IMG/VR virus record: IMGVR_UViG_3300001528_000360
Coordinates: 88,430 to 152,429 of that record
Source of the DNA: a virus
Taxonomy: Duplodnaviria > Caudoviricetes
Strand: one strand, 5' to 3'
Length of the DNA stretch: 64,000 bases
Below are positions 1 to 64,000 of this stretch, piece by piece. Position 1 is the first letter of the stretch. The number at the start of each line of letters is the position of its first letter. Under the pieces are notes generated by a model. It worked only from the letters and a program-made list of their open reading frames with translations, had not been told where the DNA came from and made no database searches. The position numbers and the translations under genes were made by a program.

Positions 1-8548: not shown

Positions 8549-11378
8549 TTAAAGTTTCTCTTTATAAAATGGATCTAAGAAGGATTTACCACTCTTCTTA
8601 AATGTTAACGGTGAAGTTAACTGTCTTCCTAAGAATTGAGAGGACAAACCAATCAAAACAGATTCATGTTTTTCTAATGCAGAACTAATTGTTAACATTT
8701 GTGTGTCAGCAATTGCATCATAACGCTTAAAATCGGGTCTCTCCAAAACATCATCAATAGAACGAATCAGAGGAGCAAGCATTACTTCAGCATGAACACT
8801 CTGTACATTAATTTTAGATTCAATTAACAAATCAAGAAATACTTGTGCAAGTTCATGAATATTAGTAATTCCGAGTTCTGCGCGTTTTTCTTTGGTATCG
8901 AGTAAACCCATTATCTGATACAGGGGTCTTGTTAATTCTGCATTTTCAATTTGTAATAAGAATAATTTTCCATCATCAGGAATATCATTAAATTTAATTT
9001 CTGTAAAATTCTCTTTCTGTTTCTTATTCTTTTTAATTAATTCTTTCAATTCAGGACTGATATACATTTCTTTTCCAGTTTTCTCAGTAATTTCGAAAAT
9101 TTCACCAGTCTTATTATTCTTAACACTAAAGAGAGTTAAGAATTCATTTAAATCACCTTCGTCAAGAGCACTAAGTGTAACAATATTATCGTTGATAATT
9201 AGCAATGAGTAATCTTCAATATCATAGTCTCCTTCAATGTTAATACTAATCTCATTAGCATTAAGATTAAAGAACTTATAGAAATTTTCATCAAATTCAA
9301 TAGTTTCTGAATTTGTTGTTAGCAAATGTTTAGAAGATAGAACTGACTGTGATAAAGGATTTGTTATTACCGCACCAGCGTATGAACCAATCCCAACGCC
9401 ACCACAATTAGTATGAAATAGTATTGGACCATAGCAATCTTTACAAATACCTTTATGAGATGCACATGTTATTGGAGATTTAACAAGAATCTTTTTACCA
9501 ATAACGAATCTATCATTTTCTGTTAAAACACTATAATTTCTCTGATTAGGAAGACGATACATTCTTCCAATTAATCTCTTGAAGTGTTCTTCAGTTTTAA
9601 TCTCAAATTCAATAGGATGTACTGATCTGCAACTTTTTTCATCATCTCTTAACTTCATATTGGATACGAGCAACATACACTTACGCGCGAAGTAGCCCGA
9701 TTTCTGAAAATGTTAACATAAGAACGCTACTTCCTATGCAAACTACTATTGTAGTTTCTTTATGTTTCCATAAAGCACAGACTATATCTTCAACCTATAT
9801 TAAGGTTGCCTCTCATTTCCATTGTCAATCACTTACAATGTACGGTTTGTCACCTAGTCGTTGAACCTTACTTATTATAAATAAGTCTTGGCTGCTGATT
9901 GTCTACAGCATTACTTGTTTAGAGTTTCCAGCAATTAAAGAGGTTATTTTTCGAACACATTGCTGTGAACGTGAGCTTTACCAAACCCATTACGTTTTTA
10001 TTAAAGATAAGAGATTTTCTTCCCGTTTATGTTCATATAGAGTCGTTACTTCTATACCGTCATATTTAATGACTGCTCTAATTTACATTAGAGACCAGAC
10101 TATATCTTCATCTTAATATAAAGATGTCTTCCATTTCCATCCACTTGGATGTACGTGCTAAGCACTAGTCGTTGAACCTTACTCTATATATAAGAGTCTT
10201 GGCTGCTGATTATCTTAATAAAGATTTTCCAGCATTTAAAAAGAATTCACTATAATATCACTATTATAGTGGGCTTAAAGTTAACCAATGGCGTCAATAT
10301 AATATCCAGTTACAGTTGACAATCCACCAACTACAAGATTTGAATTAATAGGAATAGGAATAGTTGCACCTTCAAGAGAAGGTTTCATTCCCATATTAAT
10401 ACTGAACTCCGAAAGCTGTTTCGTTACTACTTTATATTTCTATAAAGACTAGACTATATCATCACCCTTATATTCTGTTACCAAATATAAGGAGCCTACC
10501 ATTTCCACATTTAAGTGTACTCTACTTGGTTATTCCTATAAGTATTTCTCTTATAGTATCCTTTCGATAGTCGTTGAACCTTACTTATTATAAATAAGTC
10601 TTGGCTGCTGATTGTCTTTGGCTTTACCCATTAAGAGTTCCCAGCAATTAAGTAGGTTTTTCCAATGTATTACTACATCTCGGGACAAAATTTTTATTCT
10701 ATCCTTAATTCCAGTTCCGGATCTCAGCATAGGCTGAAGAACGTTTTCTTCTTGAGATAAGATTTGAATTTCTTCTCTCATTAATTTATGAAGTTGATCT
10801 TCAATTTCACTAGGTTGCATAGCAGGATCAAAATGAGTTCTAATGATTTCATTAAATCTTGGATTCTTATTAGCAACATCCATAAAGGATTCAATTGACA
10901 TAGAATTACCAAGAATAATATTAAACTCAGTAGAGATCTTACTAAGATTGAAAATCAAATCATGAATGATCTTATTTAATTTCTTATTAGAAATTTTATT
11001 TCTATAAGGAATAATAATTTTATTATCAATATAATTCTTAATATACTTAGATGAAATAGTATAGCAATCTACAAGGAATGTTTTATCAAGATGATCTACA
11101 GAGTCAAGAACGATAAGAGGTTCCCAGAAAATTAAGTTCGTTAAGAAATGTCTTAATTGTAATGAAAGAATCTCTGTATCAGATTCATGGAATTTGAAAT
11201 GAACCATACATTCACGAAGTTCTTTATGCTCAAATCCTGCTCTGAGATAATCAAAAATTGATTCAATAAAAATTTTGTATTCCTTTGGATCTTCCATCTT
11301 TTTCTCAATAATGTACATATTATCGTACAAGAAACTTATAATGTCTTGTACTTCCTTAGGGAGTTGCTCATTTGGCAT
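8549..11378 (-). CDS. rpoC: Phage multisubunit RNA polymerase, beta' C-terminal-half subunit (4 exons, ~669 aa)
   Basis: Exons 11378-10701, 10421-10284, 10023-9985, 9703-8549 join in frame; they restore YIDAIG|GRKSL..MG|KSGYFARK (bridge helix) plus SPITC..GICKDCYG (Zn) and SQSVLSSKH (trigger loop). Confidence 0.85.
9704..9984 (-). mobile_element. Group I intron, ORF-less (beta' gene, intron 3)
   Basis: P AATTGCTGGAAA, Q AATCAGCAG, R GTTCAACGACTA, S AAGATATAGTC; 5' exon ends U, intron ends G. Confidence 0.9.
10024..10283 (-). mobile_element. Group I intron, ORF-less (beta' gene, intron 2)
   Basis: P/Q/R/S core present; GGT|GGA junction restores the frame. Confidence 0.9.
10422..10700 (-). 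mobile_element. Group I intron, ORF-less (beta' gene, intron 1)
   Basis: P/Q/R/S core; P1 GGAU/GUCC; junction IKD|KQL. Confidence 0.88.
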
Positions 11379-11485
11379 GTTTACATCCTCCTTTAATTAT
11401 TTCTATATCTATAATATATATCTAAAAACATTTTTGAATAAAATATAAGATAGATAATGATATTACTCATTATCTATCTTATATA

Positions 11486-11576
11486 TGGCGGACGCTCAGG
11501 GATTCAAACCCTGGATACCTTATCAGGGTATTACAGTTTTCAAGACTGTCGCCTTCGATCACTCGGCCAAACGTCC
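11486..11576 (-). tRNA. tRNA-Ser(UGA) with encoded CCA
   Basis: Acceptor stem GGACGTT/AGCGTCC, anticodon arm ACAGT-CTTGAAA-ACTGT, long variable arm, 3' GCCA. Confidence 0.92.
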
Positions 11577-11673
11577 ATTATTTATATGTATACAGCTTAA
11601 TAAAAAGTTATTTTTATCTATTATTATCAAATTAACATTTAAGTAATAATATTGATATAAGGAGGAGATTTCT

Positions 11674-12810
11674 ATGAATAATGATGATGTCTATACAATT
11701 GAAATCTATACGGATGATAATCCTAGACCTTCTTTATTAGATGAAATGCGAGCATTGGGCAGTGCTCCTAAGAAATCTAAGAAAAAAGAAGATGATTATG
11801 ATCCTGTAGTATTATCTGATGTTATTTCTAAAGAAAAAAAAGAAAAGAAGAAGAAAAAGAAATCTAAGTTGTTATTTAGTGACTTAGACTTTGAAACTTC
11901 TGAAGATGAAGATGATCCTTCTGGTAAATCTAAGCAAGAAATTGATGAAGATACCTTATTAGATATTGAATCAATTATGAATGAGCGTGATGATGAGGAT
12001 ATTGAAGATGAACTTACTGGAAAAGGTAAGAAAGGATATAAAGATTTAAAGAAGAATAAGAATAATTATAAAAAGGAATTTGCTGAAGAATTAACTCTTC
12101 TTTACTCATTACTTGATGAAACTACGAAATTTGGAAGAACTATGGAAAAAGATTTAAATGCTTTGAAAGGTTCTAAAGTTCGTGGTGTTTCTAAATACAC
12201 AAATGATTTAGCTCAGTTAGTATTAACAGCTAAACAGAATAAATTAAATATTCTTAAAGAAATCAATGCTACTAAGAAGACCATCGCTGATTTGACAATG
12301 AAGGCTGATGCTAAGAGTAAGGAAACTGAAGGAAAGAATAATCCTGAGTATCTTGCTTCTGCATACTTTAAGAATGTCTTGACTCATGGTCGTGGTAATT
12401 TCATTGATAATATGACGAATAATAATGATGTTTCTAATTATCAAGATGATGATTATGATTCTATGATTGATAGATTAGAAAAAGATAATAAGCCTGATAG
12501 TGATGAAGATGTCTATAATAGAATTCTTATGGATAGATTAGAGCATTCAGGAAATCCATATAGAAGTGATGCTGGAACTAAGTACATAGAGTATGAAAAC
12601 CGTGGTGTTAAACTCTATGTTAAGAAATGTATTGATACAGGTGATTGGGAATTTGTTGCTATTGATAAAAACAAACAACAGATTGATGATTATCCTGTCC
12701 CTACTAAGAGAGAAGCAGGTCGTATGAGATTTAGTGATGATGGTGAATACGCTACTGATAGTAAGGGGCGTATTTATAATGTGATTGAATATTTCTTGCC
12801 TGAAAATTAA
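11674..12810 (+). CDS. Hypothetical protein (acidic/basic low-complexity N-terminus, coiled coil)
   Basis: 378-aa ORF, AAGGAGG RBS, AACA-N6-TA at 11634-11645. Confidence 0.75.
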   Translation: MNNDDVYTIEIYTDDNPRPSLLDEMRALGSAPKKSKKKEDDYDPVVLSDVISKEKKEKKKKKKSKLLFSDLDFETSEDEDDPSGKSKQEIDEDTLLDIESIMNERDDEDIEDELTGKGKKGYKDLKKNKNNYKKEFAEELTLLYSLLDETTKFGRTMEKDLNALKGSKVRGVSKYTNDLAQLVLTAKQNKLNILKEINATKKTIADLTMKADAKSKETEGKNNPEYLASAYFKNVLTHGRGNFIDNMTNNNDVSNYQDDDYDSMIDRLEKDNKPDSDEDVYNRILMDRLEHSGNPYRSDAGTKYIEYENRGVKLYVKKCIDTGDWEFVAIDKNKQQIDDYPVPTKREAGRMRFSDDGEYATDSKGRIYNVIEYFLPEN

Positions 12811-12822
12811 AAAAAAATAGTT

Positions 12823-12859
12823 AATGAGAGCAGAGGTTATTCCTCTGCTCTCATTTTTT
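12823..12859. terminator. Bidirectional intrinsic terminator
   Basis: AATGAGAGCAGAGG...CCTCTGCTCTCATT between convergent genes. Confidence 0.75.
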
Positions 12860-13248
12860 TAAATGATTTGAAAACATTCATAAAGAAATCCTTCTTTATC
12901 AAATCCAAGTCGTTTATATGGACGTTTGACAATAATTCTATTGCCAATAAATGCAATTTCATAACCTACTTCAAGAAGAAATCCTTCATAATTGAAACTA
13001 TCGTCTCTTAAATCAATCCTGATAAATTTTTTATTATCTGCTGTATGTACAGGTTTAACCTGTACGTTATCATAAAATCTCATGGTATCAAATTTACCAA
13101 ATCGACTATCGCGGATCATACTATGAATTCTCTTTTTCATACCACCACGAAACTGATGCCAGCAGGCGATGTTTTCATGTTCAAAGAACTTTGTTAGCTT
13201 TGCTACGATATGGTTAAAATTCTTCTCGGTAATAACAACAGATTTCAT
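12859..13248 (-). CDS. Hypothetical protein
   Basis: 129-aa ORF with AAGGAG RBS. Confidence 0.7.
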   Translation of the reverse strand: MKSVVITEKNFNHIVAKLTKFFEHENIACWHQFRGGMKKRIHSMIRDSRFGKFDTMRFYDNVQVKPVHTADNKKFIRIDLRDDSFNYEGFLLEVGYEIAFIGNRIIVKRPYKRLGFDKEGFLYECFQII

Positions 13249-13266
13249 TTTTTTTATAAATCTCCT

Positions 13267-13605
13267 TTACATAAGTTCAATGATATTCATTGTATGAGGA
13301 ATAAGTTCCATTTTCATTCCATTGTCATCAGGAATTCTAATGAATTTACCATAACAATCAGAATTAAATGGATCTCGTCCTCTATACCAAAGTCCGAAAT
13401 GGAGTCCATAACATTCATTATATGGACTCCAAAGAACAATTCCAACATAAGAAGAATTTTTCAACTTGATACAATCACCAGTTTTAATTTCTTCTCCATT
13501 ACAATTGAGTAATTTTGTTGGAACTCCGATTCGCTCTCTTTTATCATGCTTCATTCTAGAAGCATGATAATACCTGTTTTCTTTATGACAATTATTTCGA
13601 ATCAT
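13267..13605 (-). CDS. Hypothetical protein (weak YopX-like GEEIKTGD motif)
   Basis: NCNGEEIKTGDCI motif; co-oriented in the operon. Confidence 0.55.
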   Translation of the reverse strand: MIRNNCHKENRYYHASRMKHDKRERIGVPTKLLNCNGEEIKTGDCIKLKNSSYVGIVLWSPYNECYGLHFGLWYRGRDPFNSDCYGKFIRIPDDNGMKMELIPHTMNIIELM

Positions 13606-13623
13606 TATGAAAACTCCTTTACA

Positions 13624-13971
13624 TTACTTAATCTCAATATCGAAGTAATTCTGAAAATTGTCATAGCCAGAATTAATGAAATCATTATAGACTTCATCAA
13701 AATTGAGATTATACTTTTCAGCACAAAGTTCAATAGTCAGAGGACCATTGAACAGGTATTTATCATTTTCAATATATACGGATTTATAACGCTCAATGGC
13801 ATCTGCATTACCTTCATTAAGTTCCATGCGAAGACTATTCATTGCAATGGTGCTGTACTGTTCAGGATACTTGCTGATAGATCTAACCATGAAAATAGTC
13901 ATAACGATAATTGTGAGGAGCATGATAATAGAAGTAACGTTATTTCTTCTCTTAGTGATAGTACGTTTCAT
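13624..13971 (-). CDS. Membrane-anchored hypothetical protein
   Basis: N-terminal hydrophobic helix; early promoter motif at 14040-14049. Confidence 0.65.
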   Translation of the reverse strand: MKRTITKRRNNVTSIIMLLTIIVMTIFMVRSISKYPEQYSTIAMNSLRMELNEGNADAIERYKSVYIENDKYLFNGPLTIELCAEKYNLNFDEVYNDFINSGYDNFQNYFDIEIK

Positions 13972-14135
13972 TGTTGTATTCCTTTCTGGTTTAGCAAGTT
14001 TTCCTTCTTGATAACATTATTTTTATATTTATTACATTAATAATATATATTTATATTATTCAAAAATACGATTTTTATAAAAAAAATAATATATTAGAAA
14101 ATGGAGTACAGAAATTATCTGTACTCCATTTATTA

Positions 14136-14726
14136 TTAACCAATTTCTAAACCGTGAAGATAATCATCATCAATATTTAAATCATTCAATAAATCATCAG
14201 TATTATCATCATTAATATCATGTAAAGTTAAAGAAGCAATTCTTTCAATAGCTTGTTCAGAATTATGACCATCCCATTTAGGAGCTCTAGGAAGTTCTTT
14301 TACTTTAAACATATTCCAAAAAGGATCAATATCATAATGATAAGTTGCTTGTCCCATAGGAGTTTCAATTCCACAAATAAACATCCCTGTATACATCGGT
14401 TGATAAGGATCATCATGGAATAAACTCTTCCAAGCGAGTTCAGGATGTTCATTACAAATAGTCATAAAGAGAATTGCTCTATGATAATATAATTCACTGA
14501 ATGAGTGATATCCATCAGAAATTTCACCAGTTCTAGTATTAATAGTATCCCGATAATATTTTAACTTACTAATTACTCTATCAATATCTCCGATTGCTGT
14601 ATTTTTAGAACGTTTAAAGAATATAGTTTTAATATTTTCAATATTCTTTATAATACCCTCTAATCTAATAATTTCAGACCCAAGATCGAATTTTATCACA
14701 TTCATGTTATTTTTTATCCTCCTCAT
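14136..14726 (-). CDS. WDGH-motif phage protein
   Basis: SDGYHSFSELYYHR..WKS..H..GQATYH..APKWDGH. Confidence 0.7.
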   Translation of the reverse strand: MRRIKNNMNVIKFDLGSEIIRLEGIIKNIENIKTIFFKRSKNTAIGDIDRVISKLKYYRDTINTRTGEISDGYHSFSELYYHRAILFMTICNEHPELAWKSLFHDDPYQPMYTGMFICGIETPMGQATYHYDIDPFWNMFKVKELPRAPKWDGHNSEQAIERIASLTLHDINDDNTDDLLNDLNIDDDYLHGLEIG

Positions 14727-15060
14727 CTAAAACTTTTACAATATAAATATCTCCATCCATACGAAGTAATTCATAATGTTTATTAAATTCTGTCATTGAT
14801 ACAGATTCATCAATTAATAGTTTTTGTTCTGTATAATAACTATTTTTATATTCGTTATACATCAAAAATGTACATATTGAAAACACTATCAATCCTGCTA
14901 AGAAACCAACTGATGTATCTGAAAAACATCTATTAAATAATAATTCTAATATCACTATAATTAAACATATTATACTAGTGACCACCATGAATATTATTCC
15001 AATTATTAATCCACTATCATATGCTAAAGATGTGCTTAATACTTTAATACCTTCCATCAT
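14707..15060 (-). CDS. Two-TM membrane protein, paralog 3
   Basis: MEGIKVLS..., two hydrophobic helices, C-terminal DESVSMTEFNKHYELL. Confidence 0.7.
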   Translation of the reverse strand: MMEGIKVLSTSLAYDSGLIIGIIFMVVTSIICLIIVILELLFNRCFSDTSVGFLAGLIVFSICTFLMYNEYKNSYYTEQKLLIDESVSMTEFNKHYELLRMDGDIYIVKVLDEEDKK

Positions 15061-15067
15061 AATTCTC

Positions 15068-15406
15068 CTAATCTAAAACTTTTACAGTATAAATAGATCC
15101 TTCAATATTAAGTACTTCATAATGCTTATTAAAATCATTTATAGATACAGGATCAGCAATAATCACTTTCTGTTCTATATACTCAGAATTAACATAAGTT
15201 TTCCAACCAAAAATTTCAATTAATATACAAATAATAAGGAGTAATGATAATGTTATATAATCACTTAAAGATAATGGTTCTTTTTTAATTAAACACCAAA
15301 TGAGGCATATGATCAAAAATGCACCACATAATCCTATAATTACCATTACACATAATAATTTATCATCATTTGATATAGTTTCACTTAATACAGTAATTCC
15401 TTCCAT
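15068..15406 (-). CDS. Two-TM membrane protein, paralog 2
   Basis: MEGITVLSET..., DPVSINDFNKHYEVL. Confidence 0.7.
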   Translation of the reverse strand: MEGITVLSETISNDDKLLCVMVIIGLCGAFLIICLIWCLIKKEPLSLSDYITLSLLLIICILIEIFGWKTYVNSEYIEQKVIIADPVSINDFNKHYEVLNIEGSIYTVKVLD

Positions 15407-15411
15407 TTATA

Positions 15412-15762
15412 TTAATCCCCCATGTCTAAAACTTCTACAAAATAGATTTTATCATTTTTTCTAAGAAGTTTATAGTGATCCATAAATTCATTTATAGATA
15501 CAGAATCATCAACTAATAACTGTTGATTTATATGTTTACTTCCAATATATTTTTTATATATAAGAGCTTCACAACCAATAAAAATACCGATAAGTAATAT
15601 AAGAATTATAGAATGTAATAGTCTTTTAATTCCAATATTAATATTTATAACGTATATAAGATCAATTGCAAGACCAAGTATAATCATTCCACATATTATT
15701 GATAATAAAATATAATTTGTATCATATAATATAGTTTCACTTAATACAGTAATACCTTCCAT
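15412..15762 (-). CDS. Two-TM membrane protein, paralog 1
   Basis: MEGITVLSET..., DSVSINEFMDHYKLL. Confidence 0.7.
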   Translation of the reverse strand: MEGITVLSETILYDTNYILLSIICGMIILGLAIDLIYVININIGIKRLLHSIILILLIGIFIGCEALIYKKYIGSKHINQQLLVDDSVSINEFMDHYKLLRKNDKIYFVEVLDMGD

Positions 15763-15801
15763 TTCAATATCCTTTCTTAATAAAAATATAAGTTGGCTAC
15801 A

Positions 15802-16323
15802 TTAAGTAGCCAACTTATTTAATTCAATGATTTTATCTAAACTTACTGGTTTATAGTCCCATCTTTCTACACTTACACAAGCAGTTTGTTTCGTAATTGT
15901 ACGATACATTTCACTACTGTGTACATGTCCGTATAGATAAAAATATGGGGTTGCTTCATTAAAATATGCCGGTGGTTTATGAGATAATACAAAGAAGTCA
16001 TTAAAGATAATAGGATATTTATATACTTCAGCAAATCCTACGTCATACCACCATTTAAGACTTCTTGCAGTATCATGATTACCTTCAATTAAAATTTTTC
16101 TCCCTTTAAGCTTTGAGAGTATTTCCGCAGTCTGTTCTTTGTTACGAAATGTAACATCTCCTAAATGAAATACAGTATCACTAGAAGTTACCACAGAATT
16201 CCAATTTTTAATAAGTTCTTTATCCATGATATCCACATCTGCAAATGGTCTTTTCTCATAGTTGAGAATTTGTTCATGACCAAAATGTGTATCAGCAATT
16301 ACGAAAATTTTTCCACTAGCCAT
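15802..16323 (-). CDS. Calcineurin-like metallophosphoesterase
   Basis: DTH, GD, GNHD, SH, GHVH motifs. Confidence 0.9.
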   Translation of the reverse strand: MASGKIFVIADTHFGHEQILNYEKRPFADVDIMDKELIKNWNSVVTSSDTVFHLGDVTFRNKEQTAEILSKLKGRKILIEGNHDTARSLKWWYDVGFAEVYKYPIIFNDFFVLSHKPPAYFNEATPYFYLYGHVHSSEMYRTITKQTACVSVERWDYKPVSLDKIIELNKLAT

Positions 16324-16340
16324 TCATAATCATTCCTTCT

Positions 16341-17249
16341 TTACATATAGTTATAAGAAATTGTATCTGTTCCTAATTCACGTTTTACCATATTAAATAC
16401 AGTGTCTGCATATGAACCAGATTCCCCATTATAGGATAACAATGCTCGTCTAAGATCACCATTATTATAATCTCTCAGATATTTGATATAAGCAACAGTC
16501 ATCTCAATATTCAATTCAGGATTTCTCGCATCTACACTATGGTTATAGGTATCTGTATGTCCAAGTAATTTATTGTATACAAATTTTCCTGTACTTCCAA
16601 GAAACTGTCCTAAACCAGTTGCACTTGATCTTGAATTTTTTGCATTACTATTATATCGAGATTCATGATAAAATAATTTAGCAATAATATGTGGATTAAT
16701 ATTTGCTTCTTTAGCAAGTTCATCCATAGTCACTAAATTATCTAAGGTTAATTTACTTTCTTCTGGAGTAGCAGTAATGACATACATATACTTATTTGCA
16801 ATATTATATAATGTCTCTCCAGAGTAACCAATTAGTTCTTGATAATTAGTATACTCTTCATAAAGATCATTATACATAGTAGATGTTTCATTTACTGTAT
16901 TCTGTAAAGTAGTATTAAAATCATTTACCTCTTTAATACCAGATTCCAATTCTTCAATTCTATTCAAATGCTCAGTTTGAGTTGCTAAGAGTTCTTTATT
17001 CTCAGCTCTTAAATTACTAATAATACTACTAGTAATAATAGAGGTTAATACAATTCCAAGAACCATACTAACTGCACAACATGTGAGAAATAATTTGTGG
17101 GCTAATACAAATTCTTGTAATCGTGCTTTTAGAGTTTTCTTTTTACTAAGTCTCTTTCCTCTGTAACTAGCAATAGTAGCCCTTCTACGGATGCTATCAG
17201 TGATTACTCTGTCTGATGCTACATTAACAGATATAACCTTACTATACAT
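16341..17249 (-). CDS. Membrane-anchored lytic transglycosylase (SLT domain)
   Basis: TM helix, coiled coil, then HES..N..A....ATGLGQF and ALLSYNG. Confidence 0.85.
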   Translation of the reverse strand: MYSKVISVNVASDRVITDSIRRRATIASYRGKRLSKKKTLKARLQEFVLAHKLFLTCCAVSMVLGIVLTSIITSSIISNLRAENKELLATQTEHLNRIEELESGIKEVNDFNTTLQNTVNETSTMYNDLYEEYTNYQELIGYSGETLYNIANKYMYVITATPEESKLTLDNLVTMDELAKEANINPHIIAKLFYHESRYNSNAKNSRSSATGLGQFLGSTGKFVYNKLLGHTDTYNHSVDARNPELNIEMTVAYIKYLRDYNNGDLRRALLSYNGESGSYADTVFNMVKRELGTDTISYNYM

Positions 17250-17252
17250 TTG

Positions 17253-17444
17253 TCACATCACCTTTTCAATAATTTTTTCAAATAAGAATAATACTAGTAA
17301 TAATACACTAGCAATTCCTATAAACACTGCGATATAATGTTGATATGAAGTATTTATTTTTGGATACTTATATAAGATTTTTGAAAATATCAACAATGAT
17401 GCTAACAACCATAAACTAGTTAGTAGCAATCCATCAGATGTCAT
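17253..17444 (-). CDS. Small two-TM membrane protein
   Basis: 63 aa, hydrophobic, AAGGAGG RBS. Confidence 0.6.
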   Translation of the reverse strand: MTSDGLLLTSLWLLASLLIFSKILYKYPKINTSYQHYIAVFIGIASVLLLVLFLFEKIIEKVM

Positions 17445-17463
17445 AAAACATATCCTCCTTATG

Positions 17464-18132
17464 TTATTTCATAAATGTTGCTACAGGAATACAACTGAAA
17501 TCTTCATCATAAAACCAGTCTTCTAATTCTGTATCACGAACTTTTTCTTTATTTAAAATAGTTGAAAAATAACAACAACGTATATCATTGTTAAAATCAA
17601 TTATTTTATGAATATCATTTACACTTTCCTCATTATATACAGAAATATCTAAAATACCATATTGACCACTATTATTTTTTGTCAATTCTTTTTCAAGATA
17701 ATTTGTCTTAGTAGTCTCTCCTCTATGATAAAGTTTATAGTCTCCATAAAGAATACCATAATCATAGCAATTATAAAAACCTAATATACCTTCAAATTCT
17801 TTAATATCTTCCGGACACTTTAAGAAAAATACTTCAGAATAAATTTGATCTAATGATGGTGATAAAAAGATATATCTATGATAAGCATGTTTAGCTAATA
17901 TATCTTTTGAATCAATGATAGATGATCTACCGAGTATAGCTAATCCATCAGCTGACAAATTATAAATAGATAATTTTACAAAACTTTTATTTAATTTCAG
18001 ATATTTATTTCCTATTTTTGATAATGCTTCTTTAATATCAAAAGATATAATTTTATCTTCAGGGCGACCAAAATCTTCAATAACAACATAATTATTTGGT
18101 AGATACAATTTATCTAAATATTTAGTTTTCAT
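17464..18132 (-). CDS. Hypothetical protein
   Basis: 222-aa ORF. Confidence 0.65.
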   Translation of the reverse strand: MKTKYLDKLYLPNNYVVIEDFGRPEDKIISFDIKEALSKIGNKYLKLNKSFVKLSIYNLSADGLAILGRSSIIDSKDILAKHAYHRYIFLSPSLDQIYSEVFFLKCPEDIKEFEGILGFYNCYDYGILYGDYKLYHRGETTKTNYLEKELTKNNSGQYGILDISVYNEESVNDIHKIIDFNNDIRCCYFSTILNKEKVRDTELEDWFYDEDFSCIPVATFMK

Positions 18133-18231
18133 ATATCAAACATCCTTATTTTATTAATATTATAAGCATATGGATTTACTTCCATATGCTTATAATATAT
18201 ATTTAATTTTTAAGTTAAAACTATTTATTAT

Positions 18232-20871
18232 TTATACAGAAAATATAATATTTGCATTACTAAAATTAGTTACCTTATTGTCACTCGTAAGTATAACATC
18301 AACAGGGTAATTTTCAAACATATTGTTATGAGTAATAAGGAAAACCTGCTCTGCAGAGATACTACTCATTTGTTTTTCTAATATATTCAAAAACATAGCT
18401 CTATTTTTAGTATCTAGTGTACTATCAATCTCATCCAATAAAAGAATATTATAGTTTTTTATAGATTGATTAATTAGTGCAAAAGATAAAGCTAAAGATA
18501 AGAAAGACTTTTCTCCCTGAGATGCATATGTTACATCAGAGATTCTTGTATTATTCTTGATATATGGAATATTAAATTCAGATTCGGTAATCTCAAAGTC
18601 ATCAATTTGAAAATTATCAGAATATACAGTCTGTAATAATTCATTTACAAACATCTTAGTATTCTTCAAATATAACTGCATATATAATAGAGGAATACCC
18701 TTTGTAGAAGATAGAGATTCCTTTATTAGGTTTATATCATCAAATTTAGTATTCAGAATTTCCTGTTCTCTAGTTAAAGAGTTAAATTCTTGTAGTTTTA
18801 CTTTAAGATTAAATATCTCTTTATTGATTTTATCAATCTCCCAATCAACAATAGAAATATCTTTCTTAATGATATCAGATCTAGTTAAATACTCACTAAC
18901 AGAATTAATGATAGTTTTGATTCTTATTAACTCATTATCAATAGAAGTAATCTTGTCTTTATCTTCTATCAATTTAGTCTGATAATCTTTATATTTATTC
19001 AGATGATTAATATACTCTTGAAGATCTTCGATATCTTCTTCAAGTTGTTCATTATCAGTCTTTACTTTATTTTCTTTATTAAGAATTTCAGCAATTGATT
19101 TTTCTAATTCAATTAATTCTTCTTTTAAACTCTCTGTTGAATTCTTATTAGAATTAAGAGTTTTTAATTCAGCTTGTAGTTCTTTCATCTGAAGCTTCAT
19201 GCTACAATATTCTTCATATTCTTCAGCTTCAGAAATCAAATCTGTAATATAATCCTCATTATAAACAGAACTACCATTCTCCATAGAGGATAATATACTA
19301 TCAATTCTAAAATAAGATATATCTCCTTTAGAAATTAAAGACATATTAGTCTTTAGAATCATCAGGATATAATCAATATTTTTATGAATATTATCAATTA
19401 TTTCTAATAAATCCTTTTCATGTTCTAATGAAGATAAACTTTGTCCTTCAGTTTTATTTTCTCCAAATAATAAATCATAAAGAAATAAATAAGGACAATC
19501 TTTTTCAGGACAATTAGAAGGTTTAAATAATATTACAGGAGATTTAGGATTTAGAGAATTCTTAAAATCTGAAGTTAATTTTAAGATCTCTTTATCAATC
19601 TCTTTCTTTCTGTCTATAATATATTTATCAACATTTTCTCCATTACGAATCATTTGAACTGTTTGTTTTACAGCTCTCATATCGAAGCCATAAGTTTCAT
19701 TAGCTACATTATCAATCTGCTTCAATACTTCTAATAAATTAATTAGATTATCTTTTGTATATACAGGAGTATAATCTTTATATTTTTTATCGAGATTTTT
19801 TACCTTATCAGATATATCCATATATAAATGATGTATTTGATGATATGCTACATCAGATACAGAAACTGAAATTTTATTATTGATATCATCTTGCTTATTG
19901 TATAAAGGATTAAGCTGTTCTTTAAAGAACAACATCATATTATCATTAACAGTCTTTTTGCTTTCTAAATCCCGTAACTGTTTTTCAGATAATTCAATTT
20001 CTTTTTCAATAGGATATGTTAATATAATACATAATTTTTCTATGTTCCGAGAAAGAGTCTTTATATCAAACAAAAGATCTTCTTTTTCTTTTTCTAAATC
20101 TTTATATGATTGATTAAGAACTTCTATTCCTTCAGGAACAAGAGTTTTTATCTTACCATCATTTTCTCCTAATTGAATTTGTAAATCATTCTTTTTATCT
20201 GTATACTCTTTTAAATTCTTTTCAGATTTATTAATATCAGATTCTAATACAGATTTATCTATTACGTTTAATCTGATCAATTTATCAGATACAGATTTAA
20301 TCATACTTTTCAGTGCACGATTATCATCGTTAACTTTCTTAAATAAATCATTATAGATATTAATATCTGATAATAGATATGAAGTAAAATTCTTTCGTTC
20401 TGCTGCTTTCATATCAATAAGATTAGTTACATTAGATCCTAATCTTAATAATCTCAGAAAATCTAATTCCAATGAGAGTTCATTCTTTACAACATCATTG
20501 AATGATGTTACATTTCCATTTGGATTTAATTCAACATCATTCTTTTGAATAAAACTCTTTAACGTAATACCTCTCTTAGAATTCTTATAGTAATGCTGGA
20601 TTTTATAAATAATATCATCATTCTGAATCCAGATTTCTTTATATCCATCATGACCTTCACGAATAATATCTGTATTATTCCTTTGGTCCATTGAACCATA
20701 ATATGGAAAAGGATGTAATGTACTCAATAATGAAGTTTTTCCACTTCCATTACTTCCTACAAATAAGATTACATCATTTTTTGATTTTGAAAAATCTATC
20801 TCAATTTCCTTACGCCCCATTGCTGTATAAATGGTAGCATAATTCTTTAATTTCAAATATAAAATTTTCAT
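18232..20871 (-). CDS. sbcC: SbcC/Rad50-like SMC ATPase
   Basis: GSNGSGKT, long coiled coils, CPEKDCP hook, SQGE signature, LLLDE, ITH. Confidence 0.92.
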   Translation of the reverse strand: MKILYLKLKNYATIYTAMGRKEIEIDFSKSKNDVILFVGSNGSGKTSLLSTLHPFPYYGSMDQRNNTDIIREGHDGYKEIWIQNDDIIYKIQHYYKNSKRGITLKSFIQKNDVELNPNGNVTSFNDVVKNELSLELDFLRLLRLGSNVTNLIDMKAAERKNFTSYLLSDINIYNDLFKKVNDDNRALKSMIKSVSDKLIRLNVIDKSVLESDINKSEKNLKEYTDKKNDLQIQLGENDGKIKTLVPEGIEVLNQSYKDLEKEKEDLLFDIKTLSRNIEKLCIILTYPIEKEIELSEKQLRDLESKKTVNDNMMLFFKEQLNPLYNKQDDINNKISVSVSDVAYHQIHHLYMDISDKVKNLDKKYKDYTPVYTKDNLINLLEVLKQIDNVANETYGFDMRAVKQTVQMIRNGENVDKYIIDRKKEIDKEILKLTSDFKNSLNPKSPVILFKPSNCPEKDCPYLFLYDLLFGENKTEGQSLSSLEHEKDLLEIIDNIHKNIDYILMILKTNMSLISKGDISYFRIDSILSSMENGSSVYNEDYITDLISEAEEYEEYCSMKLQMKELQAELKTLNSNKNSTESLKEELIELEKSIAEILNKENKVKTDNEQLEEDIEDLQEYINHLNKYKDYQTKLIEDKDKITSIDNELIRIKTIINSVSEYLTRSDIIKKDISIVDWEIDKINKEIFNLKVKLQEFNSLTREQEILNTKFDDINLIKESLSSTKGIPLLYMQLYLKNTKMFVNELLQTVYSDNFQIDDFEITESEFNIPYIKNNTRISDVTYASQGEKSFLSLALSFALINQSIKNYNILLLDEIDSTLDTKNRAMFLNILEKQMSSISAEQVFLITHNNMFENYPVDVILTSDNKVTNFSNANIIFSV

Positions 20872-20988
20872 TTTAATTCCTCCTTTCTAACAAAAAAATA
20901 TATGATGAAAGAGAATTTACTCTTTCATCATATATTATAAATAGGTTGGAATGCTTATTAAGTTTTATAAAATTGCATTATACAGCTC

Positions 20989-21085
20989 TGATACTATTTA
21001 GTTGATTGATTCATTTTGATTCTTTGATACTATACACAATAATGATTCATTATTTAAGATTGATACTTTTATTCATAATGATTTA
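20989..21085. repeat. 18-nt-period alternating-motif array 2 (5 units plus degenerate terminal motif)
   Basis: TGATACTAT-N9-TGATTCATT-N9 with exact 18-nt spacing; ends TGATTTA. Confidence 0.9.
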
Positions 21086-21090
21086 TATAA

Positions 21091-21121
21091 TACAGAGTGT
21101 TTATAATATAAGCACTCTGTA
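21091..21121 (-). terminator. Hairpin/intrinsic terminator abutting array 2
   Basis: TACAGAGTG...CACTCTGTA inverted repeat. Confidence 0.6.
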
Positions 21122-21134
21122 TATTTTGTATTAC

Positions 21135-21794
21135 TTAGTCACAAGTAAACTCATAACCATCAAGAATTTCCTTCATATGATAAAAGGCATCATCATCCAT
21201 ATTAACACGACCAATTTCATGCTTAACCTTAGTCTTCTTAATATTGGAATCATCAAAAGTATCCTTCAGAATAGTGATAAGTTCTACGAAATCAGTAAGC
21301 ATCTTCTCAACATCATCACTATCAATATCTACAGTACAATCATCTTCATATTCACAAGTATCATCACAATCGCAGGTTTTACACTCATCATCGTCTTCTT
21401 CATCATCCTCATCATCGCACTCTTCACAAGTATCCTTATGATCGCATTTTTCGCAATCACCTTCACAATCATCGTCCCAATCTTCACAATCTTCGCATTC
21501 ACGCTCATCAATAATATCATTGATGACACAATACTCAAGATTTTCAATGATCTTACCATATTCAATATAGGACTCTGCAAGATCAAGCTCAGATGTAGTA
21601 AGTGCTTTCTTTTCCTCATCAAAAGCAATATGAATTTCATCAAGGTCTAAAATAGATTTAATAATTTGCTTAAGCTCAAATACACGAGCAATATAGTAGA
21701 ATTCATCATCAGTTAATGTCTTAATATCATTCTTATTATCAGCAGTAGGATCAGGAACAGCCTTGGTATTAACCTTAATAACAGTCTTCTTCAT
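21135..21794 (-). CDS. Acidic protein with a Cys-rich segment
   Basis: CEDC..CEGDCEKC..CEEC..CKTCDC cluster. Confidence 0.7.
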   Translation of the reverse strand: MKKTVIKVNTKAVPDPTADNKNDIKTLTDDEFYYIARVFELKQIIKSILDLDEIHIAFDEEKKALTTSELDLAESYIEYGKIIENLEYCVINDIIDERECEDCEDWDDDCEGDCEKCDHKDTCEECDDEDDEEDDDECKTCDCDDTCEYEDDCTVDIDSDDVEKMLTDFVELITILKDTFDDSNIKKTKVKHEIGRVNMDDDAFYHMKEILDGYEFTCD

Positions 21795-21799
21795 TTGTC

Positions 21800-22309
21800 T
21801 TACCCTTTCTTAATTAAAATAAATTTTTTATATCTATCAATAATATTCTTTAAGGTCATTAACTTATCTACAGGCATCTTAATATAAGTGTCTATAGCAT
21901 CATCAATAACTTGAATATCATCAATATTTGTATTTCCGATAATACTAAGTACTACAATAAAGTCTTCCCATGGATGTAAATCCATTGAAGGATCTTCAAT
22001 ACCCCCGTTATTATCGCTTCGATCAGTTTCTGACTCATCATTTTCTCCATAGAAATTCTTTAAGTCTTCTTCATCAGGACATTCAAACAAGTCATCATCG
22101 TTAGTCTGTGATACCTCATTTAATTCACTAAATAAACTTAATGTAATATCACCAATAGTTGTTATATCCTCAATTGATAATGTTGCATTATCATTACTAT
22201 CACGTGGAGAATTATTAATAACTGTAATAATTTCACTAATAGCATCTACAACTGAGGATCCAACATTATACGACTTCATACCATCTTCCGTCATTTTCAT
22301 CATCTCCAA
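21800..22309 (-). CDS. Acidic hypothetical protein
   Basis: 169-aa ORF within the operon. Confidence 0.6.
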   Translation of the reverse strand: MEMMKMTEDGMKSYNVGSSVVDAISEIITVINNSPRDSNDNATLSIEDITTIGDITLSLFSELNEVSQTNDDDLFECPDEEDLKNFYGENDESETDRSDNNGGIEDPSMDLHPWEDFIVVLSIIGNTNIDDIQVIDDAIDTYIKMPVDKLMTLKNIIDRYKKFILIKKG

Positions 22310-22664
22310 TTCTATACATTAATTCATGTACATTAATAGCTAAATCATCAATATACATATGTGCTCCAATTTTTCTACATTCACCATATTTTTCAATGTT
22401 TCCAGGTAAATTTTCATTTGCATAATCAACATGTAATCCTACAGATTTACAAGCAATAAGAGCTGCTTCTAATAACTCACCTTCATGACAAGTATTTAGA
22501 ATAATCTTTGCTCCTTGTTTCTGTAGAGATTTTACATATTTAACAATAGACATATTTGGTGATATAATATACGGAAACTGAGTTTTAAATAGTGTACCAT
22601 CAAAATCTACAGCAATTACTTTATCTTTAGGATCTTTTTCAATATCATCTATAAATTCATACAT
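22266..22664 (-). CDS. HAD-superfamily hydrolase (cap-less)
   Basis: IAVDFDGTL, NT, K, YIDD motifs. Confidence 0.85.
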   Translation of the reverse strand: MYEFIDDIEKDPKDKVIAVDFDGTLFKTQFPYIISPNMSIVKYVKSLQKQGAKIILNTCHEGELLEAALIACKSVGLHVDYANENLPGNIEKYGECRKIGAHMYIDDLAINVHELMYRIGDDENDGRWYEVV

Positions 22665-22675
22665 ATCAGTACTCC

Positions 22676-22822
22676 TTACACGAAGAATTCATTATCAATA
22701 TACTTACTGATGGCTTCTTTCAACTCTTCCTTATCTTTACAATCATACTCAACTCCAGTAGTTCCTTCATGATTAATCCAGGCTTTCTTTTCATCTTCAT
22801 AATAATTTACATAAATAATCAT
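22676..22822 (-). CDS. Small hypothetical protein (48 aa, below the ORF-track cutoff)
   Basis: AAGGAG RBS, MIIYVNYYEDEKKAWINHEG...; fills the gap in the operon. Confidence 0.6.
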   Translation of the reverse strand: MIIYVNYYEDEKKAWINHEGTTGVEYDCKDKEELKEAISKYIDNEFFV

Positions 22823-22832
22823 ATTTTTCTCC

Positions 22833-23477
22833 TTAAATTTTATTATTTAATTTAATAGTTTCAGTCATAGGATTAACCTTGTCATCACCATTATCTTTAA
22901 CAACCATCTCCCAATCAAGCCCAAGGATCTCACACCATTTTACAAAATTAGGAACAGTCATTTTTGTAGATTTATTCAATCCTGATTTCATATTATTCAA
23001 AGCATACTCATTTGTAAATCTATCTTTATAATTCTTTAAATTAATCTTCTTATTAAGAATAGCTTTCTTAACGATATACTTTAAGAAATCATCTTCAGGA
23101 CGAATTGTAGGGGTAAAGGTTTCGGAATTATTATTGATAATTTCAATGTCAGAAGGCTGAATAAAATTATCAATATTTTCTTCCACCGTATCGAAAATAC
23201 TATTAGCGGATAACTCATTAATATTATCAATACTAAATTTATCTCTATGCTTTTTATCAGGATGAATAAATATAATTTCATCATCCTTCTTATAGATTCC
23301 GGGATCAGATGACTCTGTCTTTAATTTTCCTCTGTAAATATAAAGATAATCGCCTACAATGTAAGCAACATTCTTCTTTAATTTACAACCTTCATAATAT
23401 AACTCAACCTCATAATACTCATCATCAATGATGACTACAGGTTGAGTATTAATAAATACTTTACATTTTTTACCCAT
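22833..23477 (-). CDS. Hypothetical protein (possible C-terminal HTH-like region)
   Basis: 214-aa ORF; early promoter motif at 23511-23520. Confidence 0.65.
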   Translation of the reverse strand: MGKKCKVFINTQPVVIIDDEYYEVELYYEGCKLKKNVAYIVGDYLYIYRGKLKTESSDPGIYKKDDEIIFIHPDKKHRDKFSIDNINELSANSIFDTVEENIDNFIQPSDIEIINNNSETFTPTIRPEDDFLKYIVKKAILNKKINLKNYKDRFTNEYALNNMKSGLNKSTKMTVPNFVKWCEILGLDWEMVVKDNGDDKVNPMTETIKLNNKI

Positions 23478-23540
23478 TTCGTCACCCTCATTTTATATTG
23501 TGATAAGTATATAATATATACTTATCTTTTGTTTTGCTTT

Positions 23541-24275
23541 TTATAAGCCTTCAAAAATATCTTCATCTTTAGATGTACTAAAATTTGAAGTTGTTTTTTC
23601 TTTAGATGATGATGTCCAATCAATATTCTTTTTAATCTGTGAATTATACACTTTTCTATTTGAAAATAGATCCAGATTCTTTTCATGATGATTAGTAAAT
23701 GCTAAATAATAATTTACTAATGACTGTGAATATTCGAAGATATCTATTTTCTCTAATGTGTAAACTAAGTTCTCAAATTCCTCTATAGATAAAGGAATAA
23801 CATTTTCTATTTTATTAATGAAGATATGAACACCTTCATATGAAGTTTCATTTTCATCATATATAACAGAAGGCTTTATCATAATCGCTTGTCCTATTCT
23901 AGGAATAGTAACTTGCTCTGTATATTTTTTAGCCATATCTTCATATACAATAACTTTGTTATTTTGTAATGCAAAAATATTTTGTTCATAAATATTTTTT
24001 AATACTTTCTTCATGGTCTTTACTACACTACCGAGGTTTCCCATACCAATTAAGAAAGATTTTGTCATATCGAATGATTGATCATTTGGTTTTACTAACT
24101 CTAAGGTTACATAACCATTAAAGTTTAAATTAATATATTTTTTATCTCCTATAGTAAATTCATTATGTGTTGCTATAGTCTCCTCTTTTAATTTTACTTG
24201 TATTTTTAAAGCTAAATTAGGATATCTTAAGATAGTCCTAGTGATCTTCTCAGGAAGTTTATTTTCCCCAGTCAA
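23541..24275 (-). CDS. Hypothetical protein
   Basis: 244-aa ORF, TTG start; early promoter motif at 24340-24349. Confidence 0.65.
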   Translation of the reverse strand: MTGENKLPEKITRTILRYPNLALKIQVKLKEETIATHNEFTIGDKKYINLNFNGYVTLELVKPNDQSFDMTKSFLIGMGNLGSVVKTMKKVLKNIYEQNIFALQNNKVIVYEDMAKKYTEQVTIPRIGQAIMIKPSVIYDENETSYEGVHIFINKIENVIPLSIEEFENLVYTLEKIDIFEYSQSLVNYYLAFTNHHEKNLDLFSNRKVYNSQIKKNIDWTSSSKEKTTSNFSTSKDEDIFEGL

Positions 24276-24415
24276 ACTAATTCACCAACTTCCAATATAG
24301 ATTATATTATAGTTTTTTCATTTATACAATTCTATATCTATAATATATATCTAAAAAATAAGATAAAAAAATGAAGTATGATAGGAAAGTAGTAATCCTA
24401 TCATACTTCAAAGTA

Positions 24416-27199
24416 TTATTCAATTCCTTCTGAATCTATATTAATCTCAATTGTATATACATCATCATCTTTAAGTTTTCGATTTACATCGAAAGTTTTA
24501 TTAAGTTCTGTACAATGTAAATTGAAATTATAATAATCTTCAATAGAATCAAAAGTAGGCGTAATGTTTAGATAGTCTTTCTTATTTCCATAGAAAGATT
24601 CAATATCTTTATCGAAATTAAATTTAAACCCTTCAGGTTCATGAGAACCATCAAAATACAATCCATCTGTTTTACAGAATGGTGTCATGATGGCACTTGT
24701 ACCAGGGTCTGATGTCAGTAATGTTCACACAAGGTCGTTACTCTTATGTAGTTCTCTTATGAACTTCTCTATATCATCTATAGAGCTCAGACTATATCTT
24801 CATCCTTTATTAAGGAGCCCTCCATTTCCATCTACTTAGATGTACGTGCTAAGCACTAGTCGTTGAACCTTCATAATCAAAAACTGCTATCTGATCATCA
24901 TCTGAATAAATTATATTAGAAGACTTAATTTTCTTTTCATCTATTTTAGTACAGGAAATTTCTGCTATATTATTTTCTTTAAGAAACTCAGAAAGTTTCT
25001 TAATAGCTTTATGAAATTTTCTATTCCCTTTAGATGTAAAGAAGAATTTTGTACCTTCAGGAACTCTTATATCAGGAGCTTTTAATTTATATTCAAATAT
25101 AGCTGTAAGTCTAAATATTTCATTTTCACAGCTATTGGGTTTAGGATGATCATTAAAATCATATTCATAAGCAGTTGTAATAATTCCTATATCTGTATCT
25201 TTTGTTGAATACCGATATAACATATATATTCTCCTTTATGTTGATTATGCTTGGTTGCTGATTATCTTATAAAAGACTTTCCAGCAATTAAGAGAGATTT
25301 GTATAATGTATTACTACATTATGCGGCTAATAATCTACCGCAGACATTAATATCTAAACGGCCTAAATAACTTGGATCTAACATATATCTTCATATAGAA
25401 TCGTTAGTTCTATACCGTTCAATAAAGAACAGCTCTATATTTCTATAGAGATGAGACTATATCTTCAACTTAGTTAAGTTGCTCTCCATTTCCATCTACT
25501 TAGATGTACATTTAGTCGTTGAACTTTTCAATCTGCATTAATAAGAAATTCACCATCCTCATTATAGTTAGAGATAACATAAATAGTATCAGAATTTTCC
25601 TGGCTTTCACCAATATATCCTAAACTAATTGTACTAATCGGTGTAAGTGCTTTCTTATCGTCTACTTTAACATCAAGTAACATAGGTAGGTCACCATATT
25701 TTTCAATAAGGTCCTCCATGTTCTTAACAAAAGTACTTGCCATTACAATTTTCATTTTTTTCTTCCTCCTATATATAATACAAATTGATTTAGCTGCTGA
25801 TTGTCTACAGCATTACCTGTTTAGAGATTCCAGCAATTAAGAGAGTTACGTAGCTTATTTTCAAACCACGATATTTAGTACTAATGTTATTATCATTATT
25901 ATTTCCTAAGGAATTCGGTCCTTTAAATGTAATTTTGAGCTTTCCAAATATGTCAAGGTCATTTACACTATCATCATACCTTAATAAGCCTGACTTATGC
26001 AACTGAGATAGTATAAGATCACCTTGGAACTTAAATATTTCTTCAACATTTTTAAGTGTTGCCTTTGATCCCATTCCAATAATTCTATTTACTCTATCAC
26101 TAAACGTCTTCGTGAGAAGCGATGCTATATACTCATTACATCTAAGACGTTTATTTTCCAAACTCATATTATCTTTCTTTCTTAGATCAGAGAAATTCTG
26201 AACCAACCATCTTACAATTGAATAAATATTCTTTTTATGAATAGGATGTAATTTAAGAATACGTTTTGTAGTATCATCAATCATACGATCAAAGAATACC
26301 ATAGTATTCAATCCTTTTTCATATTGAGAATTTTTATTAATCGTTCCGATTGCTCCTAATTCTTCAATCCAGAAATCTTTATTTTCTAAGTTATCAATAG
26401 ACATTCGATTTGTCATTAATGTTAACAACATGAATGCCATAGATTTTACATACGTATATTTATAAAAGAAATGCTTATTTACTTCTAAGAATAACTTTGA
26501 GTTTACACTAAAGTAAATAAACTCTTCTGTATTTTCAGGACTTTCAACAAATCTAATAATTTTATCAACTGAATAATATTTTAAAGTTTTCTTTAGTCCA
26601 ATCTTTGCTAAATAAAACAAAAGAATATCTACATTCTTACGGAACACAAGAATTGTATACGTAGGAGCTGTAAATGATTCTCCTGTTGTAGATTTTGCTG
26701 TATACTGTTTTACCTTAATATTAATCGGCATCATAGATTTTAATACAATAGCCGACTTTGTTGTATAAGATGCAGAGTCAACGATCTGATATAATAAGAA
26801 ATATTTATTTCCTTTAATCTTATAATACAGATTATCATCAGGAACAGGAATCAATAATTTCTTTGTGATATTTTTAGATTCATCATTGCATTCCAGATGA
26901 AATTTCAGACGAAGTTCTGCATATCTTGAATCCTGAAGATACATATATCTTGTAGGATCATTCTTCTTTGTTTTCGTTCTTGATTTGGCATCAATATACT
27001 CACTCGTATTAATTTCAGCTTCATTGGTTACATAATCATATCCAAGGAATTTTACATACTCAAGAACTTCAAGAGACTTACAACAATCAACTATATAATT
27101 AACCAAGTCATCGTCGTACTCTCGATTAATTAGAGGGTAGTTAAATCGTTCTTCATTAGGATTTTTATATTCTTTGATGAATTTATACATACGATGCAT
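24416..27199 (-). CDS. rpoB: Phage RNA polymerase beta N-terminal-half subunit (3 exons, ~559 aa)
   Basis: Exons 27199-25865, 25381-25337, 24715-24416 give KGPNSLG..KYRG|LDPSYLGRLDINVCG|TSDPGTS, equivalent to the beta GPGGL..RDVHxSHYGRIC..TPEG region. Confidence 0.8.
24716..25336 (-). mobile_element. Group I intron with a non-endonuclease ORF in P6
   Basis: P at ~25280, Q ~25254, R ~24857, S ~24790; P1 GCGGU/GCCGC; ends G. Confidence 0.88.
24849..25223 (-). CDS. Intron-encoded hypothetical protein (no homing endonuclease motif)
   Basis: AAGGAG RBS; 124 aa; FFFTSKGNRKF and IIYSDDDQIA motifs; no HNH, GIY-YIG or LAGLIDADG. Confidence 0.75.
   Translation of the reverse strand: MLYRYSTKDTDIGIITTAYEYDFNDHPKPNSCENEIFRLTAIFEYKLKAPDIRVPEGTKFFFTSKGNRKFHKAIKKLSEFLKENNIAEISCTKIDEKKIKSSNIIYSDDDQIAVFDYEGSTTSA
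25382..25864 (-). mobile_element. Group I intron with a small non-endonuclease ORF in P6
   Basis: P ~25829, Q ~25794, R ~25513, S ~25456; P1 CGUGGU/GCUACG. Confidence 0.88.
25528..25755 (-). CDS. Intron-encoded small hypothetical protein
   Basis: AGGAGG RBS; 75 aa; DLIEKYGDLP resembles small phage hypothetical proteins. Confidence 0.75.
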   Translation of the reverse strand: MKIVMASTFVKNMEDLIEKYGDLPMLLDVKVDDKKALTPISTISLGYIGESQENSDTIYVISNYNEDGEFLINAD

Positions 27200-27285
27200 C
27201 AATCCCCTCATAAATTTTGTTTAAAAAAATTAGTGCAGGGTGTAAAATGATACACCCTGCACTAAGCATATATTTAGTTTTATCT

Positions 27286-27651
27286 TTACTCGTCGTCTTC
27301 AGTAGTTTCATCAGACTTAATGACAGTCTTGAAGATGGTACCAGGCTGAATGAACGGAGTGAAATTACCTTCCTTTTCACCGTCATCAGACTCACGATAA
27401 GTAATACCCATCTCAAGAAGATTCATGATATTAACAGAGATATCAGAATCAGTGCTCTTGTTCTTATCAAGGAACTGAGCAGCAGAATACAGGAATTCAT
27501 ACGCGATCGTAGGAATTGCATCTGCCATAGTAATATTGATGTGACGCTCCTTGTAAAGGACCTTCTGTGCAGCCTCTGCAATTTCAGTCAGAGCCTTCAT
27601 TTCCTTAGCGGTACCCTTAAAATCAACAAGCTTAGCGTTTTCAGAACTCAT
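27286..27651 (-). CDS. Hypothetical protein, possibly HU/IHF-like DNA-binding
   Basis: PFIQPGTIFKTVIK resembles the HU C-terminal PxFxPGKxLK; AAG-rich codons; AACA-N6-TA at 27684-27695. Confidence 0.45.
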   Translation of the reverse strand: MSSENAKLVDFKGTAKEMKALTEIAEAAQKVLYKERHINITMADAIPTIAYEFLYSAAQFLDKNKSTDSDISVNIMNLLEMGITYRESDDGEKEGNFTPFIQPGTIFKTVIKSDETTEDDE

Positions 27652-27742
27652 GTGTGTTTACCTCCATTAATTAATATAAAGATTATTTTTATGTTAATCG
27701 ACAAATAACTTTTAATTACTTGCCGAGGAACACCATTGGGTG

Positions 27743-29839
27743 TTAGGACTTATACTTAAAATATTTATATGCCTCTTTGATAGGCATAACCTTCTTGCCA
27801 TCTTTCTTGGCTTTATCAATCTTACCAGAAGAACTGTTTTCATCATCACAAATAACAATGTCAACTTTCTTCCCATAAGAATCACAAACTTCAATATTCT
27901 TTTCTTCGAGATAATCTTCAAATTTCTTATCTCTTACTTTTGTAAATACAACATGCATGATATACTCTTTCGTATCATGCTTAATGAGTAATTCCTTTTT
28001 CAAGAATTCAATTAATTCAATATTCATCAAAATACCAACAATAATTTTATTTGCTGACTTTTCCTGAATACCTGGAATTTTTGTTAATTCACTAACTTCA
28101 TGATTCATAGCTATTCTTACTATGTCATCTATATAATATATACTTAAAATCTTTTTAAAAATTTTCGGTCCAATGTCTGGAATACCAATAGAACCTAATA
28201 GATTATAATCGTAAACTGTTCTTCTACTATCAATTCCTTTTAAGATATTTTCAACTGATTTCGTTCCAAAACCTTCAATCTTAGCAATATCACGTTTGTT
28301 ATGCTTTATTTTATATAAGTCTTGAATTGATTTCAAATATCCTAATTCGAATAAAGTACTTACAATTCCAATACTAATACCTCTAATATCCATCTTATCA
28401 AGATAGTTAACAATCTTTCCAATAACTCTCGATGGACAATTATTGTTGACACATCTAAGAATTGGATCATTAATTAACTTTTCTCCACAATATGGACAAT
28501 GTGTAATCGTTGGAATAATCTCATTATTACTTCTTTTACAAGTATCATCTATATAAAGATATGGAATAATGTCATATTTAATTAATACTTCATCACCTTT
28601 ACTAAGATGAAGACTTTCAAATCTATCAATAGAACCTAAAGATACATTAGAAATTGTATTTCCTTCCATCTTTACAGGTTCGATTTTAGCAACAGGAGTT
28701 AAAGCACCTAATAGACCAATAGAGAATGTAACATCAATTAATTTCGTTTTTACAGACTCAGGAGTAAACTTATATGCAACTTCATATTTATTAATTGCAT
28801 CATCTCGTCCTAATGCTTTCTGTAAATTCTTATCTTTAAATTGAATAACAACACCATCAATTGGAATGTCCATTACATCTTTCATATATGCTTTAATAGT
28901 ATTAATACCATTAATCATATGATTCTCATTATTTATCAATGTGTAAATAACAGGATATACCTTTGATGCATCTGGATGTACAATAACTTCTTTTGTTTCA
29001 TAATTTTGCATTCTCAAAGGAACTACAGTAATATATTTCAAATAATCAAATTCTACATCTTGAGAATTGATAATTGAACTTGCTGCAGATCGACAAGACT
29101 TGAATGATCCATATTTCTTACATAACTTATTAAAGTTCTTATATGTAACAATAATTTCACATTTTACTCCAAATTCAACATTACCCCATTCAGGATAAGG
29201 TTCAAATTTTAAAAGCTTAAATAATTTTGTAATTGGAACAGCTTCATTATTTTTAACATTACCTCTGGTTAATGCTTTAATAACTCTTCCATCTGGTGCA
29301 CATTCAAAAATTGCAGATACACCATCAAACTTAGGATATAATGCAACTTCCATTTCTGCATCTATAAGACTTCTTCCAAGTCTATTTTCAGAAGTCTTAA
29401 TAAAGTCTTCAACACTTTTTCTTTTATCTTTTCCTTTTTCTTTATTTGTGAGAAAATGTACTTTATCAAGAGTTCCTCGTAAATCAGGATACTTATGAAA
29501 ATCTTTTTCTCTTAAAGAATCTGCATCTCCACCAACAATATCTCCATTAGAAATCTCATTATAGATCTCATATAATGTGTCATATGTCTCATCATTAATT
29601 GGAGGAAGTACACCGGAATTATTATAAATATTCTGAAGAATACGAATGATCAATTCAATAATCATTACATCTTCAGGACTATACTCTTTATCATAATTAA
29701 TATAATAATTTACTAAATTATTAATTTTGATTCCTTCTAAAACTTTAATCAATTCTTCAAAGTTTTCTGATACTTTACTTTCTTCATAAACTCTGTGTAA
29801 TGACTGAATTAAATTGTTTTTATCAATCATAGTTGCCAC
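27743..29839 (-). CDS. ligA: NAD-dependent DNA ligase
   Basis: KFDG adenylation motif, LTRG, DGVV, AYKF, OB fold, CPYC..C..C zinc finger, HhH, C-terminal BRCT. Confidence 0.93.
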   Translation of the reverse strand: MATMIDKNNLIQSLHRVYEESKVSENFEELIKVLEGIKINNLVNYYINYDKEYSPEDVMIIELIIRILQNIYNNSGVLPPINDETYDTLYEIYNEISNGDIVGGDADSLREKDFHKYPDLRGTLDKVHFLTNKEKGKDKRKSVEDFIKTSENRLGRSLIDAEMEVALYPKFDGVSAIFECAPDGRVIKALTRGNVKNNEAVPITKLFKLLKFEPYPEWGNVEFGVKCEIIVTYKNFNKLCKKYGSFKSCRSAASSIINSQDVEFDYLKYITVVPLRMQNYETKEVIVHPDASKVYPVIYTLINNENHMINGINTIKAYMKDVMDIPIDGVVIQFKDKNLQKALGRDDAINKYEVAYKFTPESVKTKLIDVTFSIGLLGALTPVAKIEPVKMEGNTISNVSLGSIDRFESLHLSKGDEVLIKYDIIPYLYIDDTCKRSNNEIIPTITHCPYCGEKLINDPILRCVNNNCPSRVIGKIVNYLDKMDIRGISIGIVSTLFELGYLKSIQDLYKIKHNKRDIAKIEGFGTKSVENILKGIDSRRTVYDYNLLGSIGIPDIGPKIFKKILSIYYIDDIVRIAMNHEVSELTKIPGIQEKSANKIIVGILMNIELIEFLKKELLIKHDTKEYIMHVVFTKVRDKKFEDYLEEKNIEVCDSYGKKVDIVICDDENSSSGKIDKAKKDGKKVMPIKEAYKYFKYKS

Positions 29840-29954
29840 ATCCTTACGTAGTATTTATTGCTCTATTACTATAATAATATATATTTCATTTTATTTTTGA
29901 TTTTTACTACAAAAAAATACGGGCGGATAAAACCACCCGTATTTTTCTTTTAAG

Positions 29955-30677
29955 TTACGCAGACTTCTCTTCCTTATACCGATCTCGGATCTCCTTCTCG
30001 ATTTCTGCATCTTCCTTTTCAAGATCCTTACAATACTTCTCTGCCTTGGCAATGGCACGATCAATACTGCTGGTCCAATTATTGATAACATCGAGAATAG
30101 GATTTCCAGTAGAAGAGAGTTTCTCATCCTTATGTTTATCCTTCTTCTTATTCTTTGTGATATCACTCAGAATAATCGGATCATTCTTCTCTTCCATCTC
30201 ATCGTCTACCTCAGTATTAGAGGCCTCGTTATGAGACTTATTGTCTTCTTCATCCTTGATCTCGAAGGATTCATCTCCGAGGATGATAACATCCACGGGC
30301 TTATCAGTTTCCACTACCTTCTGCTGAGAAATCATAAATACAGCAGCTTCCTCAACCGGATCAAGCTCTTCAGCTTCGGTTACCTGTGTATTCTGATTTT
30401 CGATAGTGGGCTTCTTGTTATTACGTTCACGATTCCTACGACTGTTCTTCATGATGCTGTTACCTCCATCAATAATAAATCTAATTTCGTCATAAGATTT
30501 GTTTTCACTTGCTAATTGGATAATTTCTTCTGCGTTTTCTTTTTCATACCAGTTCATGTATGTTAACAAGCTCTGGTACTCTCTACTCTCTAACAGATCA
30601 TCTCTGTCATACTTTCTGAGTAAAGTATTGAGACGTTTGATTGTCTCCTCTTTGATGAATGCTTTCTGTTTTCCCAA
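29955..30677 (-). CDS. Charged hypothetical protein
   Basis: 240-aa ORF, TTG start, RBS. Confidence 0.65.
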   Translation of the reverse strand: MGKQKAFIKEETIKRLNTLLRKYDRDDLLESREYQSLLTYMNWYEKENAEEIIQLASENKSYDEIRFIIDGGNSIMKNSRRNRERNNKKPTIENQNTQVTEAEELDPVEEAAVFMISQQKVVETDKPVDVIILGDESFEIKDEEDNKSHNEASNTEVDDEMEEKNDPIILSDITKNKKKDKHKDEKLSSTGNPILDVINNWTSSIDRAIAKAEKYCKDLEKEDAEIEKEIRDRYKEEKSA

Positions 30678-30695
30678 TTGATCACTTCCTTCTTT

Positions 30696-31025
30696 TTATT
30701 GATTAAATATATATGAACGGATGCACTCATTTTTATCTAAAAATGTATCCGGATCTTCTACTCTTTCCAATTGTATTAATAAACTGATAATCTTTTCCCG
30801 TTTATCTTCCATATCCATATAGAATATTTGTGATATACGTTCTTTTATCATACTAGCAGTTTTATCTCTTGCTAATACAACATTAGATTCTCTTCTTACT
30901 TGTATAACTGGAACTTTGACACTCATAGATTGTACACCTTGCACAGTTTGCACACTAGTTGTTTTCATCAAAGAGTCATAGCAAACTGATAGTACTAAAG
31001 CTATTAATAACATTAATATTTCCAT
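30696..31025 (-). CDS. Membrane-anchored/secreted hypothetical protein
   Basis: Hydrophobic N-terminus; early promoter motif at 31073-31082. Confidence 0.6.
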   Translation of the reverse strand: MEILMLLIALVLSVCYDSLMKTTSVQTVQGVQSMSVKVPVIQVRRESNVVLARDKTASMIKERISQIFYMDMEDKREKIISLLIQLERVEDPDTFLDKNECIRSYIFNQ

Positions 31026-31155
31026 ATACTAATCAGTCTCCCTTATATTTATATTTTCTTCTATATACTATAATAATATATATCTCAAATTCTTATTAAA
31101 ACGATTTATTTAAAATAGTCCACATAGGGTATTTCTCCCTATGTGGACATATTAT

Positions 31156-34100
31156 TTACAACTTAATATCAATTACATAATTATCTCTTCTCATCTTCGC
31201 ATCTTCAAATTCAGTATCAACTAATTTCAAAAATTCTTCATCTGTTCCAACGAAACAAACATCATCACGATATTTCTTAAGAATTTTATCTTTTAGTTTA
31301 ATGTCTTCATACTCTTTACGAGTAGAGATAATATACATAGTATCAGACTCAAAAGATTCAAGATTATCTGAATAAATAGGAATATCATAATAGTCATCTA
31401 GGTATTCGATCTTCAATCCCATTGCCTTTAGATAAGCTTGAAGTATCTCTACATTTCTATTAGTGAAATTACCACTCTTCTTAAAATCTTTTAAAGTCTT
31501 TACAGTTGTTGCTAGTTGCTTTCCAATGTCTCTACGTCCAATAACACTTGAACGATAAAACATATGAAGTTTAGCAACTTCCTCAGGATCTACACCGATA
31601 AGACTGTTTATATTTTCTTGCAAAATCTTCACATAAGTTCGTTAATCTTATGCAGTTCTCTTATGAACTTCTCTATATCTCTATAGAAGTTGAGACTATA
31701 TCTTCATCCTTATAATAAATAAGGAGCTCTCCATTTCCACTCACTTGAGTGTACTCCTACAATAGGATAGTCGTTGAACCTATATCTAAATATTTATTAT
31801 TTTAATCTTCCGTTATACAGGTTATAGATATAGTATTGGAAACGTTTTGGGGTTAAATTCAATTCAGGATATTTATTACACATAATTCTACTCACCTCAG
31901 CTTTAGTATTTCCAGCATCTACTAATTCTTTAATCTCATTAACAAATTTATCTGAAAATTTTACATTACAACCATTTTCTCCAACTTTAGTCTTAAGTTT
32001 ATTATCAAATAATCCTGTTCTAAAAGCATGTTTCATATTTTCATCATGAGTTACCCACTCAAGATTATATATAGAATTATTTGATTTATCACCATCAATA
32101 TGATTAACGAATTGCTTATTATCTAGATTAGGAATGAATTCATATGCAACCAATCTATGTATAAATACAAATGTTGAATGCTTCTTCTTACCTGAGGATA
32201 ATGATACTGCATAGTATCCTTTTTTAGTCTTTTTTGGTTTAAGATATTTATTTGTCTTAGTATTATAAACGTTCCCATTACTATCTATAGTATACATATC
32301 TGGTTTAACACCAGGATATGATATATATTTTTCTATACCAGGAATTTGTACTAACATATTTCATAATTAAATATTTAGATATTTTAGCTGCGGATTGTCT
32401 CTATCCATAACCTTATTACTATACCTAAGGAATTACCCTTCGCCATTTATATATTTCTATATAAATTTAGTAGTTATAGCTTAACAAGATGTCCCCGCAA
32501 TTAAAAGAGTGCTAATTAATATATTACTATATTAATGCAACCAATTATAATATAATCGCCAATTCTTATAGGGGTGCTAGAATACAGATCCTGATGAATT
32601 TTATTCTTAAATGATTTTTCAGGAACACCTTTCTTATTAAGGGATCCTGTAGACCTTGCTGAGAAACCTTTCTTAGAAGATTGCTTAAGCTTAATCATAT
32701 AGAGATCGCCAACAATCAAAGGTTTCATGATCTTAATCTTTCTACCCCATCTGTTAACATAAACATCTACAGGTTTGATAAAATCATAATCTTTATAGAT
32801 ATTTCTGATTCTATCAAACATAGGTTCTTTTTCTTCCCAGAATGGAGGCATATGAATATAAATTCCTCTTTCATCAACATCGTTAAAGAAATCTTTCTTT
32901 CCTTTAGAAGATAGATTCTTATAGTAAGTCTTTAATACTTTTTCTTCTTTTTCATTAAGACGTTTAATGATATCAAAGAATAAAGTTTCTTTTTCTTTTA
33001 AAGTTTTAAATTCCCTAAGTTTTTCTACAACTCTATTACAGATAAAGTTGATACTTAACTCATATAACTGTAAACTGTTCAAGCGATTTATGACACCTAA
33101 CGCGTTAAGCATGACTTCAACACGTTCACCATTTTCTAAATAAGGCATTTGATCATCAGGTAAAATCTTACTGACGACACCTTTGTTACCCTGTCGGCCT
33201 GTACATTTATCTTCATATAAGATCGTTACTCTTATACCGTTCTCTTATGAACTGCTCTAATTTACATTAGAGATGAGACTATATCTTTATCCTATTAGGA
33301 TATTTCTCATTTCCACTCACTTAAGTGTACGTGCTAAACACTAGTCGTTGAACCTTACTCTTAAAAATTATAATTACAAGAAATAGTTTTCCAACTTCTT
33401 CTATGTCTAATATGATCTATCAGTTTATACAGCTGTGGATTTGAACTTTTATTATGAAATCCAAAAGTTTTCATAATTTGCATATTTGAATAACCTTCTT
33501 GTAAAAATTCACAAATTCTTATAACTTCATTTTTTGAAAATACATTCAAATAATGATCTTCTCCACATTTTATATTTCCTTCAAAAACTCCATAAATACT
33601 ATTCATTTTACTACTTACCCATTCTAAATTTCCAGCAAAATTATTTTTAGTATTGGAGTCTAAATGATTAGGAATGTATCCTTCTTTATATCCTTTACAA
33701 AATTCCCAAGCTACTAATCTATGAATAGATCTATTCGTTTGATCTTTGCTACTATATTCTGGATCATTCGCTAATGCAATTCTAAGATATTCTTTGTGTT
33801 CAAAAGGTTTTTTAATATTACCAGTTTTAATATTACGAATTTTTCCATAATTACTAATTTCATATACACCTTTTTTAACTCCAGGATATGTCAGAGGTTT
33901 ATATACTTCTTTTGTATAAATTAATACTACCATATTATAATATCCTTTCATTTTTAAGAGTCTTGGCTGCTGATTATCTTATAAAAGATTTTCCAGCAAT
34001 TAGAGAAAATTCATTTATATATTACTATATAAATGGACTATAATTAATCTTCTGGCCTATAGTTAATGGTGAATCTCTTTCAATTAAAAATTCAATAACC

Positions 34101-36176
34101 ATGTTATTGAATACTGAGGTTTCTTCTTTCCACTTCACATCTGGGTTAAGGATATCCTTAGCCTTTTTATAATAGAAAGCAATATCGGAAGAATATTTAC
34201 TTCCACTTGTAATGATCTCTTTACATGTATCTAAAACTTTTTCATAAAAGTTTGTTTGCATAATTAAATACTTACGAATCTGATGATTGAAAGCATTGTC
34301 AGGAACTTCATCCAATGTTTTATTACAATAGATGATAATATCTTTAACAACACCATCAATATAATACAGATTATCATTCATAAAATTAATTTTACGAAGA
34401 TTAGATTTCTTTAAATCATATAAAACCTGATTATTAAAGATTCGTCTTTTAGCACAAAGTATTTTATCTTTAGTGTTTTCACCAATATCGGGAAATGCTT
34501 TATAATAATCTGCATTACCATAAATATTGCAGAGTATGTCGTTGTCGTTCAAACTAACTTTTACCGTCTCAATCTCTTTACTAACAAGACGTTTTGCAAA
34601 AGACTCTGAACAAACTATTGCATCCTCTATAGTGTGATTCTCTATCATATAGAGAACTTTTACATTTGTTCCCATTCTATAATTCATATCTTCATCATAT
34701 GATGTAGACTTATATAGAACTTCACCTTTTTCGATATGGTCTCCAACTTCTTTTTCATCCATTGCTGTATTGTCATAACCATATCCAAATTTTTCAGTTA
34801 AATCTTCATTAATCATCTTAGTAATAACATCATATCTATCATTCTTTTTATCATAAGTAAATAAAAGATAAAGATGATTATTCAGATTACCATTTTCAAA
34901 TCTAGGAATTTTTGCATATACTTCTAGATCTGTCTTAGCTTGATAATAACCGGTAGATAATTTACCAACACTATTTTCATAGTTAGTAAATACCTTTGGA
35001 ACATCAGGATTCACTAGATTAACAAACTGACGCAGGTGACTTGTAAACCAATATCTTCATATAAGATCGTTACTCTTATACCGTCTATTTAAAGACTGCT
35101 CTATATTACTATAGAGATGAGACTATATCTTCATCCTTAGATGAAGTTTTTCATCTAAGGAGTCTCCAATTTCCACTCACTTGAATGTACTAATAGTCGT
35201 TGAACCTTTACATTTTATCTTTAATTCTATATATAGCTTTTCTTGTAATATTACTATATTCTAAATTAAGTATATTACAAATTTTTCTAGGTTTAATATC
35301 AGGATTATTAATAAATAATATTTTAATTTTTTCAGAAGTATCATTATCAAATGAAAATATTTTAGGTTTATAATTATCTGGATTAATATTATATTTTGAT
35401 GAAATATTAGATCTTGTTCCATAAAATAAAATATCTCTTATAGCATGATATGAAATACCTGTTACTTCCATGATTTCAGAAATAGATACATTATCTTCTA
35501 ACATACTACATACATTTTCTATAAGTTCATCTGAGTATATTGTAAAATTGCATTTATCTCCATATTTTGGATTACAACAGTTTCTATCCCATGCATCATT
35601 TACATTTTCTCTATCTGTAGCCCACTCTAAATTAGTAACCTTATTATTATTCTTATTTCCATCAATATGATTAACTGTGCGTTTATTTTCAGGATTTGGA
35701 ATAAATGTTTCTGCAACTAATCTATGTGCCATCTTATAATATTTTTTACCATTATGAACTAAATTTACACCATTGTAACCAGTATATTTATTAATGGGTA
35801 TTTTTATTTCATTATTGGTATTCATATTAAAAAGACGACCATCAGATGAAATTATATACATAGTTTTTTCACCATTAATATAAACCCATTTAAAATCAAC
35901 TTCTTCTGTTTTTATAAATATTATCATATTCTCCCTCCTTTTTATTTTATATATAGATAAAATGTACTTGGCTGCTGATTATCTCAATGAGATTTTCCAG
36001 CAATTAAGGAGATTTGTCTATTATATTACTATAATAGGTCACATTTATTTTATGACATTACGACTGGAACTAATGTATCCAGGATTAGTCAAGAGCGTCA
36101 TACCGAATATATCATCGGTAAAATGAAATTCTTTTTCTTTCTGTTCTAGTGCTTCTTTTAAGTTTAAGGTTGACAT
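31156..36176 (-). CDS. rpoB: Phage RNA polymerase beta C-terminal-half subunit (4 exons, ~746 aa)
   Basis: Exons 36176-36052, 35048-34047, 33203-32555, 31620-31156 restore SSRNVMFTSHLRQ, IEDAI, GQKITGRQGNKGVVSKI, YMIKLKQ and RIGDQE. Confidence 0.9.
31621..32554 (-). mobile_element. Group I intron with HNH gene
   Basis: P AATTGCGGG, Q AATCCGCAG, R and S present; junction RIGD|QEN. Confidence 0.9.
31797..32357 (-). CDS. Intron-encoded HNH homing endonuclease
   Basis: HRLVAYEFI..VNHIDGDKSNN..NLEWVT..EN. Confidence 0.92.
   Translation of the reverse strand: MLVQIPGIEKYISYPGVKPDMYTIDSNGNVYNTKTNKYLKPKKTKKGYYAVSLSSGKKKHSTFVFIHRLVAYEFIPNLDNKQFVNHIDGDKSNNSIYNLEWVTHDENMKHAFRTGLFDNKLKTKVGENGCNVKFSDKFVNEIKELVDAGNTKAEVSRIMCNKYPELNLTPKRFQYYIYNLYNGRLK
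33204..34046 (-). mobile_element. Group I intron with HNH gene
   Basis: P/Q/R/S core; junction GQKI|TGRQG. Confidence 0.9.
33361..33951 (-). CDS. Intron-encoded HNH homing endonuclease
   Basis: YEISNYGKI, HRLVAWEF, NHLDSNTKNN..NLEWVS. Confidence 0.9.
   Translation of the reverse strand: MKGYYNMVVLIYTKEVYKPLTYPGVKKGVYEISNYGKIRNIKTGNIKKPFEHKEYLRIALANDPEYSSKDQTNRSIHRLVAWEFCKGYKEGYIPNHLDSNTKNNFAGNLEWVSSKMNSIYGVFEGNIKCGEDHYLNVFSKNEVIRICEFLQEGYSNMQIMKTFGFHNKSSNPQLYKLIDHIRHRRSWKTISCNYNF
35049..36051 (-). mobile_element. Group I intron with HNH gene
   Basis: P/Q/R/S core; P1 GUCAU/GUGAC; junction AT|G restores Met. Confidence 0.9.
35208..35927 (-). CDS. Intron-encoded HNH homing endonuclease
   Basis: HRLVAETFIPNP..VNHIDGNKNNN..NLEW. 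Confidence 0.92.
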   Translation of the reverse strand: MIIFIKTEEVDFKWVYINGEKTMYIISSDGRLFNMNTNNEIKIPINKYTGYNGVNLVHNGKKYYKMAHRLVAETFIPNPENKRTVNHIDGNKNNNKVTNLEWATDRENVNDAWDRNCCNPKYGDKCNFTIYSDELIENVCSMLEDNVSISEIMEVTGISYHAIRDILFYGTRSNISSKYNINPDNYKPKIFSFDNDTSEKIKILFINNPDIKPRKICNILNLEYSNITRKAIYRIKDKM

Positions 36177-36254
36177 AGATCTACCTTCCTTTTATTTAAT
36201 TTAATAAATTAGAGAGTGTAGATTTTATTCTACACTCTCTAAATCCATTTCGGT

Positions 36255-36527
36255 TTAGTTAGATACTACAGTATAATCTTTGGGTTTAGAATTAGCAATA
36301 TACCAATTATCTAATTCAATAAGATTCTCTTTAGGAACCTCATCAGCAATGATATCAGTAATTCTATGAAATCTTTCAATCCCAGGAAGATTATTCTTAA
36401 TAAAAGTTTTTAATTCTTCTTTATTGTCATAAGGAATCTTTTCATTTCTTTTCCAGAAAATCAAAGCATCGTCACGTGGCATCTTAATACAAATCTGATA
36501 ATAATATTCATTCGTATTGATAGCCAA
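36255..36527 (-). CDS. Hypothetical protein
   Basis: 90-aa ORF; early promoter motif at 36569-36578. Confidence 0.6.
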   Translation of the reverse strand: MAINTNEYYYQICIKMPRDDALIFWKRNEKIPYDNKEELKTFIKNNLPGIERFHRITDIIADEVPKENLIELDNWYIANSKPKDYTVVSN

Positions 36528-36591
36528 AGCATTTCAACTCCTTCTATATTTTCTTTGCCACTATGGGTATAATATATACTTTAAATATATT

Positions 36592-39040
36592 TTAACATTC
36601 AGGTTCAGGTTCAATGGGATCCTCATTAGGCTTAACATAAGAAAGCATATCTTCTAAATACGGAGTAACAGAATCCATTAAAGTCTTCTTAAGTTCATCA
36701 CTTTCATTGAAGCATTCCCTGAATTTTCTACTATCAAATTTAATATCTTTATTAGTCTTAAAATATCTATAGGGATTACGACCATCAATCATATTATTAT
36801 CAGAAGCAAACTGATAAAGAGTTAAAATAGGATCAAATCCAGTTAATTGATTATAAATTAAATTACATGATTGTCCAGACTTATTAGAACGAGATTTAAT
36901 TAATTCAGCTCGAACCATAAATCCATCAAATCCATCATCTTCTTTTTTAAACTTAGTAGAAGATACAAATTTAATTAATGTATTAGCATAATATAAAGGA
37001 GCGGTACCACCTGGATGTAGGTACATTTATATATGTTTCCATATAAAACAGACTATATCTTCATTTTATATTCTATTACCAAATATAAAATGCTCTCCAC
37101 TTCCACTCTCTATACAGAGTGTACTCTACTTGCTTCTTCTCATAGATATTTCTTCTATGATATGCTTTCGATAGTCGTTGAACTTTCTAGTAATTATAAT
37201 TATTACAAATAAATTTCCATCTTTCTTTTTTATATATTTTTCTTAGAGAATTAATATTTGAAGCTGTTACGGGTAATGATAAATATTCTAGACAATGAAT
37301 ACAGTGTTGTCTTAAACTTTCATTATCATCTTTAGAATTATTCTGAAAATATTTACATATATTATGAATATCATCAAATGAAAATACTTTAGATATTTTT
37401 TCAGTTTTAAAATCTAAATTATATTTAGATGATATTTCTTTCCATGCTCTACCTTGTTTAATAGATTCTACAATTCCTACAGTTGTTCCAACAAGTTTAG
37501 CAATATCCTTTTGCATATACATTCTGGATTCTAGATATTTGCATATTTGTTCAGCTTGTTGTGTAGTGATAGTTGCACAACAATGTGATTCGCTATGTGC
37601 AGGATGTAATAAACCAGAATCTCTAGCATGAATAGAATTACCTTTAATATCAGTCCATTCTAAATTATATAAAAATGAATTTAATTTATTACCATCTAAA
37701 TGATTTACTACTTTTCCTTTATAATCATCTAATGGATTAAAAACCATCATTAGTATTCTATGTAATGTAACATCTCGTTGTCTAGTTGTTTTACATGCAC
37801 ATGTAAATACATAATAACCGGTATGTTTATTAACTTTCATTTTTAAGATCTTTTTACTAATAAGACTGTACACTCTAGAATAATTAGATATATAATACCC
37901 GTCTTTTATATCTGGAATTTCATTCTCTGTAATTGGTAGAAATATTTCAAGTGGAAATTTTTCTAAAGAATCTAATTCTTTATTTTGAGATACATTAAAT
38001 TTTTTAATATATGACTCAATATCTTTAATCATAATAATAATTCTCCTTGTATTTATAACATAATGCATTTATTATTATGTTATAAATACATTTTATAATT
38101 ACTAGCTTAGTTGCGGATTGTCCAATCTTTTAATTTATTACTATACCTTAGATAGTTAGTCTAAGCCACCATAATATTACTATTATAGTTTAGTATTAAA
38201 AGCTCTAAGGAGTTTCCCGCAGTTCAGAGAGTTTTTTATAGAGTCCCCTCCAGGATTTTATTTAAGGGACTCATCTTGCTTAAGGTACATAAGTTGTGAT
38301 TGTGTCTTAGCAAAAGCACTTACTTCAATCTTTACATTGATATGATTAATAGCAAAGATTGTAATATTGTATGTTTTAATAATAGGCATAAGACGACTAT
38401 AAAATTGCTTTAATTGTTTAGCAGCTCTCATAGCATCTGTCTGTCCCTTCATTTCCTCTTCTCCTTCAGTTTCTCTAGAAGCTAAAGTAGGAATAGAGTC
38501 AACGATAACAATAGTAGGGACATATGCTCTGATAGGATTATTAAATTCATCAACATTACCAGTATCATACATAAAAGACTTCTTATCAGATTCTTTCATA
38601 TTAGCAATGCTGATAATACTATCAAAGATATCTTCAATATAATTCTTCTCTTGTCTTAATACAAATTTATTATTAAGCTCTTCTTGAGTAGCTCCAGTAA
38701 TATTTTTAATTCGTGTATAATTCAATGCTTGCTCTAAATCATAACAGAGAACAAAAGCATCATCACTAAAATTCTTTACCATATTATATGCACTTTGGAG
38801 AACCCAGGTTGTCTTAGCAACACCGGACTTTCCAATAACAGTTACAAATGTACCACCAGTAATACCAATGGCAGGGTACTCACCAATTAGTTTTTCATTA
38901 ATATCCATTACCTTAACTTTATATCCATTAAGGTAATCAAATGTGGAGAATCCTGTAGGATAGTTAACTGAAACCTGAGAAGAATTAAATAATCCTTTCT
39001 TATCCTTCTCACGTAATCTATCGAGTAAACGATTTGCCAT
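36592..39040 (-). CDS. recA: RecA/UvsX-like recombinase (2 exons, ~399 aa)
   Basis: GKSGVAKTT, DLE, IVDS, INH; exons 39040-38265 and 37015-36592 give ESLPGGTAPLYYA, matching RecA ETTPGGxALKFYA. Confidence 0.88.
37016..38264 (-). mobile_element. Group I intron with HNH gene in recA
   Basis: Strong P1 GAGUCCCU/GGGGACUC; Q, R and S present; 3' end predicted from P10. Confidence 0.85.
37187..38068 (-). CDS. Intron-encoded HNH homing endonuclease
   Basis: YYISNYSRV, LHRILM, VVNHLDGNKLN..NLEW; true start probably ~38032. Confidence 0.88.
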   Translation of the reverse strand: MHYVINTRRIIIMIKDIESYIKKFNVSQNKELDSLEKFPLEIFLPITENEIPDIKDGYYISNYSRVYSLISKKILKMKVNKHTGYYVFTCACKTTRQRDVTLHRILMMVFNPLDDYKGKVVNHLDGNKLNSFLYNLEWTDIKGNSIHARDSGLLHPAHSESHCCATITTQQAEQICKYLESRMYMQKDIAKLVGTTVGIVESIKQGRAWKEISSKYNLDFKTEKISKVFSFDDIHNICKYFQNNSKDDNESLRQHCIHCLEYLSLPVTASNINSLRKIYKKERWKFICNNYNY

Positions 39041-39059
39041 ACTCTTTCTCCTTTTTTCA

Positions 39060-39392
39060 TTAATAATATTTATGTTTTGGTTTCGAAAAATGTATTGTAA
39101 ATTTTCGTTGTCTTTTTAATAATTCTCTTGTATATGAGAATCCTTCTTCCGTTAATTTATCTATAAATGCAGCAACGATCTGATTAAAGAATGCCAGATC
39201 ATTATCATCAATTTCTAATTCATATATAATTGAAGTCCCTCCACGTAAAGCTTCTTCTTCAGCTTTTAATATCATCTTTTTAAATTCTAAATCTCTTATA
39301 TATAAAATTCTTTCAAATGTATCTACACTTTTATAAATTTTATATAATCTTTCAGCTTCCGGTAATTTCTTTTTTCTAAATACTTCAAACAT
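39060..39392 (-). CDS. Hypothetical protein
   Basis: GGAGG RBS before ATG 39392 (MFEVF...); AACA-N6-TA at 39417-39428. Confidence 0.65.
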   Translation of the reverse strand: MFEVFRKKKLPEAERLYKIYKSVDTFERILYIRDLEFKKMILKAEEEALRGGTSIIYELEIDDNDLAFFNQIVAAFIDKLTEEGFSYTRELLKRQRKFTIHFSKPKHKYY

Positions 39393-39542
39393 GTATATTC
39401 CTCCAATTATATAGTTTAATATTTTGTTACTATAAGAATTAAATCTCATTTTTTGAAAAAGAATATCAGACATGTGCGAATAAACGCACATGTCTGATAC
39501 CATGTATATATAAACAGCACAAACTGTACTGTTGACTATATA

Positions 39543-40397
39543 TTACTTACGGAGAGTCTTTCCGTCTTCTAATAAAATGTTCACAAATTTAAAATTATTT
39601 TTCAACATTTCAAATTCTTTACCATACACTCTGTCCTTCTCACCAAAGAAACTCTTAGCCTTAACAAACAGAGTAACAGCCTTATAATTATTTCTCTTAA
39701 GAGGACCAATAAAAGATTCCATATCAGAAATATCATGATCCATACAAGCATTGATTGTATGAGAATCAGGATACTTCAAAACACTCTTAAGAGCATCAAC
39801 ATCAGAATCATTTACAAAGATAACGTGAGTAGGACGAGCAGGTCTAAACATCATAATCTTGAAAGAGGGCTTACCAATTGCCTCTTCAACCTGAACCATA
39901 TCAACGTTAACACTATAAGTTCCATTTGTCTTGCTGAACTTATAAATAGTATCAGCAATCATATGAGAATCATGAAGAGTGATCTCAAAGGAACTATCAC
40001 CATCATTGCGAACTGACATAATCAGGAACAGTTCACCATTAGCAATGAGGTATGCAAGAATGGAAGTCTTCTCACCGGCAATGTTCTTAACAATCTTACC
40101 AGCAAGAGAGATATTAACAATAATAATATCAGTGTTATACTCATTAGACTTCGTAATAAAGGGTTTAAGATCCTTCTTCTTAAACTTTACAGATGTATTA
40201 TCACCATAGAGAACAGCGCAATTCTCCATAGAAGTATACTCGCTAATATTGGGGATATCAATTTCACCACTTACTAACATATCAATGTAACGAACCTTAT
40301 TATCAGTCAAGGTCTTAGTAGCATTGATCTTATAGGTCTTCTCATCAATGTTCTTGCGAATCCACTCAGTCTTAGTTTCATTATAAATCACTAACAT
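39543..40397 (-). CDS. Hypothetical protein
   Basis: 284-aa ORF with AAG-rich codon usage. Confidence 0.7.
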   Translation of the reverse strand: MLVIYNETKTEWIRKNIDEKTYKINATKTLTDNKVRYIDMLVSGEIDIPNISEYTSMENCAVLYGDNTSVKFKKKDLKPFITKSNEYNTDIIIVNISLAGKIVKNIAGEKTSILAYLIANGELFLIMSVRNDGDSSFEITLHDSHMIADTIYKFSKTNGTYSVNVDMVQVEEAIGKPSFKIMMFRPARPTHVIFVNDSDVDALKSVLKYPDSHTINACMDHDISDMESFIGPLKRNNYKAVTLFVKAKSFFGEKDRVYGKEFEMLKNNFKFVNILLEDGKTLRK

Positions 40398-40571
40398 AAA
40401 TATTTTCCCCCGAATTTTAAATAAAAATTTTTGTGTAGTTTCAACTACAGCAATTATAACATTGTATATTAATTAATAATTTATTACTAGGAAAATATCA
40501 TTTAATAAAAAAATAATGAGAGCGTGAAATTAATCACGCTCTCATTATATAGAAATTTTTAAAAGTTTCTA

Positions 40572-41465
40572 TTACAGATACTTAGTCAGGCTTTCCTTAC
40601 CGTTCTTATTGAACTTCTTGATAGCCTTAGCCAGACGAGGATACTTCTCCTCATCAATATTCGTCAGAGAGATACGACGAGCACCATCACGGTCCTTACC
40701 CGCATCAGCACGACGACGAGTGCAATAATACTCAAGCAGTTCAGTGATGTGATCCTTTTCCTCACCATCAATAAACTCAAGAGCAAAATCAGTGAAGAGA
40801 TTCCAAATAGCAATCTGACGCTCATTGAAATTCTTCATATACTCCTTCTTCTCGAGAAGGACATTAATAGCAATGAGATCAAGAATGTTCTTACCAAAGA
40901 GAACCTTAAACAGCTTCTTGATCTGCTTGGTCTCAGTCAGACCAGTTTCACGATCAGCGGAAATGATATACAGCTTACGAAGCATACGCTGACTGTAAAT
41001 ACCAGTAAACTTCTCATTACTGATACAACCAACATCAGGAACAATTACGAGCAGTTCCTTAATAATTTCCTTGTCAAGGTCAACCTTCTTAGTGACCTCC
41101 TTAACACGACCCTTGAGAGTCTTATCAATGATCTCACTATAATCCGTGAGCATCTCTTCAGTAAGATTCTCATTCTTATGATTCTTCTCAATGAATCCAT
41201 TGATAATAACAACGAACCCAGTCTCAAGACCACCGTTCTCATCCTTATTCTTAACGATCTTCTTGAGAGCCTTAACAAACTTAGGACTCAGCATCTTCTC
41301 ATACAGCTTATTAACTGTGTCAGCGTTCTTAACACGATGACCCTGCTTTACATAAAAGTCAATAAGCTCAGTCTGATTCTCACTGATCATCTCTGCCAGC
41401 TCGGATGCCTTCATATCCTTCAGCTTCATGTTCTTAATAAGTTCTTTCACGTTAATTTCCTCCAA
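40572..41465 (-). CDS. Alpha-helical hypothetical protein directly downstream of tubulin; probably highly expressed
   Basis: 297 aa, strong AAG/GAG/CTG codon bias, followed by a terminator at ~40514-40547. Confidence 0.7.
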   Translation of the reverse strand: MEEINVKELIKNMKLKDMKASELAEMISENQTELIDFYVKQGHRVKNADTVNKLYEKMLSPKFVKALKKIVKNKDENGGLETGFVVIINGFIEKNHKNENLTEEMLTDYSEIIDKTLKGRVKEVTKKVDLDKEIIKELLVIVPDVGCISNEKFTGIYSQRMLRKLYIISADRETGLTETKQIKKLFKVLFGKNILDLIAINVLLEKKEYMKNFNERQIAIWNLFTDFALEFIDGEEKDHITELLEYYCTRRRADAGKDRDGARRISLTNIDEEKYPRLAKAIKKFNKNGKESLTKYL

Positions 41466-41499
41466 TTAAAAATATTTTTTATTTATACAACGACAATAA

Positions 41500-42627
41500 T
41501 TAGCCGCCATACTTACTAAACAAATCATCCATGTCGAACTCGGAACTCTGCTTCATTACCTGAGTTCTAAGCTCTTTAATCTTATTCGTTCCATCATCGC
41601 TATCCAATACAGAACTTTCCTTCATACTGGCAAGTTCTTCAAGTCCAGACTCAATACGCTGAACCATCTTAGTAAGACGATCATCAGGAACAGACAAACC
41701 AGATGCAATTAAAATCATCCGATTGGTTTCATCATTTCCAGCAATATAAGTATGCTCGAAGATCTCAACCGGAGTACCGATCATATCCTGAATCTTTGTA
41801 TAATTAGGATCGACCATCTTATTCAGCTTAGTATTGAGATTCGTGATAACACCGATCTTCTTAACAATCTTATCACGATCAAGCTCAACATTACCAGATA
41901 CATTCTTAATAACATCAATCATAGAATCTTCGATAGTCTTACTATCAAAATCCTTTTCCTTAATATTATCAAGCACATATACTGCCATACGTCCAGGAGC
42001 GCTAATGATTCCCAAAAGGTCTTTTTCGTCAATCGAATTAAACGGAGTAGGATAGAGATAATCGCCTCTAAACACAAGAAGTGTATCAACGATTTCCTTA
42101 TTAATCTTCTGCATCATCTCAGGAGTAGGAAGATTAGCAAATCTATTATTATCATACGCCATATAAGAGACATTCGGAAGATTAGTCCTAACTTCCTTAA
42201 GATAATCAAGACTATTCTGCTGTGCCGCCAGAGATTCCCCAAGAGGCGGATAAACCTCAATAAGAATAAACTTCTTATCAGGGAACTTTCTGGATACGAT
42301 ATCGCACATCATCGGTGCCATTCCTGAACCAGTGCCACCACCAATAGAAGAGATAATGAAAATAATATCATTCTCTTCAATATGGTTGACGAACTTTTCC
42401 TGCTGAAGAAGAGAAGCTACATGAAGTTTAATAAAATTCTTAGCTTCATCTCGATTCTTGCCTGCACCTCTGGTATCGCCCATAATGATCTTATGAATAT
42501 TATTGATATTCGTAAGATCTTTTTGAGAACTATTAATGGCAATACCAGGAATATTGTACGTTGTCATAGCAAGTTCAGCAATCTGGTTTCCGCAATTTCC
42601 GAAGCCAATTGTACAAATGTTGATCAT
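41500..42627 (-). CDS. tubZ: Tubulin/FtsZ-family GTPase (PhuZ/TubZ-like)
   Basis: GFGNCGNQI, GAGKN, GGGTGSG signature, DNN, SIDEKD (T7 loop). Confidence 0.88.
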   Translation of the reverse strand: MINICTIGFGNCGNQIAELAMTTYNIPGIAINSSQKDLTNINNIHKIIMGDTRGAGKNRDEAKNFIKLHVASLLQQEKFVNHIEENDIIFIISSIGGGTGSGMAPMMCDIVSRKFPDKKFILIEVYPPLGESLAAQQNSLDYLKEVRTNLPNVSYMAYDNNRFANLPTPEMMQKINKEIVDTLLVFRGDYLYPTPFNSIDEKDLLGIISAPGRMAVYVLDNIKEKDFDSKTIEDSMIDVIKNVSGNVELDRDKIVKKIGVITNLNTKLNKMVDPNYTKIQDMIGTPVEIFEHTYIAGNDETNRMILIASGLSVPDDRLTKMVQRIESGLEELASMKESSVLDSDDGTNKIKELRTQVMKQSSEFDMDDLFSKYGG

Positions 42628-42732
42628 ATTTACGCTCCTTTTTAATAAAATAAATTTTTTATATTATTGAATTAGATTTATCATTTCTCTAATTCTACAA
42701 TAATAATATATATCTGAATTTATTTTTGATTT

Positions 42733-42900
42733 TTAGTACTTAATAGAAGCATTAGCTTGTACAGATTCCTCAATCAACTGATTGACTTCAGATTCAGAAA
42801 GTTCTTCATTCTTCTTCTTAACTTTCTTTGCGGTAGGGTCCTCAATGTTCAGGTCACCAAAAACACCAACTTCAGTGACAATATGCATATTATTATCCAT
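42733..42900 (-). CDS. Small hypothetical protein
   Basis: AAGGAG RBS before MDNNMH; AACA-N6-TA at 42932-42943. Confidence 0.55.
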   Translation of the reverse strand: MDNNMHIVTEVGVFGDLNIEDPTAKKVKKKNEELSESEVNQLIEESVQANASIKY

Positions 42901-43039
42901 AATGCATTCTCCTTTCTTAAATAACATTGATTACATGATTGTTATAAGTATATTATTTTCTAATTTTTCTATGTTCCGTATTAAAAAATAACATATATTT
43001 AAAGGGTAATCTTCATAGAAAGGAGATGATCATACTGAC

Positions 43040-43270
43040 ATGGAAATATTGAATAATTATGAACTTGAGTTTATTCTTGAAATGTCAAAAGAAAAACAAT
43101 CAATTCAATATGTATTTACACAAATTTGCAATAATCATAATGATCTTTCACAATCAATTAAGATACCAGAAGATACACACAATGAGCATATTCTAGCATT
43201 AACAGATTCTGAATATGAAAATTATCTGTATTATTTACATGAAATTATAATTCTATTACACACATTATGA
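43040..43270 (+). CDS. Hypothetical protein
   Basis: 76-aa ORF, AAGGAG RBS. Confidence 0.55.
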   Translation: MEILNNYELEFILEMSKEKQSIQYVFTQICNNHNDLSQSIKIPEDTHNEHILALTDSEYENYLYYLHEIIILLHTL

Positions 43271-43362
43271 AGATATGGGTTATATCCCATATCTTCATAT
43301 TTTTAATCTAAAATATAAATATATATTATTTATATAGATTCTAAAAGAATAAAATATATTTT

Positions 43363-44241
43363 ATGAAAGGAGCGATAATTATTAGTAGTATTGATCTAAA
43401 GGCTTTTGAAAAAGGTCAAGTGTGGAAAATGGACGGAGAATCTTGGACACCAGAACTAAGAAACTCTGGAATTACTGTTGGTGATAGACCTGTAATTATC
43501 TATCGAACAGTTGAAATTCGTAGTGGATTTGTAACAGTTATTCCTACTAGTATGAATCCAGTTAAAAAGAATGGAGTAAGATTAAAATTAGAAGAAAATA
43601 AACAAGGAATTGCTCTTGTACAGGAAATTCGACCTGTACCAATTAGTAAACTAACAACATTCTTAGGAACTCTAAATAAAAGTAAGCTTGAAGAAATTGA
43701 TAATGCTCTTAAAATTTATCTTGGACTTGAAGAAGATCCTGAACTTGAAAAGAAGGTCTTTTATGTAACCGGTCCTTCAAGACCATATTTTAATAGTAGG
43801 GAGTGTCCAGCACCTACAGTTTATCATGCTAAACCTATTGAAAAAGAAGAAATTATTAATGATAAACCTGCAGAAATTGAAAAACCTAAGAAACCTTCAA
43901 AATCTAAAAATAAACTTTCTCATCTTACACAAGAAGAAAAAGAATATGTAAAAAGTCATAAAATTAAAGAAATTTCTAATTACTTACATATCTCTACATC
44001 CACAGCATATCGTTATAGAAGAGCTCTTGGCACCAATGTTTCTAAAACTGAAAAGCCTGATTACTCTGATAAAATTTATAAAAATTTCTACAAGAAAAAT
44101 CTAAATATTATCAAAGAACCAGAAAAAAGACTTTTCTTAAAACTTAATCCTGAAAAGCTTTCTAAATTTACAAATCTGCCAATTGAAACTATTAATGAAT
44201 TTAGAGAACGTTTTTCTAAAGAATTAAATATTAATCTATAA
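43363..44241 (+). CDS. PemK/MazF-like endoribonuclease domain with a C-terminal HTH-containing extension
   Basis: GQVW..G..RPVII..VTVIPTS..LVQEIRPV..KL..LGTL..LEEIDNALKIYLGL; later KEISNYLHISTSTAYRYR. Confidence 0.75.
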   Translation: MKGAIIISSIDLKAFEKGQVWKMDGESWTPELRNSGITVGDRPVIIYRTVEIRSGFVTVIPTSMNPVKKNGVRLKLEENKQGIALVQEIRPVPISKLTTFLGTLNKSKLEEIDNALKIYLGLEEDPELEKKVFYVTGPSRPYFNSRECPAPTVYHAKPIEKEEIINDKPAEIEKPKKPSKSKNKLSHLTQEEKEYVKSHKIKEISNYLHISTSTAYRYRRALGTNVSKTEKPDYSDKIYKNFYKKNLNIIKEPEKRLFLKLNPEKLSKFTNLPIETINEFRERFSKELNINL

Positions 44242-44396
44242 GGGGACATATATAATATGCAACCAGATTTTATTGCTATTCCATATATCGGATAACAATC
44301 AATTAAGGAGCCTGAAATTTTATTCAGGCTTCTTTTTTTATCTTCTTTTTGAGATATATATTATATTCATAGAATAGAAGTAAAGGGTGATAATTA

Positions 44397-45065
44397 ATGG
44401 CATCTAAGTTTAACCCAAAAAGTGATCATACTATTTATAAGAATAGCCTTGGTCAAGAAGTACCAAGTGCTACTACAGTATTAAAGATTTTAAATAAGCC
44501 TCAGTTGGTTAAATGGGCAAATTATTTAGGTTTTAAAAGTCTTGATGTGGATTCAGTATTAAATGAATCTGCAGCATTAGGAACTTTAGTTCATGATTTA
44601 ATTAATTCTATTCTTTCTAAATATTTAATTATTTATATTCCTGATGGTATTATTCCTTCAGATGTTGTATTTTCGTATATCAATAGATTTAAGATTTGGT
44701 TAAAAACGAATAATGTAGAACCTATCTTATTAGAAAAATCTATAACTTCTGATAAAGTTGGCGGAACTATTGACTTCTATGGAAAAATCAATGGTAAATT
44801 AACTTTATTAGATTTTAAGACATCTAAAAAGATTAGATTAAGTATGTTTTTCCAACTTGCTATTTATGTTATCTTACTAGAAGAATTAGGATATGAAATA
44901 GAACAGGTAGGAATATTATTAGTCAATCCTAAGTATAAAGATGAAAAGTATATAGCAAGAAAAGATTTTGAAAAATATGTTACATTTGCTAGAAGACTAA
45001 TTGATCTTTTTCATTCTTATTATAACCTCAACAATGAAGATAAATGGGAAGAATCTATAATATAA
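44397..45065 (+). CDS. PD-(D/E)XK (RecB/Cas4-like) nuclease
   Basis: PSATTVL, GTLVH, E..GTID..LDFKTS, QLAIY. Confidence 0.85.
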   Translation: MASKFNPKSDHTIYKNSLGQEVPSATTVLKILNKPQLVKWANYLGFKSLDVDSVLNESAALGTLVHDLINSILSKYLIIYIPDGIIPSDVVFSYINRFKIWLKTNNVEPILLEKSITSDKVGGTIDFYGKINGKLTLLDFKTSKKIRLSMFFQLAIYVILLEELGYEIEQVGILLVNPKYKDEKYIARKDFEKYVTFARRLIDLFHSYYNLNNEDKWEESII

Positions 45066-45075
45066 TAGGAGTGAA

Positions 45076-46248
45076 ATGCCTATGGAAAAAACATATATTG
45101 GAGCAGTAATATCAGATATTCACTTTGGGGCTATGCCTGCACAGAGATTATTTGATGAGCTTGATAAAGGATTCTTAAAATATTTAAAAAGTTTAAAAAT
45201 ATTAGATTTTGTAGTAATTGATGGTGACTTATTTGATAATAAGTTAAACCTTAATTCAGAGCATGTTAAATATGCTTTTATATTTCTACGAAAATTAATG
45301 GAAATTTGTGTTTCTCATAATACAAAACTTCGTATTATTAAAGGAACAGAATTTCATGATAATAAACAACTTGATGTATTAAAGTTCTTCTCTAATTTCA
45401 ATGTAGATTTCAAGATATTTGAAACTGTTGATAATGAAGAATTATTTCCGAATTTTAATGTCTTATATATTCCTGAAGAGTATATGACTGACAAGAAGGA
45501 ATATTATAAAGATTACTTTAATAAAGAGTATGATATGATATTTGGTCATGGCTTAATGAATGAAGTTGCTTTTGTTGCTAAGAATCAAGAATCTGAAGTA
45601 ACTATGCAAAAAGCTCCTATATTTAAAAGTGAAGAACTTTTAAATATTTGTAAAGGACCAATATTCTTTGGTCATATTCATAAATCTCAATGTATTAAAG
45701 ACTCTATATACTATGTAGGATCTTATAGTAGATGGGTATATGGAGAAGAAGAACCAAAAGGATTTATGATGTGTGGTTATACACCACATACTGGAAAATT
45801 TGAAGTAGAATTTATTGAAAATAAATTAGCACCTGAATATAATACAATGATAATTGATTATAATAGTGCTTTTTATAGAGATGATGCAGATCATCAATTA
45901 GATTATATTATCAGGATGGTCAATAATCTTAAGGTGGATAGAATAAGAATTATATTCAATATTCCTGAAGATTATGAAAATCCTATATTATTAACGAATT
46001 TGATTAATGATGTTTTTAGTAAGTATAAAAATATTAAAATTATTATCAATAATAATAGTAAAGAGATGAAAAAGAAACGAGAAATGGAAGAAAAGATAAA
46101 AACTTTACTTACAAAATATGATTTTATATTTAATAAAGCTATTTCTCCAGAAGAGAAATTATCAAGATTTATTAAATTGAAATATAATAAAGATATATCT
46201 ATAGAGAATATGAGAAATTATCTATATCAAAAGATTAATTTTGAATAA
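45076..46248 (+). CDS. sbcD: SbcD/Mre11-like nuclease
   Basis: SDIH, GDLFD, GTEFHD, GH, GHIH, YVGS motifs. Confidence 0.88.
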   Translation: MPMEKTYIGAVISDIHFGAMPAQRLFDELDKGFLKYLKSLKILDFVVIDGDLFDNKLNLNSEHVKYAFIFLRKLMEICVSHNTKLRIIKGTEFHDNKQLDVLKFFSNFNVDFKIFETVDNEELFPNFNVLYIPEEYMTDKKEYYKDYFNKEYDMIFGHGLMNEVAFVAKNQESEVTMQKAPIFKSEELLNICKGPIFFGHIHKSQCIKDSIYYVGSYSRWVYGEEEPKGFMMCGYTPHTGKFEVEFIENKLAPEYNTMIIDYNSAFYRDDADHQLDYIIRMVNNLKVDRIRIIFNIPEDYENPILLTNLINDVFSKYKNIKIIINNNSKEMKKKREMEEKIKTLLTKYDFIFNKAISPEEKLSRFIKLKYNKDISIENMRNYLYQKINFE

Positions 46249-46267
46249 GAGGGAGAGAAGTATTATG

Positions 46268-46678
46268 TTGAAGATTGCTACTTATTATTATGAGAAAACA
46301 GATAAAACTCAAGAAAATTCTGAAATGCATCTTATGGAAGATATTCATAAGATGCAATATTCATACACTAAAGAAAAAGGCTTAGATAATGCTGTACGAA
46401 GAATTTTTAAGGATTATAAATTAAATCGTACAAATAAGCATATTACGGTAGAAACCTATACTGATAATAATGTACTTAAGTTCACTTTAGGTGCTAGAAA
46501 AGGTAATTTTAATGAGGAAAATGCTAGATTTAACTTTGTTCTCATTTATGACATTGATGATACAACTGGTAATGTAAAAGTATATGGTCAATATCTTACT
46601 CAGGATACAATCCTTTCACCTAAGAATGGTATTCCTATTACTACTGATATTGTCATTTATCTGGAGGATACAAAATGA
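46268..46678 (+). CDS. Hypothetical protein
   Basis: ORF 46241..46678; likely start near MLKIATYY (start position approximate). Confidence 0.6.
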   Translation: MKIATYYYEKTDKTQENSEMHLMEDIHKMQYSYTKEKGLDNAVRRIFKDYKLNRTNKHITVETYTDNNVLKFTLGARKGNFNEENARFNFVLIYDIDDTTGNVKVYGQYLTQDTILSPKNGIPITTDIVIYLEDTK

Positions 46679-46992
46679 TTAGAAAATATCCAGTTATTAC
46701 ATTATGTGGATCTACTCGTTTTAAAGATGAATTTTATGCAGTACAAAAAGAATTAACACTTTCTGGAGCAATTGTTATAAGTGTTGGATTATTTGGTCAT
46801 TCTGGTGACAGTGAAGCTTTTGATAATGAGACTAAAGCAATGTTAGATGATATGCATAAACGAAAGATTGATATGGCTGATGAAATTTTTGTTATTAATA
46901 AAAATGGTTATATCGGTAGCAGTACACAATCTGAAATTGAATATGCAAAATTAACAGGTAAGCATATTAGATATCTGGAGGATGTAAAATGA
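46675..46992 (+). CDS. Nucleoside 2-deoxyribosyltransferase-like fold protein
   Basis: ITLCGSTRF..RKIDMADEIFVIN..YIGSSTQSEIEYA. Confidence 0.65.
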   Translation: MIRKYPVITLCGSTRFKDEFYAVQKELTLSGAIVISVGLFGHSGDSEAFDNETKAMLDDMHKRKIDMADEIFVINKNGYIGSSTQSEIEYAKLTGKHIRYLEDVK

Positions 46993-47345
46993 TTAAGTAT
47001 AAGGTTAATAGTTTTAAAGAGTTTGTTACTTGTATTAATAATGGGAAGGAAATGTATATTGAAAAGGAGATCGTCAATGATCCTATCCCTGAATTGATTG
47101 GCGTTATGATTCCTTTTACTAATGATACAGGAACCCATATTGCAGTTTGCACTAAGGATGAAAATCCTGATATAGAATCTAAAGATTTTGAAAAAATGAT
47201 TATTAATCTAAAGTTAAATGATAATGCAATGTGCAAAATCATTGATACTGCAGATTGGATTAATTATTATTATAAAATTCTCTACAACTACGGAGTTTTC
47301 GTACTTGATGATATTATTGAAAGAAATATGGAATTAAATAATTGA
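46989..47345 (+). CDS. Hypothetical protein
   Basis: 118-aa ORF, ATGA overlap with the upstream gene. Confidence 0.65.
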   Translation: MIKYKVNSFKEFVTCINNGKEMYIEKEIVNDPIPELIGVMIPFTNDTGTHIAVCTKDENPDIESKDFEKMIINLKLNDNAMCKIIDTADWINYYYKILYNYGVFVLDDIIERNMELNN

Positions 47346-47432
47346 CTGTACAATTATTTAAAGATATAAAAATGTCTATGAGGATTTTCCTCATAGACAT
47401 TCATTTAAAACCCGTAGAGAGGAGAAAGACAT

Positions 47433-49347
47433 ATGCTCTTCAAGACAAATCAACGAGAAAAATATGTCGATCAAACAAAGAAAATTCCAATTAAATTTGA
47501 CATCAGTATGTTGAATATGTTTATTGGTTTCATATTTAAGAAATCTGTTCAGATTACAAGAAAATCATTAATGAATATGAAACGATTATTTGCTGTAATT
47601 GATGAATCTATTTATGAAAATAGTGATCAGTTACAAGCAAGAATTGAATTTATTAATAAAGCTCTTGAAGCTAGATTAGATAAGGGATTTGAAAATGATG
47701 AAATGATTATCAATTATTGTAAATCAGATGTTTATGATAAAGACAATCAAGACATTATTAATAATATTCCTATATACACTAGGATTAATTATGAGGAAAT
47801 TAAATATATAAATAAATGTATTGAGGATAGACTTCAGTATTATTATTTATATTATTATAAGGATGCCATTTATGAAACCATAGAAAGACTTGACAGTGGT
47901 GATTATAAGTCTTTCTATGAGATCAATAATAAAATGGCTAGTATTTGCACTGATTTAATTAATAGAATTCGAAATAGTAAATCAGTCGATACGGAAGATC
48001 AATTTTGTTTAAGTGATGAAAACTTTGACTCTAATGTATTAGATATTGTAGAAAAACTTCAGAATCCATCTCGTATTATACGAACAGGTATTCAGAAATT
48101 AAATGAGATTCTTTCACCTGGGTTAATGAGCAGTAGATTATACATGTTTCTCGGATTGCCAGGTGGTTGGAAATCTGGTATGCTTCTTAAAATTATTAGA
48201 GATACGAAAATGTATAATCGAGATATTCAACCAAAGAAACCAGGTAAGCATCCATGTGCATTATTAATAACTATGGAGAATGAAGTTGCAGAAACAGTTG
48301 AAAGATTATTCAATATGTCTGTTTCAAATTCTAATATCAGAGATTATACTCCAAAGCAAGTATTAAAAATGATTAAAGACTCAGGAGAATTAACAGTAAC
48401 TAATGATAATGGTATTGATATTGTCATTAGATATTATCCTAATAGATCTATTGATACTAGTGATTTATATACTATTATTGATGATCTTGCAGATGATGGT
48501 AAAGAAGTCATATTATTAGCATTAGACTATGTTAAAAGAATTCGTCCTGCAGAAAAAGGAAAAGATGAAAAAGAAGAATTAAAAAATATTACTAATGAAT
48601 TAAAATCATTAGCTATTGATTATGATATACCAGTTGTATCAGCGCATTAAATAAGGTGCCATAATATAGTGATATATTATGAAAACTTTCCTAATTGCTG
48701 GAACCTCTCACATGAGACAATCAGCAGCCAAGACTCTTTAATGAGTAAGGTTCAACGACTAGTGCTTAGCACGTACATCTAAGTAGATGGAAATGGAAAG
48801 CAACCTTTCAATAATATTATTAAAAAGTTGAAGATATAGTCTCATCTCTAATATAAAAATTAGAGCAGTTCATAATGGAACGCATATAGAGTAACGACCT
48901 ATATGGAAGATAATGCAATTAAATAGATCTGGTGCGTCAGTAGTTGATGCTGCAATGCAAGCAAATAAAGAAGATCTTGGTCGTTTCTTAGGAAGATCTA
49001 ACGTGGGCAGTGCCTGGGAAGTGATAGAGAACACAGATGTTGCAATCATTATTAACGTAGAAAAGAAACGACAAACTGGTCAATACTATTTGACATTTAA
49101 ACGTGTAAAAATTAGATATAAAGATCTATCAGAAATCAGTTATTTTAATCATCCGTTTAATCCTAATAATAAGATGCAACTTGAAGATGATCTTTTACTT
49201 GATCATTCTTTATCTGAAGATAGTTTAGTATCTGATTTTGATGCTGTGGATTTATTAAATAAGAAAGGTAAACGTACTGCAACAGAAAGAGAAACAGTTG
49301 CTGATGAAGATGTCTTCTTATTTAATAATGCAATTAATAAAAATTAA
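47433..49347 (+). CDS. dnaB: DnaB-like replicative helicase (2 exons, ~548 aa)
   Basis: GLPGGWKS, TMEN, LDYV; exons 47433-48647 and 48916-49347 restore PVVSAH|QLNRS. Confidence 0.9.
48648..48915 (+). mobile_element. Group I intron, ORF-less (dnaB)
   Basis: AATTGCTGGAA, AATCAGCAG, GTTCAACGACTA, AAGATATAGTC; U|...G junctions. Confidence 0.92.
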
Positions 49348-49353
49348 AATAAT

Positions 49354-49389
49354 AATAGAGATACGTGGAATTACCACGTATCTCTATTT
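49354..49389. terminator. Bidirectional intrinsic terminator
   Basis: AATAGAGATACGTGG...CCACGTATCTCTATT. Confidence 0.75.
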
Positions 49390-49544
49390 CTTCTTTTTCT
49401 TCTTTTTCTTTTTTCCCTTACCATGAGTAAGGTTATATTTCTTTTTAATATACTCAATCTTTTCTTTTTGAGTCATATTATTAACTTCAATGACATGATT
49501 AACAGCTGGAGCTAAAAGTTTTTCAGTAGTTTTTAAAGACATGA

Positions 49545-49973
49545 TTAATACCCCACAGTATCTTTATTTTCTAAAATATTTTCTTTTTCGTTAATGAGAA
49601 TCTCATTAAGTACATTAAAAATATTCTTTCCGAATACTTTAATCTTTTTAGAATTAAAATCTGGAATAGAATTAAAGTTATTGATTCTTAATAAGATAGC
49701 CCATAATTCTGTTGTTCCATATACATCATAACAGAATAATTTAGGCTGATATCTATACTTCATATATTCAGAATTTGATAAGGTTACTGTGTAAGTAGTA
49801 TCTACAATATAATCATAATACTTATTATAAAAAGAAGTAGAATTAACAATTAATGTATCACTATTTGATTCTACTAATGATTTTAAAAATAATTTATCAT
49901 ATGACATATCTAATTGCTCAGTGTATTCAGCTAAAGAGCTAATTGTATTATAATTATTAATAGAAGTATTCAA
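49545..49973 (-). CDS. Baseplate wedge protein (T4 gp53/LysM-like)
   Basis: YQPKLFCYDVYGTTELWAILLRIN. Confidence 0.7.
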   Translation of the reverse strand: MNTSINNYNTISSLAEYTEQLDMSYDKLFLKSLVESNSDTLIVNSTSFYNKYYDYIVDTTYTVTLSNSEYMKYRYQPKLFCYDVYGTTELWAILLRINNFNSIPDFNSKKIKVFGKNIFNVLNEILINEKENILENKDTVGY

Positions 49974-49988
49974 TGGAAATCACCTCCA

Positions 49989-50348
49989 TTATAAAGCATC
50001 TATAATTTGAATATTCTTATAATTATTATTAGTACATAAACATTCTACTCTTGTACCTGATGGAACAATGTAATCTCTACCAGCTTTATGTAGTAAAGTG
50101 CAATTTGGAGAACGTTTTACTGTTATATAATTCTGAACCTTTATAGAATTACCTACAGAAGGTTTACAATCTTTTGCATTAACTAAAATATTTCTATTAA
50201 AAGGTTCAGTATTAGGTTTTGTAACATTAGGCATAAGTTTCGGTATAGTGATTGCAAATGTAGAATTTGCATAATATTGTTTTCCTACAAGGAAACCATA
50301 CTCATTTTGAGATAAGGTGACATCTGTAATATTCTTAACATCTACCAT
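49989..50348 (-). CDS. Hypothetical virion/baseplate-associated protein
   Basis: Adjacent to the gp53-like gene; AACA-N6-TA at 50365-50376. Confidence 0.55.
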   Translation of the reverse strand: MVDVKNITDVTLSQNEYGFLVGKQYYANSTFAITIPKLMPNVTKPNTEPFNRNILVNAKDCKPSVGNSIKVQNYITVKRSPNCTLLHKAGRDYIVPSGTRVECLCTNNNYKNIQIIDAL

Positions 50349-50465
50349 AAATTCTCACCTCCATTATGAAAATGTTTTCTATATTATTTATATCAATATT
50401 ACAAGAAATATTAATGATAACAAAAACTTAAAGAGAAGTTTATAATAAAGTGTGGTGAACATAAA

Positions 50466-52709
50466 ATGATAGAATTAACTGAACAACAACAAGAGGCACT
50501 TGTTAAAGCAAAGAAATGGTGGAAAAATAGAAATTCGTCTACGTTCGAGATTTCCGGAGCTGCGGGAACTGGAAAAGCTCAACCAATAGATACTATCATA
50601 CCTACTCCTGATGGAGATAGATTATTAGGTGATTTAAAAGTTGGCGATTATGTATTTAATAGATTAGGACAACCTGTTAAAGTTTTAGGTGTATATGATC
50701 AAGGTTTATTGGATGCTTACGAAGTAATATTTGATGATGGTAGACGAACTATATGTAATGATGAACATCTATGGTGTGCTAAAAAAGGATCTAAGAAATC
50801 AGCTAAATTTAAAATTAAAACAACTAGAGAAATGATGAATCATGGCTTAGTTGATACTGTGCACAGGGGACATATTTTTAAAGTTCCAATAAATTCAGCA
50901 GTAGAATATCCTGAAAAAGAATATTCTATAGATCCTTATGTTATTGGCGCATTTATAGGTAATGGGTGTTGTAAGCAACATATTTTAACATTTTCTTCTA
51001 ATGACATAGAAACAGTTCAAGAAATTACAAAACTTATTGGTGCAACTAATTATCGTAGATCACATGAAACAAATTATAATTATATGTTTTTGGTTAATGA
51101 AAACGATAAAAAATTATATAAACACATTAATCATATAAAATATATTCAAACAAAAACATTTTTTAAAGATTATCCAGAACTTATCGGTGGATCTAAAGAT
51201 AAAAGAATACCTAATGAATATTTTTATGGAAGTATAGAGCAACGATGGTCACTTATTCAAGGCTTATTTGATACTGATGGTTGTATTACTGTGGCTGAAA
51301 ATAGATTTAATATAGTATATACTAGTGTTAATTTACCATTAATTCATGATATACGAAAATTGTTATTGAGTTTAGGATGTTGCTCAACTATACGTGCTAA
51401 TATAAGGGAAGGTAAATCAATATGTTATGAACTATATGCTAAAGTTGATAATGCAGTAAAAATAAATTTCTTTAGATTAAAACGAAAGAAAGATATAGCT
51501 AAATTAGCAAGTAAATATATAAAAAACCATATATATAGTACATCATATATTTATGATATTAAAAATCTTGGATATAAAACAGAAATGAGATGTATATATG
51601 TTGATGATCCTGAACATCTTTACTTAACTAATGATTATATAGTAACACATAATACAACCGTAGTTAGCTTTTTAATAGATGCATTAGGTTTGAATCATGA
51701 TGATGTATTATTTCTTGCATATGTTGGAAAAGCTACTCTAGCTTTATCTCGAAAAGGAAATAATGCTCATACTATACATAGTGCAATATATGATGCTATA
51801 TATACTCCTAAACTTGATGAGAATGGTAATATAATTACTATAAATGGTAAAATAGTAACAACTATTGAATTTATTAAAAAAGAATATCTTGAAAAAAATA
51901 TAAAATTAATAGTTGTAGATGAGGGTGCTATGGTATCTGAAAAATTAGCACTAGATATATTATCATTTGGATTACCAGTTATAGCATTAGGGGATAATAA
52001 TCAATTAGACCCTATATTTGGAGAGAGATTCTTTTTAAAGAATCCTGATGTAACATTAACAGAACCTATGAGACAAGCATTAGATTCTCCAATTATTTAC
52101 CTTGCTCAAAGAGCAATGAAAGGTAAAATGATTAGAGAAGGTAAGTATGGAGATTCATGTTATGTAATAGATAAATCTATGATAACTGATAATATGTTAG
52201 CTAAATCTGATGTTGTCTTATGTAATAGAAATAAAACTAGAGATGAACTAAATAGGTATATTCGAAATGATATTATGAAAATTAATAGTGAAGTTCCTAA
52301 AATAGGAGAAAAACTTATTTGTAGACAGAATAATTGGAGCAAATGTCTATTAAATAATATTTATCTTATTAATGGTATGGTTGGTTATGTTGATAATGTA
52401 TATCTCGATACATATAATGGACGAACTATAACTATTGATTTTCGACCAGATTTCTTAGAATATGATTATTTTAAGAAATTAAAAATTGATTTCAAACATT
52501 TAAATAGTGTACCTGATTCAAAGAATATGAAACGAAGTTTTTATGAAAAATTTGAATATGGATATGCTATAACAACTTTTTTAGCTCAAGGTGCAGAATG
52601 GGATAAGGTTTTCGTGTACGCAGAACAATATGGTACTGTAGATTTTCAAAAGAAGGTATTATATACAGCAATTACCCGTGCTAAGAAATTTTTAATTTTG
52701 GCATTTTAA
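50466..52709 (+). CDS. SF1B (Dda/RecD-like) helicase containing an intein
   Basis: GAAGTGK|TT after intein removal, TIHS, VDE, GDNNQL, MRQ, YAITTFLAQG, YTAITRA. Confidence 0.9.
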   Translation: MIELTEQQQEALVKAKKWWKNRNSSTFEISGAAGTGKAQPIDTIIPTPDGDRLLGDLKVGDYVFNRLGQPVKVLGVYDQGLLDAYEVIFDDGRRTICNDEHLWCAKKGSKKSAKFKIKTTREMMNHGLVDTVHRGHIFKVPINSAVEYPEKEYSIDPYVIGAFIGNGCCKQHILTFSSNDIETVQEITKLIGATNYRRSHETNYNYMFLVNENDKKLYKHINHIKYIQTKTFFKDYPELIGGSKDKRIPNEYFYGSIEQRWSLIQGLFDTDGCITVAENRFNIVYTSVNLPLIHDIRKLLLSLGCCSTIRANIREGKSICYELYAKVDNAVKINFFRLKRKKDIAKLASKYIKNHIYSTSYIYDIKNLGYKTEMRCIYVDDPEHLYLTNDYIVTHNTTVVSFLIDALGLNHDDVLFLAYVGKATLALSRKGNNAHTIHSAIYDAIYTPKLDENGNIITINGKIVTTIEFIKKEYLEKNIKLIVVDEGAMVSEKLALDILSFGLPVIALGDNNQLDPIFGERFFLKNPDVTLTEPMRQALDSPIIYLAQRAMKGKMIREGKYGDSCYVIDKSMITDNMLAKSDVVLCNRNKTRDELNRYIRNDIMKINSEVPKIGEKLICRQNNWSKCLLNNIYLINGMVGYVDNVYLDTYNGRTITIDFRPDFLEYDYFKKLKIDFKHLNSVPDSKNMKRSFYEKFEYGYAITTFLAQGAEWDKVFVYAEQYGTVDFQKKVLYTAITRAKKFLILAF
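50577..51653 (+). mobile_element. Class 3 (Ala-start) intein with a LAGLIDADG endonuclease, 359 aa
   Basis: Starts AQPID, block B CNDEHLW, PYVIGAFIGNG / LIQGLFDTDG, block F MRCIYV, ends VTHN|T; inserted in the P-loop. Confidence 0.9.
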
Positions 52710-52742
52710 AGAGAGATAACGGAAATTAATCCGTTATCTCTC
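52710..52742. terminator. Bidirectional intrinsic terminator
   Basis: GAGAGATAACGGA...TCCGTTATCTCTC. Confidence 0.75.
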
Positions 52743-52750
52743 ATATTTTT

Positions 52751-53215
52751 TTAAGCATTAAGAGGCGTTTTTACAGTAATTGAAGTACCGGCATTTCCAC
52801 TAACTGCAGCAATACCTAAAATAACATCGGATGCAGATGTAACTTTACCAACATTGCTACCAATTAATTTTACAAAATCACCAGCAGTAACAGTATTACC
52901 TGTTGCAACTGTATAAGTAACTGTATTACCTCTTACAGTAGTATTAATGGCAGGACCTACATAAGTACCTGTAATCTTTCTACCACTACTATATCCAGTT
53001 TTTCCAGTATCAATATCAGATGCAATTGCAGTTGCACCAGTAGTATTTTTTTCAAAGAATCTCTGAGTAGCAGCACCGACTACACGAAATCCATTTGAAT
53101 CAATAGATACTTTACCGGTTCTAACATCAGCATCAGTAACATTTACATCTTTTAAACCTTTGTCATGAACTATTGTTACTCCTGTTGCAAGTTTGCTTCC
53201 TATATATAAAGCCAT
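52751..53215 (-). CDS. Virion fibre/decoration-like protein (short paralog)
   Basis: Gly/Thr/Ala-rich; ATAIASDIDTGKTGY..KITGT; AGDFVK..GIA..SG.AG. Confidence 0.6.
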   Translation of the reverse strand: MALYIGSKLATGVTIVHDKGLKDVNVTDADVRTGKVSIDSNGFRVVGAATQRFFEKNTTGATAIASDIDTGKTGYSSGRKITGTYVGPAINTTVRGNTVTYTVATGNTVTAGDFVKLIGSNVGKVTSASDVILGIAAVSGNAGTSITVKTPLNA

Positions 53216-53233
53216 GTTTTCACCTACTTTCGA

Positions 53234-54862
53234 TTACACATTAGGACGAATGATTTGAATGGTATCTCCACCATAAAGTCTACCATTGCCACTATTTCTT
53301 GCAACGCCTACAACTGTATTACCAGCAATAGCTTTTGCAACCATTCGCTGTGTTAACGGTTGAGTTATATCATATACAGTTAAAACATCAGTAAATGAAC
53401 TACCTTTTCTTTGTAGTAATTTACCATATAATCTTCTATCATCAAAATTACCATCATATTTATCATATACAACAAGAACTTTATCTTCTTCATAGCAAAT
53501 AACATTAATTACATTATATCCAGAAGTATCAACTTCATATGCAGAACCAGCACTAATAGTTAAATTATTAGTATTAAATGTGATATAGCAAATATTAAAA
53601 GCATATCTACCTTTAAAGAAAATAGCTGCACTGGTATTTGTCAATAATGTAATAGATGTTGATCCGACATTATCATATACAGAGCCAGGAGTAACAGTAT
53701 TTCTACTAATATTTAATCCGTTAGTAAATACAATGTCAGTCATACAAACAAAGTTAGTTCCATCATAAATTGTATATGCTACTAGTGCATGATTATCAAT
53801 AATTTTCACAATATCAAATGAAGTTGAAAACATTGATGCTGATACAGTTTCATAAGGTCCAGCTATAATTGAATTACGATTTGAAATATCCAATACTATC
53901 ATAGCTGAACTATTATTTGTTTGTGTTTGATACATTACTAATATTTTATTATTAGCAATGTATGTCATAACAAACTTTTTCATATAAATATCGCCATTCA
54001 TAGTAGATGTATTTGTGTATGTTAAAGTACTACCGCTCACTGTTAAATAAGCAATCTTAAATATATCATTATTAATATATCCAATAGCAATTTGATTATT
54101 ACCAAGATCAATAGCACTAACTTCCCAACCTGCAGAAATATCAGTAATACTAGTTAAAGATATGACATTAGTGTTAGAAACTGTTAAAATAGCTGCACGA
54201 CTGCCTCCATTATACACAGCATACACAATAACAAATCTATTTCCTGAAATAGGAATTATAGATATCGTGTTACTAGAGCCATTGGCATCAAGTGTTTGCA
54301 TTGAAGAAATGGTAGTTTTTTCACCATCCATCGTAATGACGCAACCTTTTAATTTATAACTATCATTATCATCTGTGATCAATAACAACACTTTATTTGC
54401 AGATAATAAATGTGTTTTAATATAATAAGAACTATAATTCTTGATATTAAATCTAGCAGATAAAGCATCTTTAGTTTTATAACCACATCCACATACTTCA
54501 TCAACAAATTTAACAAAATCACCGACAAGAATATTATTATTATTTGCAACCTTATATGACTCAACTAAACCAGATACAAGTGTTTCAATACCGCCACGTA
54601 CTGCAGTACCAGTGATTTTATTACCTTTAACCCATAAAGTTTTATCTTTAGTAATATTTGCTGCAACTGCTGTTGCATCATTTGTTAAACTAGAAACTGT
54701 ATCAGTAATAGTCATAGTTCCAGTTAAAGAATTATAATTTTTATCAATTGATTTCTTTCCAGTTAAAATATCACCAGCACCTGCTGTGATAAAATCAGTA
54801 GGAATCTTTGTTTTTACAGTAACACCTTTGATTCGTGTTCTTCCTTTATATAAAAAACCCAT
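53234..54862 (-). CDS. Virion fibre/decoration-like protein with an inserted beta-rich domain
   Basis: AAGGAG RBS before MGFLYKG; shares N- and C-terminal motifs with 52751..53215. Confidence 0.65.
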   Translation of the reverse strand: MGFLYKGRTRIKGVTVKTKIPTDFITAGAGDILTGKKSIDKNYNSLTGTMTITDTVSSLTNDATAVAANITKDKTLWVKGNKITGTAVRGGIETLVSGLVESYKVANNNNILVGDFVKFVDEVCGCGYKTKDALSARFNIKNYSSYYIKTHLLSANKVLLLITDDNDSYKLKGCVITMDGEKTTISSMQTLDANGSSNTISIIPISGNRFVIVYAVYNGGSRAAILTVSNTNVISLTSITDISAGWEVSAIDLGNNQIAIGYINNDIFKIAYLTVSGSTLTYTNTSTMNGDIYMKKFVMTYIANNKILVMYQTQTNNSSAMIVLDISNRNSIIAGPYETVSASMFSTSFDIVKIIDNHALVAYTIYDGTNFVCMTDIVFTNGLNISRNTVTPGSVYDNVGSTSITLLTNTSAAIFFKGRYAFNICYITFNTNNLTISAGSAYEVDTSGYNVINVICYEEDKVLVVYDKYDGNFDDRRLYGKLLQRKGSSFTDVLTVYDITQPLTQRMVAKAIAGNTVVGVARNSGNGRLYGGDTIQIIRPNV

Positions 54863-55006
54863 ATATAAATCACTCCTTTTTTCAAGGCTTTTTAATATAC
54901 TCGTCATTTTTATAGTAATGTTTTTCATATTATTTCTATGCATTTTACTGTTTAATGATACGTTAAACATTTTTGTAAAATATATTATGAAAGGAAGTGT
55001 TCCTTT

Positions 55007-55285
55007 ATGACTGGTGCTGAATTTAAGAAAGTCGTAAACTATTTCGGTGAAGAAAATATTCTTGGTATCGGATTTGATAATAGTACTGCTATTACGTTTG
55101 GTCCTGGAGAATTTACTCTTGCAAATAGTTATATTGAAGATTTAGAATCAATTCATGAAATCGTTTTTGATTCTAAGGGTAATCCTTTCCATGTAATTAA
55201 GCACATTGAAACTGTTCAGTGTCTTATGATTCGTGATTCTGGCATTCCTTTTACTGCATATGACAGGATCAGTATTCGTGGCTAA
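55007..55285 (+). CDS. Hypothetical protein
   Basis: 92-aa ORF; AACA-N6-TA at 54966-54977. Confidence 0.65.
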   Translation: MTGAEFKKVVNYFGEENILGIGFDNSTAITFGPGEFTLANSYIEDLESIHEIVFDSKGNPFHVIKHIETVQCLMIRDSGIPFTAYDRISIRG

Positions 55286-55403
55286 ATATGAAAAAATCAA
55301 AAAGAATTTGAATTATATATTATTCTTATATCAACAAGAGAATAATCAATATTGTTTTGTTGATATACCCTAAAAAAATTATTTAATAGGAGGACAATCT
55401 ATT

Positions 55404-55871
55404 ATGGGTAAGAAAGATTCTAACTTTGCATCTATGCGTGATCTTCTGGAGGAGAAGAAGAAGCTTGATAAGAAGATGAACAAAATCAAGATTCCTTGTT
55501 CTCACACTAAGGAGAATGGTAAGCTCAAGGTTGAGTTTATCAATGGCACTTATGCAGAGTGCAAGCGTTGTGGTTGCCGTTTCGATTTCAGCCGTATTGA
55601 TTTCGATACTCTTGATAATGCAGTTGAGACTGTTCACAATGCAATCAATCAGATCAAGGCTCTGTCTAATGATCCTGATCGTGAGGGTGGTGTTATCCGT
55701 GAGCTGGGTAGCATTGACTATAACCTTGGCGAGATGGCAGAGCTGTATAAGCGCACTATTACCAAGTATGGTAAGGGTGGTAACAAGAAGGATAAGAAGA
55801 ATCGTGATAAGTCTATCGGTAGCTACGGTGTTGGCAACCTTGACTTTATCGGTGGCAAGCGTAGATATTAA
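55404..55871 (+). CDS. Basic protein with a putative Zn ribbon (CSH..CKRC)
   Basis: AGGAGG RBS, early promoter motif at 55314-55323, strong codon bias. Confidence 0.7.
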   Translation: MGKKDSNFASMRDLLEEKKKLDKKMNKIKIPCSHTKENGKLKVEFINGTYAECKRCGCRFDFSRIDFDTLDNAVETVHNAINQIKALSNDPDREGGVIRELGSIDYNLGEMAELYKRTITKYGKGGNKKDKKNRDKSIGSYGVGNLDFIGGKRRY

Positions 55872-56100
55872 TTAATAAACATAATAATTTAATTAATTAA
55901 TGTTAGCCGGCTGAAATTAATTAACTCTAAGCATTTGGATGCGAAGGATATCTTTATAGGTATCCTTCGCATCTATTTTTTTAATAAAATTATTTGTATG
56001 ATCCCTATAGATATAGGGATGTATAATATAGTTTTATTATTGAGATAACATAACTGTGTACCACGAATATTTATAATTTATATAATAGGAGAAATTTAAA

Positions 56101-56475
56101 ATGACGCTGCAGAATATTATTAATATTACTGACTTTGATCTTTCCATGATGATTATTATGGAAAATGAAAATGGTAAAAAGACCGCATATGATTTTGCAA
56201 ATAAAACTTGGGCAACTGATTCTTTATTCCATAAGGATAAGATTGTTCCGGTTGGTCGTTTTGCTATTAGTAATATTTATAAGAAGATTCGATATAATAC
56301 GTTTAAGACTTTTTCTGTTCTTAATACTGCTAATATTGAATCTTTGAAAGGTCTTGAAACTAAGCGTGGTGTTGTAATTTTATTCCTGATTACTGATAAA
56401 GATCCTAAGAAGAATCTCCGCAAGCCTATGTCTAGAGCTAAAAAAGAAAAGATTGCTAAAAATAATAGTAACTAA
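56101..56475 (+). CDS. Hypothetical protein
   Basis: 124-aa ORF with AGGAG RBS. Confidence 0.65.
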   Translation: MTLQNIINITDFDLSMMIIMENENGKKTAYDFANKTWATDSLFHKDKIVPVGRFAISNIYKKIRYNTFKTFSVLNTANIESLKGLETKRGVVILFLITDKDPKKNLRKPMSRAKKEKIAKNNSN

Positions 56476-56520
56476 AAATTGAATAGTACCATCTATAACT
56501 TTTAGAAAGGGTGATATATC

Positions 56521-59500
56521 TTGGAAGACAACGTACAGAAGTTCATAGATGATAAGATAGAACACATCGAAAGTGATATAAAGAAAATTCAGGTTAAGCC
56601 TGGAATGTATATCGCAGAAATAGGTGCTAATGGTGCATTGCATCTCTGTAAAGAATTAATTAATAATGCAATTGATGAATGTATTAATAAAAATTCTCCT
56701 GCTGATACAATTGATGTATTTCTAGATGAAGGAGAAAATGAAATTACAGTTTCAGACAACGGGCGAGGAATTCCATTTGAAAATTTAATTATTGTATGTA
56801 CTACATTACAATCAGGAAGTAAATTTACACGAGAAGGTGCAGGATCTTCGAGTGCAGGCGAAAACGGTAAACTTCAATGCTGTTGTAAAACTCTCTTAAT
56901 TGCTGGAAAATCTATAATAGATAATCAGCAGCCAAGACTCTATATAGAGTAAGGTTCAACGACTAGTCATTATGACGTACATTCAAGTGAATGGAAATGG
57001 AGAGCAACTTTTATAAGTTGAAGATATAGTCTGATCTCTATAGAAATATAGAGCAGTTCATAAGAGAACGACACAAGAGTAACGATCTTGTGTGAACGAG
57101 AATGGTCGGACTCACAGCAGTAAATAGTCTATCTCACAAATTTGAAATTATATCTTATAGATATGGTGAAAAAGGGAAAGTATCATTTACTGAAGGTGAA
57201 TTAATTGATCAATCAGTTACTAAGATTAAGAATAAAGATAAGCATGGTTCAACTTTTATTATGCAACCTTCTAGGGAGTATATGGGTCAAGACTGTGATA
57301 TTAGTTCAGATAATCTTATTAGCTGGATTGAAAAAATTGTATATTTATTACCTTCTAATATTAAGTTAAATCTTAGTATTAAGAAGAAAGGTAAAGAATC
57401 TTTAGTTAACAAAAAGTATAGTAATAAAAGAGGACTCTATGACTTAGTAAATAAGATGTGTCAAAGACCGCTTTTAGATCCAATATCTTTTATTCAAACA
57501 ATGAGAACGAAAGAAAAAGTTCATGATAGATTGATTGATAGATTTATTGGACTTGAAGTGGCTTTTACATATAATTCTAATAGCGTAGAGTTTGAAAGTG
57601 AATCTTTTTGTAATTTCGTTAATACCTTCGATGGTTAAAACTAAGCCCACTATAATAGTGATATTATAGTGAATTCTTCTTAAATGCTGGAAAATCTATA
57701 ATAGATAATCAGCAGCCAAGACTCTTATATAGAGTAAGGTTCAACGACTAGTCATTATGACGTACATTCAAGTGAATGGAAATGGAAGACATCTTTATAT
57801 TAAGATGAAGATATAGTCTGGTCTCTAATGTAAATTAGAGCAGTTCTTAAGTGAACGATATGAGATTAACGAACTCATATGAACATTAACGGGTGTTCAT
57901 GTAGATGCTGTTAAAACAGGTATTCTACAGTATTTAACGAAACAAGCAAAAGATTCTTTATCTGAAAGAGAAGCAAAGAAACTTGATATTACTTTTAGTG
58001 ATGCATCTCAAGGATTATTCTTAGCTGTTTATTTAAGCACTGATTATAATCCTCAGTTTGCGTCACAGATTAAATCTAAGATGTCTAGTAATGAGTTTTT
58101 CAAACCATTACGTGAAATGACATATAGAGCATTAACAGAATATTTTAATAAGAATCCTAAAGATCTTAAGAAGATTATTGATCGAGTAAAAACAAATGCA
58201 AAAGCTCGTATTGAATCAACTAAAGTTCGTAATTCTGTTATTCGTGGTGAAACCACTAATTTTGAAGAACATCTAATGGAAAACTTTATTCCTGCAAATA
58301 ATCGTGGAAGAAATGATTATAGAGAACTCATCATAATCGAGGGTCGCAGTGCACGAGGTTCCGCTGAAACAGGCAGATTTGATCGTGACACACAGGCAAT
58401 TTTTAGTATTAGAGGAGTTCCATTAAATGCATTTGGTTTAAACATTGATAAGGTTCTTCAGAATACTGAATTTAATAATTTAATTAAAATATTGGGATGT
58501 AATTGCGGCAGTCGTTTTGATATGTCTAAGTTAAAATATAATAAGATTATATTGATGGCTGACGCGGACAGTGATAAAGTCTTGTCACTTAACCTCCTTA
58601 ATTGCTGGAAAATCCTTAGAGCCTAAAGTAATAAAATAATTCTTTAGGATTGGATAATCAGCAGCTAATTATTCGATTTTGTTAAGAAATAAAATATAAA
58701 AGTTGGTGATAGAATAAAATGAGATTAGAAAAAATTATATTTATCAATGGAAATAAAACAACTTATAAGGTTACTTCTGATGGGAAAGTGTTTAATTATA
58801 AAACAAATAAATATCTTTCACCATCATACAATCATAAAGGCTATAAAATGGTTGTATTATATGTTGATGGTGAGCCAATAACAAGAACTATTCATAAATT
58901 AGTAGCTTTAGCTTTTATACCAAATCCAGATAATTTACCTGTTGTAAATCATATTAATGGTGTTAAGACAGATAATAATTATACTAATTTAGAATGGTGT
59001 ACATATCAATACAATACTAGACATGCTTGGAAAACCGGACTAACAAAAGCTTTACGAGGATCAATTAATGGACATTCAAAATATAATGATGATCAAATTA
59101 TCAAAGTATGTGAAATGTTAGCTGATAATAAACCTCTTAAAGAAATAAAAAAAGAAACCGGTGTAAAAGGTGATACAATTACCAAAATATTATATCACAA
59201 TCAATGGCCAGATATAAGTTGTAAATATAAATTTGATAAAGATTATTATAAAAGTTTATTAAAATCTGTAGATGCTGATCTTGAGCGTAAAATAGAAAAT
59301 TGTTTATTATCTGGTATTCTTAAAGAAAAAGATATAAAAAAGAAATTAAACATTCCAGATAATAAATCAATACATTCAGCATATAAAAGATTAAAATCTA
59401 AGCACAAATTAACAAAATCGAATAAAAGTTCAACGACTATCGAAAACGATGATCTCTATACAATAGAGATTCATTAAGTGAGTAGATTACACTCAAGTGA

Positions 59501-60451
59501 GTGGAAATGGGAGGCAACCTTCTTAAATATTTAAGAAGGTTGAAGATATAGTCTAAACTATATAGAAATATATAGCAGTTCTTAAATGAACGGTATAAGA
59601 GTAACGATCTTATATGAATATATTTGGGATATAATATCACATCCTTATTATGTGCATTCTTTATGACCCATTTACCTGAGATTGTGAAGGATGGGAGACT
59701 ATATAAATCTGTATCTCCATTATATCGTATTAAGAGTAAATATAAAGAGTTTATTCTTAATAAGAAAGAGTATGTTGAAATTTTTGAAAGACAGGTTAGA
59801 GATAACTTATCCGTCATGAATCCTTCTACTAAGAAGATGTATACAGATACTGAACTTCAACATGTTCTTATGGTTAATAGAAATTATCTTGAAGAATTGA
59901 TTAGATTATCTAATCGTGTAGTAATTAATCCGACTGTTCTTGAATATATCTTAATTCATCGTAAGGAAAAGAATTTCTATAAAGAATTTAGAAAAGAATT
60001 TCCTGAATTAATAATAGATGATGATAATGTCTTAACTGGTATTTATGAAGGACGTTATCAGATTCTTATTATGGATAAAATTTTCGAGAAAAGAATCAGT
60101 CAATTAGAAGAATTTATTAATGATGAAAATCGTCATATGTATTTTAATGTCTTTGAAAAATCTCCTAATGGAAATATTGATAAAGGGGTAATGTCTTTAG
60201 GACAATTTTTGACTTTAGCTCAAAAATATCAACCTATTATAAAGACTCGTTATAAGGGAATCGGTGAGTTGAACCCTAAAGATTTAAGAGATAATACTCT
60301 TGATCCTAGACATCGTATTTTAATTAGGTTGACTATGAGTGATTTAGAGAGAGATTTAGAGAAGTTTAATATTTTACACGGTGATGATTCATCTGAAAGA
60401 AGACTTCTTATGGAGCACTTTAAGATTGATCGTGATGACCTCGACAATTAA
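56521..60451 (+). CDS. gyrB: Type IIA topoisomerase/gyrase subunit B (4 exons, ~795 aa)
   Basis: PGMYI, ELINNAIDE, DNGRGIP, GENG|VG, DG|GVH, EGRSA, ADADSD|G, RYKGIGE; exons 56521-56868, 57105-57635, 57892-58575, 59627-60451. Confidence 0.93.
56869..57104 (+). mobile_element. Group I intron, ORF-less (gyrB intron 1)
   Basis: P/Q/R/S core; in-frame junction. Confidence 0.9.
57636..57891 (+). mobile_element. Group I intron, ORF-less (gyrB intron 2)
   Basis: P/Q/R/S core; GGT|GGT junction. Confidence 0.9.
58576..59626 (+). mobile_element. Group I intron with HNH gene (gyrB intron 3)
   Basis: P ~58600, Q ~58656, R ~59428, S ~59543; splits the TOPRIM DxDxD|G motif. Confidence 0.9.
58719..59477 (+). 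CDS. Intron-encoded HNH homing endonuclease
   Basis: IHKLVALAFIPNP..VNHINGVKTDN..NLEWCT. Confidence 0.92.
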   Translation: MRLEKIIFINGNKTTYKVTSDGKVFNYKTNKYLSPSYNHKGYKMVVLYVDGEPITRTIHKLVALAFIPNPDNLPVVNHINGVKTDNNYTNLEWCTYQYNTRHAWKTGLTKALRGSINGHSKYNDDQIIKVCEMLADNKPLKEIKKETGVKGDTITKILYHNQWPDISCKYKFDKDYYKSLLKSVDADLERKIENCLLSGILKEKDIKKKLNIPDNKSIHSAYKRLKSKHKLTKSNKSSTTIENDDLYTIEIH

Positions 60452-60465
60452 AAGGAGAAATTAAC

Positions 60466-60768
60466 ATGGATACATTTGATCAGGCAAGAGCTAAGATGGT
60501 ATATGAACAAGATGAATTAGTTAGACATCTTGCTGAATGTACAGGAAAAGAGATTTATGAATCTGCTTTCACAATTGCTACTTATTCTAAGATTTTTAAT
60601 ATCTTATATCATAATGAGATTAAGTGTAATTATTTAGCAGATTTGATTCTCTGTAATGATAATTTAGTTGGTATGTTAACAGCTGACTATGTAAATGAAG
60701 GATTCAATGGTTATACACGACTAACAGAATTCCTTAAGAATAAAATTGCAGAACTTCATCCTGTATAA
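60466..60768 (+). CDS. Hypothetical protein
   Basis: 100-aa ORF, AAGGAG RBS. Confidence 0.7.
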   Translation: MDTFDQARAKMVYEQDELVRHLAECTGKEIYESAFTIATYSKIFNILYHNEIKCNYLADLILCNDNLVGMLTADYVNEGFNGYTRLTEFLKNKIAELHPV

Positions 60769-60779
60769 AAAATAAATTT

Positions 60780-60814
60780 TTATAGGTAAGCTTGAAATAT
60801 AGCTTACCTATAAA
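60780..60814 (+). terminator. Intrinsic terminator upstream of array 3
   Basis: TATAGGTAAGCT...AGCTTACCTATA hairpin. Confidence 0.7.
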
Positions 60815-60833
60815 AATTAATTAATTTTTAAAG

Positions 60834-60843
60834 TATATATTAT
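60834..60843 (+). promoter_or_regulatory. Putative early promoter TATATATTAT
   Basis: One of 16 intergenic copies, all oriented toward downstream genes. Confidence 0.7.
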
Positions 60844-60850
60844 AATAGTA

Positions 60851-61166
60851 TAAATCAAGAGTAATTAATTGTATCATAGACCATAAATGAATCATATGCT
60901 GGTATTGTATCATAACTCATAAATGAATCATAAAAAATAATAGTATCAAAGCCAATAAATGAATCAAGTAAACTAATAGTATCATCGACAAATAATGAAT
61001 CAAAGTCCCTAATAGTATCACAATTACTCAATGAATCAGATAGCAATACAGTATCAAAACGTAAGAATGAATCAAAAGGGATTATAAAGTATCAGAACGT
61101 AATAATGAATCATTATTATCAATAGTATCAAATTTGTAAAATGAATCAAAACTAAATATAGTATCA
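60851..61166. repeat. 18-nt-period alternating-motif array 3 (17 units plus degenerate terminal motif), inverted relative to arrays 1 and 2
   Basis: ATAGTATCA / AATGAATCA alternate with unique ~9-nt spacers. Confidence 0.95.
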
Positions 61167-61225
61167 TTTACCACAAATGTATTTTTACATTAAAAAATTT
61201 ATTTATTTGAAAGGAATTAACAACA

Positions 61226-62179
61226 ATGGAAACTACTGGAAAGATTAAGCTCTTTAGCGATTCTGATCTTGATGGCATCAGCTGTGGAATTCTTGCCAAG
61301 TTTGTTTTTGGTGAGGAACGTGTTGATACGATGTTTTGTACTCCGAAGGATATTAATCAGAGACTAATGTCTTTTATTGAAAAGGAAGAGTACAATAAAT
61401 ATGATAAGGTCTTTATTACTGATCTTGTTATTAAGCCTGAAACGGCTGCAAAGATTGATAGCATTCCTGGCTTTAAGTTTAAGCTCTTTGATCATCATAA
61501 GTCTAATTATACTAATAGTAAGTATACTTGGGTTACTGTTAGTGAAAATTTTGTAGGACGTAAAACTTGTGGAACAGAACTTTTCTATAATCATCTTCTT
61601 GAATACTATATTGAAGTTCGTAATGATTATATTGAAAAGTATGTTGAGTATGTTCGTCTTTGGGATACATGGGAATGGCCTTCTGCCGGTGCAGATGGTA
61701 TTTATGCAAAGAAGCTTAATACTCTTCTTTCTATGTATAGCAATACAAAGTATATGAACAGTATTATTATTCCTCTTGAGAATAATTCTACCACTTTCAT
61801 CAGTGATAGTGATGAAGAGATTCTTAAGGTAGAGGAAAATCGTAAGAATCGTTACATTAAGCAGAAGTCCAGAAATATTCGTGTAATGGAAGTAAGTGGA
61901 CATAAGCTTGGTTTCGTATTTGCAGAAAATTATATTTCTGAACTTTGTAATTACATGCTTAAGAATATTGAGGGTGTTGAAATTGCAGCAGCTATCAATG
62001 CTGATGCCCATGTTGTTTCTCTTAGAACAACGGAAGCTACTGGTATTGATGTGTCTGAATTTGCAAAGACATTTACTCCTCAGGGTGGTGGACATCCTCT
62101 TAGTGCAGGCTTTGTATTTAATACAGAGTATGAAACTAAGTTTGTACAGGATATCTTCCAGACCTATTCTAAGGAATAA
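61226..62179 (+). CDS. DHH-family phosphoesterase (NrnB-like)
   Basis: DLDG, ITD, DHH, CGT, GGGHPLSAG motifs. Confidence 0.9.
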   Translation: METTGKIKLFSDSDLDGISCGILAKFVFGEERVDTMFCTPKDINQRLMSFIEKEEYNKYDKVFITDLVIKPETAAKIDSIPGFKFKLFDHHKSNYTNSKYTWVTVSENFVGRKTCGTELFYNHLLEYYIEVRNDYIEKYVEYVRLWDTWEWPSAGADGIYAKKLNTLLSMYSNTKYMNSIIIPLENNSTTFISDSDEEILKVEENRKNRYIKQKSRNIRVMEVSGHKLGFVFAENYISELCNYMLKNIEGVEIAAAINADAHVVSLRTTEATGIDVSEFAKTFTPQGGGHPLSAGFVFNTEYETKFVQDIFQTYSKE

Positions 62180-62323
62180 GCATAAAAAAGAAAGTAGAGT
62201 TTTATCTCTACTTTCTTTTTTTTATATTTTTTAACTAAGATTTAAGATATATATTATTATAGTATAAAGCAATAAGGCTTTCAACAAAACTTTATAGTAA
62301 TAAAATACGAGGTGATTAGAATT

Positions 62324-63655
62324 ATGAAAGACAAATCAAATAAAGTTAGTGTAGAAACTTATAGTTCTAATGTAGAAAATGTAAATATAGCAGATGCTTG
62401 CTCATCATACATGCAAATCTTTGGAGCCAATACAAATTTAGCCCGTCATTTACCAGTAGTGCTAGATGGCCTAAAGCTTGGTGAAAGGAGAATCCTTTAT
62501 ACAATGTATAAAATGGGATTAAGGTATGATGGGGAAACGACAAAGGTTGCAAGTATTGTAGGTAACGTATTGTCTTTGCATTAACATGTGAGTGCCGTAT
62601 AATAGTGATATTATATGTAAAACTTCCCTAATTACTGGAAACTCTAAACAGGTAAAGCTGTAGATAATCAGCAACCAAGACTTATTTATAATAAGTAAGG
62701 TTCAACGACTAGTCTTTATGACGTACATCTAAGTAGATGGAAATGGGAAGCAACTTAATAAGTTGGTGATATAGTCTAATCTCTATAGAGATATAGAGCA
62801 GTTCATAAGAGAACGCATATAGTGTAACGAGCTATATGGAATATGAATGCCACACGGTGATTCTGCTGTTGAAGATACGTTAGTTAAACTTGCTCAACCT
62901 TGGAATAATATCCAATGTACTATTGTCGGTTCAGGTAACTTTGGTTCTGTTGCTGGAGCTAGTGCCGCCGCTGGTCGATACATTGAAGCTAAATTATCTT
63001 ATTATGCATATAAATGTTTCTTTGAAGAGTATGATGATAAGATTGTAAATACTAAATTAAACTATCTTGGCAATATGCTTGAACCAGAATTTCTTCCTGC
63101 TAAATACCCAAATGTTATGATCAATAACACGTTTGGCATTGGTTACGGCATTTCCACGAGTATATGCACATATAATCTTAAGGAAGTACTTGAAGCTACT
63201 ATTAGTTTAATGGAAGATCCTGATCAAGATGTTATTATGTTATATCCTGATTCATCTACTGGTGCAAGTATAGTAGACGAGGGACAGTTCGAGCAGATTT
63301 GTCGAACTGGTAAGGGTAGATTTAAGATGAGAGGTGTTATTGAAATTGATGAAGATAATAATATCCTCAATATTAAATCAACTCCTCTTATGACTTCTTG
63401 GGAAAAAATTAAAAGACCATTATTTGAATTATTAAATGATGGTAAAACTAACTTAATGAAAGATTTTAAAGATCTTTGTGAATTTAATACAATGCATTAT
63501 CAAATCTTTCTTAAGAAAGAAGTTGATCCATATAGTGTTGTTAGTATGATTTATGCTAAGACACAAATGGAAAAAACATTCAATGTTAACTTTAAGTTAA
63601 TCGAAGATTGGGCTGACCAAGATTATAATATTAAATCTGTATTACAGACGTGGAT
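62324..63655 (+). CDS. gyrA: Type IIA topoisomerase/gyrase subunit A, 3'-truncated (exons 62324-62581, 62850-63655)
   Basis: DGLKLGERRILY, KVASIVG, LH|PHGDSA, GNFGS, AAAGRY (catalytic Tyr), EPEFLP. Confidence 0.92.
62582..62849 (+). mobile_element. Group I intron, ORF-less (gyrA intron 1)
   Basis: P/Q/R/S core; junction restores HPHGD. Confidence 0.9.
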
Positions 63656-64000
63656 TGAAAATTAGTCCCTATAAATAGTAATATTTATAGAAAACTTCCC
63701 TAAATGCGGGAAACTCTCGTTAGGCTATAACTACTAAATCTATATAGTAATATATAGATGGCAATGGGTAATTCCAAAGGTATAGTAATAAGGTTATAGA
63801 TAGAGACAATCCGCAGCTAAAGATTCATAAAAATATTAAATAAAAAAAACATTTTACAATTGTCATAAAAAATAATAAAGGAGGTGAAATATATGTTAAC
63901 AATTAATGTATGGAGATCAATTATTATAAATGGTATTTTAACAAATTATCTTGTATCATCAGATGGTAATATATATAGTAAGAGTATGGATAAAATTATG
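63656..64000 (+). mobile_element. Group I intron (gyrA intron 2), runs off the window
   Basis: P1 GGAU/GUCC, P AAATGCGGG, Q AATCCGCAG. Confidence 0.8.
63893..64000 (+). CDS. Intron-encoded ORF, probably an HNH endonuclease (truncated)
   Basis: AAGGAGG RBS; IIING..YLVSSDGNIYS resembles the N-termini of the 35208 and 58719 HNH proteins. Confidence 0.7.
   Translation, partial: MLTINVWRSIIINGILTNYLVSSDGNIYSKSMDKIM

Follow-up and report, generated by a model that had tools for sequence, protein, structure and literature searches.

The 64,000-nt stretch of DNA analyzed here, hereafter the window, makes up the final 64 kb of a 152-kb IMG/VR phage contig (IMGVR_UViG_3300001528_000360; GC 30%, completeness about 62%). 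The source phage is an uncultured AR9-like jumbo phage, distant kin of Bacillus phage AR9/PBS1. Its split beta and beta' non-virion RNAP (nvRNAP) genes are homologous to AR9 g105, g089 and g154, the best named tblastn matches of these genes lie in AR9, PBS1, BpSp, LPJP1, MarsHill and phiR1-37 (26–37% identity), and the gene order, ligase followed by beta-N, is that of LPJP1. A megablast comparison of 20 kb of the window with GenBank phages gave a sole match, 66 bp of intron core, indicating that the phage has no close named relative. Most RNAP exons were without a match in Pfam alone, and naming came from PHROGs and tblastn. Three independent related contigs (G002, G004 and G005) served as the relatives for comparison.

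Seven genes in the window are interrupted by 15 group I introns, i1 to i15; 14 of these are complete and i15 is cut by the contig end. The nvRNAP genes and their introns are given here in the direction of transcription, with bit scores for Rfam model RF00028 (cut-off 50 bits):

8549–11378, minus strand: nvRNAP beta'-C gene; exons 11378–10701, 10421–10284, 10023–9985 and 9703–8549; 669 aa spliced
10422–10700, minus strand: intron i3, 279 nt, ORF-less, phase 0, junction GIKD/KQLS, 89 bits, 4-bp P1 with U.G
10024–10283, minus strand: intron i2, 260 nt, ORF-less, phase 0, junction IDAIG/GRKS, 102 bits
9704–9984, minus strand: intron i1, 281 nt, ORF-less, phase 0, junction NVMG/KSGY, 94 bits, 5-bp P1
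24416–27211, minus strand: nvRNAP beta-N gene; exons 27211–25865, 25381–25337 and 24715–24416; 563 aa spliced
25382–25864, minus strand: intron i5, 483 nt, exact P7 and P9 motifs, core aligned, 6-bp P1
24716–25336, minus strand: intron i4, 621 nt, exact P7 and P9 motifs and core aligned, as for i5
31156–36176, minus strand: nvRNAP beta-C gene; exons 36176–36052, 35048–34047, 33203–32555 and 31620–31156; 746 aa spliced
35049–36051, minus strand: intron i8, 1003 nt, phase 2, HNH/NUMOD4 ORF 35927–35208 (239 aa), 5-bp P1, 5-bp P10
33204–34046, minus strand: intron i7, 843 nt, phase 2, junction GQKI/TGRQGNKG, HNH/NUMOD4 ORF 33951–33361 (196 aa)
31621–32554, minus strand: intron i6, 934 nt, phase 0, HNH/NUMOD4 ORF 32357–31797 (186 aa)

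The spliced beta'-C coding sequence is open, and its alignment to an uninterrupted 683-aa ORF of G002 (76% identity) needs no gaps; the product belongs to PHROG 3015, and among named sequences the AR9 beta' subunit matches it best. Exon 10023–9985 is a 39-nt mini-exon encoding GRKSLIFNKNVMG, which we take to be the bridge-helix segment. Beta-N is likewise gapless against a 580-aa ORF of G002 (77% identity) and matches AR9 g105, the N-terminal part of nvRNAP beta, at 30% identity. Its own mini-exon (25381–25337, 45 nt) encodes LDPSYLGRLDINVCG and is flanked by introns with small ORFs: that of i5 (75 aa, 25755–25528) is without a Pfam or PHROG match, and that of i4 (124 aa, 25223–24849) falls in no known family in Pfam or PHROG and has a weak relative in G002 (34% identity). 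Beta-C carries Pfam Rpb2_6 and matches the C-terminal part of AR9 beta at 37% identity; residues 1–595 align without gaps to a G002 ORF (81% identity), and the rest matches ORFs of G005 and G004 that have no break at the i6 site. Position 9704, where an earlier note on this DNA began its intron-bearing region, is the last base of i1.

The remaining four interrupted genes encode replication and recombination proteins:

36592–39040, minus strand: UvsX/RecA-like recombinase gene; two exons; 399 aa spliced; Pfam KaiC/RecA; PHROG 97 (UvsX-like)
37016–38264, minus strand: intron i9, 1249 nt, HNH/NUMOD4 ORF 38068–37187 (293 aa)
47433–49347, plus strand: DnaB-like helicase gene; exons 47433–48647 and 48916–49347; 548 aa spliced; Pfam divDNAB, DnaB_C
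48648–48915, plus strand: intron i10, 268 nt, ORF-less, phase 0, junction VSAH/QLNR, 97 bits
56521–60451, plus strand: gyrB; exons 56521–56868, 57105–57635, 57892–58575 and 59627–60451; 795 aa spliced
56869–57104, plus strand: intron i11, 236 nt, ORF-less, phase 0, junction GENG/VGLT, 98 bits, 6-bp P1
57636–57891, plus strand: intron i12, 256 nt, ORF-less, phase 0, junction TFDG/GVHV, 100 bits, U.G at the splice site in the MFE fold
58576–59626, plus strand: intron i13, 1051 nt, splitting the Toprim motif DADSD/G, HNH/NUMOD4 ORF 58719–59477 (252 aa)
62312–64000, plus strand: 5' part of gyrA; exons 62312–62581 and 62850–63655; probable ATG at 62324; remainder past the contig end
62582–62849, plus strand: intron i14, 268 nt, ORF-less, phase 0, junction LSLH/PHGD, 86 bits
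63656–64000, plus strand: 5' part of intron i15, with P1, P2, P3–P6 and an HNH-like ORF from 63893 (first 36 codons)

Across its four exons, gyrB carries Pfam HATPase_c, DNA_gyraseB, Toprim and GyrB_C; its counterparts in G002, G004 and G005 are uninterrupted ORFs of 792–798 aa. The recA-like gene is also uninterrupted in all three relatives, and the dnaB-like gene in G002 and G005, with G004 having an intron at the i10 site. The gyrA exons match Pfam DNA_topoisoIV and align without gaps to an uninterrupted 799-aa ORF of G005.

Introns number three each in beta'-C, beta-C and gyrB, two each in beta-N and gyrA, and one each in the UvsX/RecA-like and DnaB-like genes, and they make up 13% of the window. 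Seven are ORF-less, five contain an HNH/NUMOD4 ORF, two contain the small ORFs of no known family, and i15 contains the start of an HNH-like ORF that resembles the ORF starts of i13 and i8. The earlier note had arrived at the same total, the same distribution over seven genes and the same seven ORF-less members, all of which hold. Its single shared core is borne out by alignments of the 5' and 3' halves, which give one core in all 15, and its impression that most introns split conserved motifs agrees with residue identity at or above the gene mean near 11 of the 15 junctions.

Several lines of evidence identify these insertions as group I introns. The group I model RF00028 matches the seven ORF-less introns at 86–102 bits and gives partial matches (21–41 bits) to one or both halves of i6, i7, i8, i9 and i13, which are split by their ORFs. 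Introns i4 and i5 are without an Rfam match; like i15 they were assigned by alignment to the other introns, and their membership also draws on exact core motifs. The window has 14 exact copies of the 12-mer GTTCAACGACTA, each lying on an interrupted gene's coding strand, whereas shuffled sequence gives 3.4 matches even with two mismatches permitted; on the whole contig the 12-mer is exact in 27 of 27 copies. A second element, AAGATATAGTC, is present with at most one mismatch in 13 of the 14 complete introns. Folding the seven ORF-less introns to a consensus gives 60 predicted pairs, of which 31 covary, with changes on both sides. Pairs of the long-range P3 helix are among them, as are those of two hairpins situated between the 5' strand of P7 and the P3 3' strand (alignment columns 182–192 and 196–216), the position of P7.1/P7.2 in IA introns, and on the strength of these predicted hairpins we describe the subgroup only as IA2-like. 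Inteins were ruled out by stops in all frames of the inserts together with the RNA-model match, group II introns by the lack of any group II match in Rfam, and an assembly artefact by the occurrence of the same genes with other introns in the three independent related contigs.

The splice sites have the expected group I form with one apparent exception. The upstream exon ends in U at all 15 sites, and with junctions fixed by homology the last intron base is G in 13 of the 14 complete introns. The exception is i9: an 8-bp P1 fixes its 5' splice site, and its 3' end is ambiguous between 37016 (A; best by homology and P10) and 37024 (G), with G-ending alternatives scoring below the A-ending junction. 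Cognate P1 helices are 3–8 bp long with U.G at the 5' splice site and average 4.2 bp, as against 3.0 bp for non-cognate exon/guide pairs. The 3-bp helices of i2, i7 and i12 are no better than chance pairings, and since non-cognate helices come close in length to the shorter cognate helices, P1 length is unusable as a statistical test. The junctions of i2, i9 and beta-N, where tblastn alignments extend into the introns, were placed by hand. When the junctions are joined, all seven coding sequences are open, and their alignments to uninterrupted ORFs of the relatives have hardly any gaps or none, at about 65–81% identity.

From these sequence features we infer that the introns splice. It is also conceivable that splicing has been lost in some or even all insertions, leaving fragmented pseudogenes or genes expressed in pieces; the irregular terminus of i9 would fit such a loss, and split polypeptides are known to function as RNAP subunits in jumbo phages (PMC7598289). 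We regard this as very improbable: the exons keep 65–80% amino acid identity to the relatives with zero stops or frameshifts, the 39- and 45-nt mini-exons are conserved in frame, the catalytic core is invariant in its 12-mer with compensatory changes elsewhere, and separate fragments broken inside motifs such as DxDxD/G could not plausibly function. With high confidence, we propose instead that these are 15 self-splicing, phage IA-type group I introns of one sequence family in seven core genes of this AR9-like phage. The pre-mRNA of each gene would fold into a P3–P9 ribozyme core, in which an internal guide is expected to pair with the last 3–8 bases of the upstream exon, placing U.G at the cut (P1). 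Guanosine attack followed by exon ligation would excise the intron and make the reading frame continuous again.

The longer introns probably owe their mobility to the genes they carry, which sit in the P6 loop. Pfam HNH_3 and NUMOD4 are found in the ORFs of i6, i7, i8, i9 and i13, along with PHROG 59 and 959, and the intron ORFs are predicted HNH homing endonucleases of the I-HmuI/I-BasI type. Such enzymes presumably cut or nick intron-less alleles of co-infecting relatives, so that the intron would be copied in by repair. Site occupancy varies among relatives: G002, G004 and G005 each lack an intron at 10 or more of the 15 sites, none of the three has one at the recA site or at any of the three gyrB or two gyrA sites, and the relatives in turn have introns where this phage has none. 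Apparently shared sites are those of i6 (G002), i4 and i10 (G004) and a site near i1 (G005), and there are breaks near the i7 site in G004 and G005.

The ORF-less introns appear to have moved between unrelated genes. About 19 closely related ORF-less copies with differing guides lie on the contig, at a median identity of about 80%, and copies 80–92% identical to one another sit in unrelated genes. Introns i2 of beta'-C and i12 of gyrB share 90% identity from end to end, with compensatory differences in two hairpins, and have the same guide, yet their target sites have TGGT/GG in common and nothing more; further ORF-less pairs in unrelated genes are 88–90% identical. Most likely these copies spread within the lineage to new sites, with guides retuned or, as in i2 and i12, retained. 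Both the activity of the endonucleases and the route of spread are matters that we infer. As to the route alone, the i2/i12 pair and its like could point to reverse splicing at guide-matching RNA, followed by reverse transcription and recombination, in place of endonuclease homing. No reverse transcriptase gene was seen within the 64-kb window, but an enzyme from the host or a co-infecting element would suffice and none is needed in cis. We nevertheless consider this route doubtful: the six HNH endonucleases present, or ORFs since lost, could act in trans or could have acted formerly, 90% identity implies that the event is not recent, and illegitimate double-strand-break repair can move introns too. 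To our knowledge, guide-directed reverse splicing to new sites has long been proposed and rarely if ever documented in nature. Only tentatively, then, would we entertain a joint reading in which this is the most intron-dense virus yet noted, its ORF-less copies are a natural record of such reverse splicing, and i9 has a rule-breaking 3' end.

The intron load itself is extreme, as the earlier note had held and as relatives measured in the same way confirm. The whole contig has at least 28 introns in 152 kb, about 1 per 5.4 kb, a density 2–6 times that of the compared relatives and above that in every one of them, although the kind of selfish element is familiar in the AR9-like group. One might suppose that such a load is kept for its benefit to the phage, with endonucleases serving as weapons against co-infecting intron-less relatives and ribozymes possibly timing expression. 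PhiPA3 gp210 is a jumbo-phage precedent (PMC11620839; review PMC12908238), and the clustering of introns in replication and transcription genes, with relatives differing in occupancy, is a setting where interference works. However, half of the introns are without an endonuclease gene and can have no weapon role themselves, relatives with 3–6 times fewer introns exist, and sequence cannot tell benefit from plain selfish persistence; we judge a benefit unlikely.

Among classical IA2 phage introns, those of T4 td, nrdB and sunY and of Twort orf142 and nrdE have extra hairpins between P7 and P3' and an endonuclease ORF in a peripheral loop, as here. They lie in conserved motifs of DNA-metabolism genes, in Twort several per gene as in this phage, and the genomes of those phages contain 3 to about 10 introns each. 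Lavysh and colleagues are said to have described group I introns of AR9/PBS1 in 2016. The kind of intron found here is already published, with AR9, Staphylococcus jumbo phages and Jug phages carrying many, gyrA and gyrB included. The background in the earlier note, a few introns per phage genome and gyrase introns as unusual, is accordingly out of date: gyrB and gyrA introns are published for the AR9/MarsHill clade, AR9 and MarsHill have a dozen or more group I introns (bioRxiv 10.1101/2020.12.14.422802), and Jug phages have a mean of 18.5 per 360–402 kb genome (PMC12880540). Full-text searching of the literature on phage gyrase genes with group I introns gave nothing specific, and a group I intron database paper makes no mention of phages.

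AR9 (KU878088) resembles this phage in sharing the intron core (66 bp at 88% identity), in having several introns per gene (six exons in g189, three in gyrA) and in having HNH endonuclease genes inside introns. Its first gyrA intron ends just before HPHG, at or adjoining the i14 site (HPHGD). AR9 differs in having 18 RF00028 matches in 251 kb, as compared with 23 in 152 kb here, and an uninterrupted gyrB where this phage has three introns; among the AR9 genes compared, the heavily interrupted ones are others, virion RNAP beta (g189) and a virion protein gene. Jug and crAss-like phages, which are unrelated lineages, also have many ORF-less group I introns (about 200 nt) and HNH or other homing endonucleases in essential genes, at about 1 intron per 20 kb in Jug phages, and metatranscriptome reads support splicing of about half of the predicted Jug introns (PMC12880540). 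A 15-mer around P7 gives mostly single matches per stretch among the IMG/VR matches listed; it is a core element so widespread, even in giant-virus bins, as to be useless for ranking contigs by intron load.

These data extend upward the known range of self-splicing DNA tolerated in indispensable viral genes, and these contain the two mini-exons, each between two ribozymes. Standard gene callers would split the genes into about 25 fragments, with RNAP, gyrase, helicase and recombinase all incomplete, an annotation that the junctions listed above correct. The ORF-less copies, together with intron-poor sister genomes, provide good material for studying how such introns come to occupy new sites, and the same set should be useful for asking whether a heavy intron load brings a co-infection advantage.

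Staphylococcus jumbo phages such as MarsHill likewise have introns in RNAP subunit genes, DNA polymerase, terL and gyrB. They have one gyrB intron as against three here, and RF00028 detects their introns poorly (5 matches in 267 kb). MarsHill and Internexus have their gyrB break where i13 lies, at Toprim DxDxD/G. Both the Staphylococcus jumbo phages and this phage have an intein in a replication gene, gyrA in the former and a helicase in the latter.

The extreme group I intron load of this stretch is real and was accurately described from the sequence alone: the 15 introns in seven essential genes (9704-64000) claimed in the earlier note, with its gene list, its per-gene counts and its seven introns without an ORF, are correct in every item by Rfam model search, core motifs and alignments. 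The group I model RF00028 scored above a 50-bit cut-off seven times in the window (86-102 bits), and the ORF-carrying introns i6, i7, i8, i9 and i13 gave half-model matches at laxer thresholds. The window holds exactly 14 copies of the 12-mer GTTCAACGACTA, each on the same strand as the interrupted gene around it; a shuffled control gave 3.4 matches with two mismatches permitted. When the 5' halves and the 3' halves were each aligned, P3-P6 and P7-P9.2 elements proved common to all introns, which together with the 12-mer bears out the proposal of one common core. The truncated i15 begins at 63656 and shows P1, P2 and P3-P6, together with the initial 36 codons of an ORF, before the contig ends; this ORF start is similar to those of the HNH ORFs in i13 and in i8.

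Group I introns (numbered by window position) and mini-exons, with RF00028 matches above cut-off.
10700..10422 (-): i3, beta'-C; match 10430-10705 (-)
10283..10024 (-): i2, beta'-C; match 10076-10293 (-)
10023..9985 (-): beta'-C mini-exon, 39 nt
9984..9704 (-): i1, beta'-C; match 9758-9994 (-)
25864..25382 (-): i5, beta-N
25381..25337 (-): beta-N mini-exon, 45 nt
25336..24716 (-): i4, beta-N
36051..35049 (-): i8, beta-C
34046..33204 (-): i7, beta-C
32554..31621 (-): i6, beta-C
38264..37016 (-): i9, recA/UvsX-like; 3' end uncertain
48648..48915 (+): i10, dnaB-like; match 48636-48865 (+)
56869..57104 (+): i11, gyrB; match 56829-57053 (+)
57636..57891 (+): i12, gyrB; match 57626-57840 (+)
58576..59626 (+): i13, gyrB
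62582..62849 (+): i14, gyrA; match 62572-62798 (+)
63656.. (+): i15, gyrA; truncated by contig end

Junctions were placed by a U before the intron, a terminal G and the best alignment to an intron-less protein, and were corrected by hand where a tblastn alignment extended into the intron. Uninterrupted ORFs of three related IMG/VR phage contigs (G002, G004 and G005, compared as full contigs) align to the window as colinear pieces. The predicted spliced coding sequences are open in all seven genes, with a terminal stop in all but gyrA, which meets the contig end; when their products are aligned to intron-less homologs, as the earlier note had proposed, they show 69-81% identity with 0-2 gaps. 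Eleven introns lie in codon phase 0, and i7, i8 and, at the adopted junctions, i9 and i15 lie in phase 2. Introns account for 13% of the window (8.4 kb).

Predicted spliced products and their identity to homologs in related contigs.
beta'-C: 669 aa, 76% to G002, 0 gaps
beta-N: 563 aa, 77% to G002, 0 gaps
beta-C: 746 aa, 81% to G002 over residues 1-595, 0 gaps
recA-like: 399 aa, 80% to G002, 0 gaps
dnaB-like: 548 aa, 71% to G005, 0 gaps; 80% to G002, 2 gaps
gyrB: 795 aa, 80% to G002, 1 gap
gyrA 5' part: 359 aa, 69% to G005, 0 gaps

That most of the introns split conserved motifs also holds: within 8 residues of the junction, identity to relatives equals or exceeds the gene mean at 11 of the 15 sites. 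Intron i13 interrupts the GyrB Toprim motif DxDxD/G (slashes mark the break), i14 the GyrA HPHGD motif, i10 the DnaB motif SxH/QLNR and i7 the beta motif GxKx/xGRxGNKG. Introns i4 and i5 flank the beta motif HPSYLGR...CG/TSDPG, i1 and i2 flank a segment of the beta' bridge helix, and i11 lies within the glycine motif of the GHKL ATP lid of GyrB.

The seven introns without an ORF share a consensus fold of 60 pairs, 31 of which keep pairing through two-sided changes. Among the covarying elements are the long-range P3 helix and a pair of hairpins that lie between P7 and the P3 3' strand, the position at which IA-type introns such as T4 td carry P7.1/P7.2. In most introns, though not in i3 or i9, the sequence runs approximately 50 nt past the Rfam model, adding two hairpins and a tail with the conserved pattern ...TATGAAnAT...G. 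Just 3' of each intron's 5' end, a guide pairs with its own exon over 3-8 bp, with U.G at the cut. The exon/guide helix averages 4.2 bp for cognate and 3.0 bp for non-cognate combinations, and 3-bp guides are therefore uninformative by themselves.

The 3' end of i9 required separate consideration. Its upstream exon end, GAGTCCCT, pairs with intron bases GGGGACTC over 8 bp, the U.G pair being last, and the six bases immediately 5' of this guide are complementary to TCCAGG at 37015; the predicted P1 and P10 form a textbook arrangement of 14 nt. Joining 38265 to 37015 yields QDESL/PGG, which scores highest against all three relatives with length unchanged, and leaves A as the last intron base. 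The tail typical of the family, ...AAATG, stops 8 nt short of this favoured end (37016 vs 37024, minus strand); ending i9 there needs either a 5' site without P1 or U-A replacing U.G plus three extra residues. Besides the favoured join, 38273-37023, 38264-37023 and 38265-37009 are candidates. The P7 of i9 is the same as in the other introns. The best-supported 3' splice site is thus predicted to follow an A, not a terminal G, at a 3' end that is ambiguous.

The ORFs of i6, i7, i8, i9 and i13 contain HNH_3 and NUMOD4 domains (Pfam; also PHROG 59), and by coordinates each sits in the P6 loop and extends into the P7 region. Their pairwise identity is only 27-48%, which marks them as old paralogues; their target sites probably differ. 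The loop in which sister introns hold HNH genes is occupied in i4 by a 124-aa ORF (24849-25223, minus strand) and in i5 by a 75-aa ORF (25528-25755, minus strand). No Pfam or PHROG family matches either ORF, and for the 124-aa ORF a single, weak relative was seen, in G002.

The window spans positions 88430-152429 of a linear IMG/VR record of 152,429 bp that is approximately 62% complete (CheckV), with a GC content of 29.7%. When 20 kb of the window was compared with 50,697 GenBank phages by megablast, the only nucleotide match was a 66-bp segment 88% identical to the intron core of AR9/PBS1/Internexus. The RNA polymerase and gyrase exons have their best protein matches in the AR9/PBS1 group (26-37% identity), including BpSp, Listeria phage LPJP1, Staphylococcus phages MarsHill and Madawaska, and Yersinia phage phiR1-37, and LPJP1 has the same NAD-ligase to beta-N gene order. 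Judged by these matches and this gene order, this uncultured phage belongs, as a distant member, to the AR9-like jumbo phages, which have multisubunit RNA polymerases. Nearer relatives are five IMG/VR contigs (65-80% amino-acid identity), two of which are rated complete (G002, 264 kb; G005, 247 kb).

Occupancy of the insertion sites varies among these phages. G002, G004 and G005 all lack introns at the three sites in gyrB, the one in recA and the two in gyrA. G002 shares approximately one site (i6), G004 shares those of i4 and i10, and G005 has one or more introns near i1; breaks near i7 in G004 and G005 are approximate in position. The relatives also carry introns at sites empty here, among them gyrA residue ~189 (G002, G004) and beta-N residue ~363 (G005). 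In MarsHill and Internexus, gyrB is interrupted at the i13 site; AR9 gyrB is uninterrupted, and the first gyrA intron of AR9 ends just before HPHG, at or adjoining the i14 site.

Upstream of the window (contig 23,000-87,000), six other genes hold another 13 introns of this family; the exons of these genes are evident from the relatives' uninterrupted ORFs. Load per genome was counted as paired P7 and P9 core motifs.

Intron load per contig.
Studied contig: 27 introns (28 with i15), 152 kb, 17.7 per 100 kb
G002: 9 introns, 264 kb, 3.4 per 100 kb
G004: 6 introns, 210 kb, 2.9 per 100 kb
G005: 16 introns, 247 kb, 6.5 per 100 kb

RF00028 matches at identical settings agree in direction: 23 in the studied contig, 18 in AR9 (251 kb), 14 each in G002 and G005, 12 in BpSp, 5 each in G004 and MarsHill, and 3 in LPJP1. 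AR9 gyrA (35264-38405) is annotated as three joined exons, yet has no RF00028 match at E <= 0.001, and model-based counts therefore underestimate intron numbers in the AR9-like clade.

How did introns come to occupy unrelated genes? The ORF-less introns of the contig have a median identity of approximately 80%, and several pairs in unrelated genes reach 88-92% (boundaries of the upstream introns being approximate). The clearest pair, i2 (beta'-C) and i12 (gyrB), is 90% identical over 256-260 nt; where two of the hairpins differ, the changes compensate for each other, the two introns share P1 and P2, and the target sites have only TGGT/GG in common. This pattern is what guide-directed reverse splicing would leave, and the pair may instead have spread via trans-acting endonucleases or illegitimate repair.

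Heavy intron loads in the AR9-like clade are already published. The AR9 annotation divides the virion RNAP beta gene into six exons and gyrA into three. Korn et al. described two introns in AR9 gyrA and, in Staphylococcus jumbo phages, introns in RNAP subunit genes, protease, polymerase, terL and gyrB (bioRxiv 10.1101/2020.12.14.422802). Jug phages carry a mean of 18.5 group I introns per genome, with splicing of about half of the predicted introns backed by metatranscriptome reads (PMC12880540), and an intron-encoded endonuclease has been shown to interfere with a co-infecting jumbo phage (PMC11620839). The suggestion that gyrase introns are unusual does not hold for the clade. None of the named relatives examined showed three introns in gyrB, or any in a recA-like or dnaB-like gene. 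The phage is unusually crowded with introns but represents a known kind rather than a new one.

The window has further features. An in-frame insert of 358 aa that contains a LAGLIDADG_3 domain (50580-51653, plus strand) interrupts the Walker A motif (GTGK/T) of a UvrD-like helicase (gene 50466-52709); its first residue is Ala, it ends in His-Asn followed by Thr, and it is missing from G002, G004 and G005. It is very likely an intein, which would add to the mobile-element load. A tubulin/FtsZ-family protein of the PhuZ/TubZ type (375 aa, 41500-42627, minus strand) matches Pfam Tubulin at E 3e-16, and a 292-aa ORF (43363-44241, plus strand) has a PemK/MazF-like toxin domain at residues 38-119. 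Arrays at 2835-3056 and 60866-61112 have an 18/36-bp period and are built on two 9-mers, TGATTCATT and TGATACTAT; the latter array, between gyrB and a DHH/DHHA1 gene, holds the reverse complements of both.

Follow-up and report, generated by a model that had tools for sequence, protein, structure and literature searches.

Near-identical introns in two genes that have nothing else in common raise the question of how one intron came to lie in both. What route takes group I introns to new sites has yet to be settled, and the DNA analysed here, a stretch of 64,000 nucleotides that we call the window, offers such a pair: the second intron of a split beta' gene (i15) and the second intron of a split gyrB gene (i25), which lie 47 kb apart on opposite strands. 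A preliminary description of this DNA read the pair as the product of a recent, guide-directed transposition of an endonuclease-free intron, or of the conversion of a whole intron. The window belongs to a 152-kb contig (G000) of an uncultured giant phage, a metagenome assembly that is 62% complete, and we compared it with its closest complete relative, G001. The features of the two genes are as follows, exons and introns being given in the order of transcription.

8549 to 11378, minus strand: split beta' gene, exons 10701-11378, 10284-10421, 9985-10023 and 8549-9703, 669 aa when spliced.
10422 to 10700, minus strand: beta' intron 1 (i16), 279 nt, at a site that is empty in G001.
10024 to 10283, minus strand: beta' intron 2 (i15), 260 nt, ORF-less group I intron, Rfam RF00028 at 101.6 bits.
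9985 to 10023, minus strand: micro-exon GRKSLIFNKNVMG, 39 nt, which separates beta' introns 2 and 3.
9704 to 9984, minus strand: beta' intron 3 (i14), 281 nt, at a site that is occupied in G001 too.
56521 to 60451, plus strand: split gyrB gene, exons 56521-56868, 57105-57635, 57892-58575 and 59627-60451, 795 aa when spliced.
56869 to 57104, plus strand: gyrB intron 1 (i24), 236 nt, ORF-less, with 5' exon end AACGGT and guide GCTGTT, 531 nt upstream of i25.
57636 to 57891, plus strand: gyrB intron 2 (i25), 256 nt, ORF-less group I intron, Rfam RF00028 at 100.3 bits.
58576 to 59626, plus strand: gyrB intron 3 (i26), 1051 nt, with a NUMOD4+HNH_3 endonuclease ORF at 58719-59477 in P6 (Pfam).

Both genes are what they had been named. 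The beta' product is of the AR9/PBS1 type (tblastn, 29% identity), while the gyrB exons match the Pfam families HATPase_c, DNA_gyraseB, Toprim and GyrB_C, and the DNA_gyraseB profile runs from 28-60 to 61-171 exactly across i25. Removing the introns in silico leaves both products (669 aa for beta', 795 aa for GyrB) free of stops and gap-free at every junction when set against uninterrupted homologues (P0014 for beta', the GyrB of G001 for gyrB). With a slash marking the splice site, i15 falls between both Gly codons of ...YYIDAIG/GRKSL..., with the boundaries ATTGGT/TAAC...AAACG/GGAAGA, and i25 between both Gly codons of ...NTFDG/GVHVD...; each starts directly after ...TGGT and ends ...AACG ahead of GG. 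The TGGT/GG Gly-Gly context described earlier is therefore confirmed in both genes, and it is all that the flanking exons share.

When the reverse complement of 10024-10283 is aligned with the plus strand at 57636-57891, 235 of 263 columns are identical (89.4%; blastn gives 90% over 255 nt). The coordinates first proposed for the two introns were exact, and both long identical tracts quoted for them are present; the true maximal exact matches are 37, 18, 29, 27 and 69 nt, making the similarity patchy. Both introns match the RF00028 model over its full length (1-253), for which the gathering score is 50. In each, the last base is G, and the U that ends the 5' exon lies opposite a G of the internal guide, as a U.G pair in P1. 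Stop-free stretches reach 29-30 codons at most, P6 consists of a short hairpin, and neither intron encodes a homing endonuclease. Two hairpins fold between the P7 5' strand and P3' in both copies, with compensatory changes, and may correspond to the extra P7.1 and P7.2 hairpins of subgroup IA. Both i15 and i25 are functional-looking, endonuclease-free group I introns.

The guide, on which the idea of directed transposition had rested, is the same in both copies, yet weaker than had been claimed. P1 is very short, GGU pairing with GCC to give three exon pairs and one intron pair, and the T that both exons share at position -4 faces a C. Moreover, ...GGT is the commonest 5' exon end of the whole intron family (∼11 of 27 copies, partly read by eye), and TGGT precedes the intron at ∼5 of the 27 sites (read by eye). 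The 5' splice sites of the remaining introns had to be read partly by eye, automatic prediction of P1 being ambiguous for such short guides.

G000 carries ∼27 related introns, 14 of them inside the window (where 15 had been counted), and i15 and i25 are the closest pair. Because the copies are mosaics, we compared them pairwise, module by module and by nearest-neighbour statistics in preference to a single tree. Three segments matter most.

10222 to 10277, minus strand: 5' scaffold common to i15 and i25 (guide GCC, P2 hairpin, P3 5' strand), in exact runs of 37 and 18 nt, with its i25 counterpart at 57642-57697.
10072 to 10140, minus strand: 69-nt run identical in i15 and i25 (P3' strand, P8, P7', P9.0 hairpin), at 57776-57844 in i25.
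57685 to 57786, plus strand: segment of i25 equal to i24 (P4-P6 domain, P7, P7.1/P7.2 hairpins), 102 nt in runs of 41 and 61 nt with one 1-nt indel.

Between i15 and i25, guide-P2-P3 is identical at 45 of 46 positions and P3'-P8-P9.0 at 67 of 67. Since the 69-nt run holds the partner strand of P3, it would be structurally coupled to the 5' scaffold. The middle of i25, on the other hand, departs from i15 wherever i15 and i24 differ, and a triplet test of i15, i24 and i25 places 78 informative sites in only 15 runs (permutation p < 1e-5). The 3' hairpin of i25 is that of i06 (G000 ∼65838-66062, beyond the window), over 27 nt; i15 matches i23 (window ∼48659-48905) or i17 (window ∼24721-25323) over 37 and 33 nt, and i01 (G000 ∼23644-23871) over 16 nt. 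Tracts of exact identity to different paralogues thus alternate in i15 and i25, clustered beyond chance, and all six differences that fall in stems keep their base pairs, hairpins being swapped whole. i25 in particular is a mosaic, with its middle in common with i24 and its 3' hairpin with i06, which does not fit the transposition or conversion of a whole intron.

The same behaviour is seen across the family. The nearest neighbour of an intron lies in its own genome for 24 of the 27 introns of G000 (17.1 expected) and for 14 of the 15 of G001 (5.1 expected), while for the seven pairs that occupy one and the same site in both genomes, the partner comes no higher than 3rd, and as low as 40th, among the matches. 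G001 has a 90% pair of its own in unrelated genes, with an exact run of 76 nt. The introns cluster by genome and not by site, in a pattern of concerted evolution. Copies exchange modules at the level of DNA often enough to wipe out the ancestry of individual sites, and for that reason near-identity alone is no evidence of a recent jump, a caution that extends to similar claims.

Do the two GG sites carry introns elsewhere? G001, which surfaced through pattern scans for intron cores and was missed by single-exon protein queries, is collinear with G000 in gene order and is empty at both sites; L289 and L290, too, have no intron at the gyrB site. The beta' site is occupied in L293, L292 and P0005 (L292 ends 8 nt into the intron), and the gyrB site in L295, L296 and L297, with NUMOD4+HNH_3 ORFs in the introns of L295 and L297. 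A third candidate for an occupied gyrB site, L298, was rejected as a palindromic assembly artefact. Occupancy of both sites is thus variable, some relatives being empty and some filled, and neither site is new to these introns: the introns found there have the same guide, P2 and P3. GCCC-P2-P3 is common to all the GG-site introns at 39-42 of 46-47 positions, whereas no other family member exceeds 0.72 in the 40-nt P1-P2 module, a comparable though not quite identical segment, from which we take the lineages at the beta' and gyrB sites to be one old lineage. It follows that the move between the sites is old, and that what is recent is homogenisation or re-seeding.

The two introns are nevertheless far closer to each other than to their same-site counterparts in related phages, the reverse of what the preliminary description had named as refuting it, and the very recent common source within one genome is supported. 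Against the 89% shared by i15 and i25, identity is 75% between i15 and the intron that L293 has at the beta' site; for i25 it is ∼73-78% with the gyrB-site intron of L295 and 61% with that of L297 (available parts only). These comparators come from phages just 60-76% identical in protein, and so date the exchange poorly; none of the relatives recovered was near enough to reveal an 'unconverted' state. The 5' scaffold of the pair is only ∼2 nt nearer the gyrB-site type, and a direction of transfer from beta' to gyrB, which L293 alone had suggested, was dropped once occupied gyrB sites turned up. Against cultured phages, megablast gave no match for the beta' region, while the match for the gyrB region was confined to 66 nt of AR9/PBS1 intron core.

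Our reading of this set of results is that the near-identity of i15 and i25 probably reflects a recent exchange of DNA between resident copies of one old intron lineage. Within a clade of AR9-like jumbo phages this lineage would occupy two TGGT/GG sites, in beta' and gyrB, and in G000 homologous recombination or gene conversion, with the conserved ribozyme core as the homology, would have made the two copies near-identical as part of a genome-wide shuffling of hairpin modules among the ∼27 paralogous introns. Exclusive to the pair is the scaffold whose parts have to co-vary if it is to fold (guide-P2-P3 together with P3'-P8-P9.0), while the self-contained P4-P6/P7.1-P7.2 block of i25 would have come from i24, or gone to it, and the 3' hairpins of the pair match those of other copies. 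The collinearity of G000 with G001 implies that the exchange left no rearrangement. We infer the mechanism of recombination, the direction of transfer and the earlier occupancy of the recipient site; the data would agree equally well with a recent insertion, in the G000 lineage, into a site that held no intron, because G001 has no intron at either GG site. That a true ectopic movement of a guide-carrying, endonuclease-free intron links the two sites, its latest step being a move within G000 into an empty site, is an idea we entertain only tentatively.

One way in which such an insertion might arise, unlikely in our view, is at the level of DNA: a break at an empty GG site, made by a phage HNH endonuclease or by replication, would be repaired from the intron of the other GG site through TGGT and GG microhomology, and template switching would yield the mosaic in a single event. 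The empty sites of G001, L289 and L290 are in keeping with this, as are the at least six HNH ORFs within sister introns of i15 and i25 and the flanks, which are identical on both sides (T at -4, GG at +1 and +2) beyond the 3-nt need of the guide; a review (PMC3984707) also names, as a proposed route, illegitimate recombination that follows cleavage of ectopic sites by an endonuclease. However, the same lineage fills both sites in other relatives, which makes an empty recipient needless, the GG that follows the site is forced by the Gly codon, and the frequency of TGGT among the family sites given above lessens the weight of the upstream match. Nor does G000 contain an endonuclease specific for GG sites, its best match to the HNH protein of L295 being 35% identical. 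[quoted passage not shown] It would account for 5' exons that both end in GGU and pair with the shared guide GCC, for the absence of exon co-conversion, and for the empty sites of G001, GAUAAU/GG and UUAGGA/GG, whose 5' sides end AAU and GGA and offer neither pairing with GCC nor a U.G pair; furthermore, the 5' 43 nt are identical but for a single cluster of differences at the would-be P10 guide, and there either version could form 3 nt of pairing with the 3' exon that follows it (alignment read by eye). Yet hundreds of sites would suit a guide of 3 bp, and the mosaic tracts, which show active exchange at the level of DNA, are left unexplained. The search for a reverse transcriptase that the preliminary description had called for (PF00078) gave no match in G000, at its 62% completeness, or in the complete G001, which does not favour reverse splicing, although a host enzyme is possible.

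Two further explanations we consider highly improbable. Reads misthreaded through repeated intron cores could create or exaggerate identical tracts, and a metagenome assembly with ∼27 repeats and shared tracts of 40-70 nt invites such errors, as the palindromic L298, a related public contig, illustrates. Against this, the exons of both genes, like the genes of the contig, run in the same order as in an independent complete genome, a read of normal length would tie the first ∼60 nt of either intron to unique exon sequence, every swapped hairpin stays base-paired, and the independently assembled G001 repeats the pattern. The other explanation, for which we see just as little room, is that each site was filled separately by homing from phages with near-identical introns, as the variable occupancy of both sites and the HNH gene of the gyrB-site intron in relatives might suggest. 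But no external intron exceeded ∼77% identity to i15 or i25, the pair-specific tracts had zero exact matches (that of P8 in IMG/VR, that of P2 in JGI metagenome contigs), and both copies carry modules typical of the G000 family, such as the short P5 and AAATGCTGG.

Recombination between paralogous introns is a known process in phages, and for this reason too the pair is not clear proof of a jump to a new gene. Bryk and Belfort, in Nature in 1990, reportedly described recombination among the group I introns of the phage T4 genes td, nrdB and nrdD/sunY, with shuffling of domains. There, as seems likely here, related introns of different genes in one phage genome recombine via the conserved core to give functional chimeric ribozymes. 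The T4 events were crossovers found in the laboratory that delete the DNA between introns, whereas the exchange in G000 is natural and non-reciprocal, leaves gene order intact relative to G001, involves ∼27 copies and includes the guide. Staphylococcus phage Twort is said, in work by Landthaler and Shub from 1999 and 2002, to have three introns in orf142 and two in nrdE. Its introns are described as IA2-type, and it resembles G000 in that one genome has several related introns, of which some contain an HNH nicking endonuclease in P6 while most are ORF-less; its copies are far fewer. We know of no report from Twort of introns with near-identical guides in two unrelated genes, nor of mosaic tracts that match exactly. 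The similarity of the Twort introns is said, in PMC4853749, to 'suggest common origins'. Related introns are also found at heterologous sites that have a short guide-matching sequence in common; in the present case those sites are in protein-coding phage genes, and the genome shows active exchange at the level of DNA and has no reverse transcriptase in the assembled contig. Closer in scale are the Jug gut phages, with a mean of 18.5 group I introns per genome according to the accessible part of PMC12880540; that part gives counts and splicing support, and leaves relationships between copies and exchange between sites undiscussed. The Jug phages and AR9/PBS1 are like the G000 phage in being giant phages whose essential genes, such as terL, polymerases and RNAP, are split by HNH genes and by short group I introns in large number. 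AR9/PBS1 has introns in its RNA polymerase genes, though the G000 phage shares just ∼30% protein identity with AR9.

Taken as a natural record, the clade is dense, with ∼27 copies in G000, 15 in G001, many sites variable in occupancy, and one guide-bearing scaffold at two unrelated Gly-Gly sites, in some phages in a version that carries an HNH gene. Were the ectopic move into an empty site true, it would show in nature, and in protein-coding genes, the transposition to new sites that has long been postulated for group I introns, and the donor, the recipient, the empty alleles and an HNH-bearing ancestor would all be at hand. For annotation, the introns have a plainer consequence: beta' and gyrB read as fragments unless they are removed.

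The 152,429-bp IMG/VR contig (G000; 29.7% GC, estimated 62% complete), whose final 64 kb form the window, is a metagenome assembly containing many 40–70-nt repeats. An iterated nhmmer search returned 32 segments, corresponding to ∼27 related introns, 14 of which lie in the window. HNH genes are found in P6 of six of the 27, and other small ORFs in P6 of two; the latter introns (window 24721–25323 and 25387–25849, minus strand) carry non-HNH-looking frames, one of 124 aa at 24849–25223 and the other of ∼75 aa. Two genes are interrupted by three introns each:

10422–10700, minus strand, beta' intron 1
10024–10283, minus strand, beta' intron 2
9704–9984, minus strand, beta' intron 3
56869–57104, plus strand, gyrB intron 1
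57636–57891, plus strand, gyrB intron 2
58576–59626, plus strand, gyrB intron 3

The exons around gyrB intron 2 match HATPase_c, DNA_gyraseB, Toprim and GyrB_C, with the intron dividing the DNA_gyraseB profile precisely at 60|61; the other host gene encodes an AR9/PBS1-type beta' subunit (29% identity by tblastn). Removal of the introns in silico yields a beta' protein of 669 aa and a GyrB of 795 aa, both without stops, and every junction aligns gap-free to uninterrupted homologues. Beta' introns 2 and 3 are separated by a 39-nt micro-exon, GRKSLIFNKNVMG (window 9985–10023, minus strand), and a tRNA gene lies directly upstream of the beta' gene (window 11489–11576, minus strand; 88 nt, Rfam 54.4 bits).

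The preliminary description had reported near-identical ORF-less introns in two unrelated genes, and this was borne out. Beta' intron 2 and gyrB intron 2, which are on opposite strands and separated by 47,352 bp, align with 89.4% identity (235 of 263 columns), with maximal exact matches of 37, 18, 29, 27 and 69 nt. Rfam's model of group I introns is matched along its full length by both (101.6 and 100.3 bits respectively; gathering score 50 bits), and neither holds an open frame of more than 30 codons. The Gly-Gly TGGT|GG context described for both sites is also seen on either side of each intron: both split a conserved Gly-Gly motif between its Gly codons, follow ...TGGT, open with an in-frame TAA, and end ...AACG before exon GG. 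They are the most similar pair in G000, at the top of a continuum (0.885, 0.87, 0.85, 0.85...).

Two blocks are exclusive to this pair, guide-P2-P3 (45/46) and P3'-P8-P7'-P9.0 (67/67). Because the two P3 strands fall one in each, the blocks would probably have to co-vary for the ribozyme to fold. Between the two blocks, positions 50–151 of gyrB intron 2 match gyrB intron 1, 531 nt upstream, in two perfectly identical stretches (41 and 61 nt) that differ by a single 1-nt indel, and 27 nt of its 3' hairpin are identical to another family intron, i06; in beta' intron 2, P7.1/P7.2 has 37 nt identical to family intron i23 and 33 nt identical to i17, and the final 16 nt are identical to a further one, i01. 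In the triplet formed by the pair and gyrB intron 1, the 78 informative sites are grouped in 15 runs (permutation p < 1e-5). Stem differences within the pair keep base pairing in all six cases, and whole hairpins are swapped.

Scanning IMG/VR for intron-core patterns turned up G001, a complete relative of 247 kb that is collinear with G000 at ∼57–84% protein identity over aligned segments. It carries ∼15 introns of the same family, and only ∼7 of the 27 G000 sites are also filled in it. The seven same-site pairs rank only 3rd to 40th in mutual similarity. Of the 27 G000 introns, 24 have their nearest neighbour in G000 itself (17.1 expected), and 14 of the 15 in G001 have theirs in G001 (5.1 expected). 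Two G001 introns that interrupt unrelated genes are likewise 90% identical, with an exact match of 76 nt. Thus the introns are more like others in their own genome than like those at the equivalent site, which is the signature of exchange among copies.

Both Gly-Gly sites are empty in G001, where gyrB is a single open 792-aa frame and the beta' site reads TTA GGA|GGC; two metagenome relatives, L289 and L290, likewise have no intron at the gyrB site. A 20.6-kb contig, L293, has a 272-nt ORF-less intron at the exact beta' site, 75% identical to beta' intron 2 and 77% to gyrB intron 2, and contigs L295, L296 and L297 have a gyrB-site intron with a NUMOD4+HNH_3 endonuclease gene (L295 5048–5770; L297 1021–1758). 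No close homologue of the L295 and L297 endonucleases was found in G000, the best being the HNH of gyrB intron 3 (35–37% identity). In a large protein collection, beta' homologues P0005, P0006 and P0016 end directly after ...IDA[IL]G while others read through, and GyrB homologues P0034 and P0037, whose contigs are L295, L296 and L297, end after ...DG. An apparent intron-interrupted gyrB in L298 (ENA k141_658573) was rejected as an assembly palindrome, in which gyrB runs into its reverse complement at the site. All introns at the two sites share the guide GCC(C), P2 hairpin and P3 (39–42 of 46–47 positions); other family members reach at most 0.72 in a comparable 40-nt P1-P2 module, a slightly different segment. 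Together, this occupancy and the shared guide, P2 and P3 indicate that the two sites host one old intron lineage, whose move between them predates G000.

The proposed recent shared source withstood comparison, in that each member of the pair resembles the other far more than it does same-site introns elsewhere, comparators that are themselves distant (60–76% protein identity). Of the recent movement proposed, what stands is that sequence has passed recently between the beta' and gyrB intron loci inside G000; the tracts are patchy and both sites old. DNA-level exchange among intron copies is demonstrably active, and we consider it probable that the pair became nearly identical through recent recombination or gene conversion in a family of recombining introns.

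That break repair inserted an intron into an empty site through TGGT/GG microhomology seems unlikely to us, and movement by reverse splicing somewhat less likely still: the reverse transcriptase looked for is encoded in neither G000 nor the complete G001, and the guide, shared by both sites as had been noted, pairs with only three exon bases. Guide targeting is favoured by the empty G001 sites, which end AAU and GGA and are incapable of pairing with the guide. The common TGGT|GG context is weak evidence for it, since no exon end is more frequent among the family's introns than ...GGT| (∼11 of 27 copies, read by eye). Recombination or conversion within the family remains our preferred reading.

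The td, nrdB and sunY introns of T4 recombine with one another, and are among the closest precedents. Others are the mutually related introns of phage Twort, as quoted in PMC4853749, intron-rich jumbo phages (PMC12880540) and the rDNA cases cited for reverse splicing (PMC3984707). G000 is a clear, unusually well-documented example of this already known mosaic exchange, distinctive in that the exchange spans unrelated genes and takes in the guide, and that related phages give occupancy data for both Gly-Gly sites.

Several further features of the family were observed. Introns i02 (G000 44007–44278), i11 (G000 83963–84222) and i16 (beta' intron 1) make up a structural subtype of their own: the hairpins usually found at the 3' end are missing, and long inserts separate P7 from P3'. 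Two beta' introns of G001 lie just ∼9 nt apart (GAATCTGGT), and for the second no in-frame 3' splice site after a G could be placed. Four G001 introns at four sites (h01, h03, h10 and h15; e.g. 61747–61984 and 100269–101140), each following GGGT| or GAGT|, have the P2 hairpin in common and guides that are nearly identical (GCTC or GCCC), a pattern of one scaffold at several sites matching that of beta' intron 2 and gyrB intron 2. Finally, the terminase-like region has introns at three sites in G000 (43242–46239) and two in G001 (98461–101897), with a single site in common and one G001 site contiguous in G000, showing rapid turnover of intron positions inside one gene.

Follow-up and report, generated by a model that had tools for sequence, protein, structure and literature searches.

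A conserved small protein family without known nuclease features in the P6a loop of a group I intron of a jumbo-phage RNA polymerase gene

The window, a 64,000-nt stretch of the Caudoviricetes record IMGVR_UViG_3300001528_000360, derives from a giant (jumbo) gut phage and carries, on its minus strand, the gene for the N-terminal part of the beta subunit of an RNA polymerase like that of phage AR9, an essential early gene that hosts two group I introns, A and B (Table 1). The first exon shares 30% identity with AR9/PBS1 gp105 at 96% coverage by tblastn, can be aligned to AR9 gp105, and matches PHROG 2943 polymerase (E 3e-24). Intron A has the P1 helix CGUGGU/GCUACG, and intron B starts 45 nt downstream of it. 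The coding sequence of a 69%-identical relative (L025) is uninterrupted at both intron sites (...YRGIDPSYIGKIDINVCGTSD...), which confirms the junctions of both introns.

Table 1. Positions in the window of the exons, introns and ribozyme elements of the RNA polymerase beta locus.
Feature	Position	Strand	Remarks
Exon 1, non-virion RNA polymerase beta subunit N-terminal half (AR9 gp105 homolog)	25865..27211	-	ends ...STKYRG
Group I intron A	25382..25864	-	483 nt; RF00028 47.4 bits; site continuous in L025
Exon 2, 45-nt micro-exon LDPSYLGRLDINVCG	25337..25381	-	matches AR9 LHPSYLGRL and L025 IDPSYIGKIDINVCG
Group I intron B	24716..25336	-	621 nt; complete; junctions confirmed against L025
Internal guide sequence GCCGCA	25322..25327	-	forms P1 with exon UGCGGU (25342->25337); read from sequence
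P6a closing stem 5' strand CAUAAUCAA	25241..25249	-	immediately after AAUCAGCAACCAAG (P4'/P6)
Shine-Dalgarno AAGGAG	25231..25236	-	7 nt before ATG of P0001
ORF P0001, 124 aa, uncharacterised acidic alpha/beta protein family	24849..25223 (25223->24849)	-
P6a stem 3' strand UUGAUUAUG	24872..24880	-	within final ORF codons
P6'/J6-7/P7 5' strand AGGUUCAACGACUA	24857..24870	-	doubles as ORF codons ..GSTT
J8/7-P7' core GAUAUAGUC	24790..24798	-	RF00028 match, sister-intron comparison
Exon 3, TSDPGTSAIMTPF... through stop codon	24416..24715	-	alignment to AR9 gp105 and L025

Exon 2 ends with ...GTC TGC GGT at position 25337 and exon 3 begins with ACA TCA GAC CCT GGT. In silico excision of intron B joins them as ...AATGTCTGCGGT/ACATCAGACCCT... 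and yields ...GRLDINVCG/TSDPGTSAIM... (junction at the slash), with a GRL-to-DPG spacing of 8 residues, identical to that in AR9 gp105. The P1 of intron B has a U.G pair at the 5' splice site, the internal guide sequence is directly followed by an in-frame stop (TAA, 25321->25319), and the terminal nucleotide of the intron is the G at 24716. The extent proposed for the intron by the initial annotation (24716-25336) therefore holds, based on P1, the terminal G, the restored frame and L025. Intron B matches RF00028 as two halves (30.3 and 20.9 bits), which a 379-nt insert keeps under the gathering score of 50; approximately 25 sister introns in the same record score 75-102 bits, and the P3-P9 helices, J8/7 and the P9.1/9.2 tail of intron B agree with them. 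Minimum free energy folding of the intron with the ORF deleted recovered P2, P4-P5, P7, P8 and P9. Judged from its sequence, intron B is predicted to be a splicing-competent group I intron of the IA type.

As had been noted from the sequence, an intact ORF with an AAGGAG ribosome-binding site (RBS) is present at the P6 position, and this ORF (P0001) can be placed in the P6a loop, above a closing stem of 9 bp. The last 11 codons of the ORF (..DYEGSTTSA and the stop) traverse P6a', P6', J6/7 and P7. The accompanying claim that sister introns hold HNH genes at the same position is likewise confirmed, with HNH_3/NUMOD4 endonuclease ORFs in the P6a slot of six sister introns of the record. The slot also accepts other, unrelated small ORFs that are not endonucleases: the P6a loop of intron A, with a closing stem of 13 bp, contains a 75-aa acidic orphan ORF (P0002; 25755->25528) for which a word-index search returned no relatives, and one intron of L020 holds ORFs of 66, 29 and 73 aa, none with significant similarity to P0002. 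In this genome, intron B has no endonuclease gene close enough for co-conversion, and at this locus the nearest HNH intron is that of L025, 9 nt away. An intron of L025, with P1, P3/P4, P7, J8/7 and the P9 tail plain in its sequence, was not reported by cmscan, due to the limited sensitivity of the search with long ORF inserts.

The P0001 ORF is a real gene under constraint. Its small size and lack of annotation are all that favors a functionless ORF, either in decay or arisen by chance, an explanation with almost no probability left to it. The ORF spans 124 codons in DNA of 30% GC and has 27 cluster-level relatives; together with a dN/dS of 0.12 between the copies in L002 and L004, this rejects a chance ORF. 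The motifs conserved across the clusters and a confident structural model (both below) complete what is effectively a refutation, and a strong RBS has been kept in all of the intron-borne copies of the family. The GC content at third codon positions (GC3) is 0.12 in the P0001 ORF, 0.09-0.17 in the HNH genes and 0.23 in exon 1.

The family comprises about 27 clusters at 50% identity, from metagenomic sources only, and its members are single-domain proteins of ~110-125 aa that lack a DNA-binding module. Predicted isoelectric points are mostly 4.1-6.6, compared with 8.4-9.5 for the six HNH ORFs of the sister introns. Several motifs are family-wide (LYRYE, GIL, FE..L..P, YFTEKGNRKF.KAI, and Y.D.YQV), the sole invariant acidic residue in the family alignment is D108, and there are no conserved histidines. 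A conserved basic strand-loop-helix motif, T-x-K-G-N-R-K, could, along with R4, Y106, D108 and Q111, constitute a candidate phosphate or nucleic-acid site. Cultured phages (50,697 records) yielded nothing in tblastn searches with P0001 and P0002, and no fused (longer) forms of the family were found by search. A 1156-aa protein (P0030) was rejected as a relative, sharing a short repeated YFDEKGQR motif alone (~7 bits per repeat).

Known nuclease features are absent from the family. At E<=1, none of the 27 family members matched Pfam, including HNH, GIY-YIG, LAGLIDADG, PD-(D/E)xK, EDxHD and His-Cys box motifs, the HNH beta-beta-alpha-metal motif, and NUMOD DNA-binding modules. An hhalign comparison of the family with the HNH intron ORFs of the same genome gave a probability of 0.1%, and when all 27 members were compared with PHROG and PADLOC, single chance-level matches were the only result. 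Structural comparisons used the alignment-based AlphaFold model of P0001 (pLDDT 92.7) and not the single-sequence prediction (pLDDT 39.8). Against the PDB, Foldseek found no match (best E 0.7) and VIA-align reached a best Z of 3.9; no nuclease was among the listed Foldseek matches or the best 50 rows of VIA-align, an absence that does not by itself rule out such a fold. Hypothetical proteins of bacteria have this fold too, and GNAT and HAD enzymes include it as a domain. The initial description of the ORF as free of HNH, GIY-YIG and LAGLIDADG motifs is borne out, and P0001 is not a recognizable endonuclease, since neither structures nor profiles linked it to a known homing endonuclease or to part of one. 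Under the reading favored below, P0001 would be a small acidic stand-alone accessory protein, probably one that binds protein or a ligand, and neither a nuclease nor a maturase.

The distinction between free-standing and intron-linked homologs, by which the nature of the gene was to be judged, did not separate into one or the other, as members of both kinds exist and the intron-borne copies occupy the same P6a slot. Family ORFs are found in intron P6a loops of at least four essential genes, with hosts that include RNA polymerase beta, gyrB (at two sites and in three lineages), PolB, and one further conserved gene, and there are at least seven free-standing lineages. Free-standing copies are located in small-gene arrays where they overlap their neighbors by 4-11 nt (L005, L007, L021, L023, and L027), in tRNA arrays (L030, L032, and L033), and adjoining an intron-rich terL (L011). 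No conserved partner gene was found beside the free-standing copies; a small upstream membrane protein is common to L007 and L023 only, and Pfam and PHROG matches are almost absent among the neighboring genes. Intron-borne and free-standing members are interleaved on the tree (excluding P0029, which has a long branch), with four state changes, at least two of them forced. Genome contigs were searched with a profile built from a sub-alignment, the full family alignment being too diverse. This record has one copy of the family, and none was found in the 9.3 kb examined of the closest relative.

P0001 is 54-58% identical to proteins from gyrB introns, though the host genes are unrelated and the RNA polymerase beta and gyrB target sequences have no visible similarity. 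Movement of the cassette is visible at two gyrB sites separated by 18 nt, where the intron cores and ORFs of L002 and L004 are nearly identical; the twin intron in L004 that lacks the ORF still has the RBS and ATG seen in L002, which shows transfer of the ORF between neighboring introns. The gyrB GIFP/ site hosts two distant members, P0004 and P0014, in what looks like a target-site association, while P0001, 58% identical, resides in RNA polymerase beta.

The initial annotation left a choice between cargo and a mobility factor or maturase, and this choice has been narrowed, with cargo somewhat favored, a maturase disfavored, and a new mobility protein retained as a lesser possibility. The best explanation, a tentative one at slightly under even chances, is that the P0001 ORF is an accessory gene that rides as a passenger and is relocated as a cassette among sister introns. 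It is favored by the constraint on the gene, the missing nuclease features, the acidic isoelectric points, the free-standing copies, the fold shared with bacterial proteins and enzyme domains, the other small ORFs accepted by the slot, the visible movement of the cassette, and the presence of similar proteins in unrelated host genes; against it, the locations (P6a loops, tRNA arrays and the vicinity of terL) are classic niches of homing-endonuclease genes, P0004 and P0014 seem tied to one gyrB target site, the GC3 is nearer to that of the HNH genes than to that of exon 1, and the basic T-x-K-G-N-R-K motif could contact phosphate or nucleic acid. The locations and the GC3 also lend themselves to the less probable idea that P0001 is the first of a new family of homing endonucleases, or else a mobility or retention factor that cuts no DNA, spreading its own gene. 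Such a protein would have a fold absent from solved structures and, in uncultured jumbo phages of the gut, would settle in P6a loops, in tRNA arrays and alongside conserved genes. The use of the slot of the HNH genes, the range of intron-bearing host genes, the interleaved tree, and the patchy distribution are all consistent with it, and there is precedent in the I-Bth0305I endonuclease family, which was first recognized in metagenomic and genomic sequences (PMC3239194). A mobility protein is harder to reconcile with a family that is acidic to neutral, has one short domain without a DNA-binding module, conserves a single acidic residue and no histidines, and has no detected profile or fold similarity to nucleases. 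Further, proteins that are 58% identical occupy unrelated target genes, and many of the free-standing copies appear to be translationally coupled to the neighbors that they overlap.

A role as a maturase, an RNA chaperone, or a broader factor for structured RNAs (introns and tRNA precursors) is improbable. The position of the gene within a ribozyme, its occurrence elsewhere between phage tRNA genes, and the conserved basic patch KGNRKF.KA would suit such a role, but the family is acidic overall and many homologs reside at loci without an intron or tRNA, and on these two grounds a maturase is disfavored. Known group I maturases are typically derived from LAGLIDADG proteins and confined to introns, and no LAGLIDADG match was obtained for the 27 members in Pfam. 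About 25 sister introns do without such an ORF in a genome with one copy, and the overlap of the ORF with P6'-P7 sets translation against folding.

For the passenger gene, we infer its function and the ways in which it is expressed and recombines as follows. P0001 would be translated from its own Shine-Dalgarno sequence, on either the pre-mRNA or the intron once this is excised. The P6a stem of 9 bp would join the ends of the insert and make folding of the ribozyme possible, and the ORF tail overlapping P6'-P7 would allow each RNA molecule translation or splicing, not both. The cassette may relocate through recombination in the stretches of ribozyme on either side of the slot, which are conserved between sister introns, or, alternatively, through co-conversion of the P0001 gene during homing of nearby endonuclease-bearing introns. 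Residence in the intron may benefit the gene through early expression and shelter against imprecise deletion.

IA-type introns of phages are known to loop an HNH homing-endonuclease ORF (I-HmuI-like HNH_3 and NUMOD4) out of P6/P6a (review, PMC3984707), and in PhiPA3 an HNH intron ORF, gp210, lies within an RNA polymerase gene (PMC11620839). Intron B resembles these, and the six such introns of its own genome, in ribozyme type, a slot closed by the P6a stem, an RBS specific to the ORF, an ORF end that overlaps the core, and an essential jumbo-phage host gene. Unlike the HNH-intron proteins, P0001 is unrelated to any known endonuclease family, is acidic and half their size, and has many relatives outside of introns. 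IStrons are group I introns fused to IS200/IS605 transposase genes, such as CdISt1 of Clostridioides difficile, and share with intron B a bacterial-type group I intron and protein cargo other than a homing endonuclease. In IStrons the cargo, a transposase module, is located at the 3' end and confers mobility, whereas intron B has one small ORF in P6a, with no IS200/IS605 TnpA/TnpB or transposase domain by Pfam. Some group I introns of fungal mitochondria contain rps3 or another gene that does not encode an endonuclease, and like them intron B would have a host or accessory gene riding as a passenger in an intron loop, but the kingdom, intron subgroup and protein differ, and the P0001 family moves between introns of different genes. 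The T4 nrdB intron (I-TevIII), mobilized by mobE, represents trans-homing without an active endonuclease (PMC2790892) and offers a route by which a nuclease-less intron can spread, though intron B has no endonuclease gene at the distance that this would require.

In the reviews covered here, the proteins that phage group I introns encode are treated as homing endonucleases. Here, a conserved and confidently folded family that does not look like a nuclease uses the HNH slot in several essential genes, in addition to free phage loci, and arrangements with twin introns and a micro-exon show rapid turnover of intron content in such phages. If P0001 is a mobility protein, it would represent a new endonuclease or mobility fold and possibly a sequence-specific tool. 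If it is a passenger, phage introns would be exchangeable gene slots within essential genes that express and shelter accessory genes, an arrangement that would escape annotation pipelines. Under either reading, the P0001 family is a defined and testable target.

Intron B interrupts a minus-strand gene in the window, which is a section of an IMG/VR viral record of 152 kb (62% complete, 29.7% GC) where Rfam detects at least 23 group I introns. The gene is a homolog of AR9/PBS1 gp105 (30% identity, 96% of the ORF covered; PHROG 2943), which forms the N-terminal half of the beta subunit in the non-virion RNA polymerase. The intron/exon junctions follow from the AR9 alignment, in which the spliced gene keeps the spacing of LHPSYLGRL, eight residues and DPG, from the U.G in the P1 pairing at each 5' splice site and the terminal G at each 3' end of introns A and B, and from the relative at locus L025 (69% identity in exon 1), where the coding sequence is uninterrupted over both intron sites (...YRGIDPSYIGKIDINVCGTSD). 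Flanked by the two introns, the micro-exon has to serve intron A as 3' exon context and intron B as the source of P1; in the gyrB of metagenome locus L004, twin introns are likewise separated by a micro-exon, of 18 nt (IRGKLP). A perfect 15-bp GC-rich hairpin, resembling a bidirectional terminator, immediately precedes the start of the RNA polymerase beta gene.

Coordinates of the features, in the window unless a metagenome locus (L) is named
Feature	Coordinates	Strand	Remarks
Hairpin	27230-27265
Exon 1	27211->25865	-	ends ...STKYRG
Intron A	25864->25382	-
Intron A ORF	25755->25528	-	75-aa acidic orphan, pI 4.2; AGGAGG RBS; same P6a slot, 13-bp closing stem
Intron A 3' tail	25387-25466		88.8% identity to a stretch annotated within gyrB of Bacillus phage vB_BspM_Internexus
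Micro-exon, 45 nt	25381->25337	-	codes for LDPSYLGRLDINVCG
Intron B	25336->24716	-
Cargo ORF (P0001)	25223->24849	-	124 aa
Exon 3	24715->24416	-	begins TSDPGTSAIMTPF
L004 gyrB micro-exon	about 3498-3515
L004 ORF-less twin intron	3536-3797
L020 intron	844-1800
L025 HNH-bearing intron	5377-6345		after TSD/PG
L030 tRNA array	1395-2392
L033 tRNA array	3558-4395

Because of a 379-nt insertion in L6, intron B scores in two halves with Rfam (30.3 and 20.9 bits, versus a gathering score of 50). By sequence, the core elements can all be recognized and match those of the sister introns, including P1 (UGCGGU/GCCGCA) and a P2 hairpin, a block from P3 through P4-P6 (AAUUGCUGGAAA...AAUCAGCAACCAAG), P6'-J6/7-P7 (AGGUUCAACGACUA), two IA-like hairpins between P7 and P3' followed by P8, and J8/7-P7' (GAUAUAGUC) followed by P9, with a P9.1/P9.2 tail common to introns of L020, L004, and L025. 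The upstream reading frame meets a stop six codons inside the intron, directly past the guide sequence. In about 20 ORF-less sister introns L6 is a P6a hairpin of 13-23 nt, while in six sisters the hairpin loop contains an ORF of 186-293 aa with a closing stem of 10-17 bp. Five of these six ORFs match Pfam HNH_3 (four also match NUMOD4), and the sixth, located outside the window, has the same HNH motif as judged by eye. The insert of intron B is closed by a 9-bp stem (CAUAAUCAA/UUGAUUAUG) in the layout of the HNH-bearing sisters, AAGGAG occurs 7 nt ahead of the ATG, and the final 11 codons (..FDYEGSTTSA-stop) span the P6a 3' strand, P6', J6/7, and P7. The initial annotation had placed an ORF with an AAGGAG RBS in the slot of the sister HNH genes and was right in every particular.

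According to a review of bacterial group I introns, their ORFs either lie in loops or overlap the core; a figure in it describes the encoded proteins as homing endonucleases (PMC3984707). Huge gut phages carry many introns, with HNH and other endonucleases (PMC12880540), and in a jumbo-phage RNA polymerase gene an intron endonuclease is a weapon in phage-phage competition (PMC11620839). In the literature searched, no account was found of the P0001 family, nor of any phage intron whose P6a loop carries a protein cargo other than an endonuclease.

P0001 has no family in Pfam, PHROG, or PADLOC and no match among 50,697 cultured-phage records. An exhaustive profile-free search identified 27 cluster representatives, all metagenomic and mostly 107-158 aa, of which one, the 1156-aa P0030, was rejected. 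The family keeps the motifs LYRYE, GIL, FE..L..P, YFTEKGNRKF.KAI, and I.Y.D.YQV, with G13, L47, T63, G66, D108, and Q111 invariant, and AlphaFold on the family alignment (pLDDT 92.7, pTM 0.84) predicts a beta-alpha-alpha-beta-alpha-beta-beta-beta topology. Searches with this model returned nothing under E 0.7 against the PDB (Foldseek), Z never above 3.9 against 48,161 representatives (VIA-align), and only one family member in BFVD; in the ESM Atlas the fold occurs in hypothetical-protein clusters and as an additional domain within GNAT and HAD enzyme clusters (TM 0.71-0.90). Profile comparison with the HNH ORFs of the same genome gave a probability of 0.1%, and the pI of the family is mostly 4.1-6.6 (acidic to neutral) versus 8.4-9.5 for the six HNH proteins. 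The gene is real: two intron-borne copies have a dN/dS of 0.12, although 58% of their synonymous sites differ. For practical purposes, a dead ORF can be ruled out. The GC3 of the cargo ORF (0.12) is within the range of six HNH intron ORFs (0.09-0.17), unlike that of host-gene exon 1 (0.23).

Between the introns of L002 and L004, the P3-P6 segment is identical, the P7-P3' segment nearly so, and the ORF about 80% identical, whereas P1/P2 differ and the insertion sites are 18 nt apart. At the downstream site in L004, the P6a loop of an ORF-less twin intron retains an RBS and ATG homologous to the leader of the L002 ORF, a scar that is direct evidence for loss or transfer of an ORF at the slot. 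Thus the ORF has been transferred, along with the intron body, between adjacent sister introns, presumably by recombination. Unrelated small ORFs are also accepted by the slot, as in intron A, whose ORF has no relatives by word-index or phage tblastn search. Three small non-endonuclease ORFs occupy two peripheral loops of a single L020 intron, one of 66 aa in L6 and two, of 29 and 73 aa, following the 5' strand of P7 in the P7.1 region; the 66- and 73-aa ORFs have no family in a Pfam scan.

Intron-borne relatives always occur immediately 3' of AAUCAGCAGCCAAG, each with an RBS. Beyond the window copy in RNA polymerase beta, they interrupt gyrB (after GKMP in L002/L003; after GIFP in L004 and in L026, whose copy belongs to the family's other main branch), a family-B DNA polymerase (L010), and a conserved gene matching positions 85825-86385 of the same genome (L018-L020). 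Other relatives are free-standing, often with a 4-11-nt overlap with the adjacent gene (L005/6, L007, L021/22, L023/24, L027/28), at L008, divergent from an intron-rich terL (L011-L017), or in arrays between tRNA genes (L030, L032, L033), these last with 53-97% identity to the related protein P0010. Binning placed the contigs holding L032 and L033 with MAGs of Clostridia and Acetatifactor, pointing to a gut host of the Lachnospiraceae type. Fitting both kinds of location to a maximum-likelihood tree takes four changes of state, from intron-borne to free-standing or the reverse, at least two of them forced by well-supported branches.

Introns A and B are both absent from the closest relative, L025, whose RNA polymerase beta gene shows 69% identity. 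It has, 9 nt downstream, an intron with an HNH ORF and a ribozyme of the same family; cmscan did not detect this intron. Intron B may therefore disrupt the recognition site of that endonuclease, which may represent intron-versus-intron competition for overlapping sites. As the match to the intron A tail falls inside an annotated gyrB, vB_BspM_Internexus probably carries an intron of the same family that has escaped annotation.

Intron loops, tRNA arrays, and the terL flank are together the locations known for homing-endonuclease genes, one gyrB site is common to two distant family members, the GC3 of the cargo ORF is like that of HNH genes, and D108 and Q111, along with a conserved basic motif at a helix cap, could form an active site. 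These traits favor the second of the two remaining readings, that the P0001 family are mobility proteins, which we consider rather unlikely; a maturase is much less probable still. Ranked first, tentatively, is an accessory gene hitch-hiking in the intron, whose product would be expressed from the intron RNA. In favor of such a passenger, P0001 is a small acidic protein of one domain, in which the set of conserved metal ligands that a nuclease should have is missing; the searches gave it no nuclease-like match by fold or profile, and its fold is also a domain of metabolic enzymes. Many relatives resemble ordinary co-translated small genes, close relatives occupy unrelated target genes, and other non-endonuclease ORFs demonstrably sit in the slot and are swapped between introns.

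Follow-up and report, generated by a model that had tools for sequence, protein, structure and literature searches.

A dual-repeat TIGR array lies between a predicted early promoter and a DHH phosphoesterase gene in an uncultured AR9-like giant phage

The DNA analysed here (the window, 64,000 nucleotides) is the final 64 kb of a 152,429-nt IMG/VR record, referred to as G000, which was estimated by CheckV to be about 62% complete. The record belongs to an uncultured AR9-like giant phage that is a distant relative of AR9 and PBS1; the best matches of its helicase were those of AR9 and PBS1, with 33% identity, and an RNAP beta-like segment was found in it. On the plus strand of the window a repeat array, designated array 3, is located upstream of a gene for a DHH phosphoesterase. 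The features of this locus are listed below.

60466-60768, plus strand: open reading frame of 100 amino acids, upstream of the first hairpin
60775-60818, plus strand: intrinsic-terminator hairpin with an 18-pair stem (-22.7 kcal/mol, z -4.5), closing the upstream unit
60834-60850, plus strand: AR9-type early (virion RNAP) promoter motif, consisting of TATATATTAT at 60834-60843, 5 nt and a conserved TA, with the predicted start at A60850
60851-61179, plus strand: TIGR dual-repeat array 3, with 17 cores, nine 36-nt units and half-edge ends
61176-61191, plus strand: weak 6-bp A/U hairpin after array 3 (-3.7 kcal/mol, z +0.5); 133 of 200 shuffles folded as well
61226-62179, plus strand: DHH/DHHA1 phosphoesterase (NrnB-like) gene, without a promoter decamer of its own
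62184-62221, plus strand: terminator with a 16-pair stem followed by a T run, the predicted end of a unit of array 3 and the DHH gene

The initial annotation of this DNA had placed the upstream terminator at 60780-60814, and the hairpin was confirmed with slightly wider limits. Its order of elements, with the decamer at 60834-60843, TAAATCA 7 nt later, then the array and then the DHH gene, was correct in all coordinates. Array 3 was identical in an independent assembly (Logan SRR19415686; L027, 99.4% identity), and it is therefore not an assembly artefact. A search for related loci with the DHH protein returned no relative, and a contig search with the DHH sequence returned only a 4.2-kb contig, from which the missing part of the genome was not recovered.

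L027 carries an extra insert of about 1 kb (L027:783-1782) with a 231-aa HNH/NUMOD4 open reading frame, located within the topoisomerase B C-terminal gene. The insert is absent from the window, where the corresponding site (60258-60261) lies 600 nt upstream of array 3, and this homing-endonuclease element is thus a presence/absence polymorphism between L027 and the window. An HNH/NUMOD4 endonuclease open reading frame is present at 58719-59477, inside the topoisomerase gene region. Rfam, applied at gathering thresholds, detected seven group I introns and one tRNA, none of them on the arrays. The introns are situated at 9758-10705, 48636-48865, 56829-57840 and 62572-62798 of the window; the one at 62572-62798 is found just upstream of a topoisomerase A-like open reading frame (62847-63665) and about 400 nt downstream of the DHH gene.

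The anatomy of array 3 can be read directly from its sequence. It contains 17 cores of the form G[AT]ATCA (GWATCA), with starts from 60871 to 61161 and the last core ending at 61166. GTATCA and GAATCA cores strictly alternate in steps of 18 nt, with a single step of 20 nt from 61069 to 61089. The repeating unit is 36 nt long and comprises two 9-nt repeats and two 9-nt spacers in the order edge repeat (AATGAATCA), spacer A, loop repeat ((W)ATAGTATCA) and spacer B. The 17 units that had been counted previously are indeed present as 17 cores, but with a unit of 36 nt they make up nine guide units. When the units were aligned in register, the repeats had an information content of about 2 bits, while that of the 9-nt spacers was about 0. 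Both repeats follow the pattern A-x-x-G-x-A-U-C-A, in which the first A and G.AUCA are invariant, and they have their terminal nucleotides in common, the trait required for a symmetric Tas dimer. The termini might be named box C and box D, by analogy only. [quoted passage not shown]

Three cores in register occurred 29 times in the window, compared with 0.00 times in 100 dinucleotide-preserving shuffles, so that the register lies far beyond chance. The RNA of array 3 was unstructured in comparison with shuffles (z +1.27), as a dual-repeat pre-tigRNA should be. The whole 152-kb record has only three such core clusters, all inside the window, the other two being the following.

2655-3088, minus strand: TIGR array 1, with the same repeats, all spacers different, and half-edge ends
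20976-21084, minus strand: TIGR array 2, with 3 units, between two hairpins and upstream of an SbcC-like gene

All three arrays begin with AATCA, which is the last five bases of the edge repeat, and finish with AATG, its first four, and in each of them the motif strand is that of the flanking genes. Array 1 is followed by a strong terminator at 2610-2646 (-28.3 kcal/mol, z -8.2), and array 2 also has a strong terminator (-26.8 kcal/mol, z -4.4). The 44 spacers of the three arrays are all unique and none is common to two arrays, which includes the lack of common spacers in arrays 1 and 3 reported in the initial annotation.

These features were compared with TIGR-Tas, a class of RNA-guided systems described in 2025 (Faure et al. 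2025, PMC12045711). A TIGR array is composed of two alternating repeats of 8-12 nt and 9-nt spacers in a 36-nt unit; a 5'-truncated edge repeat opens the array and a 3'-truncated edge repeat closes it, and a rho-independent terminator after the array is typical, not obligatory (PMC12045711). The synthetic tigRNA of TaTasR consists of 5+9+9+9+4 nt, with edge halves of 5 nt and 4 nt (PMC12045711 supplement). The half-edge split of the array, AAUCA...AAUG, is the same as that of the TaTasR tigRNA ends, where published tigRNAs are cut. A search for the present repeat cores in that paper's supplementary tables yielded nothing but plasmid and locus sequence unrelated to them.

The family link was established through 10 other IMG/VR phage records of 30-320 kb, which carry the same repeats according to an exact-pattern scan. 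Nine of these 10 relatives have exactly one gene above the cut-off of NCBIfam NF052498 ('TIGR-Tas system RNA-guided endonuclease'), with E values of 1e-45 to 1e-61; for the open reading frames beside an array the E values were 1e-44 to 1e-59. A tas gene was present in all five relatives that are at least 90% complete, and the sole relative without tas is 35% complete. The Tas proteins of the relatives also matched PDB chain 9mty, TasH chains and the TasH gene of Salicola phage CGphi29. In G002, G004, G005 and G007 an array immediately follows tas in the same orientation, which establishes GWATCA as the RNA sense. Further arrays occur 6-150 kb from tas in the relatives. In G005, which is the closest complete relative (45-70% protein identity to G000), 41 of the 50 recognised units are remote from tas.

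Because of its anatomy, and because its repeats recur immediately behind tas in related phages, array 3 is a genuine dual-repeat TIGR array with nine small two-part guide RNAs. The role at the RNA level that the initial annotation had favoured is probable.

The nine Tas proteins of this clade have only a Nop-type core in common. Their N-terminal parts leave no room for an HNH or RuvC domain and Pfam detected no nuclease domain; they are accordingly TasA-like. The Tas of G005 (L018:868-2298, minus strand) possesses in addition a C-terminal extension of about 185 aa (L018:868-1422, residues about 293-477), which had no Pfam match and is absent from the other eight members. The GC-richer records (36-45% GC; L001, L003, L008 and L013, from G001, G006 and G010) mostly have a loop repeat ending in GTACCA and an edge repeat ending in AATCA, and this set is a variant repeat pair inside the same Tas clade.

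The decamer in front of array 3, TATATATTAT, occurs in 37 copies in the record, and 32 of them are situated in the intergenic sequence, which makes up about 12% of the total. For 26 copies a gene starts on the same strand within 150 nt, usually at a distance of 16-80 nt. The 32 intergenic copies agree in an extended consensus, in which a TA located 6-7 nt downstream is conserved, and the copy at array 3 agrees with this consensus at 24 of 29 positions. The early promoter of AR9, AAATATATATTAT-N6-G+1, was determined by dRNA-seq and primer extension and has been assigned to the virion RNAP (Lavysh et al. 2017, PMC5312081). The array 3 promoter matches the AR9 consensus at 12 of 13 positions, and its decamer is identical to the AR9 early promoter core. 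The recurrence of the decamer and its match to this mapped core bear out its earlier designation as a promoter motif. As with the AR9 early promoters (PMC5312081), the motif is intergenic, oriented towards genes and accompanied by a conserved position 6-7 nt downstream, and like AR9 the phage probably encodes a multisubunit RNAP, of which an RNAP beta-like segment is present in the record. Unlike in AR9, the conserved downstream element is the dinucleotide TA and not G, and the predicted +1 nucleotide at array 3 is A instead of G. By analogy with AR9, a distant relative with about 33% identity, we infer that array 3 is transcribed early.

The same motif is also associated with arrays and with tas in G005. 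One array of this phage, at 85.4 kb, begins 5 nt after TATATATTAT, and a copy of the decamer also precedes its tas operon by about 330 nt. In the window a full early-promoter motif at 62248-62257 directly follows the DHH terminator and precedes an open reading frame at 62312-62584. The early units in the DHH region thus appear to be tightly packed and insulated by hairpins.

Between array 3 and the DHH gene no credible terminator was found, only the hairpin of -3.7 kcal/mol. As the DHH gene also lacks its own decamer, array 3 and the DHH gene most likely form one transcription unit, predicted to end at 62184-62221. The early transcript or 5' leader proposed in the initial annotation remains the best reading of the sequence, with the array downstream of the promoter on the transcribed strand and no terminator before the DHH gene, while its transcription and early timing are proposed from the AR9 model.

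The gene order of G005 at this locus is the C-terminal part of topoisomerase B, a 100-aa small open reading frame, the DHH gene and a topoisomerase A part, with a ribosome binding site before the DHH gene. The 19-nt block of TATATATTAT and nine further bases is identical in G005, where it precedes the start codon of the DHH gene by about 30 nt, and no array is present there. Because G005 has the same promoter block before the DHH gene without an array, array 3 was interpreted as an insertion into an early 5' UTR. The promoter at 60834 would accordingly be the early promoter of the DHH gene, with array 3 as about 330 nt of inserted sequence immediately behind the predicted start at A60850. The G005 site syntenic to array 1 is also without an array. 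Conversely, two neighbouring genes of G000 are separated in G005 by an array cluster of 1.6 kb. No spacer was common to G000, G004 and G005. Array 3 is particular in that it lacks its own terminator and that the predicted primary 5' end nearly coincides with the end of a mature guide.

Taken as a whole, array 3 is probably a TIGR array in an early 5' UTR that supplies nine guides to a nuclease-less Tas. All five steps of the mechanism proposed for it are drawn by analogy with AR9 and the published TIGR systems. Early transcription would start at about 60850, 1-2 bases before the first half-edge repeat, and the transcript would cross array 3 into the DHH gene and stop at 62184-62221. A Tas dimer would bind each unit and cut the precursor in the middle of the edge repeats; for dual-repeat systems this cut is reported to be made by a conserved Tyr/His loop in Tas. 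Nine tigRNAs of 36 nt would be released, each with the order AAUCA, spacer A (9 nt), AUAGUAUCA, spacer B (9 nt) and AAUG. Each guide would lead a nuclease-less, TasA-type Nop-domain Tas to an 18-bp site made up of A and the reverse complement of B. Binding of Tas would then block transcription or another DNA transaction, rather than lead to cleavage. Repression of transcription in E. coli has been shown for MbTasA (bioRxiv 10.64898/2026.09.09.750476).

The target geometry, A plus the reverse complement of B, was derived from the TaTasR oligonucleotides. Targets of this form were sought in G000, G004 and G005 with the arrays masked, both within and between genomes, and no excess over five control geometries was present at 0-3 mismatches. 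The first unit of array 1 had a 17/18 match at 685-702 of the window, in a head-to-tail-domain gene (186-998), which is not significant, as the control geometries yielded similar single matches. For single 18-mers chance matches are expected in large public collections.

Neither Pfam Nop nor NF052498 detected a tas gene in the 152-kb record, about 62% of the genome, and a clade-specific profile built from the nine Tas proteins gave a best E value of 0.26 against all six-frame open reading frames of the 152 kb. The arrays might therefore be orphans or relics of a system that has lost tas, carried as passengers without an effector or served in trans by the Tas of a co-infecting relative. The negative result of all three methods is in line with this, as are the array positions, which are not conserved between relatives and point to a fast turnover. 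The record is, however, only about 62% complete, and one tas gene, accompanied by remote arrays, is present in each relative with a completeness of at least 90%. Furthermore, the 17 cores and both half-edge ends of array 3 are intact and identical in a second sample, unlike decaying sequence. Loss of tas is therefore considered unlikely, and the tas gene of the source phage presumably lies in the missing 38% or so of the genome. The confidence in a functional guide array is not higher mainly because this location of tas is deduced and not observed.

Two further explanations dispense with guides altogether. The RNA could be a sponge or decoy, as the initial annotation had suggested, in which the repeated AAUGAAUCA and AUAGUAUCA titrate a host RNA-binding protein or a defence sensor and the spacers are irrelevant. 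Many evenly spaced identical motifs on an unstructured and probably early RNA would suit such a function. We know of no host protein that recognises this motif, and a sponge would need neither half-edge ends nor an exact 36-nt grammar nor the proximity to tas in relatives, all of which are explained by a guide array with edge and loop repeats and unique spacers. A sponge or decoy is thus very improbable. The operator cluster downstream of the promoter, which had been offered as the alternative, belongs to a group of explanations at the DNA level that also includes iterons and a centromere-like site. Tandem short motifs in an intergenic position, in a neighbourhood of replication and repair genes, would be typical of a protein-binding DNA array. 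However, the period of 18 bp is out of helical phase and the repeats are asymmetric, and the arrays are bounded by a promoter, terminators and half repeats. The motif strand follows the tas strand in every tas-adjacent case and the flanking genes in the window, and the neighbouring genes code for topoisomerase, DHH and SbcC, with no Rep or Par gene consistently adjacent. As a DNA-level array would also leave the half-edge ends, the 36-nt grammar and the location of the same repeats directly downstream of tas in relatives unexplained, it is hardly to be expected here.

Among the known systems the guide array resembles FpTIGR-TasA of Flavonifractor plautii (PMC12045711) most directly in its alternating repeats of about 9 nt, 9-nt spacers, 36-nt units, truncated edge ends and location on a phage. 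The cognate proteins of the relatives likewise match NF052498 and have no nuclease domain detectable by Pfam. In contrast to FpTIGR-TasA, array 3 is not beside tas, and none is present in its 152-kb record. The repeat termini of array 3 (A..G.AUCA) also differ from the UG...CCA boxes of the published TasR arrays. Unlike the published grammar and arrays 1 and 2, array 3 lacks its own terminator. Its position within the 5' UTR of an early gene that codes for a protein is a further difference from FpTIGR-TasA. Both SpTasH (Salicola phage CGphi29) and TaTasR (PDB 9mty) can be aligned with the Nop-domain core of Tas from the relatives, but these two proteins cut DNA and possess nuclease domains of the HNH or RuvC type. 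By analogy, the phage most likely acts in the mode of the MbTasA and dead-TasR repressors, in which a nuclease-less Tas is combined with guide RNAs; those were tested in E. coli reporters. CRISPR arrays, including phage mini-arrays, similarly have interspaced repeats and unique spacers, and the transcription of a precursor that is cut into guides would be a parallel. A CRISPR array consists of one repeat of about 25-36 nt and spacers of about 30 nt, and array 3 does not conform to this, as it has two 9-nt repeats and split spacers of 9+9 nt that read both DNA strands.

The class of TIGR arrays has been known since 2025, and what is particular to this locus is that the array has been inserted between a gene and the conserved early promoter in front of it. 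The natural targets, promoters and array origins of TIGR-Tas are stated as open questions in the literature, and the published catalogues covered only the surroundings of tas genes. The locus offers a clear natural example of a guide array that is remote from any tas gene and coupled without intervening genes to a type of promoter for which the timing in AR9 has been measured, and G005 and G000 provide a before-and-after pair for an array insertion at the DHH gene. A tentative and rather doubtful generalisation is that the TIGR arrays of this clade are dispersible cassettes, which colonise existing transcription units far from tas and whose positions and spacers turn over completely between relatives with 45-70% protein identity. 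Array 3 would be an example in the 5' UTR of an early gene, and array 1 an example at the 3' end of an early operon. The position at a virion-RNAP promoter would place the guides among the first RNAs of infection, and expression of the DHH (NrnB-like) nuclease gene would be tied to the Tas-dependent cutting of its own leader. If this generalisation is true, it would give a handle on how TIGR arrays arise and spread, and on when and from which promoters they are expressed.

The transcription of array 1 may proceed from an early motif at 4124 on the minus strand. The AR9 late motif (AACA-N6-TA/G) was not convincingly present before arrays 1 and 2 on inspection by eye. A 266-aa open reading frame beside array 1 (4177-4977) was considered as Tas and rejected, as it had no PDB, Pfam or NCBIfam match. 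Array 2 contains an irregular unit (21012-21030, minus strand), in which the 'spacer' resembles the repeat core (AAGAATCAA) and the sub-spacing is 8+10 nt. Possibly this unit is a guide directed at the repeat; alternatively it is the scar of a duplication. The same type of irregularity, with CAGTATCAA, is kept in arrays of G003 and G005 (L004:49-72 and L006:3139-3162), while all other spacers differ. Array 2 may thus be the only one of the three arrays with a counterpart in relatives. Two loop-type repeats (ATAGTATCA), 18 nt apart and without an edge repeat between them, are present at 3448-3474 on the minus strand. They immediately precede a short acidic open reading frame and are upstream of array 1 by about 380 nt. 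This pair may represent either a mini-array that has degenerated or a site with a regulatory function.
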